DNA of 64,000 bases, from positions 62,001 to 126,000 of IMG/VR virus record IMGVR_UViG_3300027782_000027, one strand, 5' to 3'. How positions within the stretch are numbered: the first letter of the stretch is position 1; every line of letters begins with the position of its first letter. A model generated the notes under the pieces. It was not told where the DNA came from. It worked only from the letters and a program-made list of their open reading frames with translations, and searched no databases. Positions 1 through 64,000 of this stretch are shown here, piece by piece. The position numbers were made by a program, and so were the translations under genes.

Positions 1-480
1 TCGTCAACATCTATACCAACATCTACACCAACTCCAACACCTTCTATAACTCCAACACCTTCTATAACCCCTACTAATACTGTTACGCCAACAAATACAA
101 TTACTCCTACTAACACTCAAACACCAACTAATACTGTTACACCAACAAATACTCAAACACCAACTAATACTGTTACACCAACAAATACAATTACACCAAC
201 AAATACAATTACTCCAACTCAAACACCGACTAATACTGTTACACCAACAAATACTCAAACACCAACACCTACTCAAACTCCTACTAATACACCGACACCT
301 TCAATTACCCCAACTAAAACTGTAACTCCAACGGTAACTCAAACACCTACTAATACTATAACTCCAACACCTTCAATTACTCCAACTAAAACTGTAACTC
401 CAACGGTTACTCAAACACCAACTAATACCACAACTAAAACACCTACACCAACTACTACACCTACACCAACAAGATTACCA
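1..480 (+). repeat. Coding Thr-Pro (TPTxT) low-complexity repeat, including a ~72-nt duplication (about 289-357 and 361-429)
   Basis: Recurrent acaccaac/actccaac units; [20 protein letters not shown] occurs twice. Confidence 0.9.
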
Positions 481-1122
481 GCATTAGTTTATGATTTAGA
501 CGCCGCTTATTATTCCGCAATGCCAACTAATGGTTCTGTAGTTTCTGGAACAGGAGCCTATAGTGTTACAGTAACTAATGCAGGAAGTAGTATATCTTGG
601 AACAGTGCAAATGGTGGGGTATTTATTAAATCAAATAATGTTGGTACAGATGCGATATATGGTGGTCCAAACTATGTAACCAGTCAAAGTTACACAGTAT
701 TTATGGCCTATAAACTATCAGCAACATCTCTTGGAAGATTGTTAAACACTCAAAATGAAAGTATTAAGGATTGGTTGATGGGGGCATACAATGGTAATCC
801 AAATACTTTTTATCCAAACTTTAGTGTAAACTTACCATCATCAGGAGCTGATACAGTTTGGCATTTAGATTGGGCAACTTGGGATACGGGGACTAATACA
901 GGTACACTGTATACCTCAACAAATACCGCCCCAACTAATTTCTCATATTCTGCAACTAATGGTGGTGGAGGTGGATTTAACCAAATAAGATTGTTTAGTC
1001 GTTCATCAGGTAGTGAAGTACAAACAGCAAACATAGGATTTGTTAAAGTTTGGGATGGGGTATTATCATTATCCCAAATACAGGCTCAACACGCTTTATA
1101 CAAAACTAGATTTGGATATTAA
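1..1122 (+). CDS. 5'-truncated virion protein: long Thr/Pro repeat stalk plus C-terminal LamG/ConA-like domain
   Basis: Frame 1 is open from base 1 ([18 protein letters not shown]...) into the tracked 520..1122 ORF. The C-terminus has LamG-like features (YDLDAAYY, IGFVKVWDGVLSLSQI). Confidence 0.8.
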   Translation, partial: SSTSIPTSTPTPTPSITPTPSITPTNTVTPTNTITPTNTQTPTNTVTPTNTQTPTNTVTPTNTITPTNTITPTQTPTNTVTPTNTQTPTPTQTPTNTPTPSITPTKTVTPTVTQTPTNTITPTPSITPTKTVTPTVTQTPTNTTTKTPTPTTTPTPTRLPALVYDLDAAYYSAMPTNGSVVSGTGAYSVTVTNAGSSISWNSANGGVFIKSNNVGTDAIYGGPNYVTSQSYTVFMAYKLSATSLGRLLNTQNESIKDWLMGAYNGNPNTFYPNFSVNLPSSGADTVWHLDWATWDTGTNTGTLYTSTNTAPTNFSYSATNGGGGGFNQIRLFSRSSGSEVQTANIGFVKVWDGVLSLSQIQAQHALYKTRFGY

Positions 1123-1176
1123 AAACCATTCTATGTGTCCATCATGTTTTGATTAAACTTTAATTTAATTTAAAAG

Positions 1177-1183
1177 TATTTAT
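1177..1183 (+). promoter_or_regulatory. TATTTAT putative late promoter (portal)
   Basis: Motif ends 8 nt before ATG 1192. Confidence 0.65.
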
Positions 1184-1191
1184 ATTTTAGT

Positions 1192-3027
1192 ATGAGTGAA
1201 AATAAACTAACGGTATGGCAACGGTTATCCCAAACATTTGGACCCAATTCTCTTTTGGGGCAGGATTATCCTACGTACAAATATGATAAAAGTGAATTAT
1301 TAAAAACAACCTCTAAGTCTGAATATGATAGAGAAAAACTTCAGGCACAACAAACATATTATTTAGCTAACCAATGGGGTAGAATTGAAAATAATCTATA
1401 TACACAGGCGGTTTATTATGAACCAACTCGTTTATCATCTTTCTACGACTATGAGTCAATGGAATTTACCCCTGAAATTGGTGCCGCTCTTGACATATAC
1501 GCTGAAGAATCTACAACCATTGACCAAAATGGTTTTATGTTACAAATTTATTCTGAATCATCGAGAATTAAATCAATTCTTGGAGATTTGTTTAATAATG
1601 CTTTAGATATTAACACTAACTTACCTATGTGGATAAGAAACACATGTAAGTATGGTGATAATTTTGTATATCTTAAATTAGACCCTGAAAAAGGTATTAT
1701 AGGATGTATGCAATTACCAATCATTGAGATTGAACGATTGGAAGCGGGTATGGGAGCACACTCAACAGACTCAACAACTAATCCTGAAAAGAAACATTTG
1801 AAGTTCAAATGGAAACAAAAGGATTTAGAGTTTAATACTTGGGAAATTGCTCACTTTAGATTACTTGGTGATGATAGAAGACTTCCTTATGGAACTTCTA
1901 TGTTAGAAAAGGCTCGTCGTATTTGGAAACAATTATTGTTATCTGAAGATGCTATGTTAATCTACAGAACATCAAGAGCACCTGAAAGACGTGTATTTAA
2001 AGTATTTGTTGGAAACATGGATGATGCGGATGTTGAACCATATATCCAAAGATTTGCTAATAAGTTTAAGAGAAGTCAAACGGTAGACCATAAGACAGGT
2101 AATGTGGATATGAGATTTAATCAGATGGCTGTTGACCAAGATTATTTCGTTCCAGTTAGAGATACCGCACAAGCAAGTCCTATTGAGACATTGGCGGGAG
2201 CTCAAAACTTATCTGAAATTGCCGACATCGAGTATATCCAAAAGAAATTGTTAACGGCTCTTCGTGTTCCTAAAGCGTTTTTAGGATTTGAAGAAACTGT
2301 TGGTGATGGTAAGAACTTATCATTACAAGATATTCGTTTTGCAAGAACTATTAATAGAATTCAGAAAAATATGATTTCTGAATTAAATAAAATTGCAATC
2401 ATACACCTATTCATTTTAGGTTTTGAAGATGAGATATCAAACTTTAATTTAAGTTTAACAAATCCATCAACTCAAGCTGATTTGATGAAGATTGATGTAT
2501 GGAAAGAAAAAATTCTTCTATATAAAGATATGGTTGCTGACCCTGGTAGTGGTATTGCCGCAGTATCTATGTCATGGGCTAAGAAACATATTCTTGGATT
2601 TTCTGATGAAGAAATTAAACTTGATTTACAACAACAACGTATTGAAAGAGCTGTTGGTGAAGAACTTAAGAAAACTGCTGAGGTAATTACTCATACAGGA
2701 TTATTCGATAATCTTGATAAGTTGTATGGTAAAAAGGAAGGTGAACCTGCTGCTGCACCATCAGAAGGAGGGGCACCACCAGATGGTGGAATGAGTGATT
2801 TTGGAGGTGGTGAAAGTGCTCCACCTGAAGCTCCGGCCTCACCAGCTCCAGCACCACCTGAAGCCGCTCCAACAGTACCTGAAGGGTCGTATACCCGTAA
2901 TTCTGAACTTAATATAATATTAGAAAATACAGGAATGTTAAATGAAGATGAATTAATTGATTTAAATCGTGTTCAAGAATCTTTAGGGGAAATGGGTAAT
3001 CAATTAGATAAACTACTTAAAGGTTGA
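1192..3027 (+). CDS. Portal protein (T4 gp20-like)
   Basis: YESMEFTPEIGAALDIYAEES, EDAMLIYRTSRAPERRVFK and DIEYIQKKLLTALRVPK motifs; sits at the start of the head module. Confidence 0.93.
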   Translation: MSENKLTVWQRLSQTFGPNSLLGQDYPTYKYDKSELLKTTSKSEYDREKLQAQQTYYLANQWGRIENNLYTQAVYYEPTRLSSFYDYESMEFTPEIGAALDIYAEESTTIDQNGFMLQIYSESSRIKSILGDLFNNALDINTNLPMWIRNTCKYGDNFVYLKLDPEKGIIGCMQLPIIEIERLEAGMGAHSTDSTTNPEKKHLKFKWKQKDLEFNTWEIAHFRLLGDDRRLPYGTSMLEKARRIWKQLLLSEDAMLIYRTSRAPERRVFKVFVGNMDDADVEPYIQRFANKFKRSQTVDHKTGNVDMRFNQMAVDQDYFVPVRDTAQASPIETLAGAQNLSEIADIEYIQKKLLTALRVPKAFLGFEETVGDGKNLSLQDIRFARTINRIQKNMISELNKIAIIHLFILGFEDEISNFNLSLTNPSTQADLMKIDVWKEKILLYKDMVADPGSGIAAVSMSWAKKHILGFSDEEIKLDLQQQRIERAVGEELKKTAEVITHTGLFDNLDKLYGKKEGEPAAAPSEGGAPPDGGMSDFGGGESAPPEAPASPAPAPPEAAPTVPEGSYTRNSELNIILENTGMLNEDELIDLNRVQESLGEMGNQLDKLLKG

Positions 3028-3034
3028 TATTTAT
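3028..3034 (+). promoter_or_regulatory. TATTTAT putative late promoter
   Basis: In the intergenic gap before ATG 3051. Confidence 0.65.
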
Positions 3035-3050
3035 ATAAAAAAATATAAAC

Positions 3051-3761
3051 ATGAGATTCGGATTAATAAAAACATTAGTAGAAAATAAATTAATTGATTC
3101 CTTTGTTAAAGGAACTCTTAAAACTGATATGAGACTTTTTGAAAGAAAATTACTTAAAAATAGTGATTTTTGTAAATTAATGTCGATATATGATAATTTA
3201 AAAGAAAATAAAGAATTAGATAAAGAAACCGCAACTTATTTGGTTGATGATTTATCTAGTGAATTTAGACAAATTAAATTATCTGAGAATACAGTAAGTT
3301 TTATTAAAAGTTGGACTAAAGATATTGTTCTTGAAAACAAATACAAAACAATTGATGAGTTATTTTATGGTGACTTATTAAAACCTGAAAAGAAATCAAT
3401 TGCTAAAAAATCAATTGTTGAGTCTTTAGGTAAAAAACCAATAATTAAAGAAAGTAAAACTCAAAACGTCCCAATTAGTTCAATGTTAAAAGTTGCTAAT
3501 AAGACTGCTGAAAAATATTTAGAAAATTTAACTGAATCTGAAAGAAATTCTGTTAAAGAAATTTTAACTGCTGGTGATGAAAATTTAAAGACAAAATTTA
3601 CTGAATTAAAAGAAACAGCAATTAAAAAAATTGATACTCTTATTTCAGAATCAGATGAAGAATTAACTAAAGTTTTACTAGAAACAAAAGAAAGACTTAC
3701 AAATACAAAACATTCTAAAAAAGAATATATTAAATTAATGAATTTAACTCAAAATTTATAA
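3051..3761 (+). CDS. Hypothetical head-module protein (K/E-rich, helical)
   Basis: 236-aa ORF between portal and protease, with a late motif upstream. Confidence 0.75.
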   Translation: MRFGLIKTLVENKLIDSFVKGTLKTDMRLFERKLLKNSDFCKLMSIYDNLKENKELDKETATYLVDDLSSEFRQIKLSENTVSFIKSWTKDIVLENKYKTIDELFYGDLLKPEKKSIAKKSIVESLGKKPIIKESKTQNVPISSMLKVANKTAEKYLENLTESERNSVKEILTAGDENLKTKFTELKETAIKKIDTLISESDEELTKVLLETKERLTNTKHSKKEYIKLMNLTQNL

Positions 3762-3941
3762 TTCAGTATTTTTTGAATTTTTATAAATAGCATTATTTAA
3801 AATCTGACGTTTCATGTCAGATTTTTTTTTATACTCTTTCCTGTCTTGTAATTCTTTTATCATTTTAGTTTTTAAAACTTTTGATTTGAATTTTTTAAGG
3901 GATTTTTCTATATCCCCTTTATCAACTGTGATAATTAACAT
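3756..3941 (-). CDS. rpsU: Phage-encoded ribosomal protein bS21 (61 aa)
   Basis: MLIITVDKGDIEKSLKKFKSKVLKTKMIKELQDRKEYKKKSDMKRQILNNAIY matches the Bacteroidota bS21 pattern (MLII.V..G..I..ALK.FK.K...R..F.KPS..R...KA.Y). True start is ATG 3941, not 4040. Confidence 0.9.
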   Translation of the reverse strand: MLIITVDKGDIEKSLKKFKSKVLKTKMIKELQDRKEYKKKSDMKRQILNNAIYKNSKNTEL

Positions 3942-3945
3942 TTTT

Positions 3946-3974
3946 TTGACAACTATGCTTTTGTGTGTTATTAT
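3946..3974 (+). promoter_or_regulatory. Sigma70-type promoter TTGACA-N17-TATTAT
   Basis: -35 at 3946-3951 and -10 at 3969-3974, upstream of ATG 4012. Confidence 0.7.
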
Positions 3975-3980
3975 TAATGT

Positions 3981-3987
3981 ATAAATA
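3981..3987 (-). promoter_or_regulatory. TATTTAT putative late promoter for bS21
   Basis: ATAAATA on the plus strand, ~40 nt upstream of the rpsU start. Confidence 0.6.
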
Positions 3988-4011
3988 AACGAAGATATGA
4001 AAAGGTTGTAA

Positions 4012-4476
4012 ATGAAAAAAGGAAAAAGTTGCTCTATCAAAGGGTATAAAAAAATAAAATGTTCTTATGGGACTGTGGATTCTAAAAATTTTAAATCAAT
4101 ATACTTAAACATTCAATCTTGGGTTGAACCCAAATCTATTGAGGACTCTTGGATAAGACTTGTGTCTTACTTTAATAAACAAATAAAAAATACTATTGGG
4201 GATTATATTGATGTGGAATTTTTTTATGACAATTTTATAGTTGATTTAGACTTACGAACTTCAGGAATTGCATTAAAGAAAAGGTCTTTTATGAATCTTG
4301 AAATTACTTTTTTTATTAAAAAACCTATGGATTTTAAATCTCTTGAAATAAAAAATTCACTTAAAAAAATTGTTAGTTGTTTAGAATCTGATATTTTTAA
4401 CAAATCTAATCATTTTAGTTTTCATTTAAGTAAAAACGATAAAATCAAAAAAGAAAGTAAAATAGAATTTGTATAG
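4012..4476 (+). CDS. Hypothetical protein
   Basis: 154-aa ORF with its own sigma70-type promoter. Confidence 0.7.
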   Translation: MKKGKSCSIKGYKKIKCSYGTVDSKNFKSIYLNIQSWVEPKSIEDSWIRLVSYFNKQIKNTIGDYIDVEFFYDNFIVDLDLRTSGIALKKRSFMNLEITFFIKKPMDFKSLEIKNSLKKIVSCLESDIFNKSNHFSFHLSKNDKIKKESKIEFV

Positions 4477-4483
4477 TATTTAT
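4477..4483 (+). promoter_or_regulatory. TATTTAT putative late promoter (protease)
   Basis: In the gap before ATG 4499. Confidence 0.65.
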
Positions 4484-4498
4484 CTATAAAAAGGTAAA

Positions 4499-5218
4499 AT
4501 GCAAAATTACAAAATATTAGGTCCAAAAGAGACAGGAAAAGGTATTTTAATTGAGATGGACGCAGGTTATGTTTCTCCAACAGAAAAACATAATCAAACA
4601 TTCTTACAAGAAAGTAAGGATTTTAAAGATTATTCTAAACCATTTGAATTTTATGCCGTTCTACAAAAATATAATACACCGAATAGAAACGGTAGAATAT
4701 ATCCTGAAAGAATTTTAAAAAGAGAGTCCGAAAATTATATAAAGAATTATATCGGTAAAAAAACCTCTTTATCTGAACTTAACCACCCTGAATCTTCATT
4801 AATAGATTTAGATAGAGTATCACATATGATTACAGAGATGTGGTGGGATGGTAATGTTCTATTAGGTAAATTGTTACTTCTAACTTCACCAGGGTTCCAT
4901 GAAAGAGGTATCGTATCAACAAAGGGTGACCAAGCGGCAAACCTATTAAGACTAGGTGTGACGTTAGGTATATCATCAAGAGGGGTAGGTTCCTTAAAAA
5001 AAGTAGGTGAACAAAATGAAGTTCAGGATGATTTTGAATTAATTTGTTTTGACTTGGTGTCATCACCATCAACACCAGGAGCTTATTTATTTACTGAACC
5101 TGATGGAAGATTTGCGTTTGAGGAAAACCTAAAAGAAGAAAATGATATGAAAGCTGCAAGAACAGTTAACAAATCGCTTGATTTAATGGGAAGACTTACC
5201 GATTATTTAGGAAAATAA
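4499..5218 (+). CDS. Prohead maturation protease (T4 gp21-like)
   Basis: NRNGRIYP, ELNHPES, LGISSRGVGS and FDLVSSPSTPGA motifs. Confidence 0.93.
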   Translation: MQNYKILGPKETGKGILIEMDAGYVSPTEKHNQTFLQESKDFKDYSKPFEFYAVLQKYNTPNRNGRIYPERILKRESENYIKNYIGKKTSLSELNHPESSLIDLDRVSHMITEMWWDGNVLLGKLLLLTSPGFHERGIVSTKGDQAANLLRLGVTLGISSRGVGSLKKVGEQNEVQDDFELICFDLVSSPSTPGAYLFTEPDGRFAFEENLKEENDMKAARTVNKSLDLMGRLTDYLGK

Positions 5219-5224
5219 ATAATT

Positions 5225-5440
5225 ATGGAAATGGACGAAAAATACTTTGTGGCTAAAATACAATACGATTTGCCAGATGAGAACACAGGAAAAATTAAAA
5301 AAGTAAGAGAAGAAAAACTTGTAAGAGGTTATTCTGTTACCGATGTTGAAGCTAAAGTTACTGAAGCTTACAAATCATTTAGTTATGATTGGAGAATCAC
5401 TTCAGTAAGTGAAAGTAAAATTGACGAAGTGTTTGAATAA
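5225..5440 (+). CDS. Small conserved protein, DUF4494-like
   Basis: YFVAKIQY...GKIKKVREEKLVRGYSVTDVEAKVTE resembles the recalled Bacteroidota DUF4494 pattern. Confidence 0.5.
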   Translation: MEMDEKYFVAKIQYDLPDENTGKIKKVREEKLVRGYSVTDVEAKVTEAYKSFSYDWRITSVSESKIDEVFE

Positions 5441-5462
5441 TCACAAAGTTTAAAAAAAATTT

Positions 5463-5489
5463 AAAAGGGGACATTTTGTCCCTTTTTTT
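5463..5489 (+). terminator. Rho-independent terminator
   Basis: Stem GGGACA/TGTCCC followed by a T-tract. Confidence 0.8.
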
Positions 5490-5531
5490 ATGCCAATTAT
5501 ATTAAAAAACTATTTTTTTAGAATATCGATA

Positions 5532-5538
5532 TATTTAT
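5532..5538 (+). promoter_or_regulatory. TATTTAT putative late promoter (scaffold and capsid)
   Basis: Lies after the terminator and before ATG 5557. Confidence 0.7.
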
Positions 5539-5556
5539 CAATAAAATAACGCACAA

Positions 5557-6951
5557 ATGGCAGAAAAAAACTTAGTTGAAGAGGCATTAATCCAAATACA
5601 AAATTTGGAAGAAGCTATCAATGAAAACGCAAAAGAAATACTTCATTCTACAATGAAAGAAGAAATTAGCGAATTAGTAAAAGAGTCTATGAAAAATGAG
5701 GCTGAAGAAGAAGATGAATTTGAAATCGAAGACGAGATTGAATCAGATGATGAATCAGAAGAAGAAGATGAGTCTGAAGAAGACGAATCGGAAGAAGAAG
5801 ACGAAGATTCTGAGGAAGGATTCGATATGATGGATTTATCTGACGAAGGTGACGAAGATGAAAATGAATTTGATGTTCAAGATTTATCTGACGAACCGAT
5901 GTCGACAGTTCTTAAAGCATTCAAACAAATGAAACCAACTGATTCTTTTGAAATCAAGAAAGAAGGTGATTTTATTCATTTAAAAGATGAAGAAGATGAA
6001 TACCTTATTCAAAACGGTTCAGAAGACGATGAGTTTGGTGAATTTGGTGAATCTCAAGAAGAAGAAACTGAAGAAATGGTTTATGAAATCGAAATGGATT
6101 CACTTGAAGAAGAAGAAACTGAAGAAATGGTTTACGAAATCGAAATGGATTCTAACGACTTTTCATTTGATGATGATGAAGAAGAAGAAGAATCTAAAGA
6201 AGAAGATTTCTATATGGAAGAAGAAATGAATCCTGTTATGGAAACATTTAAAGCAAAATTAGGTAACGGAGCCGCTAAAGTAGGTAATGCTAAAACAGCA
6301 TCTACTTTTAAGAAAACAAAAGGTGGTTTTAACGAAAAGAAAAAAGCCGTTAATCCAACTGCTCACACAGGAAAACCTAAATTTGAATTTAAAGAAGGTG
6401 ATGTGTTTGAAATGCCAAGTCAACGTGCTGAGAAATTCACTAAGGAAGAAGCTAAAGAAGCTGCACGTACTTATGGATTCGGTTCTAAAAAAGGACGTGG
6501 TTTGAGAAAAGCAATTACACCTAACAGAAATCTTACTTTTGAAAACCATGAAATCATGGAAGAAGTTGAAATGTTGAGAGCTAAAAATGAAGAGTATAGA
6601 AAAGCTTTAAATATGTTTAGAGATAAACTTAATGAAGTTGCGATATTCAATTCTAATCTTGCTTACGCTACAAGATTGTTCACAGAACATTCTACATCAA
6701 AACAAGAAAAAATTAACATTTTAAGAAGATTTGATTCAGCGGAATCCCTTAAAGAGTCTAAAGCCCTTTATAAAAATATCAAAGACGAATTATATATTGA
6801 CAACAATAAGAAATTCGTTAATGAGTCAATCGAAAGAGTTATTGAAAAAACTCCACAGTCAGGTTCAGCAGTTAATCTGATTGAATCTAAGACTTACGAG
6901 AATCCACAATTCTTGAGAATGAAAGACATTATGTCAAAAATAATAAAATAA
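5557..6951 (+). CDS. Prohead scaffold/core protein (gp22-like)
   Basis: Very acidic centre and coiled-coil C-terminus (LNEVAIFNSNLAYATRLF), directly before the capsid gene. Confidence 0.8.
   Translation: MAEKNLVEEALIQIQNLEEAINENAKEILHSTMKEEISELVKESMKNEAEEEDEFEIEDEIESDDESEEEDESEEDESEEEDEDSEEGFDMMDLSDEGDEDENEFDVQDLSDEPMSTVLKAFKQMKPTDSFEIKKEGDFIHLKDEEDEYLIQNGSEDDEFGEFGESQEEETEEMVYEIEMDSLEEEETEEMVYEIEMDSNDFSFDDDEEEEESKEEDFYMEEEMNPVMETFKAKLGNGAAKVGNAKTASTFKKTKGGFNEKKKAVNPTAHTGKPKFEFKEGDVFEMPSQRAEKFTKEEAKEAARTYGFGSKKGRGLRKAITPNRNLTFENHEIMEEVEMLRAKNEEYRKALNMFRDKLNEVAIFNSNLAYATRLFTEHSTSKQEKINILRRFDSAESLKESKALYKNIKDELYIDNNKKFVNESIERVIEKTPQSGSAVNLIESKTYENPQFLRMKDIMSKIIK
6058..6152 (+). repeat. 44-bp direct repeat with 51-bp period (EEETEEMVYEIEMDS x2)
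   Basis: Copies at 6058-6101 and 6109-6152 differ by one synonymous base. Confidence 0.9.
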
Positions 6952-6977
6952 ACTTAAAAATAAAAAACCTATAAAAA

Positions 6978-8867
6978 ATGGGAGCATTATTAGAAAGTGG
7001 ATTAGTTGGTAACATTGGTCTTAAGCACTTGAAAGTTATCAAAGAAGACACAGTAAACAAATGGGACAAATTAGGGTTCCTTGAAGGTCTTAAAGGCCAC
7101 CTAAAAGAAAATGTAGCACAATTGTATGAAAACCAAGCGTCACATTTGATTAACGAAGCATCTTCTACGGCAGATTCAGGTTCATTCGAGACTGTGGTAT
7201 TCCCTATCATCAGACGTGTGTTCTCTAAATTATTGTCTAACGAAATCGTTTCTGTACAAGCTATGAACTTACCAATCGGTAAATTGTTCTACTTCGTACC
7301 ACAAATCCAAGGTTATTCTGGTGGTTCAGCTATTAACGGATTAAACGTTACTTCTGGTGACCACTACCCGCCTGTAGGTTCTCCTGGAAACTATCCTGGA
7401 AGTCCTGACGCAGGTTATGGTTCAGGAACAGGAAGTGCTAACAACCCAACTTACGCGAAAAACCTTTATGATTTATTCTACGAAGGAACTGAGCCAGGTC
7501 TTAACCCAGCAGGTTTATTTGATTATTCTAAAGGACGTTTTGTAACACTAACAGGTTCATGTCCAACAGTTGCTTGGTCTGACGGAGCGTTAATTCCTTC
7601 AGGTTATACTGTACAAGGTGGTTCTAACACTGAATTTAGAAAAATTATTGTAGCACTTTCAGGTTTAACTTCTGCAGGTAATGGTAAGTTAATTGGACCT
7701 GACGGACAAGAGCAGGATACTGAATCTTTCTTATCTGGATTGGTTCTTTATACTAATAACGCAACTGTTGCGTCTAACTTAGGTACTAATACATATACAC
7801 CACTTTTATACCGTGTTGTAACTCAAAAGTATGGTCAATCAATATACGGTCCGAACTATACTAGTACTCAGGCAACTTTTGGTAGTACTTTCGCAAGTAC
7901 AACTCAAGGTAACGGTGGTTACTATGATAACGTATGTAATACACAAGGTTATATCTATTTAGAGATTGACACTCAAGTTCCGGCATGTATTGCTTGTGGA
8001 CAGTCAACTCCTGATGGATATTCTGGAGCAACATTAACTGCTACACAATGGAGTGGTTCTTCTGCTAATACTAACATCCAAGCAGCTTGGAGACGTTACG
8101 AAGAGTTAGAATTTGAAGATAAAATTGGTGAAGTTTCTTTTGACCTTGAGTCAGTAACTGTATCTGTTACAGAAAGAAAATTAAGAGCACAATGGTCTCC
8201 AGAAATGGCACAAGACGTTGCAGCGTTCCACAACATCGATGCTGAAGCTGAATTAACAGCTTTATTATCTGAACAAGTGGCGGCTGAAATTGACCGTGAA
8301 ATCTTACGTGACTTACGTAAAGGTGCAGCGTGGACATTACGTTGGGATTACAACGGATGGAAGCGTCTGAACAACCAATCAACTCCTTACACTCAAAAGG
8401 ACTGGAACCAAACGTTGATTACTGCAATCAACCAAATTTCAGCTCAAATCCACAAGTCTACTTTAAGAGGTGGAGCTAACTGGATTGTTGTATCTTCTGA
8501 AATCAGTGCAATCTTTGATGACTTGGAATACTTCCACGTATCAAATGCGGCCCCTGAGCAGGACCAATTCAACATGGGTATCGAGAGAGTTGGTACATTA
8601 AGTGGTCGTTACCAAGTATACCGTGACCCATACTTCCCAGCTAACACTGTGTTGATTGGTCATAAAGGTACTTCTTTATTGGATACTGGTTACATCTACG
8701 CTCCATACGTACCGTTACAATTAACTCCAACAATGTATAACCCATTCAACTTTACTCCTATCAAGGGTATCATGACAAGATACGCGAAGAAGATGGTGAA
8801 CAATCGCTTCTATGGTCGTATCATCGTTGATGGTGTTCGTACATTCGATTTGAATGAATTAAGATAA
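6978..8867 (+). CDS. Major capsid protein (T4 gp23-like) with enlarged insertion domain
   Basis: VSVQAMNLPIGKLFY, TERKLRAQWSPEMAQD, IDAEAELTALLSEQVAAEIDREIL and GYIYAPYVPL motifs. Confidence 0.95.
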   Translation: MGALLESGLVGNIGLKHLKVIKEDTVNKWDKLGFLEGLKGHLKENVAQLYENQASHLINEASSTADSGSFETVVFPIIRRVFSKLLSNEIVSVQAMNLPIGKLFYFVPQIQGYSGGSAINGLNVTSGDHYPPVGSPGNYPGSPDAGYGSGTGSANNPTYAKNLYDLFYEGTEPGLNPAGLFDYSKGRFVTLTGSCPTVAWSDGALIPSGYTVQGGSNTEFRKIIVALSGLTSAGNGKLIGPDGQEQDTESFLSGLVLYTNNATVASNLGTNTYTPLLYRVVTQKYGQSIYGPNYTSTQATFGSTFASTTQGNGGYYDNVCNTQGYIYLEIDTQVPACIACGQSTPDGYSGATLTATQWSGSSANTNIQAAWRRYEELEFEDKIGEVSFDLESVTVSVTERKLRAQWSPEMAQDVAAFHNIDAEAELTALLSEQVAAEIDREILRDLRKGAAWTLRWDYNGWKRLNNQSTPYTQKDWNQTLITAINQISAQIHKSTLRGGANWIVVSSEISAIFDDLEYFHVSNAAPEQDQFNMGIERVGTLSGRYQVYRDPYFPANTVLIGHKGTSLLDTGYIYAPYVPLQLTPTMYNPFNFTPIKGIMTRYAKKMVNNRFYGRIIVDGVRTFDLNELR

Positions 8868-8886
8868 TCTTATCTTAATAGATAAT

Positions 8887-8917
8887 AAAAAAGGGACAAG
8901 AAATTGTCCCTTTTTTT
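8887..8917. terminator. Bidirectional Rho-independent terminator
   Basis: A-tract, GGGACAA-GAAA-TTGTCCC, T7, between convergent genes. Confidence 0.85.
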
Positions 8918-9170
8918 ATTTAGATAAAAGTCTAAGTGATTTAGATAATACTTCAGATTCTTCTAATGAATATACTCCCTTTAAGAATGAGTATTTAACG
9001 GATTCAATTAAACATAATTTTGCCTGTTCGTCAGTTAGATTAGAGATAAAATCATTTAAACCATCTGATGATTTATATTCAATAGAATTAAATAAGATAC
9101 CACCATCATTTAAATTGTTTAATTCATTTAAAATTTCTGATTTTAATTTGTCTTCTTCTGAATGTTCCAT
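8916..9170 (-). CDS. Hypothetical protein
   Basis: 84-aa ORF filling the gap; no recognisable motif. Confidence 0.6.
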   Translation of the reverse strand: MEHSEEDKLKSEILNELNNLNDGGILFNSIEYKSSDGLNDFISNLTDEQAKLCLIESVKYSFLKGVYSLEESEVLSKSLRLLSK

Positions 9171-9179
9171 AGTATTAGA

Positions 9180-9186
9180 TATTTAT
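9180..9186 (+). promoter_or_regulatory. TATTTAT putative late promoter
   Basis: Upstream of ATG 9212. Confidence 0.6.
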
Positions 9187-9211
9187 GTAAATATAAACAA
9201 TTTTTTTGGTT

Positions 9212-9949
9212 ATGAAAAGTAATATGATTTTAGAAATTCTTAAAAAACTAACTGAATATGAGAAATATTTAAATGAAGCATCAACTACATCTACTGTTGG
9301 TGGTACATATAAGCCTCCGATTAGACCAGGAATTAGAAAATGGTTTGATGAAAATTTAAAGCCATTTATTGAACCTGTATCTGACTATGTTGATGCTGAA
9401 ATAAATTACGATTCTTTAGATGGTCATGTTAAAAAATCTAAAAAAGAAATTTCTAAAAAAGAAAAAAATGCTAAACATATTAGAGATAAGGATTATAGAC
9501 AAGATGCTCCTGATGAAGGTGATGATGAATATGCTTACGCACCATTTAAAATGTATAAACCAGATTATCAAGTGGATAGTGTAAATGAATCAAAAAAAGA
9601 TACTAATGAAGATTTAGGTGTTTGGTTTGGTACAAAGAAAAAACCAAAGGGTAGTAAACAACCTAAAGGTCCATGGGTAAATATTTGTAGTAAAAAAGAT
9701 GGTAAACATCCACCATGTGGAAGACCTGAGGGTGATACAAAGGGTTATCCTAAATGTAGAGCGGTAGGGGTCGCAGCTAAAATGACCGATTCTCAAAAAC
9801 AATCTGCTTGTCAACAAAAAAGAAAGGCCGAAAAAAAAGATACTCAAACAGGTAAAGGTCAAAAACCTGTTATGACATCATACAAACCTAAAAAGAAAAA
9901 GACCAACGAATCGGTCTTAATATCTTTAATTAGAAAATCTTTAGGTTAA
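9212..9949 (+). CDS. Basic late protein with Cys-rich C-terminal domain (W-V-x-I-C...PCGR...YPKC)
   Basis: ORF track; ATG 9212 preferred over TTG 9206. The motif is recalled from uncharacterised phage and large-virus proteins. Confidence 0.7.
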   Translation: MKSNMILEILKKLTEYEKYLNEASTTSTVGGTYKPPIRPGIRKWFDENLKPFIEPVSDYVDAEINYDSLDGHVKKSKKEISKKEKNAKHIRDKDYRQDAPDEGDDEYAYAPFKMYKPDYQVDSVNESKKDTNEDLGVWFGTKKKPKGSKQPKGPWVNICSKKDGKHPPCGRPEGDTKGYPKCRAVGVAAKMTDSQKQSACQQKRKAEKKDTQTGKGQKPVMTSYKPKKKKTNESVLISLIRKSLG

Positions 9950-10191
9950 TAAATACTTTTACTAACTCTAATACCTGGTCTAAGAGGTTCGTAAGCTCTT
10001 TCAGGTCTTGAGTATTGTCCTGTATTATATTCAGAATTTAATTCTCTCAATGCGTTTTTATATTCACCTGTTTCATCAGATAATATTCTATCAATAACAT
10101 CTTGAACTAAGCCTCTATCAAGTCTTCCGTATTCTGGTTCTTCTGACATTTCTTTTAATACTTTTTTAATTTGCGTATCTAATTTTGACAT
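9946..10191 (-). CDS. Hypothetical late protein (N-terminal IKKVLKE)
   Basis: 81-aa ORF with a late motif upstream at 10220-10226. Confidence 0.7.
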   Translation of the reverse strand: MSKLDTQIKKVLKEMSEEPEYGRLDRGLVQDVIDRILSDETGEYKNALRELNSEYNTGQYSRPERAYEPLRPGIRVSKSIY

Positions 10192-10201
10192 GATTCTAAT
10201 A

Positions 10202-10606
10202 TTAACAATTTATTTTATTATAAATATTGTCAAGAGAATGATTAATTTGACTTTCTAATTCTTTTTCAATTTCCATTGCTCTATATTCCATTTCTCTACG
10301 GAACGCACTAACCAATTTATCCCATTGAGTTTTATTTAATTTAATAAAATAACTGTATGTATGATTAGTTACAGTAACTTGTCCACCATCCATTGTAACA
10401 AAAATACCTAATTTATCATTACGGATATATTTCTTATCTGATATGGGTGCGATTATGAGTTCAGAATCTTCCGAATGAATGAGTTTACGACATATGGTGG
10501 AACATTTCCTCACGTTAGACATATAGATGTCAAATTCGGTATCCTTTCGGTCTAATCTACGTAAGTATAGACGATATTTAATCCACAGTTTTTTTATTAT
10601 AGTCAT
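10202..10606 (-). CDS. Hypothetical early protein
   Basis: 134-aa ORF preceded by a Bacteroidota-type promoter. Confidence 0.7.
   Translation of the reverse strand: MTIIKKLWIKYRLYLRRLDRKDTEFDIYMSNVRKCSTICRKLIHSEDSELIIAPISDKKYIRNDKLGIFVTMDGGQVTVTNHTYSYFIKLNKTQWDKLVSAFRREMEYRAMEIEKELESQINHSLDNIYNKINC
10220..10226 (-). promoter_or_regulatory. TATTTAT putative late promoter
   Basis: Lies in the 3' end of the 10202 ORF, upstream of the 10191 start. Confidence 0.5.
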
Positions 10607-10625
10607 GTCATTTATGATTTGACTA

Positions 10626-10656
10626 CAAATATACTACGATTTTTTAATAATCCAAA
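10626..10656 (-). promoter_or_regulatory. Bacteroidota housekeeping-type promoter TTTG-N19-TATATTTG
   Basis: -33 TTTG at 10656-10653, 19-nt spacer, -7 TAnnTTTG at 10633-10626, upstream of ATG 10606. Confidence 0.7.
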
Positions 10657-10664
10657 ATAATTGA

Positions 10665-11192
10665 TTAACAATATGCTCCTGAACAATGTTTTTTTCCATC
10701 AAGACCTTTGATTTTACCTTTACATACTTGAACAGCGTGACCATTTGAATAAGCGGAAGGGTAAACGTCATATTTTGATTTTGCAGATGCGACACCACGA
10801 GCACATAATTTAGTACCAGCCTTTTTACGACCTTCAGTCATTTGATATAATGCCAATGCTGTGCCAGGGTCTCCATTTACATCATCTACCATAGCTAAAT
10901 CGTCGATAATATTGTCATCTTCCATTACCTCTTCAGAACTAAAATCATCACCTTCAATTTCGTTCATTATAAAATCAAAAACTTGGTCCATATTATTTTT
11001 AGATTCTGCAATGTGGTCTTGAGCCCAATCATGACCATTGTCTAAAATAGATTCTATCATTTTTTTATCCTTACCAAGGAGTATTTCACATTGGCGTTTC
11101 ATTTGTTCTAAATTACTGAAGAACATATATCTTTGAGTTTCCTCTTTAAGTACTTTTTTAATTATGTTATTTAAATTTTTCATATTACGCAA
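10665..11192 (-). CDS. Late protein with C-terminal LCARG...YPSAY..G..VQVCKG domain (DUF5872-like)
   Basis: YDVYPSAYSNGHAVQVCKG motif; N-terminal IIKKVLKEE. Confidence 0.6.
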   Translation of the reverse strand: MRNMKNLNNIIKKVLKEETQRYMFFSNLEQMKRQCEILLGKDKKMIESILDNGHDWAQDHIAESKNNMDQVFDFIMNEIEGDDFSSEEVMEDDNIIDDLAMVDDVNGDPGTALALYQMTEGRKKAGTKLCARGVASAKSKYDVYPSAYSNGHAVQVCKGKIKGLDGKKHCSGAYC

Positions 11193-11703
11193 TCATATCA
11201 TCTTCTTTTAGGTCATTACAGACTACATCTAAAAACACTTCAATATCGTGTTCAATACCTTCATAATCCTCAAATACATTATTTCCTTCAGTTGTATTTT
11301 CAAACATACAAGTTTGAAAATTACCTTCAGTATCACAGTAAATTTCACCATAGTAATCACTATCATCAACTGTTAGATATCCTGTATGTATTTTTTCATC
11401 TTCAGTATCTTCAGTTGACTCGTATCTAAATTTAAATGACGGCATACCTGGAAATTCAAAAGACCAAAAACCACCAGCTTTAGTCATAAAATCATCTTTA
11501 GATGATGGTTCATCTTCTATTGAAATACCTTTAGTGAATTTCCCAAGAATTTCTCTTTCTTTAGGAGTAATTGATTCCATACCTGACTGACTAATCTTAT
11601 CTAAGATTGCGTCAATTTTATCTTCACCTGGTGTTAACGCTTCAGATAATACAAATTTTAATAACTTAATATATTCGTTTTCTTTTAATACTACTTTTTT
11701 CAT
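11185..11703 (-). CDS. Hypothetical acidic late protein
   Basis: 172-aa ORF overlapping its neighbours. Contains IDAILDKISQSGMESIT (DUF6576-like helix pair, tentative). Confidence 0.7.
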   Translation of the reverse strand: MKKVVLKENEYIKLLKFVLSEALTPGEDKIDAILDKISQSGMESITPKEREILGKFTKGISIEDEPSSKDDFMTKAGGFWSFEFPGMPSFKFRYESTEDTEDEKIHTGYLTVDDSDYYGEIYCDTEGNFQTCMFENTTEGNNVFEDYEGIEHDIEVFLDVVCNDLKEDDMIA

Positions 11704-13196
11704 TTCTTATTAACTATTTGGAATGTTAGTGTTTTTTTATAAGTATCTACTTCTCCTGATGTTAGTACTTTAATATCAACATTATATTCATTTGGTATTT
11801 TATCTTTTGTATCAAATATAAAATAGTATTCATTAGACGCTCTATTAATTTGAGTCCAGTCTTGAACTTGTACTTCAGTCGTTCCCTCGTTAACATATAT
11901 TCTATAATATGCGGTAACAGGTGTTAGTACTTCATTTGAAGTGTATGCTTTTTTAATAACCACACCAACTTTTCTAACATCAGTATTGAGTATTTTTTCA
12001 TCTTGTTTGATACCGTAAAAATCAAATCCAAATAACTCAGGGTCCCTACTTTGAATACCTAATGTAAAATAACCTTGATAAGGTAATACAGTTAAATCAT
12101 TAACTACATCAGGTAATGAAATGCCGTTATAAACTAAATTAGACCAAGTATCCGTAAACATACATGGGGTTGTTACAGTTATCCCACTTGTTGTTATTTG
12201 ATAAACACCTTGTGTTATTTGACAACCTGTGTATGTTCCAACAACATTACCCTGATTATTCTCAAGAGTAACAACAGGTAGATTATCTAAACTTGTTGGG
12301 ACCCCTCCGATATAAGAATATAAATAAAGACGATTATTGTTATGAGAATAAAATGAATTTCTATTATCTAATATTAAATCATTATATGAAGTTTCTAAAA
12401 AAGGTTCGTAAAATGTTTGAGTGTGTCTTGTAAAGAATCCAACTGAATAATTTTCAGTTAACCCTGTTAAATTTTCTAACTGAGGTAAATAAGCAATTCC
12501 CCATCCTGTAAATCCTGATGTCGAACCTGTAAGATACTGATTAATTTCATTTGTCATGTCAAATTCAATATCCTCATTACCAAATTCAAAGTGTTGTGTA
12601 TCAACGATGATTAAATCAGAATAATCAACATTACCTCCTGTTGTGTTATTGTATATTCCATTAGTACTCCAACCACTTAATGTTGTTCTTTGATACCAAT
12701 TTGAAGGTCTTTGTGAATATGATTTATCTTGGGGTAATGTAATTGGTGTTAATAATCCATTAGATGTATTAAGTGTATTTTGAACATCGTAATAGTCGTA
12801 TCCAACTCCCTCATCCCAACTTTGAGCCACCCCTGTACTACCTGAAGTTAATGGTATTCTAAATAAAATTAAATCAAATGAAGTGGCTCTTAATCTACCC
12901 TGAGATGTATATTCATTTGATAAACCTTCTTTATCAAATGAAGATGTATTTGTCATTCTCAAGGTATGTGTTATTCCTGAAAATCCAGTACATCCTGTAG
13001 ATATTGTTTTGGTTTGAATTTTCCCTACAAGTTGTGAAAGGTCTAAATCAAATATGAATCTGCTAAATCCTGGTGAAGCAATTACATCTGATGATGAACC
13101 AAAATAAAGTTGTGTCCACGGAGACTTACCAGTGTTAGTAAAACTGTTGGATAATAACGTATTATTACGACTAAAATATGAACGATGAATTGACAT
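11700..13196 (-). CDS. Putative virion structural protein (beta-rich)
   Basis: 498-aa T/S/G/N/Y-rich ORF with a late motif upstream. Confidence 0.7.
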   Translation of the reverse strand: MSIHRSYFSRNNTLLSNSFTNTGKSPWTQLYFGSSSDVIASPGFSRFIFDLDLSQLVGKIQTKTISTGCTGFSGITHTLRMTNTSSFDKEGLSNEYTSQGRLRATSFDLILFRIPLTSGSTGVAQSWDEGVGYDYYDVQNTLNTSNGLLTPITLPQDKSYSQRPSNWYQRTTLSGWSTNGIYNNTTGGNVDYSDLIIVDTQHFEFGNEDIEFDMTNEINQYLTGSTSGFTGWGIAYLPQLENLTGLTENYSVGFFTRHTQTFYEPFLETSYNDLILDNRNSFYSHNNNRLYLYSYIGGVPTSLDNLPVVTLENNQGNVVGTYTGCQITQGVYQITTSGITVTTPCMFTDTWSNLVYNGISLPDVVNDLTVLPYQGYFTLGIQSRDPELFGFDFYGIKQDEKILNTDVRKVGVVIKKAYTSNEVLTPVTAYYRIYVNEGTTEVQVQDWTQINRASNEYYFIFDTKDKIPNEYNVDIKVLTSGEVDTYKKTLTFQIVNKK

Positions 13197-13208
13197 TATC
13201 TTTTTTAG

Positions 13209-13215
13209 ATAAATA
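13209..13215 (-). promoter_or_regulatory. TATTTAT putative late promoter
   Basis: In the gap upstream of the 13196 start. Confidence 0.65.
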
Positions 13216-14841
13216 TCAATTTATTCGAATATTTTGATTAATAACTTTTTGGTCAAATAAATTGAATTCTTCTAAAACTTGTTGACTGGTTATTGGTGCG
13301 GTTTCAGTAGTTGTTTCATAAGGTGGGTAACGGTTATACAAGTGCTGGTGATTTAATAAAAATCTAACCATTAGTGATAATAATTTCTTTAAAGACTCAC
13401 CCCTAACCATACCCTCAGTTGCCTCCATGTAGTTTGTTGAAAGTTTTGACTCACCAATGCCATAAACATCTTCATCATCAACAATTATACTTGGTTTGTC
13501 AGGTATCTGTGAAGTTCTTGAGATAAAAAATACTTTATCCGACCCTAATACAGCGTAAGACTGTTCAGTAATTTCTTTATTAAGACTGGTTATTTTTTGT
13601 AAAGAGGTTTTTAATAACTGTCCAAAATAATTCTTTTTGGATATTAAACCCGCACCAGGATTTTCTTTTCTAGATTGTGGAAATACTACTCTTGAGGATA
13701 ATGCATTTATAGTTTTTCTTTGATTTGCATCCCCTTTATTTAATAAATTTTGGTTAGTAACACTTGGTCGGTAAAAAAATGGAAATCTATTATCTAAAAT
13801 TTTTTGATAAACTCTTACTTTTTGTTCCTGCCCATCAACTATTGATGTATATTCAAAATCAATTTCACCCTTGTTTAACCCTTTAAGGATTGAATTCACA
13901 ATAAACGACACTGTTTCTATTGTATATACATTAACAAATTCATGTATAAAGTAAGGGAAAAAAGAAGTATAGTCATCTAAAACGGTATCACTTCTAAAAT
14001 TTGTAGTTGTTGTTTTGGAGTTTCTACCCGGTAAATTATATATGTTAATATTACCTGAATAAGGTCCATCTGTTCCCTCATTAAATCCGTAATCAATTTC
14101 ATACTCAACTAATTTGACAATTTGTTGGTCAACAACTTCCTCTTTAATAATATTTTTTGGAGGATTTTTGGTTGTTTTAAATTCAAAATCAGAAAGTTGT
14201 AAAAAAGAACGATTTTTATTAACTACAGGACTTTCATTATTTTTAAATTCTTTAGTCTTTCTAGCTCTTAAAATAACTTCAGTATCCTTAAGAATAATAT
14301 CTGACCTACCTTTTGAATAAAGTCCAACATCTTCAACTTCTGCCATAACACCTTTTGTTGAAGTGTTAAAATATCCATTACTATTTTTTAAAGGTTTACC
14401 CGCTTTAACATTAGGTAAATTACCTAATATACCTTTTGTTTGGTTACTATCTTCAGCTTTTAATGCGGTTATTGTTGAAATTGACGCTTTAATAAAAAAT
14501 TGTTTTTTTCGGCCAGAATTATCAATCGAATTAAAATAAATTAATAATACACCATCATTAATTGCTGGTACGATATTAATATTCATTGGTAATAACGGAA
14601 AGAAAACAAAAGGGTCATCCTTTGTGAAATACAAATCTTCTCGGATATCGTCTTGATTAGGATTTAATAAAGAACCTTTTAAATCAGTTCTATCTTTGTA
14701 TGACCCAATTATTTCTAAAAATTTCTCATGTTCCGGAACTACTCTAACCCTTTCTAATAAATTAGGGTCATCATTATCTTTTACCGTTCCAAAAAATAAT
14801 GTTCTATTAAGATTTGGATTAAACGTTACTTCTTGACTCAT
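13216..14841 (-). CDS. Baseplate central spike/hub protein (gp5/gpV-like)
   Basis: N-terminal OB-fold pattern FGTVKDNDDPNLLERVRV; C-terminal VRGESL...NHQH (HxH apex motif). Confidence 0.65.
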   Translation of the reverse strand: MSQEVTFNPNLNRTLFFGTVKDNDDPNLLERVRVVPEHEKFLEIIGSYKDRTDLKGSLLNPNQDDIREDLYFTKDDPFVFFPLLPMNINIVPAINDGVLLIYFNSIDNSGRKKQFFIKASISTITALKAEDSNQTKGILGNLPNVKAGKPLKNSNGYFNTSTKGVMAEVEDVGLYSKGRSDIILKDTEVILRARKTKEFKNNESPVVNKNRSFLQLSDFEFKTTKNPPKNIIKEEVVDQQIVKLVEYEIDYGFNEGTDGPYSGNINIYNLPGRNSKTTTTNFRSDTVLDDYTSFFPYFIHEFVNVYTIETVSFIVNSILKGLNKGEIDFEYTSIVDGQEQKVRVYQKILDNRFPFFYRPSVTNQNLLNKGDANQRKTINALSSRVVFPQSRKENPGAGLISKKNYFGQLLKTSLQKITSLNKEITEQSYAVLGSDKVFFISRTSQIPDKPSIIVDDEDVYGIGESKLSTNYMEATEGMVRGESLKKLLSLMVRFLLNHQHLYNRYPPYETTTETAPITSQQVLEEFNLFDQKVINQNIRIN

Positions 14842-15034
14842 ATTCTTTTAATATTTGATTGTATAAAGATTCTGCTTTATCTAATTTTTTCGTTAATTTA
14901 ATTACAATATCTTTTGTTTCATCAAAATCTTTTGATAAAAAATCCAAAACAATTATTAATTCTTTATTAGATTTATTCTTAAAATCAGATATAATTTCTT
15001 TTATTTTATTTTCCATTTTATATAGATTTTCCAA
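14819..15034 (-). CDS. Small coiled-coil hypothetical protein
   Basis: 71-aa ORF overlapping its neighbours; the start may be 15016. Confidence 0.6.
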   Translation of the reverse strand: MENLYKMENKIKEIISDFKNKSNKELIIVLDFLSKDFDETKDIVIKLTKKLDKAESLYNQILKEYESRSNV

Positions 15035-16967
15035 CTATTCTAACAATTCCTGTTGGTTGACCTGTAGGTGAAATAGTTTCAGTATATGCAACTCCCTCAA
15101 CTTTTCCATTTTTGGCCCTTTCATTAAATATCGCTTGGAAAGTAGCATAAGTTGCAACGGTTGCAATATCAGGTTCTCCATTTATACCTCTACCAACAGG
15201 TAATCCTAAACTCTGCATTTGTTCAATATACTCAATTAACTCTCTATCAGGGTTAGAGCCTGATAACGTTTGAGATAAAAAAAGAATTGGGGTTGGTATA
15301 AGTTCTTTTTTCTTTAATCGTTGTAACGACGCGATTCCACCAATAGAAAGTAAATTAAAAATGTAATCCAAGAGTGATTTACATTGTCTATAATCATTTA
15401 TGGCGTTTAATCCCCCTTGAACTATTAATTTTGTTTGTTTGATAATATTTTCAACTAAGACGTATAGATATTTATTTTTATTTTTTATAATATCTAAAAC
15501 AATATTTTCAGCCAATTTAATTAAATCCTTTCTTAACCTATTCATTAATTCTTCAATAAAAACCGCACCTACACGAGAAATTACGTTAATCATAAAAGAC
15601 TTATTATTTCGAGCAAATGCCATGGCACCTGGAAATTCGTCAGTAACAGAATTTTCAACTGTAGAACCAAACTGAGATGCCGATAATAATAATGATTGAG
15701 CGACAACAAATTGAGGAAACAATACTTTTGGTGATAAAATTGAAGCGACTACACCTGAAATAAAATTTTTAATAATGTCTTCATTGAAAGATGCGTTAAA
15801 AATTTGAGGTAATTGTAAATTCCATCTTCTATCATTTGATAAATTAAAGAAAACTTCCTGTATAATCGTGTCAACGTTTGAACCATCGTCATTTGTTTCA
15901 GTAATAATATCTGATATATATTCAGTATTAGTTACTGGTAATATTATATTGTTACAATCAATAAACTCAACAACCCCTCTTCGTATTAAATCAATTTCAT
16001 TATCTATTTGTGATAATTCTGAAGGTGTAAATTCAAATAAACTATTTGTAGTGTCATCATATTCAGGATACTTAGATGTTCCTCCGACATCAATTTCTTT
16101 ATCATAGTCAAAACACATACCTAATATTCTTTGTAAAATAACATAGAATTTTTTTTGGTCATTTAAAGAAACAGGACCAGTACCGGCATTAACTGTAAAA
16201 CTATTTAAAACTAAATCAACAATTTTAGTAATTGCGTTCTGAAAATCAAAGATTTTTAAACTTTTATAGTAATCAACTAAAAATGATGAAATTAAGTTAG
16301 GGGAATTTAATCTATCTAATAAAATAACTTTAAAGTAGTTACCTTGTTCAACACCATTAAATGTTTCATAACTTATGTTGAATAACGGTTGACCTGACGC
16401 TCCATTATACTGAAAAACTAAACCATTCCCTTGTATTACTTGATAGAAAAATCTATTTGTGCTTTTAGGCGGTGAATCGGTTTGACTTGTATACGGTTTC
16501 TTTTCATATATTGTTGCTCCAAGTTGACCATCAGGGTCAAGTTGTAGTTGTTTCCATATATCAATTTTAGATATTGGAATGTATATTTCTTGATTTGTTG
16601 GGTATGTTTCGTCTTGGGGACATCCCGAAGATTTTAAAATTTCTTCCTGAATAATTTGTTCAACTATTGAGGGTAATTTCTGTAAGGATTCTTTAAGAAT
16701 TTTTATTAATTCATCTTGTGTTGAACCATCATTAGATGTTTTAATCATCTCTATTAGTTCATCAAATGATGTTGTAAATTTTTCTTTAAGTTCTCGGGCC
16801 TTTTCAGCACTATCCAAATTAATTTGAATATTATCCGCTTTTTTTTGAAAATTATTAGTGAACTTATCAATTCGATTATCATACTCAGTTTTTACCTCAT
16901 TGAGTTTTTTAAAAGAATTAATTTTTCTTTTGGCATCATCATATGATTTACTAATGTCTATAGCCAT
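15018..16967 (-). CDS. Hypothetical, probably virion, protein
   Basis: 649-aa ORF in a late operon. Confidence 0.75.
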   Translation of the reverse strand: MAIDISKSYDDAKRKINSFKKLNEVKTEYDNRIDKFTNNFQKKADNIQINLDSAEKARELKEKFTTSFDELIEMIKTSNDGSTQDELIKILKESLQKLPSIVEQIIQEEILKSSGCPQDETYPTNQEIYIPISKIDIWKQLQLDPDGQLGATIYEKKPYTSQTDSPPKSTNRFFYQVIQGNGLVFQYNGASGQPLFNISYETFNGVEQGNYFKVILLDRLNSPNLISSFLVDYYKSLKIFDFQNAITKIVDLVLNSFTVNAGTGPVSLNDQKKFYVILQRILGMCFDYDKEIDVGGTSKYPEYDDTTNSLFEFTPSELSQIDNEIDLIRRGVVEFIDCNNIILPVTNTEYISDIITETNDDGSNVDTIIQEVFFNLSNDRRWNLQLPQIFNASFNEDIIKNFISGVVASILSPKVLFPQFVVAQSLLLSASQFGSTVENSVTDEFPGAMAFARNNKSFMINVISRVGAVFIEELMNRLRKDLIKLAENIVLDIIKNKNKYLYVLVENIIKQTKLIVQGGLNAINDYRQCKSLLDYIFNLLSIGGIASLQRLKKKELIPTPILFLSQTLSGSNPDRELIEYIEQMQSLGLPVGRGINGEPDIATVATYATFQAIFNERAKNGKVEGVAYTETISPTGQPTGIVRIVGKSI

Positions 16968-16970
16968 TTT

Positions 16971-17333
16971 TTATATTGAGAAATTCTCGTTACTTGAATT
17001 TATATCTTTATCTAAAAGACCTTGTAAAATATCGTCATCCATAGATGAAATATCAAAACTTGATTCGTGACTTTGTTGTTTTTCCCATATACCTGACTGT
17101 AACTTTGAAAGAGTTAATTTCTTTTCAACACAGTCGTTTACAATTTTTTGTTGTTTTTCGATTACAGGGCCTATTAAAGTCATATCTTCAGGTTCTTTCA
17201 TCATTCCAATCATTTTATTTTGAATTCTGATGGCGGTAGTCCTTTGCTCCACTAATTCATTATATATTTCTTGCATCAAAGCAAGAATAGAATCTTTAGT
17301 AAAATTAATTTGTTTCTTTTTAGGTTTTGTCAT
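16971..17333 (-). CDS. Hypothetical late protein
   Basis: 120-aa coiled-coil ORF with a late motif 4 nt upstream. Confidence 0.75.
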   Translation of the reverse strand: MTKPKKKQINFTKDSILALMQEIYNELVEQRTTAIRIQNKMIGMMKEPEDMTLIGPVIEKQQKIVNDCVEKKLTLSKLQSGIWEKQQSHESSFDISSMDDDILQGLLDKDINSSNENFSI

Positions 17334-17337
17334 ACTA

Positions 17338-17344
17338 ATAAATA
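17338..17344 (-). promoter_or_regulatory. TATTTAT putative late promoter
   Basis: 4 nt upstream of the 17333 start. Confidence 0.6.
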
Positions 17345-17360
17345 GATATTTAGTGGAAAT

Positions 17361-18098
17361 TTACTCTTCCTTAACATCTATTAACGAAGAGTAAATTTTC
17401 TTGAATTTTTTAATTGAAGCTCTAATCTCTTTAGTTGACATATTTGTCATTTCACGAATAGATAATAAAATTACATTTTTATTAAATTTATTATTATCTG
17501 TTGCCGGAAATATCGTTTCGTAATTGTCTAAAATATCGATAAGTGCAAAACCTAATTTTAATTCATTATCATTTAATTCATCTTCTTCTATTGTTGTTTT
17601 AATATAATCTTTTAATATCGGAATTACATTATATTCTTGAATAGGTTCAATTTCTAAATAATAAATCATTTCAGGTCTATTTTCTAAATCACTTGAAATA
17701 TCCTCATATGAAATTTTTCTATTTGTTTCTTTTTGGTCTTTTAATATTTGGCCCATAAGATAATTCTTACAAATAGTTCCAAAATATGAGTAAGCTTTCT
17801 TTTCTTTTGAAGGACTAAATTTTTCAATTTTTGTCATCAAAAAAGAATGTGTGTCGGTATGAATTTCAGTAAAATTCATATCTTTTCTATACAATTTATA
17901 TCTTCTTATTATCGAAGATATCATCTTATCTAAAGGGAATCTTAAAAATTCATTATAAATTTTATTTTTTTCCTCAGAAGTAGATGCGGTTAGAAATAAT
18001 CTAACAGCATTTTCCTCTCTTATATCAAAATAATTTTCTGTGGCCGGTTTTTTCTTCTTAGTTAAAGAATCTTGAACAGACGTTGCACTTAAAATCAT
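17361..18098 (-). CDS. Phage sigma factor (T4 gp55-like late sigma, tentative)
   Basis: Sigma region-2-like segment IEKFSPSKEKKAYSYFGTICKNYL (compare gp55 F...AYFT.I..NAF). Confidence 0.6.
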   Translation of the reverse strand: MILSATSVQDSLTKKKKPATENYFDIREENAVRLFLTASTSEEKNKIYNEFLRFPLDKMISSIIRRYKLYRKDMNFTEIHTDTHSFLMTKIEKFSPSKEKKAYSYFGTICKNYLMGQILKDQKETNRKISYEDISSDLENRPEMIYYLEIEPIQEYNVIPILKDYIKTTIEEDELNDNELKLGFALIDILDNYETIFPATDNNKFNKNVILLSIREMTNMSTKEIRASIKKFKKIYSSLIDVKEE

Positions 18099-18916
18099 TA
18101 AACATTTTCAGGTGTATATTTTATGTTTCTGTCTTGGCTAAAGAAATATTCTTTTTTTGCAGTATTAACCCAAAACTTAACTTCATTTTCTGTTAACACA
18201 TTTTCGCCATTTTTATAATCCCAAAAAATAGAACCTTCTCTTAAATTCATATGTTTATAACCAATTCTTGGTATTGTCATGAATTTAACTGAGTTATAAG
18301 TCATTCTTAATAAAAACTCGTAAGCAAATGTTAGTTTAAACCCTGGTTTAAATCCTCCAAAATCTTCAACAATTTGTTTTTTAAATACCATACCTGAAGT
18401 TTGGAAATTTTGATAACTTAATAATGTTTCATTTGTTAATATTCCCATTTCTTGTGAGAAATTAGCAGCAAATGTCGCTTCGTTTGTAAATCCAGCAAAT
18501 ACTGATTTATTATCAACATCAACAACGATTGGCATAAATACATCTACATCAGTATAAATTTCTGAATATTTTCTAACATTTTTAAACCAAATTTTAGAAA
18601 ACTCATCGTCAAATTCTAAAATACTATTCCATTCAGTTTTTGAGTTTTTAATACCTGTATTAACTTGTTCGCAAAAACTAAGCTCACCGTCAAATTTAAT
18701 CTTATTAACTTTTAAATCACCAAAATCAAAATTGTTTAAATAATTAATTAAACTTTCTTCTTCAGAGTGAACAATTATAAGTTCGGTGGGTAATATATCT
18801 TGTATAGTTAATGACTCGATACTTTTTTTAAAAAACTCGTCAAAATCTCTAACTACTGAGGTTTTTAATGGTAATATAACACTTAATTCAAATTCTTTTT
18901 TCATATTATTGTTCAA
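18098..18916 (-). CDS. GT2-family glycosyltransferase
   Basis: LSVILPL...NTGIKNSKTEWNSILEFDDEF (GT-A fold, DD motif). Confidence 0.8.
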   Translation of the reverse strand: MNNNMKKEFELSVILPLKTSVVRDFDEFFKKSIESLTIQDILPTELIIVHSEEESLINYLNNFDFGDLKVNKIKFDGELSFCEQVNTGIKNSKTEWNSILEFDDEFSKIWFKNVRKYSEIYTDVDVFMPIVVDVDNKSVFAGFTNEATFAANFSQEMGILTNETLLSYQNFQTSGMVFKKQIVEDFGGFKPGFKLTFAYEFLLRMTYNSVKFMTIPRIGYKHMNLREGSIFWDYKNGENVLTENEVKFWVNTAKKEYFFSQDRNIKYTPENV

Positions 18917-19964
18917 TTAATTGTAATTTATTTATTTCTTCTTGAAATCCTTGAGTTCGTTTACTGAAGTAATCTGAAAATAATTCAATAACGTTCTTTT
19001 CAAATTTTTGAAAATCTGAAAACTCAGATGAAGTATCTAATCCATTTTGATATAATTTTTCAGATATATTATCTTCTAACCAATTTTGGATAAATTCGGC
19101 AACGAAATCAACTAATTTAATTTCTTCTTGAATCCAAATACCATTTTCTTCATTTAACCATGAGGGAACCATCTTAGGTAATACACCTAAAACAGGAACA
19201 TTAGATTTCATAGATTCCAATGGGAAAGTCCCAAAAGAACTTGTTTTATCAATCCAAACTGATAACATACAGTCCTTTAAAGTATTAGCAAATTCTTCTT
19301 CTGAAATTCCTCTCATGTCTCTAAATGTTACCCATCTAAATTGTGGATATTTTTGATAGAAAGTTTTAATCAGATTAATTGCCTCACGTTGTTCTCTTGA
19401 AGAGACTGCGATGATTGGTTTTGCCGGAAATTTAGATGTTGTAAATACAGGTGAAACAACAGGTTCTAATATATCAATTGAGAAGTTTCTCATAATATCC
19501 GAGATATATTTTTTCTGATTTTCAGAAGTTGTTATACATTTTGTAAATCCAAATTGACTCCATACTTGTCCTGGTTGTAAAGTTTCGAAAATATGGTCGT
19601 AAGCTTGTGATAAAACAACTTTAGTACAAGGTAAATTAGTTAATTGTGACATAATATACCCAAAAATTTCAGGAATAATAATGAAATCTTCAGGTGAAAT
19701 CCCTAAATTTTGACCTTCAACAGACTGATGAGGTAAATTAGAATATTTATCACCTAACCATCCTGAAACACCAAAATAATCTGGTTTTTCATGTAACATA
19801 ATCGGATTGTATCCGTTTTCTTTTAACGTTAATCCCATCTGGTAGATATATCTTACCGACGCATTAGCATTTCCCTTTGTGTCCTGAACAAAAAAATAAA
19901 TCTTTGATTTTTTATTTTTAAGGTTTTCAATAGAACCTTCAATTTTTAAAACTCTTTCTTCCAT
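18906..19964 (-). CDS. GT-B fold (GT4-like) glycosyltransferase
   Basis: IIIPE; SSFGTFPLESMKSNVPV (compare EgFGlp.lEAma.G.PV). Confidence 0.75.
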   Translation of the reverse strand: MEERVLKIEGSIENLKNKKSKIYFFVQDTKGNANASVRYIYQMGLTLKENGYNPIMLHEKPDYFGVSGWLGDKYSNLPHQSVEGQNLGISPEDFIIIPEIFGYIMSQLTNLPCTKVVLSQAYDHIFETLQPGQVWSQFGFTKCITTSENQKKYISDIMRNFSIDILEPVVSPVFTTSKFPAKPIIAVSSREQREAINLIKTFYQKYPQFRWVTFRDMRGISEEEFANTLKDCMLSVWIDKTSSFGTFPLESMKSNVPVLGVLPKMVPSWLNEENGIWIQEEIKLVDFVAEFIQNWLEDNISEKLYQNGLDTSSEFSDFQKFEKNVIELFSDYFSKRTQGFQEEINKLQLIEQ

Positions 19965-19967
19965 ATT

Positions 19968-20228
19968 TTAATATTTGTTTATTATTTTATTATTTAATAA
20001 AGTGTTGAATGCCAATTTAAATGGTATTGATAAATTTGATTTATGACCAAGTTTTTCATCAGTTTCTTCACTTTCTGATAGAACAACATCTACCATAATT
20101 TTTATTAGTTCATATTTTACAACACTAATATGTTGTTCACTATCTCCGCTAATACTCGCGTCATATGTAACACTGTCACTAATTAAATCTAAATCAATGT
20201 AATAGTGTTCATTAAGAATTGTCAGCAT
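19968..20228 (-). CDS. Hypothetical protein
   Basis: 86-aa ORF in the operon. Confidence 0.65.
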   Translation of the reverse strand: MLTILNEHYYIDLDLISDSVTYDASISGDSEQHISVVKYELIKIMVDVVLSESEETDEKLGHKSNLSIPFKLAFNTLLNNKIINKY

Positions 20229-20817
20229 CTAATTTATTTTTTAAAATTAACTTTAGTTCTTCGATAGAATTAATTGATTCATTACAATTAATTTTTTCGT
20301 TATAAATTGTATTGAATTTAATACAATTATTATAATTAATAAGAATATTAGGGTTAGAAGTAACTATTAAATCAAAATCTCCTAAAACTTTGGACTTATT
20401 TGAATCATTATAGAATAAAATTGATTCTATTAAACATCCGAACTTTGATAGGAAAAATAAAGTTGCGGGTTTTGTTTTACCTATTTCATCTGAAATTATT
20501 ACGATATCATTTTTATCTCTAAAATCTAAATAAAAGTCATTTAAATAGTTAAAACTTAACAATTCAGTTGAGGGTGAATGACCAAAAATCTCCATGGGAA
20601 ATTCTTCGTATAAAAAACTAAAAAACTCTTCTTTTGATTGAAATGAAAAATGATTCATTAAATCTAAAGAATTAATTGGTTCATTAATTACATATTCAAA
20701 CGGGTTTTCAGATTCAGAATTTTCTAAATTATTATCTATTAAAAATTTTTCGTAAGTGGTTTTAAACTTACCTATAGTATCTCTTAAAACTCCATTAATA
20801 TCAATTCCTATCTTCAT
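20212..20817 (-). CDS. HAD-family 5'(3')-nucleotidase-like protein
   Basis: MKIGIDINGVLRD, a DxDGVL-like motif with Asn at the second Asp. Confidence 0.6.
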   Translation of the reverse strand: MKIGIDINGVLRDTIGKFKTTYEKFLIDNNLENSESENPFEYVINEPINSLDLMNHFSFQSKEEFFSFLYEEFPMEIFGHSPSTELLSFNYLNDFYLDFRDKNDIVIISDEIGKTKPATLFFLSKFGCLIESILFYNDSNKSKVLGDFDLIVTSNPNILINYNNCIKFNTIYNEKINCNESINSIEELKLILKNKLDADNS

Positions 20818-21541
20818 ATCTTTTTAACATTTCAGTAATTAATGGATTTCTAACAACATCACCATCACCAAACTCATGAACACCAATTTCGGAAATATTT
20901 TTAAATTTTTCAATAGCATCCCATAACCCTGAATGTTTTTTATCTTTATATCTATCAGTTTGTTCTAAGTCACCTGATATGAAAAATTTACTATCAGTAC
21001 CAATACGAGTTAATAATAATTTCATTTGTTTAGGAGTTGCGTTTTGAGCTTCTTCAAATATTAAAATAGAATTATCAATATTCATTCCTCTCATATACGC
21101 TAAAGCAAATACTTCAATAACCTCCATTTGTTTTAATTTCTCTCTTGCTTCTTTACCTATGATTTTATTCAATAAGTAATATGATGGGAAAATATACGGG
21201 TCTAATTTTTCTTCAACATTACCGGGTAATGAACCAAGTTTTTCTTCAGCCTCAACTGCTGGTCTAACTATAATAATCTTTTCGTAAGGTGATGTGTGGT
21301 CAGCTAATAAATCAACAGCCGCTTTCATTGCAATAAAACTTTTACCAACACCTGCCGGACCTGAACAAATTGTAATTTGATTTTTAACTAATTTATCGTA
21401 ATACTCTCTTTGACTTTGAGTTAAGAATTTATCTTTACTCTTTTTAATCATAACACTAATTTGGTCTTTTTTAGACATTCTTGGTTTAGCTTCAGTGGAA
21501 ATATACTGAGTGTCTTTGATAATTGTTTTTTTTCTTGTCAT
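20801..21541 (-). CDS. phoH: PhoH-family ATPase
   Basis: GPAGVGKS, RPAVEAEEKLGSLPG, AYMRG, EEAQN and GDLEQTD motifs. Confidence 0.93.
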   Translation of the reverse strand: MTRKKTIIKDTQYISTEAKPRMSKKDQISVMIKKSKDKFLTQSQREYYDKLVKNQITICSGPAGVGKSFIAMKAAVDLLADHTSPYEKIIIVRPAVEAEEKLGSLPGNVEEKLDPYIFPSYYLLNKIIGKEAREKLKQMEVIEVFALAYMRGMNIDNSILIFEEAQNATPKQMKLLLTRIGTDSKFFISGDLEQTDRYKDKKHSGLWDAIEKFKNISEIGVHEFGDGDVVRNPLITEMLKRYEDRN

Positions 21542-21544
21542 TAT

Positions 21545-22369
21545 TTAATTTGTGTGTAACTTTTTTGAGAATAATTGCATTTCAATTATCTGAAATTCCA
21601 ATTCAGGTATATCATATTTTATATCAAAAATTGTTGATAATGTTCTATCAACAATATATTCTGAATCAACTGGATTAATTTCAATATTTAAATTGTATGA
21701 ATTTGACAACATTTTAACTAAATCATATTTTGAGACTTGAGTTGGTGAGATGAAATGTTTAGTTCCCTTCCAAAAATCTTTGTTATTTATAATTTTTTCT
21801 ACTAATTTAGCCCATTCTAAACAAGTTATACCGTTCCAAAAATGATTCAGAAACCCATTAACTTTATTATTTTTTTGACTTTTAACCCATTCAACTAAAG
21901 ACCTATGTTGATTAATTTCTTCCCCAATTATTGAAGTTCGAATTATTGTGCAATTTTTTGGTTCCCCAATAGCCTTAGACATACCATATACATCATCAAC
22001 ATCATATTTATCTTTTTCATTATATTTCCCTTTTTTACCTGAATATACACAATCTGTTGTTGGGTGAATCATGTCCCATTTATTTTTTTCGCAAATATTT
22101 GATAACATTCTTGGAAATACTGAGTTAACTAAAATAGCATTTAAATCCCCTAATTGGTCAACTCTTGGTTTAATAGTACCAATACAATTTATGATAACGT
22201 CTCCCTGATTTACACCACAATTAATTAAAATTTCTTCTAATGTTTTTTCTGTTTGTTGAGAGGCGTCAAGAACATCTCTATTAATTTCGTTAACATTAAA
22301 TTTTTCGGATAAATAAGTGTAAACATATTTACCTAACATACCTTTTGAACCTAAAATATAAATTTTCAT
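21545..22369 (-). CDS. rmlD: dTDP-4-dehydrorhamnose reductase-like SDR
   Basis: ILGSKGMLG, INCIG, TTDCVYSG, YGMSK and IIRTSIIG motifs. Confidence 0.85.
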   Translation of the reverse strand: MKIYILGSKGMLGKYVYTYLSEKFNVNEINRDVLDASQQTEKTLEEILINCGVNQGDVIINCIGTIKPRVDQLGDLNAILVNSVFPRMLSNICEKNKWDMIHPTTDCVYSGKKGKYNEKDKYDVDDVYGMSKAIGEPKNCTIIRTSIIGEEINQHRSLVEWVKSQKNNKVNGFLNHFWNGITCLEWAKLVEKIINNKDFWKGTKHFISPTQVSKYDLVKMLSNSYNLNIEINPVDSEYIVDRTLSTIFDIKYDIPELEFQIIEMQLFSKKLHTN

Positions 22370-22371
22370 AA

Positions 22372-22406
22372 TTTTTTTTATTTTTTTTATTTTTTTTATT
22401 TTTTTA
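22372..22406. repeat. (T8A)3-T7A microsatellite (A-rich leader on the minus strand)
   Basis: Read directly between the rmlC and rmlD genes. Confidence 0.8.
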
Positions 22407-22823
22407 TCTAAAATCTTCTTCCCATATATTCCAATTATCGTGCGGTAATCTTATATCGTCACCTAAACTTTCTTCTAATGAAGTAGTTGAAAAGAAAATA
22501 ACTGAAGTGTTATCTTCTAAATTTTTAAAACCATTATAATGGTTTGGTGGAATAAATAATACTTTTGGTTGTTTTGAACTTAAAATATATTTTGTAATTT
22601 CTTCAGTTTCCATGTCAACAATCCCAATAAGGGCGGTTCCACTCGAAACATAAACATATTTCCCTTCTTTTTTGTGACCATGCCACGCTCTTATAAAACC
22701 TTGCCTATGATTTTCAACTTGATAAAATCTTTTTATATTTTCAAAATTGAAGTCATTAACAAATCTAACCGAACCCCTGTCATCAACAGAGATACCACCA
22801 TTCATTAATTTTTTTGTGTCCAT
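22404..22823 (-). CDS. rmlC: dTDP-4-dehydrorhamnose 3,5-epimerase-like cupin
   Basis: DDRGSV, IRAWHGH and LFIPPNHYNGF motifs. Confidence 0.8.
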   Translation of the reverse strand: MDTKKLMNGGISVDDRGSVRFVNDFNFENIKRFYQVENHRQGFIRAWHGHKKEGKYVYVSSGTALIGIVDMETEEITKYILSSKQPKVLFIPPNHYNGFKNLEDNTSVIFFSTTSLEESLGDDIRLPHDNWNIWEEDFR

Positions 22824-23779
22824 AATAATTCTTTTTGATTTTTTTTATTTGTTAAAAACGCTCCATTGTGGTAAACTTTATCTTCAGGATTTTCAATTCT
22901 ATTTTCTTCAAATAAAGTTACCATTCTTAATACCTCATCTTCAACGGTTGTAATTGGTTTATATTTAAAAACTTTTAAAGATTTTGAATTATCAACACGA
23001 TAATTTCTAGCATCTTGAAAAGATATTTCAGTGTATGTTACTTTAGTATTAGGTACTATTTTAGCAACACGTTCACCTAGTTCTTTAATTATAACATTTT
23101 CTTTTGATAAAACAAAAATTCCGGGATACTTTTCTTTACATGCCTCTGTAATGTATCCTGCAATATCTTTAACCGCAATTATTGGTCTCCATTGTTCACC
23201 TCCATTAATAGTTATAGTACCTTCTTTTACCGCTTTCATAGTTAAAACATTAACAACTAAATCCATTCTAATTCTAGAATATGTGTCACCAAGACCAAAG
23301 ACAGTTCCTAATCTGAAAATTGTCCCATTTTTATCTAAAATGTGTTTTTCGGCTTTAAGTTTTGTTGAAGCGTATGATGATAATGGATTTGTTTCACTTA
23401 ATTCATCTAATATACCATCTTGAGCTCCGTAAACTGAACACGTAGACATAAAAATTAAATGTTTATCAGATGGAACAATATTACAAAAATTTTTGATAGA
23501 ATTATAATTAATTTCTTCAGTTAAAAATGGGTCAACACTACAAGCCGGGTCACCAACTAGAGCCGCCATTAAAACTATAATATCAAAATCTTTAGATACT
23601 TCATAAAGTTTATTAGTATCTCTAATGTCTCCATAAATAAAAGAAACATCTTTTAAATATCTATTTTCATATAATAAATTATCGTAAATAGTTATATCAA
23701 ACCCTTCTCTAATAAGATAATCTGATGTTAATCCTCCGATGTAACCGGCACCACCGACTAATAAAACTTTTTCTTTCAT
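22805..23779 (-). CDS. NAD-dependent nucleotide-sugar epimerase/dehydratase
   Basis: VGGAGYIG, STCSVYG, YASTK and RLGTVFG motifs. Confidence 0.9.
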   Translation of the reverse strand: MKEKVLLVGGAGYIGGLTSDYLIREGFDITIYDNLLYENRYLKDVSFIYGDIRDTNKLYEVSKDFDIIVLMAALVGDPACSVDPFLTEEINYNSIKNFCNIVPSDKHLIFMSTCSVYGAQDGILDELSETNPLSSYASTKLKAEKHILDKNGTIFRLGTVFGLGDTYSRIRMDLVVNVLTMKAVKEGTITINGGEQWRPIIAVKDIAGYITEACKEKYPGIFVLSKENVIIKELGERVAKIVPNTKVTYTEISFQDARNYRVDNSKSLKVFKYKPITTVEDEVLRMVTLFEENRIENPEDKVYHNGAFLTNKKNQKELLWTQKN

Positions 23780-23807
23780 TATTTTATAAATTTATATTTT
23801 TTTACTT

Positions 23808-24632
23808 TTAAAAAACAGGTATTGTTTCAGCTTTACATCCTCCAAACCACCATATACATTCTGAAAATGTACTGAGACGATTGCAAACCAACATATCACA
23901 TTTTGAGGCTATTAACATACTGGCTGCGGAATATTGCATTTGAGTAACATTATTTGGTTTAGTATAAGTTATTACATTATAGTCTTTTAAGTATTCTAAA
24001 TATTCAGGTAAAACACTGTCGTTATCTGAAGTAAGAAAAATAGTTTTTACTTTTGGTAAAAATTCATTAATTGCATTTTTATAAGTTTCAAAATTATAAT
24101 CTCTAATAACACCGTCTCGAATACTTGTACAGTTTGGAGGGTCAAATTGATGAGTCCAAGTTCTTATTTGTATGGTAAGTAATGGGTATTCAAAATCTTT
24201 TGATACTCTCTCAACTTCAGATAATACTTCAGGTCTCCATTTAATTTTACCAATTCCTTTTTGTATTCTATTAAATACTGTATTACATATTAAATTTCTA
24301 TTAAAAAACCAATCAATTGAATGTGTCGAAAATAAATATGATAAATTTTTGTTGACGATATTTGGATGGTCTCCTAATGATTTCGCATCATTTATTAAAT
24401 CCGGTTGTTCATTTTCTTCTGATTTTAAAATAAGAAATCTTGCAGAAATAAACGATTGACCAAATTCATGAGAACCATGACAAATTAAACTATCGTCTAA
24501 AATTTCTTGATAATCAGCATCAAAATGAGCATCAAATCTAGGTAAAAGATTAGTTTCACCTATACTTAAAGCTGTAACAAAAGATTTTAAAACATTACAT
24601 AAACCAGATTTTATTTCTACTGTAAATTTCAT
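23808..24632 (-). CDS. Fucosyltransferase-like GT-B protein (NodZ/GT11/GT23-like)
   Basis: SGLCNVL, IQIRTW, IFLTSDN and STFSECIWW match the GLGN/HIR/FLASD/STFS pattern; start taken at MKFTV. Confidence 0.6.
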   Translation of the reverse strand: MKFTVEIKSGLCNVLKSFVTALSIGETNLLPRFDAHFDADYQEILDDSLICHGSHEFGQSFISARFLILKSEENEQPDLINDAKSLGDHPNIVNKNLSYLFSTHSIDWFFNRNLICNTVFNRIQKGIGKIKWRPEVLSEVERVSKDFEYPLLTIQIRTWTHQFDPPNCTSIRDGVIRDYNFETYKNAINEFLPKVKTIFLTSDNDSVLPEYLEYLKDYNVITYTKPNNVTQMQYSAASMLIASKCDMLVCNRLSTFSECIWWFGGCKAETIPVF

Positions 24633-24639
24633 ATATATT

Positions 24640-25563
24640 TTATTTAACAAATTCATTAATTAAATTAATCCATTTTTCACGACAACGCTCTAATGTGTAT
24701 TCTTTTGAATAATATTCACGTGGTGTAAATAATTGACGATTATTTGTAACATATCTTATTGTTTCAGGAAAATCTTCGTCATTAGCAACTAATCCCCATG
24801 TTTCATCATCTTTTCTATCTAAATAACACCCCATAGGTCTTGCGACCATTGGTATATTACACGCACCTATTTCTATCCCAGCAAAATGACCTTCTTCATT
24901 TCCCGATGTACAAATACCACATACTGATGAATTAATTAAAAGTCTAACTGTAGTTGTGTCAACTCTATTAAATATTTTTACCCTATCTTTACTATGAGAA
25001 GGAATAATATCAATTGTTGTATTATCTTTCATTACTAAACAAAAATTAAAATCAGGCATTTGCTCAATTAGATTTAAAACTCTATGAAATCCTTTTTTTT
25101 CATTAGAAGAATCACCTATAAAAATAATTGAATTAGGTAAAACATCAGGATGTTTTTCAGGGATGGGTTTAAAAAAATCAAAATCAGAAGATTGTTCAAT
25201 TATCCTTACGTTTTTTGGATTAATTCTTTCTTTGTATATATTATACGTTTCTTTTGATGCAAATACCACACATGTACATGAATTTATGACTTCAGTCTGC
25301 ATTGGATTGTTCATAGTATCTTGTATTAAACAAAATGTTGGAACATCAATATTAAGTTTACGAAAATAACTACCGTTTCTAATTATATAATCTGGGCGAT
25401 TCTCAATTGATTCTATTCTATCTGCTAATATAGAATAATCTGTATATCCATCGCATTTATCTTGAAGATTGGGAAACCAATCTAATAAGTCATGCCAAAA
25501 TGTTCTTGTATTAGGAATACAAGTCAATCTATCATTAACTAACCACCCAATTTTGTTTTTCAT
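24640..25563 (-). CDS. GT4-like glycosyltransferase
   Basis: KKGFHRVL; CTSGNEEGHFAGIEIGACNIPMV (EX7E motif). Confidence 0.75.
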   Translation of the reverse strand: MKNKIGWLVNDRLTCIPNTRTFWHDLLDWFPNLQDKCDGYTDYSILADRIESIENRPDYIIRNGSYFRKLNIDVPTFCLIQDTMNNPMQTEVINSCTCVVFASKETYNIYKERINPKNVRIIEQSSDFDFFKPIPEKHPDVLPNSIIFIGDSSNEKKGFHRVLNLIEQMPDFNFCLVMKDNTTIDIIPSHSKDRVKIFNRVDTTTVRLLINSSVCGICTSGNEEGHFAGIEIGACNIPMVARPMGCYLDRKDDETWGLVANDEDFPETIRYVTNNRQLFTPREYYSKEYTLERCREKWINLINEFVK

Positions 25564-25585
25564 AATATATTTTATTTTTTATTTT

Positions 25586-26557
25586 TTATTTTTTATAAAT
25601 GTCTAACCAATAATTTATCATTTCGTCCATCATCGTTTCAAAAGTATATTCAGGTTTCCATCCTAAAGACCTAATTTTACTTGAGTCTCCTTTAAGATAT
25701 GGTAATTCTTCAGGTCTTAAAAACTTATCATTTTGAACAACGTAGTTTTTATAATTTAAATTTAATTTACTAAAAACATATTCACACATATCTCTAACTG
25801 ACCTAGATTCTCCAGTGGCAACAACTAAATCGACTGGATTATCTTGTTGTAATATTAAATGCATTGCTTTTACATAGTCTTTTGAATGTCCCCAGTCTCT
25901 GTAAGAATCCATGTTACCAAGTTCTAATTTATCAGATAAACCTAAACTTATCATCACCGCGGCTTTAACTACTTTATTGGTAACAAAATTAGAACCTCTA
26001 CGAGGAGATTCATGATTGAATAAAATACCATTGTTGGCATGTAAATTATACGCATTTCTATAATTTCGAACAATGTTATACCCAAATACTTTACTACACC
26101 CATATGGTGAAACTGGATTCATATGAGTTGTTTCTCTTTGATATCCATCAGGGTCTACCGAACTTCCAAACATTTCCGAACTACTCGCTTGATAAAATTT
26201 TGATTTAGGACAAATTCTACGATAAGCGTCTAAAATATTTAAAACACCTAAAGAATTAACTTGTGATGTAAATTGTGGGATATCATAACTAATACGTACA
26301 TGACTTTGAGCTGCTAAATTGTATATCTCATCAGGTTGTATTTCATTTAATAATCTTTCAATATTAGATTGGTCTAATAAGTCACCATAATATATATTTA
26401 TTTTGTCTCGAATTTCGTCAAGTCTACTTTGTTGATGTTCAGGTGTGGAATTTCTTCGTATAATACCATGAACTTCATATCCTAATGATAAAAGATATTC
26501 TGCTAGATATGACCCATCTTGGCCACTCACACCGGTTATAAATGCACGTTTAATCAT
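25586..26557 (-). CDS. gmd: GDP-mannose 4,6-dehydratase
   Basis: ITGVSGQDGSYLAE, YNLAAQSHV, QASSSEMFG, SPYGCSK and LFNHESPRRG motifs. Confidence 0.95.
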   Translation of the reverse strand: MIKRAFITGVSGQDGSYLAEYLLSLGYEVHGIIRRNSTPEHQQSRLDEIRDKINIYYGDLLDQSNIERLLNEIQPDEIYNLAAQSHVRISYDIPQFTSQVNSLGVLNILDAYRRICPKSKFYQASSSEMFGSSVDPDGYQRETTHMNPVSPYGCSKVFGYNIVRNYRNAYNLHANNGILFNHESPRRGSNFVTNKVVKAAVMISLGLSDKLELGNMDSYRDWGHSKDYVKAMHLILQQDNPVDLVVATGESRSVRDMCEYVFSKLNLNYKNYVVQNDKFLRPEELPYLKGDSSKIRSLGWKPEYTFETMMDEMINYWLDIYKK

Positions 26558-26566
26558 ATTTTATTT

Positions 26567-27190
26567 TTAACTTTTAAAAAAATTCATTTTAGTCAAATCT
26601 GGCCAATCCTCATATTTCCATTTTTTAGGATTTGTATTAATAGCGTTAGATAATTTATCTAATCCTAATTTGGCAGTCTCAGGAGTCATATAGTAATGGT
26701 AACCCATAGTATCAATATTTTGTTCTCTCCATGGAATATTGGGTAGTCTGCCGTCATAACTCATTTTTTTTAACTGAATAGCATCTTGTTCGTTGTCCAA
26801 AAGAATCATACCACCTCTACCTAAACTTAAATGTTTTTGAAATTGAAAACTTAAACACATATATGTGTTTGGAATATAACTGTCTTTTTTCCACAATACT
26901 GCAGCGTCAATTATTCTTTTTTCTTCGTAATTTAAAGTGTAATAATCTTCCCATTTTTCATCTCTCCAATTTAATCCAATTCCCAATTTTTTAGACAACA
27001 TGGGTATGGATAAATAAGTTCGTAATGGGACATTAATTTTAGTAGTATTTGTTAGTCTTAAACATAACTCGATACCATGGGTACAACTATCTACAGCAAC
27101 TGCATAAGGGGCATTGTAAAATTGTGATATTTTTTTTTCAAATTCCGTCACAGTATCCATATTCACTTGTTCCATAAGATTAGTAATCAT
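26567..27190 (-). CDS. DegT/DnrJ-family PLP sugar aminotransferase (short, 207 aa)
   Basis: AVDSCTHGIELCL, IIDAA and SFQFQKHLSLGRGGM (PLP lysine). Confidence 0.8.
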   Translation of the reverse strand: MITNLMEQVNMDTVTEFEKKISQFYNAPYAVAVDSCTHGIELCLRLTNTTKINVPLRTYLSIPMLSKKLGIGLNWRDEKWEDYYTLNYEEKRIIDAAVLWKKDSYIPNTYMCLSFQFQKHLSLGRGGMILLDNEQDAIQLKKMSYDGRLPNIPWREQNIDTMGYHYYMTPETAKLGLDKLSNAINTNPKKWKYEDWPDLTKMNFFKS

Positions 27191-27707
27191 ATCCTAATTT
27201 TTTTGCATTGTAAAGTATTCTTGTACTATCTATTTTTTTAACTAAAATTGCTGGATTTCCTTTATATACCCCCCATTCTTCAGTATCACCCATTAATAAA
27301 CTACCTGCAGATAATAGAACACCCCGTCTTAATCTTGAGCCGGGTAATACAATAGAATTTGTTCCGATATTAGAAAATTCTTCCATAAAAACAGGTTTAA
27401 TTATTTGAGTACCTTTTAATTCTTCAGGTATCATTGCTCCAAATAATCCACTATCATCAAATCTATCTGAACCACATACAATTCTAGCTCCGGCCATTAT
27501 GTTATTAAACCCTTTAGCCGTAAAATCTGAGTTTTTACCACCTATAATTGTCACATAAGGACTAATATGTGTATAATCACTAATATATAATTTTGTGGTA
27601 CAATAAAATCCTTTATCTATTGCAACATGATTACCTATAACACAATTATTTTTTTCTTTTATTATTATATCTAAATCTAAAACAACATCATTACCTATTT
27701 TCATCAA
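27180..27707 (-). CDS. Hexapeptide-repeat (LbH) sugar acetyltransferase
   Basis: IGTNSIVLPG...GVLLSAGSLL and GNPA motifs. Confidence 0.85.
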   Translation of the reverse strand: MMKIGNDVVLDLDIIIKEKNNCVIGNHVAIDKGFYCTTKLYISDYTHISPYVTIIGGKNSDFTAKGFNNIMAGARIVCGSDRFDDSGLFGAMIPEELKGTQIIKPVFMEEFSNIGTNSIVLPGSRLRRGVLLSAGSLLMGDTEEWGVYKGNPAILVKKIDSTRILYNAKKLGYDY

Positions 27708-28114
27708 ATAAAAGTTTTATCAATTGTTTGACCAAAATACGGCCCTGTTTTATATTCATATACAATAGTATCGTCTTCTAAAATCAAATAATTATGACCA
27801 CCATTAAATGTAAAACTAATATCACCTGCGGATAATATAGGTTCTGCAATCACATTATCATCAATGTCATAGAAAATACATTTTACCTTTCCTTTTATAA
27901 CACACCAACTTTCTTGAGGTATATAATTTTCGTCATGTCTTGGGATTATGTTATGTTTGTGAGGTTTAAATGTGTGTCCTTTAGATAATTTTAAACTGGC
28001 ACACTGAAGATAGTTTTTATCAGTACTTAAATCGGTTCTTTTGGAAATAACATCAGATAATCTCACAACTTGATGAAGGAGTTCTCCATTAATTTTAGAA
28101 TATATTTTTTCCAT
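27704..28114 (-). CDS. Cupin sugar isomerase (WbuC-like)
   Basis: PHKH...QE...GGH...YEYKTGPY motifs. Confidence 0.75.
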   Translation of the reverse strand: MEKIYSKINGELLHQVVRLSDVISKRTDLSTDKNYLQCASLKLSKGHTFKPHKHNIIPRHDENYIPQESWCVIKGKVKCIFYDIDDNVIAEPILSAGDISFTFNGGHNYLILEDDTIVYEYKTGPYFGQTIDKTFI

Positions 28115-28137
28115 ATTATTTTTTTAATTTTAACATT

Positions 28138-28866
28138 TTAATCATCTTTTTCACCTTCTTGTATGTGGTATACTAATGAATCAAAAACAGTTACGTGTTT
28201 CATACCATAGTTTGATTCAAGTTTTCTAAAGTACCAGTCATCTCCACTTTGTACGACCCAACCGTTTAATGTTCCAATTCCGTCAGGGTAAATATTACCT
28301 TCAGGGTACTTACCACTCTCTAAAAATCTTGTTTTTTCAAGTATACATGGCATATATAATCCACCTGAATAAATTTTATCTTCTCTTATTGTTGTATTTA
28401 CCTTTTCCCAAAGTTCGAAATCAATATTATTTGGGTGTTTTCCACAATTAATACTTAATCCATATGTTCCACTTCCCATTTTTCCGCTTTCAACTAATCT
28501 AGATGTCGGAATATTAATTCCATCATGATGTTTTAATAAATTTTCTAACCAACCATCACTAAAAACCATATCAGAATTGACGAAACATATATTGTCATAT
28601 TCACTGGTTTCACCCGCAAAATTCCAACATCGATATACTCGATTTAAATAATAATCATTAGGTTTTGTGTCATTATAAATTGTATATGGAATATCTAAAG
28701 TTTTTAATTTATCTAAAATTTCTTGTGTTGCGTCATTCGCTACAATTCTCAAACTAACATCCCACCCATTAACCTTACATTTGTTACTTTTTAATTCATT
28801 ATAAATTAATTCTAAATAGTCAATTGATTTAAAAATTAATGAAATTATTTCAACGTTTTTTTTCAT
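28138..28866 (-). CDS. GT-A fold glycosyltransferase
   Basis: WNFAG...CFVNSDMVFSDGWLENL; LVYH. Confidence 0.75.
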   Translation of the reverse strand: MKKNVEIISLIFKSIDYLELIYNELKSNKCKVNGWDVSLRIVANDATQEILDKLKTLDIPYTIYNDTKPNDYYLNRVYRCWNFAGETSEYDNICFVNSDMVFSDGWLENLLKHHDGINIPTSRLVESGKMGSGTYGLSINCGKHPNNIDFELWEKVNTTIREDKIYSGGLYMPCILEKTRFLESGKYPEGNIYPDGIGTLNGWVVQSGDDWYFRKLESNYGMKHVTVFDSLVYHIQEGEKDD

Positions 28867-28870
28867 GTAT

Positions 28871-29659
28871 TTATTTTTTGTATAAAAAATCAGGATATAA
28901 TTCTAAAAATTTATCCATAGATTTTGGTTTATCTTTTGTTATATCAACAATTTCTTTTTTAGCATAATCATCGGTACGATTCCATAAGTCAGTTTGATTT
29001 TTCATTTTACTTTCTATTTCAGAAGGATTACCAACATTATCAATTATCAAAGATGATTCTGCAATATTTTCAACTTTATATCTAATTCTCTCAGGCCCTC
29101 CCATAAAACTATAATGCCATCCTCCGTGAAATTTACTATTATAACCATGTCTTGCGGTATTTCTTAATTGTTGTGGTGACTGAAAAGTTCCGTAATTTGC
29201 CATTATTGGTCCATCCCATAAACAATTTTGTTTACAATTTACATAATAATAATACAAATTTTGTTTAAAAGTTACCCACTCATTATTATCAATATTATTA
29301 ACAATTAAATCAGTATTTGGAATTTCATCTAAATCTGAAACAATTATTTTATCACCTATTGACGCATGGTCAACTAAACCTCTCATTATACAATTTCTTT
29401 GGTAATTTTCAGGCACCCATATATTATCTGAAGAATATACCGGTAAATCCTCAACTTTAACATGTATTATTTTATCAAGATATTCTTTAAAAAGTTCTTT
29501 ATTTTTTTCAAAAATAAATTCTTTAGGATTTCCGGTATGTGTTTTATTAGATTCAACTATTACAAAATAATCTACAACAGGATTTAACTCCATTAATCGT
29601 AGGTGTAATAATTCTATTTCATTAAAAAATTTAAAACAATCAAATATTTTTTTAGACAT
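28871..29659 (-). CDS. GT17 (MGAT3-like) GlcNAc transferase
   Basis: FFNEIELLHLRL...VDYFVIVES..THTG.PK, ENYQRN, SDLDEIP and GWHYS motifs. Confidence 0.8.
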   Translation of the reverse strand: MSKKIFDCFKFFNEIELLHLRLMELNPVVDYFVIVESNKTHTGNPKEFIFEKNKELFKEYLDKIIHVKVEDLPVYSSDNIWVPENYQRNCIMRGLVDHASIGDKIIVSDLDEIPNTDLIVNNIDNNEWVTFKQNLYYYYVNCKQNCLWDGPIMANYGTFQSPQQLRNTARHGYNSKFHGGWHYSFMGGPERIRYKVENIAESSLIIDNVGNPSEIESKMKNQTDLWNRTDDYAKKEIVDITKDKPKSMDKFLELYPDFLYKK

Positions 29660-30455
29660 TATTTATAGAGTATTTATTTTCAATTTTAGTAACATAATTA
29701 AATAAGTAATTATTTTTATTCCACATTTCCCAAAATTTATTATCCATATTTACTCGATTTGTTACTGTCGCATTTTTATCATTTCCGTAATGCCATAAAT
29801 GAAGTGCTACAAAATCATCAATGAACCTAACATTTAATTTAATACGAATTCTATGTATAAATTCATCATCATCAAACGCCACTCCAGATGCAAATCTTTC
29901 GTCAAATCCTCCTAATTCTTTTAAATCTTTTTTAGTTATTGCGGTACAAAAATGATAAGATTTTGGTCGATATAATGAATGATTATACCATCCTTCATCA
30001 CCATCATTAACTACTGATATTTTTCTATACGTTGAGGGGTTAATAAATGATTTAAAATCATTCAGTTGTAACACTGCTGATGTTTGAATTTCACTTAAAG
30101 AATAACAAGCAAATGATAAATAATCATTATCAATCAAATTCTTGTTTACAAAATTTAAAATATCATCTGAATGTAAACATTCAGGATTTTGTATAATAAT
30201 TTTATCACCTAACGCTTGATTAAATCCGATGTTAAAGGGAACACATGGATTTACATACCATTTATCTTTTTTTTCTAATCTAATAATTTTTAAAAAAGGA
30301 AATTCGTTTACCAAATCTTCTAATCTTTCATCTTCGTGACTACAGTCATCAACTGCAATAACTTCAAAATCAGTAAAACTACTTTTTTTAAAACTTTCTA
30401 ATGTTTTAATAAATATTTTTTTTCGATTGTGATATGCGGTAACGATAGAAATCAT
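29652..30455 (-). CDS. GT2-family glycosyltransferase (GT7-like C-terminus)
   Basis: ISIVTAYHNR, VDDCS, LGGFDERF..G.AFDDDEF and HLWH motifs. Confidence 0.85.
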   Translation of the reverse strand: MISIVTAYHNRKKIFIKTLESFKKSSFTDFEVIAVDDCSHEDERLEDLVNEFPFLKIIRLEKKDKWYVNPCVPFNIGFNQALGDKIIIQNPECLHSDDILNFVNKNLIDNDYLSFACYSLSEIQTSAVLQLNDFKSFINPSTYRKISVVNDGDEGWYNHSLYRPKSYHFCTAITKKDLKELGGFDERFASGVAFDDDEFIHRIRIKLNVRFIDDFVALHLWHYGNDKNATVTNRVNMDNKFWEMWNKNNYLFNYVTKIENKYSINNV

Positions 30456-31510
30456 AATTTTTCTTTTAATATTTCAATAATTTTGTCTGATGTTTTACCA
30501 TCTCCTAACCAATCTGTGTTTGAGTTATAATTTGATAGATAATTAAATGAATCAATCCACGAAACATCTAATTCATTTACATTAATCATATATGAACATC
30601 CATACTCAACCGATTCAGGCCTTTCAGTAAAATCTCTCGGTACAATAACTGGAGTGTTAAATAAACAAGGTTCTTCTTGAGCTGTGCCTGAATCTGAAAT
30701 TATAAATTTAGAATGATACATTTCATTTATATAATTTTTAAAAGATAATAAATTAATTACTTTAATATTTTCTAAATCTAAATTAAATTCGGAAATTTTA
30801 TCAATAGTTCTTTTAAATGATAACATTTCAATAGGTATCCCAAATCTTTGGGAACAAATATTAGCGTAGTTTAATATGTTTTTTAAACGTTCCTTACTAT
30901 TAAAATTTTCAGGTCTATGAATATCTAAAATTATTTTATTATTTTTTTTAGATTTATTTAATTCTATTTTATTTGCAACCTCTTTAATTGTATTTCCTAC
31001 AACATAAATTGATTTTGGATTAATTGATTCTCTAATCAATTTTTCTTTGTAATTATCATGATAAACAAATAAAAGGTCACTACAATGGTCACAAACAATT
31101 CTATTAATTTCTTCAAGCATTCTTTTATCGCCCGACCTCATACCCGCCTCAATGTGAGCAATTTTATACCCCTCTTTTTTAAGAGGTACGGATGCTAATG
31201 CTGAATTTGAATCACCTAAAAAAATTATTAAATCAGGATTTATATTTTCGTTACGAATTAAGTCAATTATTTTGACAGATAAGTCTGCCTGTTGATGAAA
31301 ATGTTCTTTTCCATTTGAACCAATCTCTAAATTAAAATCAGGTTTACGTATTGATAACTCATCAAAAAATACATCTGACAACATTTTATCATAATGTTGT
31401 CCAGTATGTACTAATATATGATTAAAATTATTATCTAATTTTTTAAAAATTTCAGACATTCTGATGAAGTCAGGTCTAATACCAGTAATAGTTATAATTG
31501 TTTTTTTCAT
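30452..31510 (-). CDS. wecB: UDP-GlcNAc 2-epimerase (non-hydrolysing)
   Basis: GIRPDFI, HTGQHYD, HIEAGMRS, PEEINR-like and SDSGTAQEE motifs. Confidence 0.93.
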   Translation of the reverse strand: MKKTIITITGIRPDFIRMSEIFKKLDNNFNHILVHTGQHYDKMLSDVFFDELSIRKPDFNLEIGSNGKEHFHQQADLSVKIIDLIRNENINPDLIIFLGDSNSALASVPLKKEGYKIAHIEAGMRSGDKRMLEEINRIVCDHCSDLLFVYHDNYKEKLIRESINPKSIYVVGNTIKEVANKIELNKSKKNNKIILDIHRPENFNSKERLKNILNYANICSQRFGIPIEMLSFKRTIDKISEFNLDLENIKVINLLSFKNYINEMYHSKFIISDSGTAQEEPCLFNTPVIVPRDFTERPESVEYGCSYMINVNELDVSWIDSFNYLSNYNSNTDWLGDGKTSDKIIEILKEKL

Positions 31511-33144
31511 TTGTTTAAAATATCAAGATATGTTTGTCTTATTGTTTTGGAGACATTTGACGATTTAAATTTATTAATATCGTCAGGAATATTAAATAAT
31601 TCTTTATTAATAATGTTTCCTGTATTATCTACATTATATATCCATCCTGGTTTACCACACATCCACCCCTCAATAGTTGTCCTACCTAAAAGTATTCCGG
31701 CAGTTTCAAAACATTTATGAATATATTTGTCCACATCTAATGTGGGCCCGTGAAATTTAACATGAGAATTTTTAGTTATTTCTGAAAGAAAATTTGATTT
31801 GTTTTCACCAACTAACCATAATTCTTTATTGTTTTCTTTAGTGTGGTCAACTAAATCTCTTATAGTTTTTTCTCGTAAATAATCGATTGAACCAACAAAT
31901 AAAACGTAATTTTCAGAATTTAAATTTTTATTAAAAAATTTAGTTTCATCTATCGGATTATAGATAACATCAACCATGTTATCAGGTATATTAAAATTAG
32001 AAATAATGTGTTCTTTAATCTCAGGTCTAATTGCAATGTATTTTTTAATTGATTGATGAACAACTGGATTTTCTAATTCAATAACCTCAGAATGTATTGT
32101 GGATATTTTATTAACATTTGGATATAACATATTCATTATATCAACAATAGGTTTATGTTGACAATGAATGATATCGAAATGTGTCTCTGAAATTTTATAA
32201 TAATTGTTTGGCATTGATGGTTTAGGACCTTCTGGTGTCATTACAATCCATTTACCATCACCTAATTTATATCCCGGTGTTTCTTTTATATTTTTAACTT
32301 TAATCCCTAATTTAGTTGCCATTAACACTAATGGACCATTAGTTTCGGACGCAACAATTGTAACGTCACAGTTTTGTTTTACCAAATTTTTTGCAAGTTC
32401 AAAAACATACATTTCAGAACCTGTAAATTTCTGAAAAAATAAACATGATATTAACACGTTTAACCTACTATCTTCGGTAAACTTTATTTTTTTAGGTAAA
32501 AATTCTGAATATTTCTCAACAAATAAATTTCTATTTTCCTCCCACTTTTCATTCGTCATTCCAATAGATTTATGTGTTAATCTGATATTAGTTAGAACAC
32601 CAATTTTAACATTCTCTAAGAAATTTTTAAAACAAAAATTAACATCATACATGTGAAACCCACTAACCGTCTCATCAAAATTAAATTTAATCTTTTGTTT
32701 GTTAATTGCTATAAAAACACCGTCAACAACAACTACTTCTTTAATATTATTTCCTAATGAATCAGAATATTTTGATTCCCATTTTTTACCCTCAGATTCA
32801 TGATTTACTATACCATACATCTTTGACCTATCTTCCCACCACATTCCACTTATTGGCATTTCTGTTGTACCTGCCATACCAAATATTCCGTAATCAGGAT
32901 TTTTATCAAATTGTTTAACTAATTTTGATGCCCAATTATTTGTGTCAAAATAGATGTCGTCATGACATAATACAATTATATCAAATTTGGATTCAGATAT
33001 AATTTCGTTATAAACCTCAGAAAGATTTTTTTCACCATTATTGACTTTTTCAATAATTTGAACTTTGGGGTGACCCGAAGATTTTTTTAAATACTCTTGA
33101 AATTCTGAGTTAGAATTTCGTGTGCTATATCCTATTGTTATCAT
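31507..33144 (-). CDS. Two-domain glycosyltransferase (GT-A plus GT-B fusion)
   Basis: N-terminal VLCHDD...VDGVF...FHMYD; C-terminal GSEMYV...GRTTIEGWMCG. Confidence 0.8.
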   Translation of the reverse strand: MITIGYSTRNSNSEFQEYLKKSSGHPKVQIIEKVNNGEKNLSEVYNEIISESKFDIIVLCHDDIYFDTNNWASKLVKQFDKNPDYGIFGMAGTTEMPISGMWWEDRSKMYGIVNHESEGKKWESKYSDSLGNNIKEVVVVDGVFIAINKQKIKFNFDETVSGFHMYDVNFCFKNFLENVKIGVLTNIRLTHKSIGMTNEKWEENRNLFVEKYSEFLPKKIKFTEDSRLNVLISCLFFQKFTGSEMYVFELAKNLVKQNCDVTIVASETNGPLVLMATKLGIKVKNIKETPGYKLGDGKWIVMTPEGPKPSMPNNYYKISETHFDIIHCQHKPIVDIMNMLYPNVNKISTIHSEVIELENPVVHQSIKKYIAIRPEIKEHIISNFNIPDNMVDVIYNPIDETKFFNKNLNSENYVLFVGSIDYLREKTIRDLVDHTKENNKELWLVGENKSNFLSEITKNSHVKFHGPTLDVDKYIHKCFETAGILLGRTTIEGWMCGKPGWIYNVDNTGNIINKELFNIPDDINKFKSSNVSKTIRQTYLDILNK

Positions 33145-33710
33145 ATTCCAGTACTACCAAATCCGTTTTCACCACGGTCTTTATCATTTATTTGATTAAC
33201 CTCAACTAAATTAACCCATCGTCCTGTAACACATCTTGCGACAACTGCTTGGGCTACTTTCATTCCCTTTTCAATTTTAAACTCTGACTGATTTGTATTA
33301 AAAATAATAACTTTAATCTCTCCTGTATATCCTTCATCTACGGTACCAGGTGAATTTAAAACCATTAAACCTTGATTAATGGCTAAACCACTTTTTGACC
33401 TAACTTGAACTTCAAAATCTTGAGGTAAATCAAAATATATACCTGTTGGAATTAAGGCTCTACCAAACGGAGGTATAATAATTTCTTCATTTGAATATAA
33501 ATCAAATCCACTATCAGATGGGTAATTGTATTTTAATTTTTTATTATTATTTGATTTATATTTTATAGTGATTTTACCATCAAATATTTTTTCAAAATCA
33601 CCTTCAATTTCACCTATATCTAAATTTAAATTTTTTTCACCTTCATTATCTATTTCTTTTAACATTTTTGAAAGTTCATCTAATTTTATATTAAATTGTT
33701 CTTGATTCAT
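33141..33710 (-). CDS. dut: Trimeric dUTPase
   Basis: SGFDL, RSKSG, GTVDEGYTGE, AQAV and RGENGFGSTG motifs. Confidence 0.95.
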   Translation of the reverse strand: MNQEQFNIKLDELSKMLKEIDNEGEKNLNLDIGEIEGDFEKIFDGKITIKYKSNNNKKLKYNYPSDSGFDLYSNEEIIIPPFGRALIPTGIYFDLPQDFEVQVRSKSGLAINQGLMVLNSPGTVDEGYTGEIKVIIFNTNQSEFKIEKGMKVAQAVVARCVTGRWVNLVEVNQINDKDRGENGFGSTGI

Positions 33711-34405
33711 AAATTTGTTAATTTAATTAAAACTTTTATTAATACCTCAACATCTTTTTCACAATAATCTTGTATCTCTTGGTATTTGTTTTCATTCCAA
33801 AATGCGTTATGGACTTTATTACCTGTTACCTCCATATTTTTAGGACTTTCAATACCAAGAGATACACACATTAATTCTAATGAACTGATAGCTCCAAATT
33901 GTCCGTATTGCCAAATTTCTTTTGTGTCAATCGCTTTAATTTCCCACGGTTTAGTATCGTAAGACGGTAAGATAGATGATGGTAAAATACCATTTATTAA
34001 CATTCTTTTTGCCAATACAGGAATATCAAAATTCTTAAGGTTATGTCCGCAAAGAATAAAACCTAATTTGTCAACACGATTTAATAGTGTGTTAGCGTCT
34101 TTAAGTAATACTTTTTCGTCTGAGTTAAAGAAACTTTGTTTTTTAATATCACCCTTTGGGTCAACAAATCCTACTGAAACACAAACAATTTTAGAAAATT
34201 CAGGAACTAATGCCGCACGGTTAACAAAAATTTCGTCCAAACTTAATTCACTATCTTCAGGAAACCTTTTTTTAAACCAATCTAAATAATTAATAAATTG
34301 AAAATGAAGTTCAGGATAATCCTTTTTGAAATTTTCATAATTACTTGAAACTCCTACAGTTTCAATGTCAATAAATAAGATTTTGTGTAATGGATGCTTT
34401 ATCAT
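33707..34405 (-). CDS. Stand-alone PolB-type 3'-5' exonuclease (DEDDy)
   Basis: FIDIET, GHNLKNFDIP and YCEKDV motifs. Confidence 0.85.
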   Translation of the reverse strand: MIKHPLHKILFIDIETVGVSSNYENFKKDYPELHFQFINYLDWFKKRFPEDSELSLDEIFVNRAALVPEFSKIVCVSVGFVDPKGDIKKQSFFNSDEKVLLKDANTLLNRVDKLGFILCGHNLKNFDIPVLAKRMLINGILPSSILPSYDTKPWEIKAIDTKEIWQYGQFGAISSLELMCVSLGIESPKNMEVTGNKVHNAFWNENKYQEIQDYCEKDVEVLIKVLIKLTNL

Positions 34406-35616
34406 ACGATTGATTTATAAAATTCTGCTCTTGTTTTTGTTACGACATCTAAACTATAGTGTTTAGAAACATGTTCATATAGTCTTTCACCCATATCAAT
34501 TCTCATATTTGGATTTTGGACTAATTTCTTAACATATTTTGCCCAATCACTGTGATTTCTTGCGTCATCGACTAGTAATGCGTTCCCATCAGTAAACTCA
34601 CCATTCTTCATTGCGTGTTTTAAGTCAATTGTATAAGGTCCGTAATTAGTTGCAATTAACGCTTTCTTATAAAAACCTGCTTCAATAACTTTAAGTTGTG
34701 ATTTTACTTTGTTAAACATATGTTGTTTAATTGGTGCCAAAGATATATCAAATTTAGAGTAACTACGGGCGTAAGATGTTACGGGTTTTGTCCAAACTCT
34801 TCTATAAGGTTGGTTTTCCTCATTTTCATATGGTGTTTGAACAAATAATTCTAAATGGTTTTTATATTCAGGTGTAACGATTGAATAATTATTTGTAAAT
34901 ATTTTTTCGTAATCATACCATACGGTTTCGTGTGGTTTAATTGGTCTTCTTGTTTGTTCACCTGTCTGTTGGTTAATTTCTGTCATCATACCGCGAGTAT
35001 CAAAACCACAAACAACAAACTGTAAATTTTTCTGAATATCAGAAAGTTTAGATACCATACCATCAAGTAACATCAAATCATGTAGGTGTGAAGAACCTCC
35101 TAACCACCCAACTCTTACCAAGTCAGATTCTTCAGTCGGTTCATTAAATTGAGCCTCTTTATGGTCAATTGCGTTAGGAAAAATTACAACATTTTTATTA
35201 TGTTTTTTTATTTCATCAGCAAATAACTCAGTTGTTGTAGTTACATATTTTGCTACTTTTAAATTCGCAACAATTTTTTCGTGTATTTTTTCTTGAACGA
35301 TTAGTTGATGAAGTGGGTGTTCTTTACCAGGTAACCAATAGTCATCTAAATCACATACTGTAATAATACCTAAAGCGTTAAGAATTGGAACTATTTGTAC
35401 TGACTTATCCATATCTTGACCAAGAGAACGATGGTAATGTATAATTTGGTAGTTTTTAAAATAATTTAAATTAGTTAAATCAGGATTGAATTCAATATCA
35501 ATGTGAAAATCGTCTCCATATAGAGTTTGTAAATGTGTATGTGGAGTTATTGACCTAAATCTACCGACACCAGTAGTATCAGACGGGACTACTAAAACTT
35601 TTATCTTTTCTTTCAT
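34402..35616 (-). CDS. GT-B fold glycosyltransferase
   Basis: DLDDYW, VGWLGGSSHLHDL, DISLAP and KSQLKVIEAG motifs. Confidence 0.85.
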   Translation of the reverse strand: MKEKIKVLVVPSDTTGVGRFRSITPHTHLQTLYGDDFHIDIEFNPDLTNLNYFKNYQIIHYHRSLGQDMDKSVQIVPILNALGIITVCDLDDYWLPGKEHPLHQLIVQEKIHEKIVANLKVAKYVTTTTELFADEIKKHNKNVVIFPNAIDHKEAQFNEPTEESDLVRVGWLGGSSHLHDLMLLDGMVSKLSDIQKNLQFVVCGFDTRGMMTEINQQTGEQTRRPIKPHETVWYDYEKIFTNNYSIVTPEYKNHLELFVQTPYENEENQPYRRVWTKPVTSYARSYSKFDISLAPIKQHMFNKVKSQLKVIEAGFYKKALIATNYGPYTIDLKHAMKNGEFTDGNALLVDDARNHSDWAKYVKKLVQNPNMRIDMGERLYEHVSKHYSLDVVTKTRAEFYKSIV

Positions 35617-35623
35617 AAGTTAA

Positions 35624-35652
35624 ATGATAATCAAAAATAAAAGATATTTCAA
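35624..35652 (-). promoter_or_regulatory. Sigma70-type promoter TTGAAA-N17-TATCAT heading the glycosylation operon
   Basis: -35 at 35652-35647 and -10 at 35629-35624, just upstream of ATG 35616. Confidence 0.6.
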
Positions 35653-35660
35653 CAATAATA

Positions 35661-35684
35661 AAAAAAAAGTCCCATAAGGGACTT
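35661..35684 (-). terminator. Rho-independent terminator
   Basis: AAGTCCC-loop-GGGACTT followed by a T-tract on the minus strand, after the 35705 stop. Confidence 0.75.
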
Positions 35685-35704
35685 CTATAATTTTTTAGGT
35701 TTTT

Positions 35705-36286
35705 TTATTGGAGTTTTTTAACTTTAGATATTTTACCTTCAAATATATGTTTACCAACTTTGATTGTCATAATTTCATTAGATTTTTGAGTTGATTCAAC
35801 CATTAATCCATTTTCAGTTAATACCTCCTCAACAGTTTCTCTAACAATTTTTCTTATGTCATTAGCACTTAATCCAATACCACTATTTGAAGGTTGATGT
35901 TGAGGTTGTGGTTTGTTTTCTACAACAGTTTCTTTACGGGTGCCCATTAATCTTGACGCCTTTTCAATAATATCATCTGATATTGTTGCTTGATATTGTT
36001 GAGCTTGTTGAATTGGGTGTTCCATCATTAACCTTTTAATTGCGTCAGGTAATTTAGAATTTTTTATTCTATCTTCAGTTATTACTGCCGTAGATGCTTT
36101 TGGTGTTTGAGGAGATGAAGACAAATACTCTTCAGGTATGTTATAAGTTGACGGGATTGGAGTCTCATCATATTCTCTAACTAATTGTTGTTGATTTGAT
36201 TTTTTAGGTGTTACACCTCTATCCATATCATTATGTCTATCCATTATCTGTTTAGACACCATTAATTTCTGCATTAAATCATTCAT
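35705..36286 (-). CDS. Hypothetical late protein
   Basis: 193-aa ORF; contains IRKIVRETVEEVLTE. Confidence 0.75.
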   Translation of the reverse strand: MNDLMQKLMVSKQIMDRHNDMDRGVTPKKSNQQQLVREYDETPIPSTYNIPEEYLSSSPQTPKASTAVITEDRIKNSKLPDAIKRLMMEHPIQQAQQYQATISDDIIEKASRLMGTRKETVVENKPQPQHQPSNSGIGLSANDIRKIVRETVEEVLTENGLMVESTQKSNEIMTIKVGKHIFEGKISKVKKLQ

Positions 36287-36671
36287 TTTCTAATTCAAAT
36301 TTTGTACAAACTTTTAATCCTACCATTCCTTTATCATCAGGATTATAATTTGGTCTGATTACGTCAAATTTATCTCTAGGGTCTACTGAAAAGTTACCTA
36401 TTCTATCAATCCTAAATAATCTCCACCCCGGTAATGGTTGGTCACCAATTTGTGCGGTGTGAGACGCTCCTTCTCTTTCCCATGCTCTTATTACTTTATT
36501 TCCTCTTTTTGAGGTTCCGTAACAAAAAGGTTCAATTACACGAAGTCCTTTACCCCCATTATCTTTACCATTGTAGTAAATTGTAACCAAATTTCTATTT
36601 TTAATAGCATTGGTTATTTCATCGCTACTAGCTTCAAAAATAAGTTGTTTTATTACGTTGTAAAGCTTCAT
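36279..36671 (-). CDS. Stand-alone WYL-domain protein
   Basis: VTIYY...R.IEP...Y...IRAW...WRLFRIDRI motif. Confidence 0.8.
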   Translation of the reverse strand: MKLYNVIKQLIFEASSDEITNAIKNRNLVTIYYNGKDNGGKGLRVIEPFCYGTSKRGNKVIRAWEREGASHTAQIGDQPLPGWRLFRIDRIGNFSVDPRDKFDVIRPNYNPDDKGMVGLKVCTKFELENE

Positions 36672-36961
36672 TCTGCAGATGGAAACTGATATGGTTTACT
36701 TGAGTTAAATTTATTAATTTTAATATCGTCTTTTCTTTCGATTTGGTCTTGTCTTGAACCTCCATTTGCGACATCTAAGAAAATACCTGTTCCTTTTCCT
36801 TTATCATCCCCATCAGCAATTGCGTCAGGATTTGTAACCCCATATTCATTTTTTTCGGGTTTGTAGTCATTTCTAACTATTAAATCTTTTCTAATTTTAT
36901 CAGCAATTGTTGATAAATTATTTGATGGTTGTTCTAAATTTATTGGGTCTTTTGATGCCAT
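36668..36961 (-). CDS. Hypothetical late protein
   Basis: 97-aa ORF overlapping its neighbour. Confidence 0.7.
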   Translation of the reverse strand: MASKDPINLEQPSNNLSTIADKIRKDLIVRNDYKPEKNEYGVTNPDAIADGDDKGKGTGIFLDVANGGSRQDQIERKDDIKINKFNSSKPYQFPSAE

Positions 36962-36965
36962 AATT

Positions 36966-37376
36966 TTATAATTTTTTCATTATTTCGTTTATTCTTTTTA
37001 AACTATCAACCACTTCTTGGTCATAGTTTTCGTATAATTTTGAATGTGGTTTATTCGTTATATTTCTTGGGTCACTCTTTTGGTGAGCAGATAAAAATTG
37101 GTTTTGCATACCTGAATCGCTAGCATCTCTTTTTTGTCTATGAACACTTCCTCTATCTGAACCTAAATTTTGTGTGATAAAAGATTTTAAAGTACTCAAA
37201 TTTTTATCACCAAATTTACCATTATCAATATCGTGAAGTATTTTTTTCATATTTTGATATGTTAAATAACCATTTGTAAAAATATTATGAATAGTTCTTT
37301 CATCTTTAAAATTTTCTAAAGACGTTAATACGTTGTGTGGGACTTGGTATTGGTTCCCGTACATTTCACTATTCAT
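36966..37376 (-). CDS. Hypothetical late protein
   Basis: 136-aa ORF in the operon. Confidence 0.7.
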   Translation of the reverse strand: MNSEMYGNQYQVPHNVLTSLENFKDERTIHNIFTNGYLTYQNMKKILHDIDNGKFGDKNLSTLKSFITQNLGSDRGSVHRQKRDASDSGMQNQFLSAHQKSDPRNITNKPHSKLYENYDQEVVDSLKRINEIMKKL

Positions 37377-38242
37377 TTCTTCAGTATTTTTACCAAGTCA
37401 TTTATTTCAATACCTTCTTTATCTGCTAATTTTTTAATATTTTCTAAATTTTTTGTCAAAATTTTACTTAAACCTGTTTTTTTTGAGATATCTTTATCTG
37501 AAGATTTTTTTTTCATAACAATATCTTCCACCATCTTTCTCATCATTTCTTTTTTTTCTTCTTCTAAATTTTCTTTTTCGGAAATTGTCATTCTATCAAT
37601 AAAACCTTTTTGTTTTCTAATTTTTTTAGGAACCATCTCTAATTTTCTTCTATGTTTTTTAACATCAGGTTCTTTACCTTGTTGTCTTGTTCTATCTGCT
37701 GCTTCATCTTTATCTAATCCTAATTCTTTAACAAATGTTTTAAAAGTTTCAGGACCGTTTTTGTCTTTTGTTTCTTCATATCCGAATGCATCTGAAAAAT
37801 CTGTTTCATTAATTACCTCGTCAGTCTCTTCTTCACCCTCACCCCAATACACACGATATCCACGAGTAATAGGGTTGTTTGTTTGTCTTGTAGCAACGAC
37901 CTCTTGGTCCATTGTACCCTTTGGTGAAAGGTATGGGTTATGTATTTGAATTTTTGAACTTAAAAAAGAACCGTCATAGTCAACTAATTCTCCAAGCTCG
38001 TCTTTCTTTTTTGTTAGAGTTTTTTTAACGTCAGAATTATTTTTTAATTTTTTTTCTTTTTGAATCTTTGAAATTGTTTTTTCAACCTCTCTTCTATTTT
38101 TTTTATCAAATTTTACAATCTCATCTTTCTTTCTAGCTTCACTTAAAGTGTTGCTGACACTAAAATAAACGGAAATAGTATCTTTACCCTCTTTGATATA
38201 GAAGTAATAAGGTGACAAAAAATATTCTTTATTAAATTCCAT
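37373..38242 (-). CDS. Hypothetical K/E-rich late protein
   Basis: 289-aa ORF with a late motif upstream. Confidence 0.75.
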   Translation of the reverse strand: MEFNKEYFLSPYYFYIKEGKDTISVYFSVSNTLSEARKKDEIVKFDKKNRREVEKTISKIQKEKKLKNNSDVKKTLTKKKDELGELVDYDGSFLSSKIQIHNPYLSPKGTMDQEVVATRQTNNPITRGYRVYWGEGEEETDEVINETDFSDAFGYEETKDKNGPETFKTFVKELGLDKDEAADRTRQQGKEPDVKKHRRKLEMVPKKIRKQKGFIDRMTISEKENLEEEKKEMMRKMVEDIVMKKKSSDKDISKKTGLSKILTKNLENIKKLADKEGIEINDLVKILKK

Positions 38243-38256
38243 TTGGTATTTTACAT

Positions 38257-38263
38257 ATAAATA
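38257..38263 (-). promoter_or_regulatory. TATTTAT putative late promoter (divergent pair)
   Basis: Upstream of the 38242 start. Confidence 0.65.
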
Positions 38264-38275
38264 CTTTGATTTAAC

Positions 38276-38282
38276 TATTTAT
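38276..38282 (+). promoter_or_regulatory. TATTTAT putative late promoter (divergent pair)
   Basis: 7 nt before ATG 38290. Confidence 0.65.
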
Positions 38283-38289
38283 CAATAGA

Positions 38290-41214
38290 ATGGCTCAACA
38301 GAATATAAATCAGTTCAATTTTAAAAAGTGGTATGTTAAACCTGTCCCAAAAATTTTTGACATTTGTTTAGCATCAGATGAAAAAGATTATAACGAAGAA
38401 GTTGTATTTTCAACTAATCTTATTGGTTATAATGATGGTAATAGATTACCTATTTATTTTGATTTAAACAATCCTTTATCATCACAAGAACTAACAATTA
38501 ATTATGGTGATTTTTTATCAGGTAATACTTTAGTTTCATTAAATTACTACAATCCACTAAATGAAGATTTAAATTGTTTAACGGCTTCTACATTATGTGA
38601 TATTGGGTTAACAGGTATAGATAACGGTTTAGTTCCGCAGATGACTGGTGAAACAATCAATTATACGATGGGGCTATTTACCGGGTCGAGTAAGTGGGAT
38701 AGATATCATTTTGATAGAAGAACAAAACTATTTCAAGTAACGGGTTATACAAATCCTCCAAACGAAAGATTTTCAGGGAATACAAAACAAACTTTGTATA
38801 ATATGGTTTCAGAATCAGGTTATACTATAACATATTACAATCAATTATATGGTGGTTTTTACCAAGGGTTCTTTAGTTTGTTTGGGTATGATTACGAAAC
38901 ATTCCCAAATAGAACAAACGAAGGGTGGACTGTTGAGATGTTGATTAGACCAAGATATGTTGATGAATTTTATCCAACCAACACTCAAACAACTTTAAAT
39001 TTAACATATCCTGAAAATGAAAATACTTTTTTTTATTTTGGGGCAAGAGCTGAAAATAAATTTTATCATCATGCCTCAGGTTCACCATCTTCAGATAGTG
39101 GATATACAAGAGTTACAAGTGTTTTAAGCGGATGTTTAGAAACTTGTGCATGTTCAAACACAGGTGTTACTAATTCAAGGTGTGTTGAAGTATATGAACC
39201 TTTAGTTTATAAAGCTCAGCATAATACCGATTGTAACTGTGGGTGTAACGCAACCACACAAGTTCCAAATAGTGATAAAGACCCGTTATATGACTCAATG
39301 TCAAACTCGTTTTCTTTAAGATTGTCTGGTGACCCAAAAAACCCAAAAGTTTGTGTTAAAGTATTAACATTTACAGGAGGTTGTGTTACAACGGGGACAT
39401 GTCCAACAACGGGAATTACATATCAAACAGGTTATACTATTACAGAATATTGTTCATCAAATCAAATTTTTGATTATTGTGAAGATTTAAATTCTGATTA
39501 TACAACAAAAGAACATTGGATTTTAGTTGATTGTGTGTGGGAAAGAAGTACTTACTTTGATACTTGTGATTTATATTACAGGGGTGGATTAGGATTGATT
39601 AGTGATACAGAGTATGTTGATAGTTTATCAAATAATAGTATATTACTTATTCAACCACCTATTACTCATGAGGGTTCGGCACCTGCTGAAGAGGTTGAAA
39701 TTGTTAACCTAAATGAAAGATGGTTAATTGAGAGAGAAGATAGATTAGGTGTTTTAAAAATTTATATTAACGGAAGATTATTTTATGTCATTAATGGATT
39801 TGAAGAAGTAATTCCAAGAGCTCTAAACACAGAAAAAGAAAAACAATTAGGTGTTCCGTTTAATATATCTTGGGGTGGCGGCACACAAGGGTTAAGGGAA
39901 AGTTTAACCTTTACAGGATGTCCAACAACCTTAACAGGATTGACTTACATGCAAGACCCTGAGGTTATGCCAAATCAAACATTATCAGGAACATCATATT
40001 CGGCATTAACAACTAACATATTATTAGAACCAACATTTGGTGGTACATTTGACGGGGCAATTTCTCAGTTTAGAATGTATACTGAACCATTAAGTTATCC
40101 TGAAATTATACATAATTTTGATATTTTAAAAAGTCCTTTTTTACTTTTTGATTATGGATGCCCCGACTGTACAGACAGTTTAATCAATGATATTTGTTTA
40201 TTAGTATCAGGCAATAATCTTACAGTTACTTCAACCACTTTTGCAAATAGAACATTTAATTTGTATTACGAAGTTTCTCCTGAAATACCAAGATACTTAA
40301 TAACATCTGCTCAAACTTTTCCATTTACTGTGGATAATACAACAATACCAAATTGTTGTTATAATAATTTTTATCTATATCTTATAGAAGATGACCAAAC
40401 ATTTATTTTAACTTGCTTTGACCCAAGTAGACCAACACCAACCCCTACACCAACAGTCACACCAACCCCATCAATGACTCCGACAATTACACCAACACCA
40501 TCAATTACACCAACAATTTACGCATCCCCAACACCAACAACAACACCTACACCAACTAATACTGAAACTCCAACACCTACACCAACAAACACACCTACCG
40601 TAACTCAAACACCAACTAATACTGCTACGGTTACACAGACTCCGACTAATACTGTAACACCTAGTCAAACAGCGACAAACACACCAACTGTAACGCAAAC
40701 ACCAACGGTAACATCAACAGTGACTAATACACCAACGGTTACCAAAACACCAACGGTAACTCCGACAACTAGTTTAACTCCATCACCATCACCGGCGGAA
40801 CCTTTAAATATGTATGTGATTGGTAATGAAAAAAATGGTGACTGTTCAGTATCAAGTATGGTAGTTCAATATAGAAATATTAATGGTAATTATGTAAGTC
40901 AAACTTTAGGTTCACTCACAGATATTGGTTATATGACGGTTATATCTTATGCTAGTTATCCACCAAGATGGATATCAGGGCCAGCGTCACCTGATGGATT
41001 TGATTTAATTGACTTAGGAACTTATACATCAACAAGTTGTTATAATTTCCAATTAACAACTTATTGTCAAACATTACCACCTGACTTAACTTTAAATTAT
41101 GTGGATTGTAATGGTGTGAGTCAAACTATAGATTACGCAGGTGAAAGTGAGTATTCTTTCTCGGCAAGAACATTTACGGCTGAAAACAAAATACAAATTC
41201 AGAAACTACCTTAA
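38290..41214 (+). CDS. Virion protein with LamG-like region, Cys-rich segments and Thr/Pro stalk
   Basis: [20 protein letters not shown] (LamG-like), multiple CxC motifs, and a TPT repeat of about 120 aa. Confidence 0.8.
40430..40797 (+). repeat. Coding Thr-Pro low-complexity repeat
   Basis: [19 protein letters not shown]...[11 protein letters not shown]. Confidence 0.9.
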
Positions 41215-41221
41215 ATTTAAT

Positions 41222-41250
41222 TTGACTTATAATATTTAATTGGTTAATCT
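41222..41250 (+). promoter_or_regulatory. Sigma70-type promoter TTGACT-N17-TAATCT (DNA polymerase)
   Basis: -35 at 41222-41227 and -10 at 41245-41250. Confidence 0.65.
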
Positions 41251-41257
41251 TACCACA

Positions 41258-41285
41258 TAAGGTAAATTCCGACCTTAATTCGGAA
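41258..41285 (+). promoter_or_regulatory. Putative H-type RNA pseudoknot in the polymerase 5' leader
   Basis: UAAGGU (41258-63) pairs with ACCUUA (41272-77); UUCCG (41267-71) pairs with CGGAA (41281-85). Confidence 0.5.
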
Positions 41286-41308
41286 GCAAATACACCATTT
41301 TAAATTTT

Positions 41309-44089
41309 ATGATATCAAACGAAGAAATTGAAAATTTCCTTCAGGGAAATGATGACGAAAAATATATCGTCAGTGTTGAATACGATTACGTCAAAGATTG
41401 TGTTTGGAAAATTCTTGAACACCCAATTCACGGAAAACAAATTAAAAAAGATACCTTCATCCCATTTGCTTGGGTAGGTGACTTACGTGGATTAAACTTT
41501 TATAAATCCTCAAAAGCATTACAGAAAGAAGCAATGACAAAACATAAAATTGTCATTGAGAAATTAAGAACAGATGGTAATGAACGATTAGAAAAAGGTT
41601 TAACTTTTATGGTTAAGTCTTTAAACGGATATCGTTCACTCATTCAGTTTTTTAGAGATGGTGGTGTTGACCCATGGGGTGAAACAACTAAAGGATTGGT
41701 ATTAATATTACCACCTGTTGAACAATTTTTGGTAACCAAAGAGAAACGATTATTCAAAGGATTTGATGACTACAATAGTATCACAAGATTTGTATTTGAC
41801 TTAGAGACGACTGCATTAGAACCAAAGGATGGTCGTATATTCATGATAGGGATGAAAACCAATAAAGGTTTTAGTCAGGTAATTGAGTGTTCAGATGAAG
41901 ACCAAGAAAGAGAAGGTATCATTAAATTTTTTAATACCATAGATGAACTTAAACCAAGTATTATCGCGTCATACAACGGATTTAACTTTGACTGGTTATG
42001 GATTTTTGAAAGAGCCAAAGCCTTAAAATTAGATATTAAAAAAATTGCCAAGACATTAAATCCAATCAACCCAATCAAACAATCTGAAAGTATGTTGAAA
42101 TTGGCAAACGAGGTTGAAAGATTTAATCAGACATCCATGTGGGGTTATAACGTTATTGACACGTTACATGCCGTTAGAAGAGCTCAGGCAATCAATTCAT
42201 CCATCAAATCAGCCGGTTTGAAGTATATTACCCAATACATTAAGGCAGAATCACCTGACCGTGTTTATATTGACCACACAGACATTGGTTCATTTTACTC
42301 AAAGAAAGAAGATTTTTGGTTAAATATACAAAACGGAAAATATAAGAAAGTGGGTGTTGACCCAAAGATTGATGACGCTTGTTCCAAACACTCAAGTATC
42401 TACATTAAGACAACAGGTGATGACTTGGTTGAACGATACCTTGACGATGACTTAGAAGAAACTTTAACGGTTGACGAAGAATTTAACCAAGGTTCATTCC
42501 TACTCGCATCTTTAGTTCCCACAACATATGAAAGAGTTTCAACAATGGGAACGGCAACATTATGGGAAATCCAAATGAGAGCTTGGTCATATAAGAACAT
42601 GTTGGCAATTCCTAAAAAGAATGAAAAAACAGAATTTGTAGGAGGCTTATCACGATTACTTAAAGTAGGATTTTCAACTGATGTATTGAAACTTGACTTC
42701 TCGTCACTTTATCCTTCAATTCAACTTGAACACGATGTATTCCCAACTTGTGATATTACAGGGGCGATGAAGGGTATGTTAAATTACTTCCGTAATACTC
42801 GTATCAAATATAAAAACTTGGCAAAAGAATATCAGGATATTGATAAAAAGCAAGCAACATCATTTGACAGAAAACAATTACCAATTAAGATTTTTATTAA
42901 CTCCATGTTTGGAGCTCTATCGGCTCCACAAGTATTTCACTGGGGTGACATGTATATGGGTGAACAGATTACCTGTACAGGACGACAATACCTTCGTCAG
43001 ATGTTACGTTTCTTTATGAAGAGAGGATATGTTGCGTTAGTGTGTGATACGGATGGTATGAACTTCTCATTACCTGAAGGTGGTGTAGACGATAGAAGAT
43101 ATATCGGTAAGGGAAAGAATTGGTTAGTTAAAGAGGGTAAAGAATATAAAGGATATGATGCCGATGTTGCCGAGTTTAACGATATGTTTATGAAAGGAGC
43201 CATGGGGTTAGATTGTGATGGGACTTGGAAATCCTGTATGAATATCGCTCGTAAGAACTACGCAACAATGGAACATAATGGTAAGATTAAACTTACAGGT
43301 AACTCAATCAAGAGTAAAAAACTTCCACTTTATATTGAGGACTTCTTGGATAAAGGAATTAAAATGTTATTGGAAGGTAACGGACAAGATTTTGTTGAGT
43401 GGTACTATGAATATTTGGAAATAATCTTTAACCAACAAATCCCTTTAATGAAGATTGCACAAAGAGCAAAAGTAAAACTATCTATTGACGATTACAACAA
43501 ACGTTCAAACGAAAAAACAAAGGCAGGTCATATGATGTCAAGACAAGCCCATATGGAACTTGCAATTCGTGACGGTATTGCGGTAAGTTTGGGTGATGTA
43601 ATATTTTATGTTAATAACGGTCTTAAAGCATCACATGGAGATGTTCAAAAGGTAAATGAAAAAATGTCTAAGCAAGAAAAAGACCAGTATAGTTTATTTC
43701 ATGGTAAAGAACCTGTGTTAGGTTCACACGTCCAACTTAATTGTTATCGTATTGACCCCTCAGATTTAGAGAATAACCCTACTATGACAGGTGAATATAA
43801 CATTGCAAGAGCAGTTGCTACTTTCAACAAACGTATTGAACCATTATTGATTGTGTTTAACGAAGAAATTAGAAATAATTTAATTGTTACTGACCCTAAA
43901 GACAGAGGTTTATTTACCAAAGAACAATGTAGACTAACCAATGGTATTCCTTTTGAATCTGGTGACCAAGATAGTATTGAAGATTTGTTAACTATTACAG
44001 ACCAAGAAATGGTGTATTGGGGTAAACGAGGAATTGACCCTGAATACATTTACGAACTTGCAGAAGAAGGGTGGGAAGAGATGGTATAA
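41309..44089 (+). CDS. Family B DNA polymerase
   Basis: FDLET, YNGFNFD, LDFSSLYPS, KIFINSMFG, CDTDG and RKNY motifs. Confidence 0.95.
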   Translation: MISNEEIENFLQGNDDEKYIVSVEYDYVKDCVWKILEHPIHGKQIKKDTFIPFAWVGDLRGLNFYKSSKALQKEAMTKHKIVIEKLRTDGNERLEKGLTFMVKSLNGYRSLIQFFRDGGVDPWGETTKGLVLILPPVEQFLVTKEKRLFKGFDDYNSITRFVFDLETTALEPKDGRIFMIGMKTNKGFSQVIECSDEDQEREGIIKFFNTIDELKPSIIASYNGFNFDWLWIFERAKALKLDIKKIAKTLNPINPIKQSESMLKLANEVERFNQTSMWGYNVIDTLHAVRRAQAINSSIKSAGLKYITQYIKAESPDRVYIDHTDIGSFYSKKEDFWLNIQNGKYKKVGVDPKIDDACSKHSSIYIKTTGDDLVERYLDDDLEETLTVDEEFNQGSFLLASLVPTTYERVSTMGTATLWEIQMRAWSYKNMLAIPKKNEKTEFVGGLSRLLKVGFSTDVLKLDFSSLYPSIQLEHDVFPTCDITGAMKGMLNYFRNTRIKYKNLAKEYQDIDKKQATSFDRKQLPIKIFINSMFGALSAPQVFHWGDMYMGEQITCTGRQYLRQMLRFFMKRGYVALVCDTDGMNFSLPEGGVDDRRYIGKGKNWLVKEGKEYKGYDADVAEFNDMFMKGAMGLDCDGTWKSCMNIARKNYATMEHNGKIKLTGNSIKSKKLPLYIEDFLDKGIKMLLEGNGQDFVEWYYEYLEIIFNQQIPLMKIAQRAKVKLSIDDYNKRSNEKTKAGHMMSRQAHMELAIRDGIAVSLGDVIFYVNNGLKASHGDVQKVNEKMSKQEKDQYSLFHGKEPVLGSHVQLNCYRIDPSDLENNPTMTGEYNIARAVATFNKRIEPLLIVFNEEIRNNLIVTDPKDRGLFTKEQCRLTNGIPFESGDQDSIEDLLTITDQEMVYWGKRGIDPEYIYELAEEGWEEMV

Positions 44090-44091
44090 TG

Positions 44092-44130
44092 AAAAAAGGA
44101 ATATGTTAAAAATACATATTCCTTTTTTTT
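44092..44130. terminator. Bidirectional terminator
   Basis: AAAAAAGGAATATGT-loop-ACATATTCCTTTTTT between convergent genes. Confidence 0.85.
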
Positions 44131-44464
44131 ATGATTGTTTTAATCCGTCTGAGGAAACTACAAACCATGAACCAAATGCATAATATAGTTCAACACAAGC
44201 GCCTTTTTCAATATTAATTTCACTATACTCTTCATCAATCAAACCTTCAATGGGTTTGATTTTTGTATTTGTAAGTGCTTTAACAATTACGTGGTCAGTA
44301 TTGTTATGATTTAAAATGATTTTAATTTCATCTAATTCTTTTGTAATAACTACTGATTCTCCTTCTGTTGTATAACTTTCATCTGAAACCATACATACTT
44401 CAGATGTTGTTAAAACTTGGTTCCCGATAACACGTCTCATCGGAATTGATTTTTGTATACTCAT
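44129..44464 (-). CDS. Hypothetical small beta-rich virion protein
   Basis: 111-aa ORF downstream of the neck gene. Confidence 0.7.
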   Translation of the reverse strand: MSIQKSIPMRRVIGNQVLTTSEVCMVSDESYTTEGESVVITKELDEIKIILNHNNTDHVIVKALTNTKIKPIEGLIDEEYSEINIEKGACVELYYAFGSWFVVSSDGLKQS

Positions 44465-44468
44465 AAAA

Positions 44469-45599
44469 TTATATTACATACATATTTCTTGGGAACGCTC
44501 TGAACTTCATTTGTTTGTTAAGATTTTCAGCAATTAATGCCTCACGTTCCATTATTTTTTCAGGTCTTAATCTTGTCAATCTACCATCTGCTCCAATTAA
44601 CTCCTCAATCAATTTTGTTTTTTCATCTTTACCCTCAGTGGCTAAAGTAGCGTAATCCATAGTTAATTCAGAGTCAGGTGTCTTTAAGTTTCCTGAATAT
44701 TTTCCTCTAACTTTTGATAATGTTTCTTTACAACTTGCTACAAAATATCTTCTAACCCACTGTTGTGCGGGGTCATTTAAGTCAACCCAACCAATTGAAT
44801 TCATCGGAACATCTGAAGGAAGTTTAATAATATCAGGATTTGCAGCTAAACAAGCATCTCTATCCTGAGGTCCAACATCGTAATACCAATACCATACTTG
44901 GTGATGGTTTAATGATGAACTACCAAAGTCAAATTTACCACCAGGTGTCTGCATTAAATGAATTGCCTTTTTACCATTAGGTAATCCTGTTATTCTATAA
45001 GTTAAATCACCACCAATAATTCTTCTTTGGATATTAATTTCTTGCATTCTTAATAACATATCAAATGCGGATGTCATAAAGTATGAACCCGAACCACCCA
45101 TTTGAGCAAAACCACCAGGTCCACCAATGCCTGTACCACCTAAAGCCCCAAAACTCCATGGGTCAAATAATACATTATTTAACGTTGCCGGTGTAAACCA
45201 TAATAATTCATTGATTTCACGACCTGCGGGTATTTCATAAATCTGTTGGTTTGGAACTAATGTGATATAATCTTTTTTAAGTTCCCAATCACCAAGAGGT
45301 GATGATTGTAAACCAACTATTTTAGAGTATGCCTGAGCATATCTGTTTTCGTAATCTAAACTCTTAGTTACAAATGCTCTTGATAATGATTGTGTATCTA
45401 AATTTAAATTATATAATGAAGTCCATTGTGATTCAATTAACCAATCTTGAACATATTGGGAGTAATCCCCGATAGAAAATTCCAAGATTGAATCCATTTG
45501 TTCATCTTCTAATTCAATTGAACGAATTGGTGCTCCGAGTACGTGTCTAACTTTTGTATATAGTTGACTTCTGTATGGTTCTGCGATTATTGTATTCAT
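44469..45599 (-). CDS. Neck/head-tail adaptor (T4 gp13-like)
   Basis: KVRHVLGAPIRSIELEDEQMD (compare gp13 LR.LGAP...VE...Q..D). Confidence 0.8.
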   Translation of the reverse strand: MNTIIAEPYRSQLYTKVRHVLGAPIRSIELEDEQMDSILEFSIGDYSQYVQDWLIESQWTSLYNLNLDTQSLSRAFVTKSLDYENRYAQAYSKIVGLQSSPLGDWELKKDYITLVPNQQIYEIPAGREINELLWFTPATLNNVLFDPWSFGALGGTGIGGPGGFAQMGGSGSYFMTSAFDMLLRMQEINIQRRIIGGDLTYRITGLPNGKKAIHLMQTPGGKFDFGSSSLNHHQVWYWYYDVGPQDRDACLAANPDIIKLPSDVPMNSIGWVDLNDPAQQWVRRYFVASCKETLSKVRGKYSGNLKTPDSELTMDYATLATEGKDEKTKLIEELIGADGRLTRLRPEKIMEREALIAENLNKQMKFRAFPRNMYVI

Positions 45600-45615
45600 G
45601 AAGTGATATTTTTAT

Positions 45616-45622
45616 ATAAATA
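45616..45622 (-). promoter_or_regulatory. TATTTAT putative late promoter (neck)
   Basis: Upstream of the 45599 start. Confidence 0.65.
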
Positions 45623-47128
45623 TCAATTCACAGTATAAATTAAATCTTGTGTTGGGATTTTAAACATACTTGAACTAAAAGCGACAGTTTTGTTTTTAAA
45701 AATATAAACTTCTTTATTAATATTTGAGAAAATTAATAAGTCGGTATTAAACTTTTTGACAAAACCTTTAATTTTAATATTATAGAAACCGTCAATTACT
45801 TCCATACTTAAAATTGGTTTAACTTGAGCGTTTTGTATTTTGTTATCAAAATTCACTGTTAAATCAGTTCCCGCAAAATCTTCTTTTGAACCTAAACTAC
45901 CAACTACAACTGCAGTTCCTTCACCAAATTCTTGATTGATTTTTTTTGCGACATACTCCTCAAGTTGACCACCTTTGTCATGTGTTCTTTTTAAAAGTTT
46001 CATAATCTTATCAAGAGTTTTAGACCCTTTAAAAATTCTTTCACCAAAAAACTCCATATAAGAACAAAATTTATTTATTTCTTCTACTTGTTGTAAAGGT
46101 GTTACCCCAATAAAATTTAATGTGGGTTTATTTAGTTTCGTAAGGACTGCGTTTAAATCATCAACTAAAATCTTAAACCCAATATAATTTGTATTTAATT
46201 TATTAATTACTGAACGACCTGGTTGTTCTAAGTCGTAAATACCTGAAGATGAACCTTCGGAGTGTTGATTGTTTTCATGCCACTTATCAGACAAAACCGT
46301 TTTCAACGTATTATCAATACATCGTCTGTAAGTCCAAAGAACATTTTTGTTGTTACTAAAAATATCTGAGTAATCCGACACGTTTTCGTATAACAGTTTT
46401 TTTGGTGAAGTTGATTCGTTCAATTTTTTTTCAGTTTTTGATTTGTATAACTCATTAACAAATTCCCAGTTGATTACTTCCCAAAAATTTTCAATATATT
46501 CGTCTCTTTTGTTTTGGTATTTTAAATAATATGCGTGTTCCCATAAATCCAAACCTAACAACGGAAAACCACCTTGATTAATTATATTCATAAGTGGGTT
46601 GTCTTGATTTGAGGTGGACATTACTTTTAATCTACCTGTATCGGTTAGAACTAACCAACACCATCCTGAACCAAATCGTTTTTTTGATATTTCTTCAAAT
46701 TTAGTTTTGAAATTACGATACGTCCCAAATTGTTTAACAATTTTTTCAAACACTTCACCACTTGGTTTTTGCGGTGTGGGTGATAACATCTTCCAAAACA
46801 ATGCGTGGTTAAATGCTCCACCTGCGTTATTTCTTATTGTTGTATTATACTTTGATATCTGTTTAACAATATTCTCCAATTCAACATCACCATAATCTTT
46901 TTTACGAAGAGCTGAATTTAATTTTTTAACATACCCCTTGTAATGTTTTTGATAATGAAATTTCATTGTCTCAGGGTCAATAAATCTTCTTAACGATGCG
47001 TATCCATACGGTAGTTTATCAATACCAATGGTTTTCATTTCATTAATAAAAAATTTGGTTTCAGGTTGAGTTTCCTCACCTAACAAACGACTAACTAATG
47101 ACTCTGATACTATATTTAACGATTTCAT
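45623..47128 (-). CDS. Mn/Fe superoxide dismutase fused to a ~260-aa C-terminal domain
   Basis: LPYGY...FHYQKHY, NAGGAFNHALFW and GLDLWEHAYYLKYQN, with all four metal ligands present; long extra C-terminus. Confidence 0.9.
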   Translation of the reverse strand: MKSLNIVSESLVSRLLGEETQPETKFFINEMKTIGIDKLPYGYASLRRFIDPETMKFHYQKHYKGYVKKLNSALRKKDYGDVELENIVKQISKYNTTIRNNAGGAFNHALFWKMLSPTPQKPSGEVFEKIVKQFGTYRNFKTKFEEISKKRFGSGWCWLVLTDTGRLKVMSTSNQDNPLMNIINQGGFPLLGLDLWEHAYYLKYQNKRDEYIENFWEVINWEFVNELYKSKTEKKLNESTSPKKLLYENVSDYSDIFSNNKNVLWTYRRCIDNTLKTVLSDKWHENNQHSEGSSSGIYDLEQPGRSVINKLNTNYIGFKILVDDLNAVLTKLNKPTLNFIGVTPLQQVEEINKFCSYMEFFGERIFKGSKTLDKIMKLLKRTHDKGGQLEEYVAKKINQEFGEGTAVVVGSLGSKEDFAGTDLTVNFDNKIQNAQVKPILSMEVIDGFYNIKIKGFVKKFNTDLLIFSNINKEVYIFKNKTVAFSSSMFKIPTQDLIYTVN

Positions 47129-47133
47129 TAATT

Positions 47134-47140
47134 ATAAATA
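47134..47140 (-). promoter_or_regulatory. TATTTAT putative late promoter (SOD fusion)
   Basis: 5 nt upstream of the 47128 start. Confidence 0.6.
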
Positions 47141-47141
47141 C

Positions 47142-48902
47142 TTACTTACTATTGATTTCGTTAAGTATTTGTTCAACAATATCTACAGAACTTTCGTCAA
47201 TATCACCCATAACCGTACCAATTATCTGTTTCTTCCTTGTAAGAATATCATAAATAACTCCTTCAATAGAGTTATCAAATAATGGATAGTATATTGAAAC
47301 TGAATTTTTTTGTCCATATCTATACGCTCGGTCTTCGGCTTGAGCATGTTCAGCGGGTACAAACGATAAGTCATTCATAATAACGGCCTCACCAGCGGTA
47401 AGTGTCAATCCAACCCCCGCAGCTTTCATGTTACCACAAAAAACTTGTATTTTATCACTCTCTTGGAACTTGTCAACCGCATCCTGTCTTGCGGGTTTTG
47501 ATGTTGACCCATCTAAATAAACAGACTTCTTACCAAAATGTTCGTGTATCTTTTTTAAAGGTTCAGTGAAGTTACTGAAGATAATAACTTTTTTACCCTG
47601 TTCAATAATGTTCTCAGCAAGTTCAATTGTTATAGATATTTTTTCTTCAGCAATTACCTGTCTTACTTTCATAAGTTTTGAAAACTGAACTGAGAGAGAC
47701 CTTGACTCATCTTGTCTATTATTATACCAATCATAATACTCACCCATCAACCCTTCATACAATCTTGATTTTAAACGAAGATAAACAGGTGTGATAATTT
47801 TTTCAGGTAAATCTAAAACTTCAGTCTTTAATCTTCTTAATATTTGACGTGAAGTTCTTTCTCTTAATTCTTCTAAATTAGATGCTCCTGTCACATTCCA
47901 AATCTTTTTACCACCAACTCTAAACTGATACCCACCACAATATCTAATTGCATATGCTTGCCAGTTTTGACTCACAGGACTATCAATAAGTTTTAAGATA
48001 TTATAATAATTCATGGGACGAGAAGTCATTGGTGTCCCCGTTAATAACCAAAGTTTTTTAATGTTTTTGGTTACATCCATTATAATCTTTGTTCTTTGAG
48101 CCTGAGCATTTGAAACATAATGGGCTTCATCAATAATAACCAAATCAAATTTTGAATTAAGAATTGTTGAACCATTTTTATCTTTTGGGTCGTGAAAGTT
48201 TTTCAGGATATCGTAATTTACAATTACGTAATCCGACAATTCAAACTTTTTACCTTCACAGATATAAACTGATTTGTCGGTATAGTTTTTAATTTCTCTT
48301 TCCCAATTTATTTTAAGAGATGCCGGACATATGATTAAAATTCTATTTGTACCGCTTTCTAATGAAGCAATCACCGCAGAAGTGGTCTTACCAAGTCCCA
48401 TGTCATCCGCCAAAATGAACTTATCGTTCTTTAATAATTTTTCTATCGCTTCTTTTTGATGAGCAAGTGGTGGTCGGTTTTCATATTTTGTATAATCAAC
48501 ATCAACCAAGTTTTCGGTGTATTGTTTAATAACCGCAGCTCTCGGTATCCAAAAATCATGGATAGTCTCTCCACTAAAAATTTTACCCCAAATGTGATAT
48601 GACTTATCTTTTTCAACTAAAATTTTTTCAACGTATATTTTATCAGGTTCCTTAATAAAAGGATTGTCAGCAACAAGTTTTTGTGAAAAGTATGAATCAA
48701 TCTCAACCCATTTTTTAGCAACTTTTGGAACTACTGAATTGTAGTCAATAACATAATCACATTGAGCTCTTGTTGGAAGATACTTTTTATTTGAATCAAT
48801 CTGTTTTTTTAATTTGAGGATATAGTTATTTGACCCCTGATAATTTTCAAGAATAGATATTGCTTGTTGTTCAATACTTAAATGTCCTGTAGAAGTTGTC
48901 AA
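47142..48902 (-). CDS. SNF2-family (SMARCAL1/HARP-like) helicase
   Basis: LADDMGLGKT, IIDEAH, LTGTP, GVGLTL and QAEDRAYRYGQ motifs; TTG start. Confidence 0.93.
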   Translation of the reverse strand: MTTSTGHLSIEQQAISILENYQGSNNYILKLKKQIDSNKKYLPTRAQCDYVIDYNSVVPKVAKKWVEIDSYFSQKLVADNPFIKEPDKIYVEKILVEKDKSYHIWGKIFSGETIHDFWIPRAAVIKQYTENLVDVDYTKYENRPPLAHQKEAIEKLLKNDKFILADDMGLGKTTSAVIASLESGTNRILIICPASLKINWEREIKNYTDKSVYICEGKKFELSDYVIVNYDILKNFHDPKDKNGSTILNSKFDLVIIDEAHYVSNAQAQRTKIIMDVTKNIKKLWLLTGTPMTSRPMNYYNILKLIDSPVSQNWQAYAIRYCGGYQFRVGGKKIWNVTGASNLEELRERTSRQILRRLKTEVLDLPEKIITPVYLRLKSRLYEGLMGEYYDWYNNRQDESRSLSVQFSKLMKVRQVIAEEKISITIELAENIIEQGKKVIIFSNFTEPLKKIHEHFGKKSVYLDGSTSKPARQDAVDKFQESDKIQVFCGNMKAAGVGLTLTAGEAVIMNDLSFVPAEHAQAEDRAYRYGQKNSVSIYYPLFDNSIEGVIYDILTRKKQIIGTVMGDIDESSVDIVEQILNEINSK

Positions 48903-48929
48903 ATTATTTTAATTAACTATACAACTATA

Positions 48930-48958
48930 ATAATAATCAAAAAAGAAATATTTATCAA
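48930..48958 (-). promoter_or_regulatory. Sigma70-type promoter TTGATA-N17-TATTAT (helicase)
   Basis: -35 at 48958-48953 and -10 at 48935-48930. Confidence 0.6.
48949..48955 (+). promoter_or_regulatory. TATTTAT putative late promoter
   Basis: 4 nt before ATG 48960. Confidence 0.6.
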
Positions 48959-48959
48959 T

Positions 48960-49475
48960 ATGTCAAATAGAATAGTTCCAATAACAAGGTTAGGTAAATT
49001 TTTCGGTGCGGAAGATTATAATTTAGATATTAGTATGGGAAGAGAATGGTTAGAAGGCGATATGAACTTCACTCTTGTACTATATCGTATTGACAAACAG
49101 AAGACAAATGTTGATGATGTGTATGGTGAAGCCTCCGTTGATGGTGTTAAATTTTTACCACCTATTGAGTTTAAAGCTTATCTACAAATTGTTGCCCCTG
49201 AAAATAAATTTCTTGGGACAAGTAAGATTAATCAAATGGAGCCGGGTAATGCTAGAATTTCGGTTTATCAAAAACATTTAGATGAATTGGAAATTGACAT
49301 TGAATATGGTGATTATATTGGGTATTACGAAACTGAAACTCAAGTAAGATATTATGTAGTTAATAATGATGGTCGTGTTGTTTCAGATAACAAACACACG
49401 TACGCAGGATATAAACCATTTTATAGAACAATAAACGCATCTCCTGTAATGGAAAACGAATTTAGAGGATTATAA
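48960..49475 (+). CDS. Head closure/neck protein (T4 gp14-like)
   Basis: VLYRID...DDVYGE...F.PPIE; start re-assigned to ATG 48960. Confidence 0.7.
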   Translation: MSNRIVPITRLGKFFGAEDYNLDISMGREWLEGDMNFTLVLYRIDKQKTNVDDVYGEASVDGVKFLPPIEFKAYLQIVAPENKFLGTSKINQMEPGNARISVYQKHLDELEIDIEYGDYIGYYETETQVRYYVVNNDGRVVSDNKHTYAGYKPFYRTINASPVMENEFRGL

Positions 49476-49476
49476 A

Positions 49477-49635
49477 ATGAAAATTATTATTTCTAAAAAA
49501 CAATTGAAAATGATTGTTAAATCAATAGAAGATGGTCGGGTAATTTGTGATTGTGGTTGGTCTTGGGACTTATCTGACGGAGGAAATGACCCATATATTT
49601 GTCATAAATGTGGTAATGATAATGAAGAAAAATAA
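49477..49635 (+). CDS. 52-aa zinc-finger protein (CDC...CHKC), not in the ORF track
   Basis: Translated by hand: MKIIISKKQLKMIVKSIEDGRVICDCGWSWDLSDGGNDPYICHKCGNDNEEK; TAATG-coupled to the next gene. Confidence 0.75.
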   Translation: MKIIISKKQLKMIVKSIEDGRVICDCGWSWDLSDGGNDPYICHKCGNDNEEK

Positions 49636-50687
49636 TGGCTTTACCAAAAATTAAAAAAACTTTACCTCTTACATACCCTCCTATTGGTTATGAAAGAAGA
49701 GAACAACTTCTTGAAGATATTAACAAGGATGGAACTTACTTGCCTAAGTCTATTTTACATGAAGATTTGGATAGGGGGTTTTTGGACTTTGTTAAAGATG
49801 ATTTAAAAACTGTTGTTGGGGGAAAGATTGTTAAGGTTGTAGATATATTAATGACAACTCAGAATTGGTCTCAATTTACACAGACTTGGGATTTTAATAA
49901 CATTGATAAAAATGTTCAACCACCAATTATTACAACAGTAAGAACTCCTGAAGTAAAATACGGGACATTACCATCATTAAGATATAACATACCAAATAGA
50001 AAACAATATTATTATGCTGCGGTTCCTACATGGGACGGACAAAGAAAAGGTATGGACATTTACACCATTCCACAACCTGTTCCTGTTGATATAAAATATT
50101 CAGTTAAAATTATCTGTAATAGAATGAGAGAATTAAATAAATTCAATCAGATTGTTATTGAAAAATTTGCATCTCGTCAGGCTTATACACAAATTAAAGG
50201 ACATTACATTCCAATAACACTTGACGAAATATCAGATGAGTCGGTTATGGATGTTGAAAAAAGAAGATATTATATACAATCGTATGCTTTCACTTTACAA
50301 GGGTTTTTAAGTGATGAAGAAGAATATGAAGTTAAACCTGCAATCAGTAGAAGTTTAATGTTAGTTGAAATAGACCGTAGAAAGAAAAAAGTTAAAAGAA
50401 AACAATACCCACCAAATCCTGACCAATATGTTTTTAATGCGAACTTTCCTATAGGTATGACTTCTTATACTCAAACATTTAATTATTCGGCCAATATTAA
50501 TATTAATGGTGATGTTAATATTAACACATATGAATTTTTAATTAATGGTTTGTATTATGGAAATGATATTACAACATTACCTGCCGGTATGATACAAATT
50601 AATACAAATGATATTTTAACTATTAATATTGTTAAAACAAATAACGCTCAATCATCGTCATTTAATTTAGTATCAACAATAGTTTAA
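49635..50687 (+). CDS. Tail terminator/completion protein (gp15-like)
   Basis: PQPVPVDIKYSV pattern; located between neck and sheath. Confidence 0.7.
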   Translation: MALPKIKKTLPLTYPPIGYERREQLLEDINKDGTYLPKSILHEDLDRGFLDFVKDDLKTVVGGKIVKVVDILMTTQNWSQFTQTWDFNNIDKNVQPPIITTVRTPEVKYGTLPSLRYNIPNRKQYYYAAVPTWDGQRKGMDIYTIPQPVPVDIKYSVKIICNRMRELNKFNQIVIEKFASRQAYTQIKGHYIPITLDEISDESVMDVEKRRYYIQSYAFTLQGFLSDEEEYEVKPAISRSLMLVEIDRRKKKVKRKQYPPNPDQYVFNANFPIGMTSYTQTFNYSANININGDVNINTYEFLINGLYYGNDITTLPAGMIQINTNDILTINIVKTNNAQSSSFNLVSTIV

Positions 50688-50833
50688 CGTTCCCCGTAGA
50701 TATCTTTTTTTTCCTCACAATTATCCCTAATTAGTTTTTCTAAAAACTTGTGAATCTTCAAACCATGTTTCATACAATAGTCCTTTAGGGTTTTATGACT
50801 GTCAGGGGATATTTTTATATTCTTAATTTCCAA
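50684..50833 (-). CDS. 49-aa ribbon-helix-helix DNA-binding protein, not in the ORF track
   Basis: TTG start; (M)EIKNIKISPDSHKTLKDYCMKHGLKIHKFLEKLIRDNC has the RHH beta-helix-G-helix pattern. Confidence 0.7.
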   Translation of the reverse strand: MEIKNIKISPDSHKTLKDYCMKHGLKIHKFLEKLIRDNCEEKKDIYGER

Positions 50834-50851
50834 GGTAGAAAAAAGGTAGAA
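50832..50851. repeat. AAGGTAGAA direct repeat (11-bp period), candidate RHH operator
   Basis: Copies at 50832-50840 and 50843-50851. Confidence 0.5.
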
Positions 50852-50868
50852 TTTATTCCTACTGATTT

Positions 50869-50875
50869 ATAAATA
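50869..50875 (-). promoter_or_regulatory. TATTTAT putative late promoter (RHH gene)
   Basis: Upstream of TTG 50833. Confidence 0.55.
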
Positions 50876-50911
50876 GTTAGTGACCCCATTAGTTTTTGAT
50901 TAAAATGACAA

Positions 50912-50918
50912 TATTTAT
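50912..50918 (+). promoter_or_regulatory. TATTTAT putative late promoter (sheath)
   Basis: Upstream of ATG 50954. Confidence 0.65.
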
Positions 50919-50953
50919 CAATAAATAAATTTTTAAAAACATTTAAAATAAAC

Positions 50954-53900
50954 ATGGCAACATCAAACAAAGTTTTCGTCTCGCCGGGTGTATATACATC
51001 AGAAAGAGACCTATCATTTGTTTCACAAAGTGTCGGAGTTACTACTTTAGGTATAGTTGGGGAAACCTTAAAAGGTCCTGCGTTTGAACCTATATTTATC
51101 TCAAGCTACGGAGAATTTGAAACTTACTTCGGTGGTACACTTCCGGAAAAATTTGTGAACACACAAATCCCAAAATATGAAGCGGCATACATTGCTAAAT
51201 CATATTTACAACAATCAAATCAACTTTTTGTAACAAGAGTTTTAGGTTTATCAGGTTATGACGCAGGTTCTTCTTGGTCTATTACTACTGTCGCGAATGT
51301 TGATTGTAATACAGTAGGACTAACTGGAGGAACTTCGTATAGTTTTAATTTTACAGGTTCAACTGCTTCAACAACTTCAATACAGTTTACTTCAGCAGTA
51401 CCTTCAGTAATTTCAGGTAATACTTACTACTCAAATAATTACACAGCATTAGATGGAACTAATTCATCAATATTGTCAGATTTAAGAAATCAGATATCAA
51501 GTATTTTATCAAGTAATTCATTATCAGCATCATCGGCGTATTATTTCGGACCTGTTTCAGGGACTCAAGTTAATGCGAATGTTGTTGCTGGTTTAACTGC
51601 TGCGACAAACGTATTTGATGTAGATAGTATCAGCGCATCAACAATAGATTATTGTTCAAGTGTAAACGACACTTGGTTCTACGCTAACTTTGTACCACCT
51701 GCAACAGGTGAGGCATATTACGGAAATTCTTTTTATAGTAGAATCGGTTCTTTATCAGGAACTGCATTTGGAACCTCTGGAAGTTTTACAGGAACTGTTT
51801 CAGGGTTTTATTATGGATTTTCAGGTTTAACTTATTCAGGATATAATGATTTAGTAATTGCGACACTTCGTTCAAGAGGTGTTACTAATTATTCATCAAC
51901 TCAACATGGTCCTGATTATCAAGTAACTGGAACATCTAACGTTCAAATGGTTTGTACTGGAAGTTACTCAGCGGTAACACAAAATCCATTTGCAACATTT
52001 GTAATTTCAGGTTTAAGTTACGACTCTACGTCGTTTAGTTTTGAAACTTCGTTTACACCGTCAAATGCTAACTTTATAACTAAAGTATTTGGAGTTGAAA
52101 ACTTCGCTAAAGACCAAACTGAAGTTCCTTTATTTACTGAAGAAAGATATTCTACGTTATTATCTTATGGATATAATAAAGGATTTATTAGAGGTTTAAA
52201 TTGTTCTTTAACTGCTTTACCTGAAGCTAGAAATAATAGTGTGGATTCAATTGCATATTATTTAGAGAGATATCAAACACCTCAATCACCATGGGTTGTT
52301 TCAGAATTACGTGGTAATTTAGTTTATAGATTATTCAGAGCAATTACAATTTCTGACGGAAATGACGCTAACGCTGAAATTAAAATTTCAATCGCAAACA
52401 TTTCATTTAACAACGGAACATTTGATTTGATTGTTAGAGATTTCTTTGACACGGATTCTAACCCTGTTGTTTTGGAGAAATTTACTAATTGTAGTATTAA
52501 TCCTGGTGAAAATAACTACATCGCTAAAAAAGTTGGTAGTTCAGATGGTGAGTTTGCAATTAAGTCGAAATTTATAATGGTTGAAGTTAACACGGAAGCT
52601 CCGGTTGACGCACTTCCTTGTGGATTTGAAGGTTTTGAAACTCGTAAATACACAGGTGCTAAATCACCATTCCAAATTTATAAGACAAAGTATGATTACC
52701 CAGGTGAAGTTATTTATAACCCACCATTCGGAACTACTTCAGGTGCTGATAACTCTGTACAAAGTTCAGGTGATAATATAAGAAGAACTTACTTAGGTAT
52801 TTCTTCAGCAGTGGCGTTCTCGTCGGATTCACCGGGTTATGACCCAGATTTCTTCCAATACAAAGGAATGCCAAATCCAACAACAACTACTTGTACTGAA
52901 GCAAATCATGTAACTTGGGGATTACAAACTAAAGGTTTCCACATGGATAGTGGAGCAACTTCAGTAACTATTGCAAATGTTTACTCAAATAGTGGACAAA
53001 CAGCGTTTTATGTTGGGGCGGGAGCGTTTAGTTCTGAACCTACTTCACAAACTAGTCCATATTACTTCTTATACTCTCGTAAGTTTACTTTCTTGGTACA
53101 AGGTGGTTTTGACGGATGGGATATCTATCGTGAATACAGAACAAATGCTGACCGTTACAGATTAGGTAATACTGGTTACAAGCAAGGAGCGTTAGCGGGT
53201 TGTGTACCTTACACAGATGCAACAGGATGGGGAGCGTTTAAACAAATCACAGTTGGTGATAACACTGTTGATTACGCAAACACTGACTATTACGCATACC
53301 TATTAGGTGTTCAACAATTTGCAAATCCTGAGGTAACAAATATCAACGTGTTAGTAACACCTGGTATTGATTATGTTAACAATGGTGATTTAGTTGAACA
53401 AGTAATTGATGTTGTTGAGAACGACAGAGCGGATTCAATCTATATCTGTACGAGTCCTGACTTCAACTTGTTACAACCATCAACTTCAATGGATAATTTA
53501 ATTTACCCACAAGAGGCGGTTGATAACTTGGAAAATACTAATATCGATTCTAACTACACCGCAACTTACTACCCATGGGTTCTTACTCGTGATACAGTAA
53601 ATAACACTCAAATTTATATTCCAGCAACTGCTGAAGCGACAAGAAATTTCGCCTTAACAGACAACATCGCGTTCCCTTGGTTCGCAACCGCTGGTTATAC
53701 AAGAGGTGTGGTAAACGCAGTTAGAGCTCGTAAGAGATTAACTCAAGAAGATAGAGACACTCTTTACAAAGGAAGAATTAACCCAATTGCTACATTCAAC
53801 GACGTTGGAACAGTTATTTGGGGTAATAAAACTCTTCAAATCAGAGAGTCAGCTCTTGACAGAATTAACGTAAGAAGATTGTTATTACAAGCTCGTAAGT

Positions 53901-54169
53901 TGATTTCAGCAGTAGCCGTAAGATTATTGTTCGAACAAAACGACAACTTGGTAAGACAACAGTTCTTAGATTCTGTTAATCCAATCTTAGATGCAATTCG
54001 TAGAGACAGAGGTTTATATGACTTCAGAGTTACTGTTCAAAATACACCTGAAGACTTAGATGCTAACCAAATGGTAGGTAAGATTTACATCAAACCAACT
54101 AAAGCTCTTGAATTCATTGACATTGAGTTCTTAATCACTCCAACAGGAGCGTCGTTTGAAAACATCTAA
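50954..54169 (+). CDS. Tail sheath protein (gp18-like, 1071 aa)
   Basis: FVSPGVYTSERDLS, WFATAGYTRG, INPI, WGNKTL, RINVRRLL and IKPTKALEFI motifs. Confidence 0.95.
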   Translation: MATSNKVFVSPGVYTSERDLSFVSQSVGVTTLGIVGETLKGPAFEPIFISSYGEFETYFGGTLPEKFVNTQIPKYEAAYIAKSYLQQSNQLFVTRVLGLSGYDAGSSWSITTVANVDCNTVGLTGGTSYSFNFTGSTASTTSIQFTSAVPSVISGNTYYSNNYTALDGTNSSILSDLRNQISSILSSNSLSASSAYYFGPVSGTQVNANVVAGLTAATNVFDVDSISASTIDYCSSVNDTWFYANFVPPATGEAYYGNSFYSRIGSLSGTAFGTSGSFTGTVSGFYYGFSGLTYSGYNDLVIATLRSRGVTNYSSTQHGPDYQVTGTSNVQMVCTGSYSAVTQNPFATFVISGLSYDSTSFSFETSFTPSNANFITKVFGVENFAKDQTEVPLFTEERYSTLLSYGYNKGFIRGLNCSLTALPEARNNSVDSIAYYLERYQTPQSPWVVSELRGNLVYRLFRAITISDGNDANAEIKISIANISFNNGTFDLIVRDFFDTDSNPVVLEKFTNCSINPGENNYIAKKVGSSDGEFAIKSKFIMVEVNTEAPVDALPCGFEGFETRKYTGAKSPFQIYKTKYDYPGEVIYNPPFGTTSGADNSVQSSGDNIRRTYLGISSAVAFSSDSPGYDPDFFQYKGMPNPTTTTCTEANHVTWGLQTKGFHMDSGATSVTIANVYSNSGQTAFYVGAGAFSSEPTSQTSPYYFLYSRKFTFLVQGGFDGWDIYREYRTNADRYRLGNTGYKQGALAGCVPYTDATGWGAFKQITVGDNTVDYANTDYYAYLLGVQQFANPEVTNINVLVTPGIDYVNNGDLVEQVIDVVENDRADSIYICTSPDFNLLQPSTSMDNLIYPQEAVDNLENTNIDSNYTATYYPWVLTRDTVNNTQIYIPATAEATRNFALTDNIAFPWFATAGYTRGVVNAVRARKRLTQEDRDTLYKGRINPIATFNDVGTVIWGNKTLQIRESALDRINVRRLLLQARKLISAVAVRLLFEQNDNLVRQQFLDSVNPILDAIRRDRGLYDFRVTVQNTPEDLDANQMVGKIYIKPTKALEFIDIEFLITPTGASFENI

Positions 54170-54187
54170 TCAACGATAAAATAATTG

Positions 54188-54214
54188 AAAACCCTCACGA
54201 AAGTGGGGGTTTTT
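54188..54214 (+). terminator. Rho-independent terminator
   Basis: ACCCTCAC-GAAA-GTGGGGGT followed by a T-tract. Confidence 0.8.
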
Positions 54215-54225
54215 ATTTTACATAA

Positions 54226-54232
54226 TATTTAT
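54226..54232 (+). promoter_or_regulatory. TATTTAT putative late promoter
   Basis: 4 nt before ATG 54237. Confidence 0.6.
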
Positions 54233-54236
54233 AGAT

Positions 54237-55052
54237 ATGAAAATATTTTTAGTAGAAGAATTTGATGAAGAAATCACACCCGATTTAAAATATTACGCTT
54301 TTGACTGGGACGATAATATTCTTACAATGCCGACACAAATAATACTTCGTACAGAGGATAATGAAGAAGTTGGTATGTCAACTGAAGACTTTGCGGAATA
54401 TCGTGTTAAGGTTGGAGTTGAACCTTTTGAATATAAGAAAAAAACTGTTGTAGGGTTTGCTGACGACCCGTTTAGGAACTTTGGGACTAAAGGCGATAAA
54501 AGATTCATCATTGACTCTATGATGGCAAAACCAGGTCCTGCATGGGATGATTTTGAAGAAGCAATTAATGGGGGTTCTATTTTTTCAATAGTTACTGCAA
54601 GGGGACACTCACCATTGGCTTTACGTAGGGCAATTGAAAATATGATTGAAACTAATTTTAAGGGAATATCTAAAAAAGAATTGGTTAAAAATTTAAGAAA
54701 ATTTAGAAAGTTTGCGGGTGAAGAGGATATGAAGGATAAAGAACTTATAAATGCTTATATGGATATGAATAAGTATTATCCTGTAACATTCGGAGCCGGG
54801 TCAGCACAAAGTCCTGAGGTTGGTAAAGTCGCAGCTTTAAAAGAATTTCAACAATATGTAAAATATTTAGCTGGTAGATTAAATAAACCAATAATGTTTA
54901 AAGATGATATTAGTAATAGATTCATACCTAAAATAGGATTTTCAGATGATGATTTAAGAAATCTGGAAAAAGTTAAAGATGAATTATCTAAAGACCCAGA
55001 AAATATTATTCAAACAATATCAACACATGGAGGAGAAAAGAAATTATACTAA
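54237..55052 (+). CDS. HAD-like phosphatase-fold protein
   Basis: YYAFDWDDNIL (DxD), IVTARGH and IGFSDDD (HAD motifs I, II and IV). Confidence 0.65.
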   Translation: MKIFLVEEFDEEITPDLKYYAFDWDDNILTMPTQIILRTEDNEEVGMSTEDFAEYRVKVGVEPFEYKKKTVVGFADDPFRNFGTKGDKRFIIDSMMAKPGPAWDDFEEAINGGSIFSIVTARGHSPLALRRAIENMIETNFKGISKKELVKNLRKFRKFAGEEDMKDKELINAYMDMNKYYPVTFGAGSAQSPEVGKVAALKEFQQYVKYLAGRLNKPIMFKDDISNRFIPKIGFSDDDLRNLEKVKDELSKDPENIIQTISTHGGEKKLY

Positions 55053-55059
55053 TATTTAT
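55053..55059 (+). promoter_or_regulatory. TATTTAT putative late promoter (tube, distal)
   Basis: Intergenic copy. Confidence 0.5.
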
Positions 55060-55127
55060 AAACTGGACTTATAGCAAGTTTGACTAAAAAAAAGTTTAAA
55101 GTAAATAGAAAAATATTTAGTTGACAC

Positions 55128-55134
55128 TATTTAT
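55128..55134 (+). promoter_or_regulatory. TATTTAT putative late promoter (tube, proximal)
   Basis: Upstream of ATG 55169. Confidence 0.65.
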
Positions 55135-55168
55135 AATAAAATAAAAGAAAATTTAAAAACAAAATGAT

Positions 55169-55657
55169 ATGGCTGATTTACTGATGAAAATGCCTTTTCC
55201 GTATGAACCCAAAAAGAAAAATAGATTTATTCTAAGATTTCCTTCTGAATTGGGTATAAACGAATGGTTTGTAGAAACAACAAATAGACCTAAAATAACA
55301 ATTGGAAGTATTGATATTCCTTTTCTAAACACTAAAAGATATGTTGCAGGAAAATACGAATGGGGAACTATCGGTGTTACACTACGTGACCCAATTGGAC
55401 CTTCAGCGGCTCAAGCAATGATGGAATGGGTTCGTTTACACGCTGAATCAGTAACGGGTCGTATGGGTTACGCGGCAGGATATAAGAAAGACGTTGAACT
55501 TGAAATGTTAGACCCGACAGGCGTTGTTATTGAAAAGTGGTCTTTAATCCAATGTTTCTTGACTGACGTTGATTTTGGTTCTCTTGGTTATGCAGACGAC
55601 GCATTAGCTAATATTACATTAACACTTCGTCCTGACTATTGTGTATTACTTTACTAA
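55169..55657 (+). CDS. Tail tube protein (gp19-like)
   Basis: EPKKKNRF...RP......GKYEWGTI.VTLRDPI...YKKD..LEMLDPTG..IEKW; follows the sheath gene. Confidence 0.88.
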   Translation: MADLLMKMPFPYEPKKKNRFILRFPSELGINEWFVETTNRPKITIGSIDIPFLNTKRYVAGKYEWGTIGVTLRDPIGPSAAQAMMEWVRLHAESVTGRMGYAAGYKKDVELEMLDPTGVVIEKWSLIQCFLTDVDFGSLGYADDALANITLTLRPDYCVLLY

Positions 55658-55681
55658 TACTATTACAAATATTATAATAAG

Positions 55682-55704
55682 ACCCACAGAAATGTGGGTT
55701 TTTT
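55682..55704 (+). terminator. Rho-independent terminator
   Basis: ACCCACA-GAAA-TGTGGGT followed by a T-tract. Confidence 0.85.
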
Positions 55705-55751
55705 ATTTACAATAAATTAAACTATTATATGTTATAAACAAAAACGAATTT

Positions 55752-56504
55752 ATGGAAGAACAGAATATTAACCAAACTAATTTTAATTTACCACATGATG
55801 TATTAACTTTACCAAGTGGAGGTAAATTTTATAAAAACAAAAAAAAATCGGTTAAAGTTGGTTTTTTAACTGCTGCTGACGAAAATATTTTGGCAAGCGC
55901 TTCTAATATGTCTGGAGACCAAGTTATCCAACAATTAATTCGGGCTAAAGTTTATGAACCTGATTTGAAGGTTGACGATATGTTAGAAGGTGATATTGAA
56001 GCGATTTTAGTTTTTTTAAGAAATACTGCGTTTGGTCCTGAATATAACGTTAATTTAACTGACCCTGAAACAGGTAATAAATTTGAATCAACTTTTTCTT
56101 TGGATGAGTTAAATTTTTCTAAACCCGAAGTTGACCCTGATGAAAATGGACACTACACTGCAACACTTCCAAAAAGTGGAAAAACCGTAAAATTAAAATT
56201 ATTAACTTTTGGTGATAAAAAAGAATTATCGGATAGAGAAAATTCATATCCCAAAAACATGGTAACACCTAAAGTTACTTGGAGATTATTAAAACAAATT
56301 ATTAGTATTGATAATAATGAAGACAAAACAGAAATTGCTAAATTTGTTGAAAAAATGCCAATAATGGATTCTAAATTCATTACCAATTTTATAAACAAAA
56401 ATCAACCGTCATTAGACTTAATCAAAGAAATTATAGCCCCATCTGGAAAAAGTGTACTCACGCGAGTTACCTTTGGGGCGGAGTTTTTTCGTCCTTTCTT
56501 CTGA
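55752..56504 (+). CDS. Tail assembly chaperone / baseplate hub assembly protein (gp26-like)
   Basis: LTLPSGGKFY, LTAADENIL and DIEAILVFLRNTAFGPEY motifs; between tube and tape measure. Confidence 0.75.
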   Translation: MEEQNINQTNFNLPHDVLTLPSGGKFYKNKKKSVKVGFLTAADENILASASNMSGDQVIQQLIRAKVYEPDLKVDDMLEGDIEAILVFLRNTAFGPEYNVNLTDPETGNKFESTFSLDELNFSKPEVDPDENGHYTATLPKSGKTVKLKLLTFGDKKELSDRENSYPKNMVTPKVTWRLLKQIISIDNNEDKTEIAKFVEKMPIMDSKFITNFINKNQPSLDLIKEIIAPSGKSVLTRVTFGAEFFRPFF

Positions 56505-56646
56505 TTATACCAAACATCTTTTAGACCAATATCTTTTATTGAGTAGGTTTTTACATATTCCGTATTCGGATTTTATGTTAATCCCTACGTCTCATCGTAC
56601 TTATTTGGTTAATACTGTCATAGAAATGAATACTCCTAAAAGTTAA
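56485..56646 (+). CDS. Downstream chaperone ORF ('T'/gp51-like), probably reached by +1 frameshift
   Basis: +1 frame is open across the upstream stop with no ATG before the conserved part (only GTG at 56452). LLDQYLLL.....YSDFM.IPTSHRTYLV resembles gp51-like small ORFs. Confidence 0.65.
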   Translation, partial: FFVLSSDYTKHLLDQYLLLSRFLHIPYSDFMLIPTSHRTYLVNTVIEMNTPKS

Positions 56647-56654
56647 ACCTAAAG

Positions 56655-56661
56655 TATTTAT
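56655..56661 (+). promoter_or_regulatory. TATTTAT putative late promoter (tape measure)
   Basis: Upstream of ATG 56675. Confidence 0.65.
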
Positions 56662-56674
56662 TTAAAAAATACGT

Positions 56675-58672
56675 ATGTTACTAGAAGATGCTTCAAAAAA
56701 AATTGCCTTAGACGCTGAGGAAACTAAACTTATAGGTTCTAATTTACTTGATTTAGCAGCAAATATTAGTAACGTACTAAAACCAGCTCAAGATTTAATC
56801 GTTAGTTTTGCTGAGGTAGGTAAAAGAATTGGGGAAGCTGACAAAGGTGCATTTCAGTTGGTCGGAAAAATGGGGTTAAATGAAAAGGCCGCTGAAAGAA
56901 TTAAAAGAACTTTTGGTGAAGCGTATAATGAATTAGGTTTAATTGGTGCTGATTTTGGAACTTTCGTTAAAACACAAGAAGAATTTAACACCGCGACAGG
57001 ACGTAATGTAATTCTAACAAAAGAAAATTTAAAAGACTTAATTTCTACTAATAAAGTTACAGGAGTTGCCTCGGCAACTTTATTAACAAGTTTTCAAAAC
57101 GCTGGTTTTTCAATGTCACAAATTAGTACAAATATGGAGAAAGTGGTTACACTTGCTTCAAGTATGGGGGTTAATAGTCAGGTTGTGTCTAAATCTGTAA
57201 CTGAAAATTTAGAAAAATTAAATAAATTTGGTTTTGGTAATGGGGTGGAAGGTTTGGCAAAAATGGCGGCAAAGGCAGCATCTATGAGAATAGACATGAA
57301 ATCAGCCTTTGCAGTTGCGGATGACATCTTCTCGAGAGGACCGGAGGCTGCTATAGAAATTTCTGCGACTCTACAACGGATGGGTGCAACATCAGGGGCG
57401 TTACTTGACCCATTAAAACTTATGGATTTGGCTCAAAACAATATTCCTGAGTTACAGAACCAACTTGTTGATTTATCTAAACAATATACAGTATTTAACG
57501 AAGATACTAAACAATTTGAAATCATGCCAGGTGCCAGAAAGCAATTGAATGAAGTTGCAAAATCTTTAGGTATGAGTTATGATGAATTTGCTAGAATGTC
57601 TTTGGAAAGTTCAAAAATGGAAAAAAAACTTTCTGAAATTGATTTTAGCCGATTTAACATGAATATGACTGAAGAACAAAAATCTTTGATTACAAACATG
57701 GCAGAAATGAATACTCAGGGTGAGTATGTTGTTAAAGTAAAAGATGAAAAAGGTGTTGAAATTGAAAAAGCTATAAGTGAATTAAACCAAGGTGATTTAG
57801 AAGAACTACAAAAACAAACTTTAACTGAAGGTGAAAAAATGTATGATATCGCTTCACAAAGTTTGAGTCAACTTGAAAGAATTGGGAATTTACAAGAAAC
57901 TTTTGCTAATTCTTATAGTACTATGTTGGCAACAAGTGAATATGGAAATACCTACTTACAAACATTAGTTGCGGGTAATGAAAAATTATATGGTGTAAAT
58001 GACGCTTCAAAAAATGAAACTTTAAAACTTTTTAATTTAAATAATGAGGCCATGAAGCAAAGTAATGCTGATATTGCAAATTTAACTAAATTAGCTCTTG
58101 AAAAAGCTCAAGAGGGAAAATTTGCTGAATCTGCGGTTCTTTTTAAAGAACTTGGTGAACAAAGTTTTGGTCAAATGAAAAAAGGTTTGGACGCGAGCTA
58201 CCAAGACAAAACTGTTGTAAGTATCCTAACTGACGCTGGAATTAATGTAATAGCTAAAACAGGCGCGGAATTAGTTAACACTTTTGTAAATTTTTTAAAA
58301 ACTGGAGATTTAACTAGCTTTATACCTAAAAAAGACATTGCAATCACCGCTGACGGAATGCACTACTCTTTAGATAAAGGTGATATGTTGATGGCACTTA
58401 ACCAAGAAAAATTAGCTTCCGCAATCGGAGCATCATCACCTTCACCAATCTTACCAACTGCGGTTGAAAATAATTACGCTTCTAATGAAGTAAAAAAAGA
58501 ATCAACTCCAAAAGAACTTAATGTGAATATAAACTTTACACATGAGTCTAAAGGTGCTGATATAAATGTTGCTCAAGAATTTTCAAAATCTTTAAGAGAT
58601 AATACATCATTACAACAACAACTTGTTCAACAGATAAGTGAAAATATTAAAAACTACGGTTTGACTGCCTGA
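56675..58672 (+). CDS. Tape measure protein
   Basis: Helical, A/K/E/L-rich 665-aa protein directly after the chaperone pair. Confidence 0.75.
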   Translation: MLLEDASKKIALDAEETKLIGSNLLDLAANISNVLKPAQDLIVSFAEVGKRIGEADKGAFQLVGKMGLNEKAAERIKRTFGEAYNELGLIGADFGTFVKTQEEFNTATGRNVILTKENLKDLISTNKVTGVASATLLTSFQNAGFSMSQISTNMEKVVTLASSMGVNSQVVSKSVTENLEKLNKFGFGNGVEGLAKMAAKAASMRIDMKSAFAVADDIFSRGPEAAIEISATLQRMGATSGALLDPLKLMDLAQNNIPELQNQLVDLSKQYTVFNEDTKQFEIMPGARKQLNEVAKSLGMSYDEFARMSLESSKMEKKLSEIDFSRFNMNMTEEQKSLITNMAEMNTQGEYVVKVKDEKGVEIEKAISELNQGDLEELQKQTLTEGEKMYDIASQSLSQLERIGNLQETFANSYSTMLATSEYGNTYLQTLVAGNEKLYGVNDASKNETLKLFNLNNEAMKQSNADIANLTKLALEKAQEGKFAESAVLFKELGEQSFGQMKKGLDASYQDKTVVSILTDAGINVIAKTGAELVNTFVNFLKTGDLTSFIPKKDIAITADGMHYSLDKGDMLMALNQEKLASAIGASSPSPILPTAVENNYASNEVKKESTPKELNVNINFTHESKGADINVAQEFSKSLRDNTSLQQQLVQQISENIKNYGLTA

Positions 58673-58689
58673 TAAAATCTGTTTCATTC

Positions 58690-58696
58690 TATTTAT
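58690..58696 (+). promoter_or_regulatory. TATTTAT putative late promoter
   Basis: Upstream of TTG 58708 / ATG 58711. Confidence 0.65.
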
Positions 58697-58710
58697 TATA
58701 AAAAGATTTG

Positions 58711-61700
58711 ATGCAAGAAAATATTCTTTCTTTTAACGGTTCGGAAAATTTTAGAAAAACACTTGTTTCTCGAAACTTAAAGCCTTATAAAATTGAGGGT
58801 TCATTTTCCAGTGCCGAATATCAACAAAATTATACTGCAAATTTAACGGATAGTTCACCTGTTGACACCCCTGATATAAGTTATGATATATATGAAGAGC
58901 CGAAATTAAATACAATTATAAATGTTTACGGACCGGCTGGAAATTTCATTGACGGTGCTGAAGTAGTAAATTCTCTTGATATACCACAACCACCAAGACC
59001 TGTTTCTACAGGTGAGGAAATTGGTCAAAACGAATATAACCCAAACTTTACTAAACTCGATATAATAAATGAAACATTTATTGATAATGTTGCGGTTGTA
59101 AATCGATATACTCCTGAAGGTAATTATGATGATTTATTTGTTGTTGATGAAAAAATATTGGCAAAAACATTACAACAAAGTGGAGTTTATGGTGACGGTA
59201 TTTCATCTCCAATAAATTTTGTTCAGGGTGATTATACTGTAACTGAAATATTAAATAACGACCCTGAATTAATAAGTGATTCTTATATTCAAAAAATTGG
59301 CGCGGAAAGATTAACATATGCGTTCCAACAAAGAATTGCTCGTGAAATCGAAAGAAATACTGTTGGGTCAATTAATTTAGGGATTTTAACAAGTCCGTTT
59401 GAGGCAACATTAGTTGCTACAGGTCAAGAACCTTTTATACAGAGAAACTATACAATTACAGTTCCTAATGGTGTCATAGATTACGCAGCATACTTTTTAC
59501 AAAGAGTTGCTGGTTTTTTATTACCCTATTCACCAATCGAAGGAAGTTATTTTTCAGATGTTGAAAGACAAAGAATTAAACCACAACAAACATTAGGTAA
59601 TTTAGGTGGTAATATTTTAAATAGACAAAATCCTTCTATAATTTTTTTACAAAATACAGGTTCAGGACAAAAAAGTGTTTTATTTAATACTATTGCTTAT
59701 AACAGATATAAACCTGATTATACATTTTATCTAACTCAACTTGGTAGTTCTCTTTCTGACTTTTTTGAAAATCCTAATTCTATCGGTAATTTATACATTG
59801 GTAGACAAGAGTCGGACATAATTAATGTTACATCACCTCCAGGTGCTAGTCCGGTTAATGCTTATGGAATACCAACAAGGACACCTGTTTACGGACCTGA
59901 TAAAGTCTCAATGCTTTATGAAGGTGACCAAAACTTCCAATTTGGTTTGGCTGGAAAAGATTATAGTCAAAGACCTGTTTTTGACGGAGGGTTTGTTTGG
60001 ATATCTGAATTAACAAAAGTTGAAGCAGGAAGAACTGTTGGACAAGATGGTAGAATTTATGACAATAATTTAACATTTTCACCACTAAGTTCATCTTATC
60101 AACAAGTCTTGTCAACAGGATATGAGTTTAGACCTGGTTCAATATTAGATGTTACACAAAGAATAATTGACTCTACACCTGCTCAGGGTAAGGATAGATT
60201 AGCTCATGTGGGTAATGCGATGAACCAAGTGTCGAAAGTTTTTTGGGACGGATATAAGGAATTAACAAAGGGTTCCAAAGTTAAAAAATATGTTGATGAG
60301 AATGGTTCTATTGTTGGAACTGAGTATGGTAGAATTTTCTCAAAGGATAGACCTTACTACACTTACGGAGATTTACAAGGAACTTACGCTAACAAAAGTG
60401 GGGCGGATACAAACGGTAATATAAGAAGGTATTCATATTCGGTATTAGATAGTGCGTATAACCTTAATATTGTTCCTTATAAAAATGGAGGAACATCAAC
60501 TCAAGGAGGAAGTGTTAAAAAATACATGTTTTCGTTAGAGAACTTAGCTTGGAAATCAACACCTGAATTTAATAATTTACCTGATATTGAAAAGGGCCCA
60601 AACGGTGGTAGAATCATGTGGTTTCCACCATATGAATTAACTTTTGGAGATAGTTCTACAGCAAATTTTAATGCAACTAATTTTATCGGAAGACCTGAAC
60701 CAATCTATACTTACAATAATACAACAAGAACTGGTGATATAAGTTTTAAAATAGTTGTTGACCATCCATCAGTATTAAATTTAATTGTTAATAGAGAATT
60801 AGAAAATCAAAATAGTGATTTAATAAATGGTGTGGTTAATTCATTTTTTGCTGGATGTAGAAAATATGACATATATGAATTAGCGAAAAACTTTGGAAGT
60901 TTAAGTTTAAACACTATCGAAGACATCTATCAACAAGTATTAGAAAGTGACCAAACATCTCAAGAAGATAAACTTGAGGCTTTAGAATCATTACCACAAG
61001 ATGAAGGTAATCCTACTGATTCACAAAGAGTTAGCTTAAGTCAAAATTACAATGATTTTGGATTTTATTTTGAAGCATATCAAACTATTGATTCATCAAC
61101 TGATTACGAAATTTTGTATGCTGATTATCTAAGTAAAGAAGGGTTTTATGCCGAACAACAACCCCAAGAACCTATAAGTAGTTTTTTTGACAAAGTTATA
61201 AAAGAAAATTATAATACAATACTATCATTAAGAGATGAGATTGTTGAAATTTTAATTGCTGGTGGTGAAGTAAGTTTAGAACTTGTTGGCACTTTGGATG
61301 TTGAAACAAATTCTAGTGAGTCTTCAACATATAATAATGATAGATTATCATCAATTAATATATTTTTTGAAGAATATGTTTTTCAAAGTACGTTAGCTAG
61401 CAAATACATTAACAACGGAAAGTTGAAAATTACATTAAGTAGTGAAATACAATCTTCCGCAATTATAAAATCAAGTGAACCTTTTGACTCGTTTGATTGT
61501 AACACAATTATTAATAACACTAACACTCCGTTCTCAATTCAAGCGATGGCTTGTAGAGGTATAAGAGTAAAAAATGTAATAGTTACACCACAACCACCTG
61601 ATAGTGAAAATAGTGGTGCGGTTAACACAAACAGTAATGATGGTGACAGTAATTTAAGAAGAAGTACTGGACAATTTTTGTCAGATGTTTTTGGTAATAA

Positions 61701-63543
61701 GAAAAAGAAAAAAGAAAGTGTTGAGGCTAAAGCTAAAAATTTAAGTAAAACAATTCTATCAGAATTATTAAATGAGAAGAATTATTTTGAAATAATTAAA
61801 CAAGAAGACCCATTTTTATATGATAGTTTTAAAACAAAAATTAAATTCTTTAACCCAGCATTCCACTCTATTACACCTGAAGGATTTAATTCAAGATTAA
61901 CTTTTTTAAATCAATGTGTTAGACCTGGTAATACAATACCAACAAAAAATACTTCAGGTGATTTTGAAACTAAAGATTCTTTAAATACAAATTTTGGTTC
62001 ACCACCTATTTTAGTGTTAAGAATTGGTGATTTTTATAATTGTAAAATCGTACCTGAAACTTTAGGTTTTACATACGAAGCATTAGATTTTAATCCTGAA
62101 GGTATTGGTGTTCAACCAATGATTGTTACTGCAAAATTAGGTTTTAAAATGATTGGTGGACATGGTTTAAAAGAACCGATTGAAAGATTACAAAACGCTC
62201 TTTCATTTAATTATTATGCTAATACTGAAATGTATGATGAAAGGTCAATTCCTACTGATACAACTAAATTAACAGCAGTTTTAAATGGTGATACCGGTTT
62301 AAGTTCAAATCTAAGAACTTTACAAAACTTAGCTAATCAAACTAATAACCAAAACTTGGCTAGTAATCAGGCGACAAATCAAAACCCAACCGATGGGGGT
62401 AATTTTATTGGAAATGTGTCTGAGTCAACAAACACAAATGGTGTGTTAACAGGAACTATACAATATAAGAATTTAGTTGACTCAACTGTTGATAACAGTC
62501 AAAATTACATGAATTTAGTTGAAAGTTTTATTACAAGTGTAACTAAAGAATATAATTATGGTGTTTTAACTCAGATATATAATGAAAGACTATTTAACAA
62601 TGGAACTTTCAATTCCTTACAAGGACCTGTCTCAGACGTAAAAATTTTGGGTAAATTTAATAATTACTCAAATTATATTACAAGTGTAATGTCAGCATTA
62701 ATTACTGAGATTGATAATGGTACAGATATATTAACTGTTTATTTGTTATCTAAGAATGTTCCGCAAAATGAAATTAGAATAGTTCAATCAAATTTTAAAG
62801 CAGCTTGTCAAAATAGAAAGAATACAATATTACAAGGTATTGGTAGTAAAATACAATCAATAACTAATCAACAGTCTGAGATATATCAAATTTTTAGAAG
62901 AATGGATTTAGTTTGTGATTCTACAGATGGTAAGTTAAATTCAAATGGTTCTATATTTGCATTAACTAATACTGGTGAACCTTACGGAACATCGGATACC
63001 TTAACGGATATTAGAACTGATTATACACAAATAGCTAATGATTTCAAAAGTTATTACTCTTTATTGTTATCTAATAATATAATTATTGAACCAGCGGTTT
63101 CAACATTGTATTTCACACCTTTCACTAGTTATAGTTCAACAGGTGGATTAAATTTATTCTTCACATTATTCTCAAACGATTTTACAGATAATCAATCTAT
63201 TGAAAATTTAAAGAATTTTTTAACACAAAACTATACACCTGTAAATGAAAACACAAAAACAAAAGTTTTAACATATTTGAGTTCTATTTCACAATCAATT
63301 ATTGATGAGAAAAACGCTCAAACAACATATGTAAATAATTTCTTTACAGGTCAAAGTTATTTGATTTATAAAAATTATAATCCACAAGTTGATGGTGTTA
63401 GTGTGAAAGGAAGGGATAGAGATTTTACATTTACTTCAGCAGGTTCAACATCAAATCAACAAACTAATGTTTCCAACATTTATAAAAATGTTAATATTGA
63501 TAATAATCAATCAACATACAACGGAAAAAAATATTTTAACTAA
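58711..63543 (+). CDS. Large multidomain baseplate/tube-initiator protein
   Basis: Two tube-initiator-like segments (MWFPPYELTFGDS...IGRPEPIYTY..T.R and PILVLRIGDFY...I.P); follows the tape measure gene. Confidence 0.7.
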   Translation: MQENILSFNGSENFRKTLVSRNLKPYKIEGSFSSAEYQQNYTANLTDSSPVDTPDISYDIYEEPKLNTIINVYGPAGNFIDGAEVVNSLDIPQPPRPVSTGEEIGQNEYNPNFTKLDIINETFIDNVAVVNRYTPEGNYDDLFVVDEKILAKTLQQSGVYGDGISSPINFVQGDYTVTEILNNDPELISDSYIQKIGAERLTYAFQQRIAREIERNTVGSINLGILTSPFEATLVATGQEPFIQRNYTITVPNGVIDYAAYFLQRVAGFLLPYSPIEGSYFSDVERQRIKPQQTLGNLGGNILNRQNPSIIFLQNTGSGQKSVLFNTIAYNRYKPDYTFYLTQLGSSLSDFFENPNSIGNLYIGRQESDIINVTSPPGASPVNAYGIPTRTPVYGPDKVSMLYEGDQNFQFGLAGKDYSQRPVFDGGFVWISELTKVEAGRTVGQDGRIYDNNLTFSPLSSSYQQVLSTGYEFRPGSILDVTQRIIDSTPAQGKDRLAHVGNAMNQVSKVFWDGYKELTKGSKVKKYVDENGSIVGTEYGRIFSKDRPYYTYGDLQGTYANKSGADTNGNIRRYSYSVLDSAYNLNIVPYKNGGTSTQGGSVKKYMFSLENLAWKSTPEFNNLPDIEKGPNGGRIMWFPPYELTFGDSSTANFNATNFIGRPEPIYTYNNTTRTGDISFKIVVDHPSVLNLIVNRELENQNSDLINGVVNSFFAGCRKYDIYELAKNFGSLSLNTIEDIYQQVLESDQTSQEDKLEALESLPQDEGNPTDSQRVSLSQNYNDFGFYFEAYQTIDSSTDYEILYADYLSKEGFYAEQQPQEPISSFFDKVIKENYNTILSLRDEIVEILIAGGEVSLELVGTLDVETNSSESSTYNNDRLSSINIFFEEYVFQSTLASKYINNGKLKITLSSEIQSSAIIKSSEPFDSFDCNTIINNTNTPFSIQAMACRGIRVKNVIVTPQPPDSENSGAVNTNSNDGDSNLRRSTGQFLSDVFGNKKKKKESVEAKAKNLSKTILSELLNEKNYFEIIKQEDPFLYDSFKTKIKFFNPAFHSITPEGFNSRLTFLNQCVRPGNTIPTKNTSGDFETKDSLNTNFGSPPILVLRIGDFYNCKIVPETLGFTYEALDFNPEGIGVQPMIVTAKLGFKMIGGHGLKEPIERLQNALSFNYYANTEMYDERSIPTDTTKLTAVLNGDTGLSSNLRTLQNLANQTNNQNLASNQATNQNPTDGGNFIGNVSESTNTNGVLTGTIQYKNLVDSTVDNSQNYMNLVESFITSVTKEYNYGVLTQIYNERLFNNGTFNSLQGPVSDVKILGKFNNYSNYITSVMSALITEIDNGTDILTVYLLSKNVPQNEIRIVQSNFKAACQNRKNTILQGIGSKIQSITNQQSEIYQIFRRMDLVCDSTDGKLNSNGSIFALTNTGEPYGTSDTLTDIRTDYTQIANDFKSYYSLLLSNNIIIEPAVSTLYFTPFTSYSSTGGLNLFFTLFSNDFTDNQSIENLKNFLTQNYTPVNENTKTKVLTYLSSISQSIIDEKNAQTTYVNNFFTGQSYLIYKNYNPQVDGVSVKGRDRDFTFTSAGSTSNQQTNVSNIYKNVNIDNNQSTYNGKKYFN

Positions 63544-63869
63544 TGGCTAACGAATATTTAAATAGATACCAATTCTTTACGGCAAACGACCAACAAAATA
63601 CTATTCCGTATATTAATATTCCTTTGAAAAATTCCGATAAAAAATACATTTATAAACTTGGAGTTTCTCGTTTAGATAAAATATCCCAACTGTATTATGA
63701 CACGCCTTATTTTGGTTGGCTTATTTTACAATCAAACTCACAGTATGGTGGTTCAGAATTAAACATTCCTGACAATGCCGTTCTTAACATACCCTTCCCT
63801 TTAACATCTTCTTTATTAGATTATAAATCAGCTTTAGAGCGTTATTTCTATTATTATGGCGAACAATAA
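63543..63869 (+). CDS. Baseplate wedge protein (gp53/LysM-like)
   Basis: RLDKISQLYYDTPYFGWLILQSN motif. Confidence 0.75.
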   Translation: MANEYLNRYQFFTANDQQNTIPYINIPLKNSDKKYIYKLGVSRLDKISQLYYDTPYFGWLILQSNSQYGGSELNIPDNAVLNIPFPLTSSLLDYKSALERYFYYYGEQ

Positions 63870-64000
63870 TATTTTTATTGAAAAAGATGTAAATAATATC
63901 TTCATAGTTAATCCTAATAAAGTTACCAACCAATTTGGTAACGCTGAAGATAGGAATGTTCCTATGGAAGATTTGGTTTATTATGTCAATTTAGACTGTG
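63856..64000 (+). CDS. 3'-truncated baseplate-region protein
   Basis: ATG 63856 reads MANNNIFIEKDVNNIFIVNPNKV... and stays open to the window end. Confidence 0.65.
   Translation, partial: MANNNIFIEKDVNNIFIVNPNKVTNQFGNAEDRNVPMEDLVYYVNLDC

What the first reader, a model, noticed from the sequence alone, without database searches (positions are those of the whole stretch)
3946..48958. Three promoter classes: enterobacterial-type sigma70 promoters in a phage with Bacteroidota host signals
Seen: four -35/N17/-10 promoters (TTGACA-TATTAT at 3946, TTGAAA-TATCAT at 35652, TTGACT-TAATCT at 41222, TTGATA-TATTAT at 48958) head the non-late genes. There is also one perfect Bacteroidota TTTG-N19-TAnnTTTG promoter at 10656 and the TATTTAT late class. 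Established: the Bacteroidota housekeeping sigma uses -33/-7 elements, not TTGACA/TATAAT. Inference: an early (host sigma), middle (phage sigma70-like, probably encoded outside this window) and late (gp55-like) cascade.
Basis: partly seen in the sequence, partly recalled or inferred. Interest (0 to 1): 0.6.

Follow-up and report, generated by a model that had tools for sequence, protein, structure and literature searches.

The report
Three promoter classes, two phage sigmas

Summary
Judged by hexamer match alone they are no better than chance. Position and conservation make them real: the -35 box and the 17-nt spacing are kept in 39 of 40 (site 1), 19 of 25 (site 2) and about 50 (site 3) distinct orthologous upstream regions.

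Across four whole related genomes three classes are enriched over shuffles:
- E: TTTG-N19/20-TAnnTTTG.
- M: TTGA(C/T/A)n-N17-TAnnTTT(not G).
- L: TATTTAT, with no -35 box.

E and M are discrete, not a continuum (Fisher P = 1e-6 over 41 ortholog groups).

M heads the genes for DNA polymerase, helicase, primase, SSB-recombinase and methylase. It also heads a 23-gene operon that ends in a sigma-like gene (window 17361-18098), whose best structural match is T4 gp55. L heads the portal, protease, sheath and tube genes. E heads small ORFs and the operon of a second sigma, 266 aa, encoded outside the window; this sigma carries Bacteroidota sigma-A signatures, not enterobacterial ones.

The cascade is therefore plausible but inferred. 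No transcription start site data exist.

The parts
3946..3976 (+). M-class promoter (site 1): TTGACA-N17-TATTATTA. Predicted start near A3981. Heads the 154-aa gene 4012-4476.
   Evidence: TTGAC[AT]-N16/17-TAnnnT is kept in 39 of 40 distinct orthologous upstream regions. A terminator lies just upstream in this genome and in relatives.
35622..35652 (-). M-class promoter (site 2): TTGAAA-N17-TATCATTT. The box starts 13 nt before the ATG at 35616, a leaderless geometry. Heads a 23-gene operon, 35616 down to 17361.
   Evidence: 19 of 25 orthologous regions keep TTGAnn-N16/17-TAnnnT (17 nt in 17 of them), mostly as TATCTTTT plus 4 nt plus ATG; the same arrangement is found in four genomes.
41222..41252 (+). 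M-class promoter (site 3): TTGACT-N17-TAATCTTA. Predicted start near A41257. Heads DNA polymerase B, 41309-44089.
   Evidence: The TTGAC/TTGAT box is kept across about 50 distinct relatives down to 65% protein identity. In relatives the downstream box reads TAAACT, TAnnTTTG or TATATTTAT.
48928..48958 (-). M-class promoter (site 4): TTGATA-N17-TATTATAG. Heads the SNF2-family helicase 47142-48902. Its -35 overlaps the L box of the divergent gene.
   Evidence: The -10 (TATTAT or TATATTTA) is kept at N17 in 24 relatives. TTGATA is the reverse complement of TATCAA in the sequence TATTTATCAAT-ATG.
10626..10656 (-). E-class (host sigma-A type) promoter: TTTG-N19-TATATTTG. Heads gene 10202-10606.
   Evidence: TATATTTG is kept in G001 and G002; class consensus from 90 sites.
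17361..18098 (-). Gene for P0001, a 245-aa divergent sigma factor with a gp55-like sigma-2 domain and a sigma-4-like C-terminal domain. It is the last gene of the operon headed by site 2.
   Evidence: PHROG 234 'late sigma transcription factor', E 8.7e-4, with 18 of 71 family members matching it. A profile of the family finds SigA (E 0.002) and gp55 (E 0.18) in the PDB. AF2 model pLDDT 90.3. The best of 48,161 chains is T4 gp55, 7d7d_F, Z 10.9, and the top 32 rows are all sigma factors.
34402..35616 (-). First gene of the site-2 operon, a 404-aa glycosyltransferase-like protein.
   Evidence: weak Glyco_trans_1 matches.
35665..35686 (-). Intrinsic terminator just upstream of site 2.
   Evidence: The hairpin plus T-run is kept in relatives.
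3799..3825 (+). Intrinsic terminator after the portal/3051 unit, upstream of site 1.
41259..41297 (+). Conserved structured RNA in the 5' leader of the DNA polymerase gene. It begins 2 nt after the predicted start of site 3.
   Evidence: Seven pairs in two helices; all 273 cells are paired across 39 sequences; five pairs show changes on both sides; 0 of 500 shuffles reach this. No Rfam family matches.
1177..1183 (+). L box TATTTAT, 15 nt before the portal gene at 1192.
3028..3034 (+). L box, 23 nt before gene 3051.
4477..4483 (+). L box, 22 nt before the prohead protease gene at 4499.
5532..5538 (+). L box, 25 nt before gene 5557. The major head protein gene at 6978 follows with no box of its own.
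   Evidence: The box is kept in four genomes.
9180..9186 (+). L box before gene 9206.
   Evidence: The box is kept in four genomes.
10220..10226 (-). L box before gene 10191.
13209..13215 (-). L box before gene 13196.
17338..17344 (-). L box, 11 nt before gene 17333 (leaderless geometry), directly downstream of the sigma-like gene.
   Evidence: The box is kept in four genomes.
38257..38263 (-). L box before gene 38242, one of a divergent pair.
38276..38282 (+). L box, 14 nt before gene 38290 (974 aa).
45616..45622 (-). L box before gene 45599.
47134..47140 (-). L box, 12 nt before the SOD-fusion gene at 47128.
48949..48955 (+). L box, 11 nt before gene 48960. It overlaps the -35 of site 4 on the other strand.
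50912..50918 (+). L box before the tail sheath gene at 50954.
   Evidence: The box is kept in four genomes.
54226..54232 (+). L box, 11 nt before gene 54237, preceded by a terminator hairpin.
55128..55134 (+). L box before the tail tube gene at 55169.
56655..56661 (+). L box before gene 56675.
58690..58696 (+). L box before the 1611-aa gene at 58708.

Best explanation
The window comes from a freshwater jumbo phage (a 240.8 kb record; a complete relative is 293.9 kb) whose host is most likely a member of Bacteroidota. The phage encodes no RNA polymerase and drives the host core enzyme from three discrete promoter classes.

- E class: TTTG-N19/20-TAnnTTTG. This is the ordinary Bacteroidota sigma-A type. 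It heads small ORFs and the operon of a 266-aa phage sigma that resembles the host sigma-A.
It heads replication, recombination and DNA-modification genes and sugar genes. It also heads a long operon whose last gene is a second, gp55-like sigma (P0001).
- L class: aTATTTAT(a), with an A four to five nt downstream and no -35 box. It heads the virion genes and many small genes.

Shown: the motifs, their enrichment, their conservation, the discreteness of E and M, the functions of the genes they head, the two sigma genes, and the promoter class in front of each sigma gene.

Inferred: host sigma-A reads E; the phage sigma-A-like factor reads M; P0001 reads L. This would be a sigma relay of the SPO1/T4 kind.

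Many E, M and L boxes sit exactly 12 (11-13) nt before the ATG. If the box occupies -12 to -5 as it does in the hosts, those mRNAs are leaderless.
For: Enrichment over dinucleotide shuffles:
- L: 57 against 13.5.
- E (two-block form): 8 against 0.2.
- M: 4 against 0.2 in G000, 12 against 0.4 in G002 and 6 against 0.2 in G001.

L class:
- The logo from 83 sites shows no -35 box and an A at +11 in 69 of 83.
- The boxes are kept in place upstream of orthologs in four genomes.

E class: the logo from 90 sites shows TTTG 19-20 nt upstream, and 24 of 90 boxes start exactly 12 nt before the ATG.

E and M are discrete:
- TTGA with a non-G box end, 24 instances; TTG(not A) with a G end, 28; mixed, 7; P = 2e-9.
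- Collapsed to 41 ortholog groups the counts are 16, 20 and 5, P = 1.2e-6.

Conservation of the four sites.

Functions:
- M heads PolB and the SNF2 helicase, and SSB, primase, a DNA methyltransferase and a rhamnose epimerase.
- L heads portal, protease and the operon holding the major head protein, sheath and tube.

The sigma-A-like gene:
- Pfam regions 1.2, 2 and 4.
- 66-77% identical in three relatives.
- It shares FISYAVWWIRQSILQ and LT(K/R)ERVRQIKEKA with FCB sigma-A.
- Its nearest cellular relatives are almost all from the FCB group.
- Its operon is headed by TTTG-N19/20-TAnnTTTG in three genomes.

P0001. It is the last gene examined of a tightly packed cluster of about 23-26 genes (later genes were not checked), and that cluster is headed by an M promoter in all four genomes.

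No phage RNA polymerase was found.

Shine-Dalgarno-like 4-mers are depleted: 5.8% of genes against 10% of random windows.

Literature: the host -7 box lies at -12 to -5, and leaderless mRNAs make up only 3.7-5.5% in the hosts (PMC9723704, PMC7366714).
Against: - No transcription start site or expression data exist. Only DNA metagenome runs hold this phage.
- The assignment of sigmas to classes rests on gene order and analogy alone.
- The phage sigma-A-like factor keeps nearly the same DNA-reading residues as host sigma-A, so a change of specificity is not evident from sequence.
- P0001 has a sigma-4-like domain, whereas L promoters show no -35 box.
- Sequence-level support for P0001 as a sigma is weak: hhalign probability 0.1, and E 0.002 against SigA and 0.18 against gp55.
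- No T4-type sliding clamp was found.
- Site 1 heads a gene inside the head module.
- My gene calls come from a simple ORF picker, so some start codons, and hence some distances, may be wrong.
Confidence: 0.55

Rival explanations
1. There is one sigma specificity, not two. Both E and M are read by host sigma-A, or interchangeably by host sigma-A and its phage look-alike. A strong TTGACA-type -35 simply compensates for a -7 box that lacks its G. The phage sigma-A-like protein would then serve as a replacement or decoy after host shut-off, not as a middle-specific factor.
For: - The recognition helices of regions 2.4 and 4.2 are almost identical in phage and host sigmas.
- E and M share the same geometry, with the G of TTG 19-20 nt before TA.
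- A few mixed promoters exist, such as TTGACA-N17-TATATTTG at G000 196248 and TTGACA-N17-TACATTTG in G001.
Against: - The two features are strongly anti-correlated rather than graded.
- M heads a coherent functional set of replication and recombination genes.
- The phage sigma differs from the host's in region 1.2, in region 3.0 and by a deletion of about 20 residues in region 3.
- It is a conserved core gene.
Confidence: 0.28
2. The roles of the two phage sigmas are swapped, or P0001 is not the late factor. P0001, which has sigma-2 and sigma-4-like domains, would read the two-block M promoters. The TATTTAT class would be read by the sigma-A-like factor or by host sigma-A helped by an unknown phage co-factor.
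For: - P0001 has a C-terminal domain that resembles sigma region 4 (Z about 5), and M has a -35 box whereas L has none.
- TATTTAT shares T-A, T and T positions with TAnnTTTG when aligned from the box start.
Against: - P0001 lies in an M-headed operon in four genomes, so on this reading it would have to switch on its own promoter.
- The sigma-A-like gene lies behind an early-type promoter, so if it read L it would turn on virion genes at once.
Confidence: 0.12
3. The four sites are chance matches in AT-rich intergenic DNA and have no function.
For: - Generic sigma-70 scans find no excess.
- Most of the best matches lie inside genes.
- Site 3 matches only 8 of 12 positions.
Against: - The -35 box and the exact 17-nt spacing are kept while spacer and flanks diverge, in 39 of 40, 19 of 25 and about 50 relatives.
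- The refined motif is enriched 20- to 30-fold over shuffles.
- Terminators lie directly upstream.
- A conserved structured leader begins 2 nt after the predicted start of site 3.
Confidence: 0.04

Closest known systems
Bacteroidota sigma-A (sigma-ABfr) promoters: -33 TTTG and -7 TAnnTTTG
   Same: The E class matches this consensus, its spacing and its register (PMC7366714, PMC9723704). The M class uses the same register for its downstream box.
   Different: M replaces TTTG with TTGA(C/T)(A/T), fixes the spacer at 17 nt and drops the final G. Far more boxes sit at a leaderless distance than the 3.7-5.5% reported for host mRNAs.
Canonical sigma-70 promoters (TTGACA-N17-TATAAT) of Enterobacteria, Bacillus and others
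   Same: The -35 hexamer and the 17-nt spacer of the M class.
   Different: The downstream element is TAnnTTT(A/T), not TATAAT. The candidate reader is an FCB-type sigma. The generic consensus is not enriched in this genome.
Bacillus phage SPO1 sigma cascade (host sigma-A, then gp28, then gp33/34); from my own knowledge
   Same: The relay logic: each tier's promoter class heads the gene for the next tier's sigma.
   Different: The host is from a different phylum, the sigma proteins are unrelated in sequence, the motifs differ, and none of the steps has been shown experimentally here.
Phage T4 late transcription: gp55 sigma, TATAAATA, gp33, gp45 clamp (the gp55 structure is PDB 7d7d; the promoter details are from my own knowledge)
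   Same: A -35-less late box of 7-8 AT bases centred near -10. P0001's best structural match is gp55, and it matches PHROG 234.
   Different: The box reads TATTTAT(A) on the coding strand, which is the reverse complement of the T4 box. P0001 has an additional sigma-4-like domain. No T4-type clamp was found. gp33 was not searched for.
'Moraphages', freshwater jumbo phages of 200-307 kb with predicted Bacteroidota hosts (PMC12619734)
   Same: Habitat, size range, predicted host phylum, the lack of an RNA polymerase, and core genes for a sigma factor, PhoH, primase, PolB, SSB and several glycosyltransferases.
   Different: I could not compare sequences, so membership is likely but not shown. That paper did not analyse promoters.

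Membership tests
Canonical sigma-70-type promoter | -35 hexamer close to TTGACA | tested here: met
   TTGACA, TTGAAA, TTGACT and TTGATA at the four sites. TTGACA or TTGACT in 39 of 40 orthologs of site 1.
Canonical sigma-70-type promoter | Spacer of 17+-1 nt | tested here: met
   17 nt at all four sites, and in 21 of 24 class members.
Canonical sigma-70-type promoter | -10 hexamer close to TATAAT | tested here: not met
   The class consensus is TAnnTTT(A/T). Across orthologs the boxes read TATTATTA, TAAATTTA, TAGATTTA and TATCTTTT. Site 3 matches 3 of 6. The generic consensus is not enriched in this genome.
Canonical sigma-70-type promoter | Transcription starts 5-9 nt after the -10 | not testable with these tools
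   No RNA run holds the phage. Indirect support only: conserved leaders begin at the predicted starts of sites 1 and 3.
Bacteroidota sigma-A -33/-7 promoter | TAnnTTTG box | tested here: met
   Met for the E class: site 10626-10633 and 90 sites in four genomes. Not met for the M class, whose boxes end in A or T.
Bacteroidota sigma-A -33/-7 promoter | TTTG about 19-21 nt upstream of the box | tested here: met
   E-class logo: T in 66 of 90 and 59 of 90 sites, followed by G, at N19-20. The two-block form is found 8 times against 0.2 expected.
T4-type late promoter with a gp55-family sigma | AT-rich box near -10 with no -35 element | tested here: met
   L logo from 83 sites: information is found only in aTATTTAT and in the A at +11.
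T4-type late promoter with a gp55-family sigma | Box sequence TATAAATA | tested here: not met
   The coding-strand motif is TATTTAT(A).
T4-type late promoter with a gp55-family sigma | A gp55 homolog is encoded | tested here: inconclusive
   P0001: PHROG 234 at E 8.7e-4, with 18 of 71 family members matching. Profile against gp55, E 0.18. Best fold match is gp55, Z 10.9, rmsd 5.6, 119 residues aligned. However, other sigma-2 domains score within 1-2 Z units, and there is an additional sigma-4-like domain.
T4-type late promoter with a gp55-family sigma | Sliding clamp (gp45) and co-activator (gp33) | tested here: not met
   Pfam DNA_PPF finds nothing in the 82%-complete record. gp33 was not searched for.
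Group 1-3 sigma-70 family (the 266-aa phage sigma, outside the window) | Regions 1.2, 2 and 4 present | tested here: met
   Pfam Sigma70_r2 at 63.9 bits, r4 at 59.2 bits and r1_2 at 24.9 bits. PDB SigA, E 1e-46. About 20 residues of region 3 are missing.
'Moraphage' lineage | Shared core genes and phylogenetic placement | not tested
   Only the gene content and habitat described in PMC12619734 were compared. No sequences from that study were at hand.

The most novel reading that the evidence does not exclude
A widespread lineage of freshwater Bacteroidota jumbo phages runs a two-step relay of its own sigma factors on the host core polymerase. In the first step a sigma-A look-alike has shifted specificity from TTTG / TAnnTTTG to TTGAca / TAnnTTT(not G). 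That would be a natural switch between needing G at -5 and needing A in the -35 box. In the second step a gp55-like sigma reads TATTTAT. A third or more of the transcripts would be leaderless, in a phylum where leaderless mRNAs are rare.
Probability: 0.35. Interest if true: 0.7.

Novelty: new variant of a known kind. Interest (0 to 1): 0.58.

Why it matters
Almost nothing is known about how phages of Bacteroidota, other than the crAss-like ones, time their genes. The hosts' unusual promoters (-33/-7 boxes, no Shine-Dalgarno) make knowledge from E. coli and Bacillus phages hard to transfer.

Here an uncultured but very common lake phage lineage is involved: more than 595 IMG/VR contigs carry the gp55-like sigma. 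It yields a complete regulatory map that can be tested directly:
- three motif classes with known target genes;
- two phage sigma genes, each behind the promoter class of the preceding tier;
- a clean pair of promoter variants, E against M, that differ in two features.

That pair gives a direct handle on what the final G of the Bacteroidota -7 box and the bases after TTG do in promoter recognition. The motifs can also be used to annotate transcription units, and to predict hosts, in related metagenomic phages.

Tried and rejected
- Megablast of the polymerase region against GenBank phages found nothing. By protein, the nearest are Salinibacter phage polymerases at 22% identity, so no annotated close relative exists.
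- A search for RNA sequencing runs found only DNA metagenomes kept as contigs. I therefore did not use read laying, and no start site could be mapped.
- Pfam searches of the genome for RNA polymerase beta, T7-type polymerase, ECF-type region 4 and the T4 clamp were all negative.
- For P0001: phmmer and a shallow profile against the PDB gave nothing. Pfam gave nothing. hhalign against a sigma-A alignment gave probability 0.1, although in the right register. The first AF2 model (pLDDT 67) gave only middling Z scores. A deeper alignment taken from the 1.84-billion-protein profile search was needed.
- I considered that E and M form one continuum. This was rejected by the 2x2 tests.
- I considered that TATAAATA at 3984-3991 is a T4-like late box. 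This was rejected: it lies in the conserved first bases of the site-1 transcript.
- Rfam found no known RNA family in the window.

Full report
WHAT THE WINDOW IS

The window is bases 62001-126000 of a 240,759-bp IMG/VR virus record, 82% complete by CheckV, about 31% G+C. No GenBank phage is close. Megablast finds nothing, and the family-B DNA polymerase is only 22% identical to those of Salinibacter phages.

The lineage is nevertheless common in IMG/VR:
- 179 contigs encode a polymerase 65-99% identical.
- More than 595 contigs encode the sigma-like protein described below.

Public runs that hold the sequence are all freshwater or lake DNA metagenomes. I fetched three long relatives whole: G001 at 222.8 kb, G002 at 293.9 kb (100% complete) and G004 at 190.6 kb.

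The window's genes:
- A head module: portal 1192-3027, prohead protease 4499-5218, major head protein 6978-8867.
- A tail module: sheath 50954-54169, tube 55169-55657, baseplate hub 55752-56504.
- DNA polymerase B, 41309-44089.
- An SNF2-family helicase, 47142-48902 (-).
- A superoxide dismutase fusion, 45623-47128 (-).
- An 18-kb minus-strand cluster, 35616 down to 17361, of glycosyltransferase, sugar-epimerase and PhoH genes.

CHECKING THE OBSERVATION

Sites 35652 and 48958, and the Bacteroidota-type site at 10656, are on the minus strand.

Taken only as matches to TTGACA-N16-18-TATAAT, the sites are unremarkable:
- The scan tool finds 89 such sites in 1-20000 against 104.9+-10.5 in shuffles, and 95 against 90.9+-10.1 in 34000-52000.
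- Genome-wide, 20 of the 24 matches at 11/12 or better lie inside my called genes. One of the 20 is site 3946 itself, under a doubtful 56-aa ORF call, and another is a perfect 12/12 at window 61187 inside a called ORF.
- In upstream regions, matches at 10/12 or better number 12 against 7.9+-2.9.
- Site 41222 matches only 8 of 12 positions.

What makes the sites real is position and conservation.
- Site 1: 39 of 40 distinct orthologous upstream sequences, at 59-100% protein identity, keep TTGACA or TTGACT. A spacer of 17 nt (16 in some) follows, then TAnnnT, while spacer and flanks diverge. A terminator hairpin lies directly before the -35 box in several lineages.
- Site 2: 19 of 25 orthologs keep TTGA(A/T)n-N16/17-TAT(C/T/A)(T/A)T (17 nt in 17 of them), preceded by a conserved terminator.
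- Site 3: the TTGAC or TTGAT box is kept in about 50 distinct relatives, down to 65% polymerase identity.
- Site 4: the -10 (TATTAT or TATATTTA) is kept at N17 in 24 relatives. Its -35, TTGATA, is also the reverse complement of part of the TATTTAT box of the divergent gene at 48960, so that half of the site has two possible explanations.

THREE CLASSES, DEFINED WITHOUT PRIOR ASSUMPTIONS

K-mer enrichment in the 125 oriented upstream regions of the genome (from 113 intergenic gaps) picks out two signals: TATTTAT (64 occurrences, 15.7-fold) and TATATTTG / TATCTTTG (up to 17-fold).

L class.
- There are 83 TATTTAT boxes within 45 nt of start codons.
- The logo holds information only in aTATTTAT(a) and in an A four nt after the box (69 of 83). 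There is no -35 or -33 signal.
- Orthologous genes in all four genomes keep the box at the same place.

E class.
- There are 90 TAnnTTTG boxes in the four genomes.
- The logo shows TTTG 19-20 nt upstream and T after the final G.
- This is the published Bacteroidota sigma-A consensus: -7 box at -12 to -5 and a TTTG near -33 (PMC7366714, PMC9723704).

M class.
- Of 41 intergenic TTGAC occurrences, about 22 are followed at exactly N17 by TA, and then by TAnnTTT(A/T) or TAnn(A/T)TTG.

Against dinucleotide shuffles of the upstream regions, all three classes are enriched in G000, G001 and G002:
- L: 57 against 13.5.
- Two-block E: 8 against 0.2.
- TTGAC[AT]-N17-TAnnnT: 4 against 0.2 in G000, 12 against 0.4 in G002 and 6 against 0.2 in G001.
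In the most distant relative, G004, the strict M form (0 against 0.1) and single-box TAnnTTTG (7 against 6.6) are not enriched, though L and two-block E are.

E and M are two things, not the ends of one scale. I took the TAnnTTTN boxes that have TTG 19-21 nt upstream:
- TTGA goes with a box that does not end in G (24 instances).
- TTG followed by a base other than A goes with a box ending in G (28 instances).
- Only 7 instances are mixed; Fisher P = 2e-9.
- Collapsing orthologs into 41 groups gives 16, 20 and 5, P = 1.2e-6.

WHAT EACH CLASS HEADS

M heads:
- DNA polymerase and the SNF2 helicase.
- An SSB / UvsX-like recombinase / exonuclease row, the primase, a DNA methyltransferase and a dTDP-rhamnose epimerase, all outside the window.
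- The long sugar/PhoH operon.
- The unknown 154-aa gene 4012-4476. This gene sits between portal and protease but is insulated by a terminator.

L heads portal, protease, the operon holding the major head protein, sheath, tube and other tail genes, the SOD fusion and many small ORFs.

E heads small ORFs, mostly in the genome arms, and the operon of the phage sigma.

THE TWO PHAGE SIGMAS

There is exactly one strong match, at G000 201399-202199. It is 266 aa, with Pfam regions 1.2, 2 and 4, and is 66-77% identical in three relatives.

This sigma is not enterobacterial in type.
- Its region 2.4 (FISYAVWWIRQSILQ) and region 4.2 (LTKERVRQIKEKA) match the FCB-group sigma-A. The Salmonella/E. coli forms are FSTYATWWIRQAITR and VTRERIRQIEAKA.
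- Its best cellular relatives, at 38-43% identity, are almost all Bacteroidota, Ignavibacteria, Marinimicrobia or Rhodothermales.
- It differs from host sigma-A in region 1.2, in region 3.0 and by a deletion of about 20 residues in region 3.
- Its two-gene operon lies behind TTTG-N19/20-TAnnTTTG in G000, G001 and G002.

The second sigma is inside the window: P0001, 17361-18098 (-), 245 aa.
- Sequence evidence is weak but consistent. PHROG 234 'late sigma transcription factor' matches at E 8.7e-4, and 18 of 71 diverse family members match it with no rival family. Pfam Sigma70_r2 matches at E 0.028. A family profile finds SigA (E 0.002-0.005) and T4 gp55 (E 0.18) in the PDB.
- The AF2 model built on the deep alignment has pLDDT 90.3.
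- Of 48,161 representative chains the best structural match is T4 gp55 (7d7d_F: Z 10.9, rmsd 5.6, 119 residues). The next 31 rows are all sigma factors. Residues 152-245 resemble sigma region 4 (Z about 5).
- In all four genomes the gene is the last one examined in a tightly packed cluster of about 23-26 genes (I did not check genes beyond it). The first gene of that cluster is preceded by an M promoter.

No phage RNA polymerase was found.

MOST LIKELY MECHANISM

Host sigma-A holoenzyme reads E, and so makes the phage sigma-A-like factor. That factor redirects the core enzyme to M, switching on replication and recombination genes and, at the end of the long operon, P0001. P0001 then directs the core enzyme to the -35-less TATTTAT boxes of the virion genes.

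The chain follows from which promoter class precedes which sigma gene, and from the gp55 analogy. None of the recognition steps has been shown.

The main rival is that host sigma-A, or either sigma, reads both E and M, because the DNA-reading helices are so alike.

HOST

The following all point to Bacteroidota, or at least the FCB group:
- E promoters of Bacteroidota type.
- The kinship of the phage sigma.
- Depletion of Shine-Dalgarno-like words (5.8% of genes against 10% of random windows), with A at -3 in 60% of genes.
- The lake habitat.

A recently described lineage, the 'moraphages', resembles this phage in the following ways (PMC12619734):
- freshwater habitat and genome size of 200-307 kb;
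- Bacteroidota hosts predicted;
- core genes for a sigma factor, PhoH, primase, PolB and SSB, plus several glycosyltransferases;
- no RNA polymerase.
It is probably the same group or a sister group, but I could not compare sequences. That paper does not analyse promoters.

NOVELTY AND VERDICT

Sigma relays in phages are classical, and Bacteroidota promoters are known. What is new:
- a discrete hybrid class, with a TTGACA-type -35, a fixed 17-nt spacer and a G-less -7 box;
- the TATTTAT class;
- two phage sigmas placed in relay order;
- the high share of boxes at leaderless distance, in a common uncultured lineage.

I rate this a new variant of a known kind, with interest 0.58. The cascade idea is plausible, and two of its predictions came true. 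The 'enterobacterial-type' label should be dropped.

Noticed in passing
window 41259-41297 (+): A conserved structured RNA lies in the 5' leader of the DNA polymerase gene: an outer 3-bp helix (GGT/ACC, changing to GAC/GTC) and an inner 4-bp helix around a variable loop. All 273 cells are paired across 39 diverse sequences, and five of the seven pairs show compensatory changes. No Rfam family matches. By analogy with T4 gp43 it could be a translational operator (the analogy is from my own knowledge).
   Followed up: yes
whole genome; in the window e.g. 17338, 47134, 48949, 54226 and 35631: Many E, M and L boxes start exactly 11-13 nt before the ATG: 24 of 90 E boxes at exactly 12, and 29 of 83 L boxes at 11-13. 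If the box occupies -12 to -5, these mRNAs are leaderless. The Bacteroidota hosts are reported to have only 3.7-5.5% leaderless mRNAs.
   Followed up: partly
window 3995-4011 (+): A conserved mini-ORF of 3-4 codons (ATG...TAA) abuts or overlaps the start codon of gene 4012 in nearly all relatives. Before it comes a conserved ATAAATAAAC at the predicted 5' end of the transcript. This may be translational coupling.
   Followed up: partly
window 17361-35616 (-): An 18-kb, 23-gene, tightly packed operon of glycosyltransferase-like, nucleotide-sugar epimerase, dTDP-4-dehydrorhamnose epimerase and PhoH-like genes, with lower G+C (26-29%). Its layout is conserved in four genomes. Whether it modifies DNA, the virion or the host surface is unknown.
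   Followed up: partly
window 45623-47128 (-): A 501-aa protein with a complete Fe/Mn superoxide dismutase (residues 36-226) fused to about 275 residues of unknown function. It lies behind an L box at leaderless distance.
   Followed up: no
window 61187-61215 (+): A perfect 12/12 TTGACA-N17-TATAAT lies inside a called ORF, which by its coordinates is the 1611-aa tail-region gene. It is a reminder that consensus matches alone mean little in this AT-rich genome.
   Followed up: no
G000 50464-50856 (-) and 47205-47279 (+), outside the window: ARAGORN calls a tmRNA-like gene (tag AKLSTLGLIRTEEVSVA) and a single tRNA-Arg(TCT). The tmRNA call was not verified.
   Followed up: no
G000 2500-11500 (locus L414), outside the window: A run of small genes in alternating orientation has near-identical upstream sequences ending in TATTTAT 12-13 nt before the ATG. 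This is a multi-copy small-gene family with palindromic two-way L boxes (TATTTATAAATA).
   Followed up: no
window 36279-36671 (-): A 130-aa protein with a borderline WYL-domain match (21.1 bits, cut-off 21.8). It may be a ligand-sensing regulator, and it lies just upstream of the site-2 terminator.
   Followed up: no
upstream of DNA polymerase in distant relatives (e.g. L067, L070, L062, L041): A recurring TGTTGTTGA / TTGTTGTTAAT motif overlaps or precedes the -35 box, and site 2 in the window has TTGTTGAAA. It could be an extended -35 element or the site of an activator.
   Followed up: no

What the first reader, a model, noticed from the sequence alone, without database searches (positions are those of the whole stretch)
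9212..54260. Shared N-terminal basic-helix plus [ILV]-x-E signal on many late non-structural proteins: a candidate head-packaging cargo system
Seen: IKKVLKE|M (10191), IIKKVLKE|E (11192), KKVVLKE...FVLSE|A (11703), ILKKLTE...YLNE|A (9212), VIKQLIFE|A (WYL, 36671), IKTLVE|N (3051), SRLLGE|E...FINE|M (SOD), MKIFLVE|E (HAD, 54237) and MKIIISKKQLKMIVKSIE (49477). The capsid protein has ALLE|S and LINE|A, and the scaffold has LIE|S. All lie in operons carrying the late motif. Established: T4 gp21 cleaves after [IL]-x-E and removes capsid-targeting leaders from internal proteins. Inference: a modular leader loads enzymes (SOD, WYL, phosphatase, Cys-rich proteins) into the head for ejection into the host.
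Basis: partly seen in the sequence, partly recalled or inferred. Interest (0 to 1): 0.72.

Follow-up and report, generated by a model that had tools for sequence, protein, structure and literature searches.

The report
Shared leader peptide on phage proteins
An uncultured freshwater jumbo phage with a T4-type head puts the same short, removable-looking N-terminal helix ending in hydrophobic-x-Glu on about 35 otherwise unrelated small proteins. This is most likely a tag that loads them into the head and is then cut off, but nobody has yet looked inside the virion.

Summary
All cited coordinates are correct, but the bare [ILV]-x-E motif means nothing here. It occurs in 35% of any 30-residue stretch of this proteome. 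Behind it lies a real leader system. Three related leader types (A, 22 aa; B, about 10 aa; C, 14 aa, the second half of A) head 35 ORFs of the 240.8-kb genome. All start at the initiator Met, and they score 17-50 bits against a decoy ceiling of about 5. Their bodies are unrelated. The gene after the capsid gene belongs by its orthologues. SOD, the HAD-like protein, WYL and the zinc-ribbon protein are suggestive. The 3051 protein fails. Most of the system lies outside the window.

The capsid-targeting reading is the best explanation (about 0.5). The phage has a T4 gp21-type protease with an intact triad. Every A and C leader ends in [VIL]-x-E, where conservation stops abruptly. Synonymous changes show selection on the peptide. 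Orthologues swap leaders but keep the terminal Glu. The capsid protein's likely maturation site has the same junction. No virion data exist, the bodies are mostly acidic, and the fold test gave no answer. A leader profile finds 7,249 protein clusters worldwide, and no paper mentions the motif.

The parts
4499..5218 (+). Prohead protease of the T4 gp21 family (MEROPS S77), 239 aa. His96, Ser160 and Asp185 are invariant in 41 orthologues.
   Evidence: Pfam PF03420 E 1.9e-26; PHROG head maturation protease; aligns to T4 gp21 structure 5jbl, E 8.5e-18; invariant columns.
6978..8867 (+). Major capsid protein of the gp23 family, 629 aa.
   Evidence: Pfam PF07068 E 2.8e-72; PHROG major head protein.
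6978..7157 (+). N-terminal 60 aa of the capsid protein, ending L-I-N-E before Ala. This is the probable propeptide (delta domain).
   Evidence: L-I-N-E is invariant in 80 orthologues. The next 8-9 residues (Ala, then Ser/Thr/Asp/Gly) are hypervariable, and then the sequence is conserved again. That this mirrors the T4 gp23 propeptide site is inference from established knowledge (PMC5694885).
5557..6951 (+). Acidic scaffold-like protein, 464 aa, pI 4.3. The last 21 residues follow an invariant N-L-I-E|S site (C-terminal helix at 6886-6948).
   Evidence: Position between protease and capsid gene; pI; C-terminal conservation in 70 orthologues. There is no family hit, so the scaffold role is inferred.
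9212..9949 (+). Basic 245-aa protein (pI 9.5) encoded directly after the capsid gene. Residues 1-22 (9212-9277) form a leader ending Y-L-N-E|A-S-T. The C-terminus carries a second, degenerate leader-like helix.
   Evidence: About 50 orthologues have variable N-terminal helices, several of them the canonical C leader. All end [ILV]-x-E before Ala-Thr/Ser-Ser, the same junction as in the capsid protein. Own TATTTAT at 9180-9186.
9946..10191 (-). 81-aa protein with a C-type leader (residues 1-14, nt 10150-10191).
   Evidence: HMM C 23.4 bits; conserved in 5 orthologues; TATTTAT at 10220-10226.
10665..11183 (-). 172-aa protein with a C-type leader (residues 1-14, nt 11142-11183).
   Evidence: HMM C 18.9 bits. 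In 29 orthologues the leader is either the short C type or the full 22-aa A type, the terminal Glu is invariant, and the body is conserved after a 3-7-residue variable linker.
11185..11703 (-). 172-aa protein with an A-type leader (residues 1-21, nt 11641-11703). Its start overlaps the stop of the upstream 498-aa gene.
   Evidence: HMM A 31.8 bits; orthologues carry varied A leaders on the same body.
45623..47128 (-). Fe/Mn superoxide dismutase with a 30-aa N-terminal extension (47039-47128) and a 270-aa C-terminal part of unknown function. Possible leader.
   Evidence: Pfam Sod_Fe_N/C start at residue 36. All orthologues down to 48% identity keep a variable extension ending in an invariant [FL]-[IL]-x-E. 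The next residue is Met or Ala, so the internal Met is not an alternative start. TATTTAT at 47134-47140. Leader HMM score in this genome is at noise level.
54237..55052 (+). Residues 1-7 (54237-54257) end L-V-E. Possible truncated leader.
   Evidence: 59 distinct orthologue N-termini vary in length. Many read I-K-K-I-I-K-E or similar. The junction [LIV]-x-E before Gly/Glu is invariant. 20% exceed the 95th percentile of background for HMM C. No Pfam or PHROG hit.
36279..36671 (-). 130-aa protein with a marginal WYL match. Residues 1-13 (36633-36671) end L-I-F-E|A-S. Possible leader.
   Evidence: WYL E 3.2e-4, 21.1 bits, just under the cut-off. Orthologues read I-L-K-K-V-I-V-E|A-S-T. 38% exceed the background 95th percentile.
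49477..49635 (+). 52-aa zinc-ribbon-like protein. Residues 1-18 (49477-49530) are a degenerate A/B-type leader.
Evidence: Linked to the leader component by short-query BLAST but scores 1.9 bits by HMM. A 57%-identical orthologue has a recognisable A/B leader.
3051..3761 (+). 236-aa helical basic protein between portal and protease, a candidate prohead core protein. It is not a leader-bearing protein.
   Evidence: No leader HMM hit at the N-terminus. In most of 39 orthologues the residue two before the Glu is Lys or Ser. [ILV]-x-E is enriched along the whole protein, 13 against 6.4 expected, z 3.0. That would suit a core protein that is cut into pieces (inference).
13209..13215 (-). Example of the phage promoter-like motif TATTTAT, 19 nt before the 498-aa gene that heads the operon with two leader genes.
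   Evidence: Motif positions and distances. The host-type TTG-N17-21-TAnnTTTG precedes only 8 genes, none of them a leader gene.

Best explanation
The leader is a capsid-targeting propeptide of the T4 kind, much expanded.

Proposed sequence of events:
1. Leader-bearing proteins are made from the same phage-specific promoter class as head and tail genes.
2. The amphipathic basic helix (residues 10-22 of type A, which equals type C) docks the protein into the assembling scaffold/core or onto the inner face of the capsid protein.
3. The gp21-type serine protease (window 4499-5218) cuts after the Glu of [VIL]-x-E at the end of the leader, and perhaps also after the L-T-E at residues 7-9. At the same time it removes the capsid protein's 60-residue propeptide and degrades the scaffold.
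4. The mature bodies stay in the head with the DNA and enter the host at infection.

Shown: the protease and its triad; the leader families and their strict N-terminal position; the sharp conservation boundary at the Glu; selection on the peptide; leader exchange on a conserved body; and the shared junction with the capsid protein.

Inferred: docking, cleavage, presence in virions, ejection, and what the bodies do. Nearly all bodies are ORFans. By analogy with T4 internal proteins they could be anti-defence or host-takeover effectors.
For: 1. Protease: S77 family with His96/Ser160/Asp185 invariant in 41 orthologues.
2. Leader ends: all 12 A and all 6 C leaders end in [VIL]-x-E, and 14 of 16 B leaders have I-x-E at residues 5-7.
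3. Peptide-level selection: A-leader codons 2-22 differ synonymously at 5.1 and non-synonymously at 6.6 codons per pair. Codons 23-30 differ at 0.4 and 7.2 of 8. The peptide is selected and the selection ends at Glu22.
4. Unrelated bodies: 28 of 30 bodies are singletons by BLAST, with almost no Pfam or PHROG hits.
5. Leader exchange: orthologues of window gene 10665-11183 carry leaders of 11-22 aa of C or A type, with the terminal Glu invariant in 29 sequences.
6. Shared junction: the gene after the capsid gene has, across about 50 orthologues, variable leaders ending [ILV]-x-E before Ala-Thr/Ser-Ser-(Asp)-Ser-Gly. This is the same junction as the invariant L-I-N-E|Ala site of the capsid protein.
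7. Helix character: residues 10-22 have a helical hydrophobic moment of 0.70, against a proteome median of 0.23 and a 95th percentile of 0.50.
8. Promoters: 23 of 36 leader genes have the TATTTAT element also found before portal, protease, scaffold, sheath, tube and baseplate genes. None has the host-type promoter.
9. Worldwide: 7,249 cluster representatives match the A profile. In 97 aligned ones the only invariant columns are Glu9 and Glu22.
10. Precedent: T4 internal proteins share only a 10-20-residue CTS that gp21 removes (PMC3012670, PMC5694885).
Against: - No virion proteome, N-terminal mapping or isolate exists for this phage.
- [ILV]-x-E is frequent by chance, so its presence at leader ends is weak on its own.
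- Leader bodies are mostly acidic (median pI about 5), unlike the basic T4 internal proteins.
- Thirty-five or more different cargoes is many.
- Most leader genes sit in arrays of small genes on both strands in the left arm, which looks like a hyperplastic host-takeover region.
- TATTTAT also precedes a helicase-like gene, so late timing is not shown.
- The residue after the Glu varies widely.
- A second, internal leader copy occurs in 34 of 146 top database hits, and a leader-like helix sits at the C-terminus of the 9212 protein's orthologues. The element is therefore not strictly an N-terminal signal.
- The protease-leader co-fold gave no answer.
- No sequence similarity to any GenBank phage, T4 included.
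Confidence: 0.5

Rival explanations
1. The leader is a common protein-protein interaction handle (an amphipathic helix) on a hypervariable set of intracellular host-takeover or anti-defence proteins. It binds one shared phage or host partner in the infected cell. It is neither cleaved nor packaged.
For: Most leader genes lie in dense arrays of small ORFan genes on both strands at genome 2.5-38.5 kb. Bodies are acidic. The helix also occurs internally and at C-termini. The modular, selected, exchangeable leader fits this reading equally well.
Against: It does not explain why conservation ends exactly at a Glu two residues after a hydrophobic residue. It does not explain why that Glu is the invariant column, or why the junction matches the capsid protein's probable maturation site in a head-module gene. 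None of the leader genes has the host-type early promoter.
Confidence: 0.25
2. The leader addresses proteins to the tail or baseplate (spike, tube lumen) rather than the head, for delivery with the tail tip.
For: The three clear window members lie in one operon behind a 541-aa gene. That gene's nearest feature clusters include Phage_base_V spike proteins (score 0.91, a lead only). The operon also holds a 498-aa gene with CBM96-like relatives. The HAD-like gene lies between the sheath and tube genes.
Against: The spike assignment is only a lead, with no Pfam or PHROG hit. The strongest comparative link is to the capsid protein and the gene next to it. No precedent is known to me for a cleavable leader in tail loading.
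Confidence: 0.1
3. The shared gene starts are DNA-level recombination or expression cassettes (promoter plus the first codons) that spread by gene shuffling, like the promoter-stem-loop cassettes of T4-type hyperplastic regions. The peptide itself has no function.
For: Paralogues share upstream sequence as well. Palindromic divergent TATTTAT promoters recur between B and C genes at genome 3.8, 5.6 and 9.2 kb.
Against: Synonymous differences are abundant inside the leader while the amino acids are kept (5.1 synonymous codon differences per pair). The leader persists in 7,249 clusters at 50% identity or less.
Confidence: 0.05
4. The resemblance is compositional chance: Lys/Ile/Glu-rich N-terminal helices in an AT-rich genome.
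For: The bare motif is present in 35% of all 30-aa stretches and 55% of N-termini. The SOD, WYL, HAD-like, 3051 and 49477 N-termini score as noise against the leader HMMs in this genome.
Against: Leader HMM scores are 17-50 bits against at most 5.3 on the reversed proteome. All 35 hits sit at the initiator Met. E-values reach 1e-16 against 1.84 billion proteins.
Confidence: 0.03

Closest known systems
T4 capsid targeting sequence (CTS) of internal proteins IPI, IPII, IPIII and Alt, removed by the gp21 prohead protease
   Same: A gp21-family protease and a gp23-family capsid protein. A short N-terminal leader is the only thing shared by otherwise unrelated proteins. The leader ends in hydrophobic-x-Glu. 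Cargo genes are hypervariable between related phages (PMC3012670, PMC5694885).
   Different: No sequence similarity to the T4 CTS. About 35 leader genes per genome against a handful in T4. There are three nested leader types, with two candidate cut sites in the long one. Bodies are mostly acidic rather than basic. Internal and C-terminal copies exist. The host is apparently a Bacteroidota bacterium in fresh water. Function is unproven here.
Propeptides of head and ejection proteins in phiKZ-like giant phages (phiKZ, 201phi2-1, SPN3US)
   Same: Many head-internal proteins are processed by a prohead protease after x-Glu. Paralogues share conserved N-termini. Propeptides often have several cut sites (PMC5694885).
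   Different: Those phages use an S80-family protease, the motif Ser/Ala/Gly-x-Glu, and propeptides often longer than 100 residues. Here the protease matches S77 and the leaders are 10-22 residues long.
Encapsulin cargo-loading peptides and scaffolding-protein coat-binding helices
   Same: A short terminal peptide or helix on a flexible linker that docks cargo to the inside of an HK97-fold shell. It can sit at either terminus. The phage's own scaffold ends in a conserved basic amphipathic helix after an L-I-E|S site.
   Different: This is an analogy of mechanism only. There is no sequence relation, encapsulin peptides are not cleaved, and no binding was shown here.

Membership tests
T4-type CTS / gp21-processed head cargo | Genome encodes a gp21-family (S77) prohead serine protease with a catalytic His-Ser-Asp triad | tested here: met
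   PF03420 E 1.9e-26; alignment to 5jbl; H96, S160 and D185 invariant in 41 orthologues.
T4-type CTS / gp21-processed head cargo | A short (10-20 aa) N-terminal leader shared by proteins that are otherwise unrelated | tested here: met
   35 ORFs in three leader types, all at the initiator Met; bodies unrelated.
T4-type CTS / gp21-processed head cargo | Leader ends in the protease motif Leu/Ile(/Val)-x-Glu | tested here: met
   18 of 18 A and C leaders and 14 of 16 B leaders. The terminal Glu is invariant in orthologues and in 97 database representatives. Caveat: the motif is common by chance.
T4-type CTS / gp21-processed head cargo | Leader is removed and the mature protein is present inside the capsid | not testable with these tools
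   No isolate and no virion proteome. The protease-leader co-fold gave no answer.
T4-type CTS / gp21-processed head cargo | Sequence homology of the leader to the T4 CTS | tested here: not met
   tblastn of a 25-aa leader and of a whole leader protein against 50,697 GenBank phage records found nothing, even at E up to 10.
T4-type CTS / gp21-processed head cargo | Cargo are small basic DNA-associated proteins | tested here: not met
   Median body pI is 4.9-5.3 for the three types. Only the 9212 protein (pI 9.5, C-half 10.0) fits.
T4-type CTS / gp21-processed head cargo | Expression together with head genes (late) | tested here: inconclusive
   Leader genes share TATTTAT with head and tail genes, and none has a host-type promoter. 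The motif also precedes a helicase-like gene. Metatranscriptome contigs were uninformative.
phiKZ-like giant-phage propeptides | S80-family protease, Ser/Ala/Gly-x-Glu sites, propeptides often longer than 100 aa | tested here: not met
   The protease matches S77. P3 is Val/Ile/Leu. Leaders are 10-22 aa.
Sec / lipoprotein signal peptides | Hydrophobic core of 10 or more residues after a short basic N-region | tested here: not met
   The leader is charged and amphipathic. Genuine signal peptides occur on other genes of this genome, for example at genome 34832 and 36259.

The most novel reading that the evidence does not exclude
A very large clade of uncultured freshwater jumbo phages uses one portable 22-residue tag, with two invariant glutamates as protease sites, to load dozens of hypervariable ORFan effectors per genome into the virion. 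More than 7,000 protein clusters worldwide carry the tag, some as leader-body-leader-body polyproteins. The tag would then be a sequence-only marker for injected phage proteins, a class that is otherwise almost invisible in metagenomes.
Probability: 0.4. Interest if true: 0.85.

Novelty: new variant of a known kind. Interest (0 to 1): 0.68.

Why it matters
Proteins that a phage carries in its head and injects with its DNA act before any phage gene is expressed. In T4 they defeat host restriction. They are hard to find because they share no fold.

If this leader is a targeting propeptide, a 22-residue profile picks out thousands of candidate injected effectors in lake metagenomes. It would also show that the T4 cargo system reaches Bacteroidota phages in a much enlarged form, and it would offer a short tag for loading foreign proteins into such capsids.

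If the leader is not a packaging signal, it is still an undescribed, strongly selected, exchangeable module found on more than 7,000 protein clusters, and its partner is unknown.

Tried and rejected
- Bare [ILV]-x-E statistics: not discriminating.
- Leader HMMs built from this genome alone were too narrow to judge SOD, WYL and the HAD-like protein. An iterated HMM on 1,490 related N-termini did not widen. A rank test on orthologue N-termini was suggestive, but orthologues are not independent, and one control gene (49635-50687) also had 22% of its orthologue N-termini above the background 95th percentile, though its maximum was only 5.4 bits.
- Co-fold of protease with residues 1-45 of the 11185-11703 protein: no answer, score 0.00. 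This is not evidence either way.
- AlphaFold2 model of the 10665-11183 protein: pTM 0.34, with the leader a low-confidence helix. It was not good enough for a fold search.
- tblastn against GenBank phages: no match.
- Paper searches for the motif strings, the genome size and Bacteroidota phage virion proteomes: nothing relevant.
- Metatranscriptome contigs laid on 6000-11900: heavy cover of the capsid gene from many related phages and almost none on the variable leader genes. Contigs show presence only, so this is uninformative.
- Pfam, PHROG and Atlas searches for the genes upstream of the leader operon gave only weak leads.
- Density of [ILV]-x-E in the scaffold: not above its composition (z 0.9).

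Full report
**Context.** The window is bases 62001-126000 of a single 240,759-bp contig with 32% G+C. It carries a T4-like head module: portal (1192-3027), a gp21-family S77 prohead protease (4499-5218), an acidic scaffold-like protein (5557-6951) and a gp23-family capsid protein (6978-8867). It also carries tail sheath, tail tube and baseplate-hub genes, a family-B DNA polymerase (41309-44089) and a helicase (47142-48902). An 18-kb cluster of sugar-nucleotide and glycosyltransferase genes is present as well. The nearest GenBank phages share only about 42% capsid-protein identity (Flavobacterium phage immuto, Microcystis phage Mel-JY01). IMG/VR holds about 600 contigs with capsid proteins at 72-99% identity. 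The public runs that contain the sequence are labelled freshwater or lake-water metagenomes. Genes lack Shine-Dalgarno sites, and a few are preceded by TTG-N17-21-TAnnTTTG. This points to a Bacteroidota host, which is an inference from established knowledge of Bacteroidota promoters.

**Check of the observation.** The motif as defined is not informative. [ILV]-x-E occurs in 35% of all internal 30-residue stretches and in 55% of N-termini of my 258 gene calls. The window (49%) is no richer than the right arm (47%).

The fuller pattern is real. Short-query BLAST of all N-terminal 35-mers gives one connected component of 36 proteins, and every other component has 2-3 members. It resolves into three leader types:
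- Type A is 22 residues, with consensus M-K-K-x-V-R-L-T-E-S-D-L-x-x-I-V-K-R-V-I-x-E.
- Type B is about 10 residues, M-K-Y-L/I-I-T-E-S-Q/K-L.
- Type C is 14 residues, M-x-L-x-x-x-I-K-K/R-V/I-L-K/R-E-E. It equals the second half of A, with cross-scores of 6-12 bits.

Profile scores of members are 17-50 bits, while the best score on the reversed proteome is 5.3 bits. A six-frame scan of the genome finds 12 A, 16 B (a 17th hit above threshold is a weak cross-match of an A-type member) and 6 C (plus one internal cross-match to the second half of an A leader). Every one starts at a Met lying 1-18 codons after the upstream stop. None is internal or in a non-coding frame. After residue 30 the proteins are unrelated: 28 of 30 are BLAST singletons. 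Only one of 35 has a Pfam hit and three have PHROG hits of unknown function.

**The nine candidates.** Three are unambiguous members: 9946-10191 (C), 10665-11183 (C) and 11185-11703 (A). The second more likely starts at the ATG at 11183 than at the TTG at 11192.

The 245-aa basic protein encoded right after the capsid gene (9212-9949) scores as noise in this genome. Its roughly 50 orthologues, however, carry N-terminal helices of varying length. Several are the canonical C leader, and all end in [ILV]-x-E followed by Ala-Thr/Ser-Ser.

SOD: every orthologue down to 48% identity keeps a variable extension of about 30 residues before the SOD fold, ending in an invariant [FL]-[IL]-x-E. The following residue is Met or Ala, so the internal Met is not the true start. 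The promoter-like motif lies 12 nt before the long start.

The 'HAD' protein has no family match. Its orthologue N-termini vary, many contain I-K-K-I-I-K-E-like strings, and the [LIV]-x-E junction is invariant. WYL is only a marginal Pfam match. Its orthologues read I-L-K-K-V-I-V-E before Ala-Ser-Thr.

The 52-aa zinc-ribbon protein at 49477 has a distant orthologue with a recognisable A/B leader.

The 3051 protein fails: most orthologues have Lys or Ser at the P3 position.

In a rank test, 15-38% of orthologue N-termini of SOD, HAD-like, WYL and the 9212 gene exceed the 95th percentile of background for the C profile. The figure is 0% for portal, protease, scaffold, the 4012 gene and the 3051 gene. 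One further control, 49635-50687, reached 22%, with a maximum of only 5.4 bits. Orthologues are not independent, so I treat this as suggestive only.

**Anatomy that bears on mechanism.**
- Protease. It aligns to the T4 gp21 structure 5jbl (E 8.5e-18). His96, Ser160 and Asp185 are invariant in 41 orthologues.
- Capsid protein. The first 60 residues are almost invariant in 80 orthologues and end in L-I-N-E. The next 8-9 residues are hypervariable and rich in Ala/Ser/Thr/Asp/Gly, and then conservation resumes. This is the layout expected of a propeptide, cut site and flexible mature N-terminus, as in T4 gp23, whose 65-residue propeptide gp21 removes (PMC5694885).
- Shared junction. The 9212 family has the same junction, Glu then Ala-Thr-Ser-Asp-Ser-Gly.
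- Leader ends. All A and C leaders end in [VIL]-x-E.
- Peptide-level selection. In nine gap-free A leaders, codons 2-22 differ per pair at 5.1 codons synonymously and 6.6 non-synonymously. Codons 23-30 differ at 0.4 and 7.2 of 8. The peptide is under purifying selection, and that selection ends exactly at Glu22.
- Leader exchange. In 29 orthologues of 10665-11183 the leader is 11-22 residues long and of type C or A. The terminal Glu is invariant, a 3-7-residue variable linker follows, and the body is then highly conserved.
- Helix character. Residues 10-22 of type A form a strongly amphipathic helix, with hydrophobic moment 0.70 against a proteome 95th percentile of 0.50.
- Scaffold. It ends in a conserved basic amphipathic helix directly after an invariant N-L-I-E|Ser site.
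- C-terminal copy. Orthologues of the 9212 protein also end in a leader-like helix.

**Expression signals.** TATTTAT lies 11-25 nt before the ATG of 80 of 258 genes. These include portal, the 3051 gene, protease, scaffold, the 9212 gene, sheath, tube, later tail and baseplate genes, SOD, the HAD-like gene and 23 of 36 leader genes. A host-type Bacteroidota promoter precedes only 8 genes, none of them a leader gene. Leader genes therefore belong to the phage-specific promoter class used by structural genes. That class also includes a helicase-like gene outside the window at genome 136439, so late timing is not established. Metatranscriptome contigs covered the capsid gene heavily and the variable leader genes hardly at all, which says nothing either way.

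**Spread.** One leader protein finds 326 metagenomic relatives that share the leader on several bodies. A profile of the 12 A leaders, searched against 1.84 billion cluster representatives, finds 7,249 proteins at E of 0.001 or better and 159 at 1e-10 or better. In the best 146, all carry an N-terminal copy. Thirty-four carry a second, internal copy without a preceding Met, giving leader-body-leader-body. Similar fusions occur next to the capsid gene in relatives, at L022:4349-5950 and L071:6089-6919. In an alignment of 97 representatives the only invariant columns are Glu9 and Glu22. Leu7 and Ile20, the residues two before each Glu, are nearly invariant. This is partly expected, because top profile hits were chosen. 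Ninety-two of the 97 have no Pfam domain. No paper in the library contains the motif strings.

**Interpretation.** The best-supported model is a T4-type capsid-targeting propeptide system. [quoted passage not shown] That sequence is 10-20 residues long, gp21 removes it, and it is portable to foreign proteins (PMC5694885). Every sequence-level feature of that system is met here except homology of the leader itself and the basic character of the cargo.

I put the model at about 0.5 for four reasons:
- The decisive facts (presence in virions, cleavage) cannot be tested with these tools.
- The motif is common by chance.
- Most leader genes lie in a left-arm array that looks like a host-takeover region.
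- Internal and C-terminal copies show the element is a helix module rather than a strict N-terminal signal.

The last point is compatible with a docking helix plus cut site, and would even suit polyprotein processing.

The main rival (0.25) is a common interaction handle on intracellular effectors that are never packaged. Smaller rivals are tail or baseplate loading (0.1; the three clear window genes follow a possible spike gene), a DNA-level cassette (0.05; argued against) and chance (0.03; excluded for types A, B and C).

**Verdict.** This is a new, much expanded variant of a known kind of system. It is centred outside the window and undescribed in the searched literature, and the sequence information given here makes it directly testable.

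Noticed in passing
window 17361-35616 (- strand): An 18-kb run of sugar-nucleotide and glycosyltransferase genes inside a phage. It includes GDP-mannose 4,6-dehydratase (25586-26557), NAD epimerases, RmlD-like and RmlC-like genes, UDP-GlcNAc 2-epimerase (30452-31510) and several glycosyltransferases. A PolB-type exonuclease-like gene (33707-34405) is embedded in it. A second glycosyltransferase-looking cluster (judged from N-terminal sequences only, not tested) lies outside the window at genome 162-167 kb and 211-222 kb.
   Followed up: partly
genome 2.5-9.7 kb (L001:3800-3860, 5600-5650, 9160-9210): Repeated divergent gene pairs: a B-leader gene on the minus strand and a C-leader gene on the plus strand. 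They are separated by a palindromic spacer of about 32 nt holding two back-to-back TATTTAT motifs. It looks like a duplicated bidirectional promoter cassette.
   Followed up: partly
L022:4349-5950 (+), L071:6089-6919 (+) and database proteins P0121-P0150: Long ORFs in which the leader sits between two unrelated bodies without a Met in front (leader-body-leader-body). They could be polyproteins, gene fusions or gene-calling artefacts. 34 of the 146 best database hits are of this kind.
   Followed up: partly
window 4499-4560 (+): The protease's own N-terminus has an invariant G-K-G-I-L-I-E motif at residues 13-19 in 41 orthologues. It could be an autoprocessing site of the same hydrophobic-x-Glu kind.
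   Followed up: no
window 7270-8000 (+): The capsid protein is 629 aa. The Pfam Gp23 model matches mainly residues 344-616. Residues about 100-340 are rich in Gly/Ser/Thr/Asn/Pro and look like an inserted domain absent from T4 gp23.
   Followed up: no
window 5557-6951 (+), residues about 160-200: The scaffold-like protein contains an exact tandem duplication of an acidic 14-residue unit (T-E-E-M-V-Y-E-I-E-M-D-S core) within a long Asp/Glu-rich tract.
   Followed up: no
genome 18669, 20895, 25643, 28908, 34130, 41038, 42914 (outside the window; L001-L003): Further shared N-termini that are not types A, B or C. Examples are M-R-N-I-E-x-Y-x-x-R-F and proteins with E-K-Q-R-I-L-x-M-H or R-V-K-E-I-M-G-L near the start. 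There may be more leader classes than the three modelled.
   Followed up: no
genome 58728-60026 (just left of the window) and L042:817-2142: A 432-aa protein near the terminase-like and portal genes starts with a helix ending R-I-N-E|A-P. Its orthologue in a relative carries an A-like leader segment before the same junction. This may be another head-module leader protein.
   Followed up: no
genome 168785-183085 and 192.6-194.0 kb (outside the window): A single 4,766-aa ORF, and nearby short ORFs made almost entirely of Val-Gly repeats.
   Followed up: no
genome 200848-202199 (outside the window): A gene pair behind a host-type TTG/TAnnTTTG promoter. The second product (266 aa) looks sigma-factor-like from its N-terminal sequence. 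It could be the factor that reads the TATTTAT promoters. Not tested.
   Followed up: no

What the first reader, a model, noticed from the sequence alone, without database searches (positions are those of the whole stretch)
18098..35616. ~18 kb phage glycosylation operon: about ten glycosyltransferases plus nucleotide-sugar pathways
Seen: a co-oriented, overlapping gene run with GT2, GT4-like, GT17, fucosyltransferase-like and GT-A/GT-B fusion enzymes, plus gmd, rmlC, rmlD, an epimerase, wecB, a DegT aminotransferase, an LbH acetyltransferase and a cupin. It is interleaved with phoH, dut and an exonuclease and ends at the sigma gene. I saw no wzx, wzy, ABC exporter or undecaprenyl initiating transferase. 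Established: these enzymes make deoxy, amino and acetamido sugars, and some giant viruses and phages glycosylate their own virions. Inference: a lipid-carrier-independent pathway that builds a complex glycan on virion proteins (the Thr/Pro stalks, capsid or sheath inserts); host-surface remodelling and DNA modification are alternatives.
Basis: partly seen in the sequence, partly recalled or inferred. Interest (0 to 1): 0.8.

Follow-up and report, generated by a model that had tools for sequence, protein, structure and literature searches.

The report
Jumbo-phage glycan operon with swappable cassette
A freshwater jumbo phage carries an 18 kb block of sugar-making and sugar-attaching genes, part fixed and part swapped between near-identical strains, that probably coats its own threonine/proline-rich virion proteins with sugars, although this is not proven.

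Summary
Window 18098-35616 is one minus-strand run of 22 tightly packed genes. It has nine glycosyltransferase (GT) genes with ten GT domains, eight nucleotide-sugar enzymes, and phoH, dut and an exonuclease. A weak gp55-like sigma gene follows it.

It is phage DNA, not a host chimera. T4-type head, tail and replication genes flank it. Independent lake metagenomes span the cassette/core junction.

Four GTs, dut, the exonuclease, phoH and two small ORFs are a clade-wide frame. Window 21545-31510 is a hypervariable slot whose content is replaced between near-identical backbones.

None of 910 island-side ORFs in 58 relatives has two or more membrane-like segments.

One core GT resembles Agt, a cytoplasmic enzyme that extends glycans on proteins. 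Thr/Pro mucin-like proteins carry the late-gene motif TATTTAT in 69 of 69 relatives. The island lacks that motif.

GATC is absent from the window, which argues against blanket DNA glycosylation.

Best reading (about 0.47): cytoplasmic, lipid-carrier-independent glycosylation of virion proteins. Host-envelope remodelling stays open. This is a new variant of a known kind.

The parts
35624..35686 (-). Terminator-like hairpin (35686-35665), then sigma-70-like hexamers TTGAAA-N17-TATCAT (35652-35624). Probable start of the island's transcription unit.
   Evidence: The hairpin and the TTGAA(A/T) box are conserved in close relatives. No TATTTAT late motif here.
34402..35616 (-). Core GT-B glycosyltransferase, 404 aa
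   Evidence: PHROG 7162 glycosyltransferase, E=4.5e-45. Present in 76 of 80 related loci. AF2 model pLDDT 71. Foldseek top hits are the GT4 enzymes MshA, BshA, GlgM, PglA and SdgB. No T4 DNA glucosyltransferase in the top 50. Homologues lie in a four-GT tandem in Phapecoctavirus ESCO5.
33707..34405 (-). 3'-5' exonuclease (PolB-exo-like); part of the core frame
   Evidence: Pfam DNA_pol_B_exo2, E=7e-14. PHROG 25228, E=7e-36. In 78 of 80 loci.
33141..33710 (-). dUTPase; part of the core frame
   Evidence: Pfam dUTPase, E=3.5e-27. PHROG 135, E=1.2e-50. In 79 of 80 loci.
31507..33144 (-). Core two-domain glycosyltransferase (N-terminal GT-A plus C-terminal GT-B); fixed upstream border of the variable slot
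   Evidence: Pfam Glyco_tranf_2_5, E=3.7e-28, and Glyco_transf_4, E=1.1e-12. In 80 of 80 loci at 59-100% identity. AF2 pLDDT 88; GT-A resembles majastridin and GT-B resembles MshA/BshA. More than 3000 homologues; in the top 120 the longest contig is 328,564 bp, and some carry a third, GT25 domain.
30452..31510 (-). Cassette: WecB-like non-hydrolysing UDP-GlcNAc 2-epimerase
   Evidence: Pfam Epimerase_2, E=4.9e-66. NCBIfam wecB 203.9 bits against a cut-off of 210.
29652..30455 (-). Cassette: GT2 glycosyltransferase
   Evidence: Pfam Glycos_transf_2, E=2.3e-9, above the gathering score.
28871..29659 (-). Cassette: GT17 glycosyltransferase
   Evidence: Pfam Glyco_transf_17, E=1.9e-26.
28138..28866 (-). 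Cassette: GT2-like glycosyltransferase (weak by sequence)
   Evidence: Pfam GT2, E=8e-3. Atlas features 0.99 with 211 shared, matching viral GT2 clusters.
27704..28114 (-). Cassette: WbuC-like cupin
   Evidence: NCBIfam cupin_WbuC, E=1.8e-9; 37.6 bits against a cut-off of 42.
27180..27707 (-). Cassette: left-handed beta-helix sugar N-acyltransferase-like
   Evidence: Hexapep, E=2.5e-5. NeuD/PglB/VioB family, E=2.4e-10. All hits are below curated cut-offs.
26567..27190 (-). Cassette: short (207 aa) DegT-like protein. It keeps the SFxxxK...G.GG lysine motif but lacks the C-terminal domain.
   Evidence: Pfam DegT, E=1.1e-14. Not split: it overlaps the upstream gene. Conserved short homologues of 200-244 aa occur in L100, L128 and L133.
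25586..26557 (-). Cassette: GDP-mannose 4,6-dehydratase
   Evidence: Pfam, E=1.1e-111. NCBIfam gmd 380 bits against a cut-off of 415. Nearest cellular homologues are 64-77% identical and mostly Bacteroidota or other FCB-group bacteria, plus two Pelagibacteraceae at 65%.
24640..25563 (-). Cassette: GT-B-like glycosyltransferase (weak)
   Evidence: Pfam GT1 families, E=2.5e-3. PHROG 2170 glycosyltransferase, E=1.9e-6.
23808..24656 (-). Cassette: candidate fucosyltransferase (FUT8/NodZ/POFUT-like); lead only
   Evidence: No Pfam, NCBIfam or PHROG hit. Atlas features 0.94-0.98 to FUT8_N_cat, NodZ and O-FucT clusters.
22805..23779 (-). Cassette: SDR NDP-sugar epimerase/dehydratase
   Evidence: Pfam Epimerase, E=2.8e-26.
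22404..22823 (-). Cassette: RmlC-like cupin (3,5-epimerase-like or FdtA-like)
   Evidence: Pfam dTDP_sugar_isom, E=5e-9, and FdtA, E=1.3e-6. Far below the rmlC equivalog cut-off.
21545..22369 (-). Cassette: RmlD-like 4-reductase; last gene of the variable slot
   Evidence: Pfam RmlD_sub_bind, E=1.4e-16. Found only in the closest relatives.
20801..21541 (-). PhoH; fixed downstream border of the variable slot
   Evidence: Pfam PhoH, E=1.4e-62. Lies 4.1 to more than 10 kb from the fusion GT in relatives.
19968..20817 (-). Two core ORFs of unknown function (201 aa and 86 aa). The 201-aa one starts with a HAD/NT5C-like motif in which E and N replace the two Asp residues.
   Evidence: No family hit. 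Conserved in 30-32 loci. Consensus from alignment A5.
18906..19964 (-). Core GT-B glycosyltransferase related to Agt/AmGGT (GT4), which extends glycans on proteins or free oligosaccharides in the cytoplasm
   Evidence: Profile A2 against PDB 8xsg, E=5.7e-14 over about 250 residues. Function of AmGGT/Agt from PMC12159676.
18098..18916 (-). Core GT-A-like glycosyltransferase
   Evidence: Pfam GT2, E=6.4e-4. Profile A4 against PDB GT-A 3bcv, E=1.4e-3. Conserved at 60-64% identity.
17361..18098 (-). gp55-like late sigma candidate; last gene of the unit. A TATTTAT motif follows at 17344.
   Evidence: PHROG 234, E=8.7e-4. T4 gp55 is the top PDB hit, E=0.19. Motif position.
38290..41214 (+). 974-aa late protein with a Thr/Pro mucin-like stretch of about 150 aa (residues about 711-860); best acceptor candidate
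   Evidence: TATTTAT lies 14 nt upstream and upstream of 69 of 69 homologues. Thr/Pro tracts of 25-622 residues in Thr/Pro-rich ORFs of most relatives' loci. The N-terminal part gives LamG/ConA-like leads.
1..1122 (+). Second Thr/Pro-rich ORF (at least 160 aa of TPT repeats). It runs off the left end of the window and lies just upstream of the portal gene.
   Evidence: Thr/Pro-rich ORFs lie in the head-gene module of 16 of 35 related MCP loci.

Best explanation
The island is a phage-borne glycosylation system that works in the cytoplasm and has two tiers.

Shown:
- One promoter-proximal unit of 22 soluble proteins.
- It lacks the TATTTAT motif that marks the head and tail genes.
- It is followed by a gp55-like sigma candidate.

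Inferred pathway:
- Before late genes switch on, Gmd converts host GDP-mannose to GDP-4-keto-6-deoxymannose.
- The RmlC-like, RmlD-like and SDR enzymes turn that intermediate into a 6-deoxyhexose.
- The short DegT-like protein and the LbH acyltransferase may turn it into a 4-acetamido-4,6-dideoxyhexose.
- The WecB-like enzyme, perhaps with the cupin, converts host UDP-GlcNAc to a ManNAc-type or 6-deoxy-HexNAc-type donor.
- No sugar-1-phosphate nucleotidyltransferase is encoded, so the host pools feed the pathway.

Inferred glycan assembly:
- Four clade-conserved GTs lay down a conserved inner glycan directly on a phage-encoded acceptor. These are the 404-aa GT-B, the GT-A/GT-B fusion, the Agt-like GT-B and a GT-A.
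- The five cassette GTs add strain-specific outer sugars.
- The most likely acceptors are the Thr/Pro mucin-like tracts of late proteins (38290-41214 and the ORF at 1-1122).
- These would be glycosylated as they are made and carried on the virion.
- Recombination between the fixed flanks (fusion GT and phoH) swaps the cassette and creates glycan 'serotypes' among otherwise near-identical phages.
For: - Phage context: portal, major capsid protein, T4 prohead protease, sheath, baseplate, PolB and helicase flank the island.
- The same architecture occurs in 80 IMG/VR loci.
- Contigs from independent lake runs of 2020 and 2024 span 29001-35000 and 29001-34427 at about 98.8% identity.
- Core and cassette: the core genes are in 76-80 of 80 loci, while the cassette genes are in only 2-10, apart from gmd homologues (22).
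- The slot measures 4.1 to more than 10 kb. It holds GT2, GT6, GT8, GT10, GT11, GT25 and GT47 enzymes, FkbM and TylF methyltransferases, UDP-glucose dehydrogenase and DegT.
- L082, L083 and L086 have 90-97% identical flanks but a different cassette. L088-L090 have more distant flanks but the same cassette at 86-99% identity.
- No membrane machinery: no window protein has a clear transmembrane segment, and 0 of 910 island-side ORFs in 58 relatives have two or more.
- The core GT at 18906-19964 matches Agt/AmGGT at E=5.7e-14. Agt extends glucose on glycopeptides in a cytoplasmic protein-glycosylation system (PMC12159676).
- Thr/Pro tracts of 25-622 residues occur in ORFs flanking the island in most relatives and in the head module of 16 of 35 loci.
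- TATTTAT lies within 60 nt upstream of 16 of 58 window genes (expected 1.3). It lies within 70 nt upstream of 69 of 69 homologues of the Thr/Pro protein. Only 27 of 910 island-side ORFs have it, which is about the chance rate.
- The fusion GT family has more than 3000 members; in the top 120 the longest contig is 328,564 bp.
- Precedent: mycobacteriophages glycosylate capsid and tail-tube proteins with their own GTs (Freeman 2023, as cited in PMC12363180). Chloroviruses and mimiviruses do the same (own knowledge).
Against: - No experiment or sequence feature here shows a glycan on any protein.
- No recognisable initiating protein O-glycosyltransferase or HMW1C/NGT-type enzyme was found.
- The Foldseek hits for two core GTs are generic GT4/GT-A folds that act on small molecules, lipids, polymers or proteins alike.
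- Thr/Pro linkers are common in unglycosylated proteins.
- Soluble GTs normally also build undecaprenyl-linked glycans, so the lack of transmembrane proteins does not exclude use of host carrier, flippase and ligase.
- The Thr/Pro proteins are not shown to be virion components. There was no match to isolated phages.
- The island is not under the late motif, so it is not co-regulated with its proposed substrates.
- Only 64 kb of a roughly 240 kb genome was seen.
Confidence: 0.47

Rival explanations
1. Host-envelope remodelling. The soluble phage GTs and sugar enzymes act at the inner face of the membrane on host undecaprenyl-linked intermediates (O-antigen, capsule, or the Bacteroidota O-glycan). 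The host initiating transferase, flippase and ligase do the rest. The infected cell's surface changes, which blocks superinfection or stops progeny from sticking to debris.
For: - The gene content is that of LPS or capsule loci: gmd, wecB, WbuC, GT2/GT10/GT11/GT25 enzymes and FkbM methyltransferases.
- Hypervariability and cassette swapping mirror O-antigen loci.
- The nearest cellular Gmd sequences are mostly from Bacteroidota and other FCB-group bacteria.
- The island looks early or middle, not late.
- This is the reading usually offered for the P-SSM2, S-SCSM1 and S-SCSM2R cyanophage clusters (PMC12801897).
Against: - Not one polytopic membrane protein occurs among 910 island-side ORFs across dozens of different cassettes. 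In cellular loci (own knowledge) the structure-specific Wzx and Wzy travel with the variable genes.
- Four GTs are conserved across a clade whose hosts' surface glycans should differ. That points to a conserved, phage-supplied acceptor.
- The phage looks lytic and T4-like. No integrase was seen in the window, and known seroconversion modules belong to temperate phages and are membrane proteins (own knowledge).
- The closest solved relative of one core GT works on soluble or protein-bound glycans.
Confidence: 0.27
2. DNA hypermodification. The GTs attach sugars to hydroxymethylated bases of the phage DNA to evade restriction, as in T4 and the 5hmC glycan clusters.
For: - The core GTs are interleaved with dut, an exonuclease, phoH and a nucleotidase-like ORF. 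They sit near PolB and the helicase.
- Homologues of the 404-aa GT lie next to primase and DNA polymerase genes in Phapecoctavirus.
- Expression appears non-late.
- The moraphage paper lists this option.
Against: - GATC is absent from the 64 kb window (169 expected). GCGC and CTAG are strongly depleted. 121 of 160 related loci also have no GATC, while 39 relatives have normal numbers; the twenty-three of those 39 that were fetched via the fusion GT carry that core GT. Selection therefore acts on the bare sequence, independently of the GTs.
- The window holds no hydroxymethylase, TET/JBP enzyme, C5-methyltransferase or base-exchange enzyme.
- No T4 alpha- or beta-glucosyltransferase fold is among the top 50 Foldseek hits.
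- A ten-domain, methylated and fucosylated glycan on DNA has no precedent.
Confidence: 0.06
3. Another soluble acceptor. The enzymes may build a cytoplasmic oligosaccharide, glycolipid or small-molecule glycoside. Alternatively they may glycosylate host proteins for takeover or counter-defence. In either case the product is not a virion component.
For: - The top structural neighbours of two core GTs (MshA, BshA, GlgM, tetrahydrobiopterin glucosyltransferase) act on small soluble acceptors.
- AmGGT itself prefers free oligosaccharides.
- The timing appears early or middle.
Against: - A conserved four-GT core plus 5-10 variable GTs and methyltransferases is excessive for modifying a single host target.
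- It does not explain the clade-wide, rapidly varying Thr/Pro proteins.
- It does not explain the diversifying pattern of the cassette.
Confidence: 0.12

Closest known systems
Mycobacteriophage virion glycosylation (Che8, Corndog, Myrna; Freeman et al. 2023, seen here only as cited in PMC12363180 and PMC12619734)
   Same: Phage-encoded soluble GTs. The acceptors are Ser/Thr/Pro-rich regions of structural proteins. The reaction is cytoplasmic and independent of a lipid carrier.
   Different: Those phages use a few genes in 50-160 kb actinophages, and the glycans are shown by mass spectrometry. Here there are 9 GT genes and 8 sugar enzymes, arranged as a conserved core plus a swappable cassette, and there is no biochemical evidence.
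Chlorovirus (PBCV-1) capsid glycosylation and Mimivirus/Megavirus fibril glycosylation clusters
   Same: - Virus-encoded GMD and other NDP-sugar pathways.
- Multi-domain GT-A/GT-B and methyltransferase enzymes.
- Fucose, rhamnose and methylated sugars.
- Strain-specific glycans built in the cytoplasm.
- BFVD neighbours of the fusion GT include Marseillevirus, Megaviridae, HaV01 and CeV multi-GT proteins.
   Different: Those are eukaryotic giant viruses and are unrelated by descent. The acceptor there is the major capsid protein (atypical N-glycans) or fibril proteins. Here the virus is a T4-like phage of bacteria.
LPS / cell-wall gene clusters of large cyanomyoviruses (P-SSM2, S-SCSM1, S-SCSM2R; PMC12801897)
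   Same: T4-like aquatic myophages with 13 or more GTs (GT2, GT10, GT11, GT25), NDP-sugar epimerases, RmlC and perosamine-type aminotransferases. The function is untested.
   Different: - The host phylum and phage lineage differ.
- In cyanophages the genes are described as clusters meant to change the host surface.
- No core-plus-cassette frame, Agt-like GT or Thr/Pro late proteins have been reported there.
'Moraphages' (Perez-Hernandez et al. 2025, PMC12619734)
   Same: - Freshwater jumbo phages of 200-307 kb with predicted Bacteroidota hosts.
- The major capsid protein is related to that of Rhodothermus phage RM378.
- Four separate core orthogroups are putative GTs.
- This matches the four core GTs, the freshwater origin, the capsid-protein neighbours and the Gmd donors found here.
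   Different: Membership could not be tested because their sequences are not in the collections searched. The paper only lists possible GT roles. It does not describe the variable slot, the cassette swapping or the Thr/Pro proteins.
NGT/Agt cytoplasmic protein N-glycosylation of Actinobacillus/Haemophilus (PMC12159676)
   Same: A soluble GT4 enzyme that extends a protein-bound sugar in the cytoplasm. The phage's core 352-aa GT is a sequence relative (E=5.7e-14).
   Different: No HMW1C/NGT (GT41) initiating enzyme was found. The Thr/Pro repeats lack N-X-S/T sequons, so any linkage would be O-linked. Identity is low and donor specificity is unknown.
Bacterial Wzx/Wzy-dependent O-antigen and capsule loci
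   Same: NDP-sugar genes plus GTs in one co-oriented block between conserved flanks. The content is hypervariable and exchanged by recombination.
   Different: No initiating phosphoglycosyltransferase, flippase, polymerase, chain-length regulator or exporter occurs in any variant.

Membership tests
Virus-encoded virion glycosylation system (mycobacteriophage / chlorovirus type) | The virus encodes its own soluble glycosyltransferases, with or without NDP-sugar enzymes | tested here: met
   Nine GT genes and eight sugar enzymes, none with a transmembrane segment.
Virus-encoded virion glycosylation system (mycobacteriophage / chlorovirus type) | Structural proteins offer an acceptor region (Ser/Thr/Pro-rich tails or loops) | tested here: inconclusive
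   Two Thr/Pro mucin-like proteins are present. One carries the late motif in 69 of 69 relatives. Their presence in the virion is not shown.
Virus-encoded virion glycosylation system (mycobacteriophage / chlorovirus type) | Glycans are physically present on virion proteins | not testable with these tools
   This needs glycoproteomics or staining of purified particles.
Wzx/Wzy- or ABC-dependent surface polysaccharide locus | Initiating phosphoglycosyltransferase, flippase, polymerase or exporter encoded with the GTs | tested here: not met
   No polytopic membrane protein in the window or among 910 island-side ORFs of 58 relatives. No such Pfam family appeared.
Wzx/Wzy- or ABC-dependent surface polysaccharide locus | NDP-sugar genes plus GTs between conserved flanks, with hypervariable content | tested here: met
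Phage DNA glycosylation (T4 alpha/beta-GT; 5hmC/5hmU hypermodification clusters) | An enzyme that makes the hydroxymethylated base (dNMP hydroxymethylase, TET/JBP plus C5-methyltransferase) next to the GTs | tested here: not met
   None among the 58 window ORFs scanned. The rest of the genome was not seen.
Phage DNA glycosylation (T4 alpha/beta-GT; 5hmC/5hmU hypermodification clusters) | The GT is related to known DNA glucosyltransferases | tested here: not met
   No such hit by PHROGs, PDB profile search or Foldseek top 50 for the two core GTs modelled.
Phage DNA glycosylation (T4 alpha/beta-GT; 5hmC/5hmU hypermodification clusters) | Modified DNA relaxes selection against restriction sites | tested here: not met
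   GATC count is 0 against 169 expected. GCGC is at 0.22x and CTAG at 0.37x. The trait varies among relatives: twenty-three fusion-GT-bearing loci have normal GATC numbers and most have none.
Seroconverting phage module (GtrABC / Oac type) | Membrane-embedded GtrA flippase, GtrB bactoprenol GT and a serotype-specific Gtr, or an acyltransferase_3 protein | tested here: not met
   No transmembrane proteins and no such Pfam hits.
NGT/Agt cytoplasmic N-glycosylation system | Agt-type GT4 elongating enzyme | tested here: met
   Profile A2 against 8xsg (AmGGT), E=5.7e-14 over about 250 residues.
NGT/Agt cytoplasmic N-glycosylation system | HMW1C/NGT (GT41) initiating enzyme and acceptors rich in N-X-S/T sequons | tested here: not met
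   The only hit is a noise-level HMW1C_N match (E=0.0085) inside the SDR epimerase. The Thr/Pro repeats read N-T-V/I/Q, which is not a sequon.
Moraphage lineage (PMC12619734) | Freshwater jumbo phage, Bacteroidota-type gene donors, four core GT orthogroups, and a capsid protein near those of RM378 and uncultured huge phages | tested here: inconclusive
   All listed traits agree (contig of 240,759 bp). No sequence comparison with the published genomes was possible.

The most novel reading that the evidence does not exclude
A very abundant clade of freshwater jumbo phages builds O-antigen-like, hypervariable glycans directly on mucin-like Thr/Pro stalks of its own virions. It does so in the cytoplasm and without any lipid carrier. 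A four-GT conserved core supplies the inner glycan, and a recombining cassette supplies the outer part. Near-identical phages would then differ in virion 'glycan serotype'. In Bacteroidota hosts, such displayed glycans could even act as bait for the host's surface glycan-binding uptake systems. The bait idea is pure speculation.
Probability: 0.4. Interest if true: 0.75.

Novelty: new variant of a known kind. Interest (0 to 1): 0.56.

Why it matters
If the glycans sit on virions, this would be the most elaborate protein-glycosylation system known in a bacteriophage. It would also be the first with an O-antigen-style variable cassette.

The lineage is common. At least 20 lake metagenome runs from 2016 to 2024 hold this very sequence. 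The core fusion GT has more than 3000 relatives.

It would give a tractable bacterial-virus parallel to giant-virus glycobiology. It would provide a set of soluble, carrier-independent GTs and a 'mini' DegT-like family for glyco-engineering. It would also suggest that phage particles, like bacterial cells, are under diversifying selection on their surface sugars.

If the island instead remodels the host envelope, it would test a twenty-year-old guess about 'LPS genes' in aquatic myophages. Either result is reachable by expressing a few genes.

Tried and rejected
- Megablast of the island against 50,697 GenBank phages gave no match.
- tblastn against isolated phages gave no match for the fusion GT, the Agt-like GT or the N-terminal part of the Thr/Pro protein.
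- PDB profile searches found nothing useful for the 404-aa GT, the fusion GT or the 201-aa core ORF.
- Foldseek of both modelled core GTs returned only generic GT4/GT-A neighbours. It cannot tell a protein acceptor from a lipid or small-molecule acceptor.
- The two Thr/Pro proteins share no C-terminal domain.
- The 282-aa ORF shows no pairwise similarity to the GT10 and GT11 enzymes of relatives.
- The Bacteroidota -7 box TAnnTTTG upstream of the first gene is not above chance: 3 genes observed against 2.3 expected. I did not use it.
- I guessed that runs holding 0.76 of the sampled words carried the backbone with another cassette. That was wrong. Read laying shows full-length contigs with about 1.2% divergence.
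- No RNA run was listed, so expression timing rests on motifs only.
- The HMW1C_N hit in the SDR enzyme is noise.
- Chimeric host contig: rejected. The evidence is phage genes on both sides, GC content like the neighbouring genes, conserved synteny in 80 loci, and independent assemblies.

Full report
**What is there**

Window 18098-35616 is filled by 22 ORFs on the minus strand. No gap exceeds 34 nt and many ORFs overlap by 1-19 nt.

Read from the promoter-proximal end, the genes are:
- a 404-aa GT-B glycosyltransferase (GT; PHROG 7162, E=4.5e-45);
- a PolB-exo-like 3'-5' exonuclease;
- dUTPase;
- a GT-A (Glyco_tranf_2_5) plus GT4 fusion;
- a WecB-like 2-epimerase;
- a GT2;
- a GT17;
- a GT2-like protein;
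- a WbuC-like cupin;
- an LbH acyltransferase-like protein;
- a 207-aa DegT-like protein;
- Gmd;
- a weak GT-B;
- a 282-aa ORF whose only support as a fucosyltransferase is language-model similarity to FUT8/NodZ/POFUT clusters;
- an SDR epimerase;
- an RmlC-like cupin;
- an RmlD-like reductase;
- PhoH;
- two unknown ORFs of 201 and 86 aa;
- a 352-aa GT-B;
- a GT-A-like protein.

That makes nine GT genes with ten catalytic domains and eight nucleotide-sugar enzymes.

The gene that follows (17361-18098) is only weakly gp55-like. PHROG late sigma scores E=8.7e-4, and T4 gp55 is the top PDB hit at E=0.19.

'rmlC' and 'rmlD' are family-level calls that fall far below the equivalog cut-offs. Gmd and WecB fall just short of theirs.

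No sugar-1-phosphate nucleotidyltransferase is present. The pathways must therefore start from host GDP-mannose and UDP-GlcNAc (inference).

**It is phage DNA**

The island is flanked by a portal gene, T4-type prohead protease, a major capsid protein (MCP) with an insert, PolB, a helicase, a 1071-aa sheath and a T4 baseplate protein.

GC content of the island genes (0.22-0.31) matches that of neighbouring non-structural genes.

The window's own contig is almost certainly IMGVR_UViG_3300027782_000027, which is 240,759 bp (L091, 100% identity).

At least 20 freshwater or lake metagenome runs from 2016-2024 hold window 30000-36000. Contigs from two independent runs, dated 2020 and 2024, span 29001-35000 and 29001-34427. 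Each shows 72 differences. The cassette/core junction is therefore real and not an assembly chimera.

**The island is a frame plus a cassette**

tblastn of all window proteins against 80 related IMG/VR loci shows which genes are conserved.
- The fusion GT, dut, the exonuclease and the 404-aa GT are present in 76-80 of 80 loci.
- PhoH, the 201-aa and 86-aa ORFs, the 352-aa GT, the GT-A and the sigma-like gene are conserved wherever the fetched flank reaches them.
- The genes between the fusion GT and phoH (window 21545-31510) are found in only 2-10 loci, apart from gmd homologues (22).

In relatives this slot is 4.1 to more than 10 kb long. It holds other genes of the same kind:
- GT2, GT6, GT8, GT10, GT11, GT25 and GT47-like enzymes;
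- five FkbM, two TylF and further methyltransferase clusters;
- UDP-glucose dehydrogenase, SDR enzymes and full-length DegT.

Swapping is recent. L082, L083 and L086 have flanking genes 83-98% identical to the window, with the fusion GT at 90-93%. They carry none of the window's cassette. In L082 the slot instead holds GT2, GT8, GT2, GT10 and FkbM genes.

L088-L090 have a more distant fusion GT (82%) and dut (69%). They share the window's cassette at 86-99% identity.

**No membrane machinery anywhere**

No window protein has a convincing hydrophobic 19-mer. Of 910 island-side ORFs of at least 100 aa in 58 relatives, none has two or more such segments.

In cellular O-antigen and capsule loci the structure-specific Wzx and Wzy genes travel with the variable genes (own knowledge). 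They are missing from every cassette variant seen here. That is the strongest argument that the product is not a lipid-carrier-built, exported polymer specified by the phage alone.

**Leads to the acceptor**

1. A profile of the core 352-aa GT matches PDB 8xsg at E=5.7e-14 over about 250 residues. 8xsg is AmGGT, a homologue of Agt. Agt is the alpha-1,6-glucosyltransferase that extends glucose on glycopeptides in the cytoplasmic NGT/Agt protein-glycosylation system (PMC12159676). No NGT/HMW1C partner was found.
2. The 974-aa protein at 38290-41214 carries about 150 residues of Thr/Pro repeats. A second such ORF runs off the left end of the window (1-1122), next to the portal gene.
3. Thr/Pro tracts of 25-622 residues occur in ORFs flanking the island in most of the 80 relatives. 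They also occur in the head-gene module of 16 of 35 MCP loci.
4. The motif TATTTAT lies within 60 nt upstream of 16 of 58 window genes, against 1.3 expected. These include the portal, protease, sheath, baseplate-region and tail genes, and the Thr/Pro protein.
5. The motif lies within 70 nt upstream of the Thr/Pro protein in 69 of 69 relatives. It lies within 60 nt upstream of only 27 of 910 island-side ORFs, which is about the chance rate.
6. The island itself starts behind a terminator-like hairpin and sigma-70-like hexamers that are conserved in close relatives.

My inference is that the enzymes are made before the late proteins. The Thr/Pro proteins belong to the late, presumably structural, class.

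**Against DNA glycosylation**

GATC does not occur once in 64 kb. Shuffles give 169 ± 12, and a Markov model gives z = -22.5. GCGC is at 0.22x and CTAG at 0.37x of expectation.

121 of 160 related loci (2.5 Mb in all) also lack GATC. The other 39 have normal numbers; twenty-three of these were fetched via the fusion GT and so carry that core GT.

Selection from restriction enzymes is thus acting on the naked sequence, independently of the GTs.

The window holds no base-hydroxymethylating or TET-type enzyme. The two modelled core GTs resemble MshA, BshA, GlgM, PglA and majastridin, not the T4 DNA glucosyltransferases.

Some pull remains toward the DNA reading. The core GTs are interleaved with dut and the exonuclease. 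Homologues of the 404-aa GT sit in a four-GT tandem beside replication genes in Phapecoctavirus.

**What remains open**

Soluble GTs also build undecaprenyl-linked glycans. A phage that borrows the host's initiating enzyme, flippase and ligase could therefore remodel LPS, capsule or the Bacteroidota O-glycan. This is the usual guess for the comparable clusters of cyanomyoviruses P-SSM2, S-SCSM1 and S-SCSM2R, which have 13 GTs and 22 'cell wall' genes (PMC12801897).

I rank this reading second, for three reasons:
- the clade-wide core GTs imply a conserved acceptor;
- no variant carries membrane machinery;
- the phage looks lytic.

Nothing here shows a sugar on a protein.

**Relation to the literature**

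The lineage matches the 'moraphages' of Perez-Hernandez et al. 2025 (PMC12619734). Those are freshwater jumbo phages of 200-307 kb with predicted Bacteroidota hosts. Their capsid protein is near that of Rhodothermus phage RM378, and four core orthogroups are putative GTs.

The traits found here agree:
- the nearest capsid proteins are LR756508, Flavobacterium phage immuto and RM378;
- the nearest cellular Gmd sequences are mostly from Sphingobacterium, Ferruginibacter, Ignavibacteria and Muribaculaceae;
- there are four core GTs.

Membership could not be tested by sequence. The paper lists DNA, host-serotype and virion glycosylation as options without deciding. It does not describe the variable slot.

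Virion glycosylation by phage GTs is established for mycobacteriophages (Freeman 2023, as cited). It is also established for chloroviruses and mimiviruses (own knowledge).

The core fusion GT has more than 3000 relatives; in the top 120 the longest contig is 328,564 bp. Some carry a third, GT25 domain.

**Verdict**

The thing is a new variant of a known kind: a phage glyco-gene island organised as a conserved four-GT frame with a recombining cassette. It most likely serves cytoplasmic glycosylation of Thr/Pro-rich late proteins (confidence about 0.47).

Rival readings and their confidences:
- host-envelope remodelling, about 0.27;
- another soluble acceptor, about 0.12;
- DNA glycosylation, about 0.06.

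Interest is 0.56.

Noticed in passing
whole window 1-64000; loci L001-L160: GATC is completely absent from the 64 kb window (about 169 expected). GCGC (0.22x) and CTAG (0.37x) are depleted. 121 of 160 related loci also have no GATC, while 39 have normal counts. This looks like lineage-specific restriction-site avoidance.
   Followed up: partly
window, e.g. 1177, 3028, 4477, 5532, 9180, 38276, 50912, 54226, 55128, 56655, 58690 (+); 13215, 17344, 38263, 45622, 47140 (-): The motif TATTTAT lies 11-42 nt upstream of 16 genes (expected 1.3), mostly head and tail genes. It is conserved upstream of 69 of 69 homologues of the Thr/Pro protein. It is a likely late-promoter element of this clade.
   Followed up: partly
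window 45623-47128 (-): A 501-aa protein has a complete Fe/Mn superoxide dismutase domain (residues 36-226) and an extension of about 270 aa of unknown function. The late-type motif precedes it.
   Followed up: no
window 26567-27190 (-); L100:15287-15925, L128:12851-13582, L133:15978-16577: A conserved family of 'mini' DegT-like proteins, 200-244 aa long. They keep the PLP-lysine motif but lack the C-terminal domain and part of the large domain. It is unclear whether they still transaminate.
   Followed up: partly
L103:17958-19112: A full-length DegT in a relative's cassette has His where the catalytic Lys usually sits, as in ColD-type 3-dehydratases (own knowledge). This hints at a 3,6-dideoxyhexose pathway in that cassette.
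   Followed up: no
window 20212-20817 (-): This core 201-aa ORF begins with a HAD/NT5C-like motif (consensus IEINGVLRD). Glu and Asn replace the two catalytic Asp residues. It had no family or PDB hit.
   Followed up: no
window 6978-8867 (+) and 50954-54169 (+): The major capsid protein (629 aa) aligns to relatives in two pieces around an insert of about 200 aa. The sheath (1071 aa) carries a very large insert relative to the profile.
   Followed up: no
window 36279-36671 (-): A small 130-aa protein with a borderline WYL-domain hit (E=3e-4) lies just upstream of the island. It is conserved in 74 of 80 relatives.
   Followed up: no
proteins P0019, P0020, P0032, P0074, P0092, P0102: Some relatives of the fusion GT are 757-765 aa long and carry a third, GT25 domain. 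These are triple-GT enzymes.
   Followed up: no
L161 (Escherichia phage ESCO5, 103356-114249): Four tandem annotated glycosyltransferases sit beside the primase/helicase, a Dam-like methyltransferase and DNA polymerase I genes. Two of them are homologues of the 404-aa core GT. The record gives no function for them.
   Followed up: no
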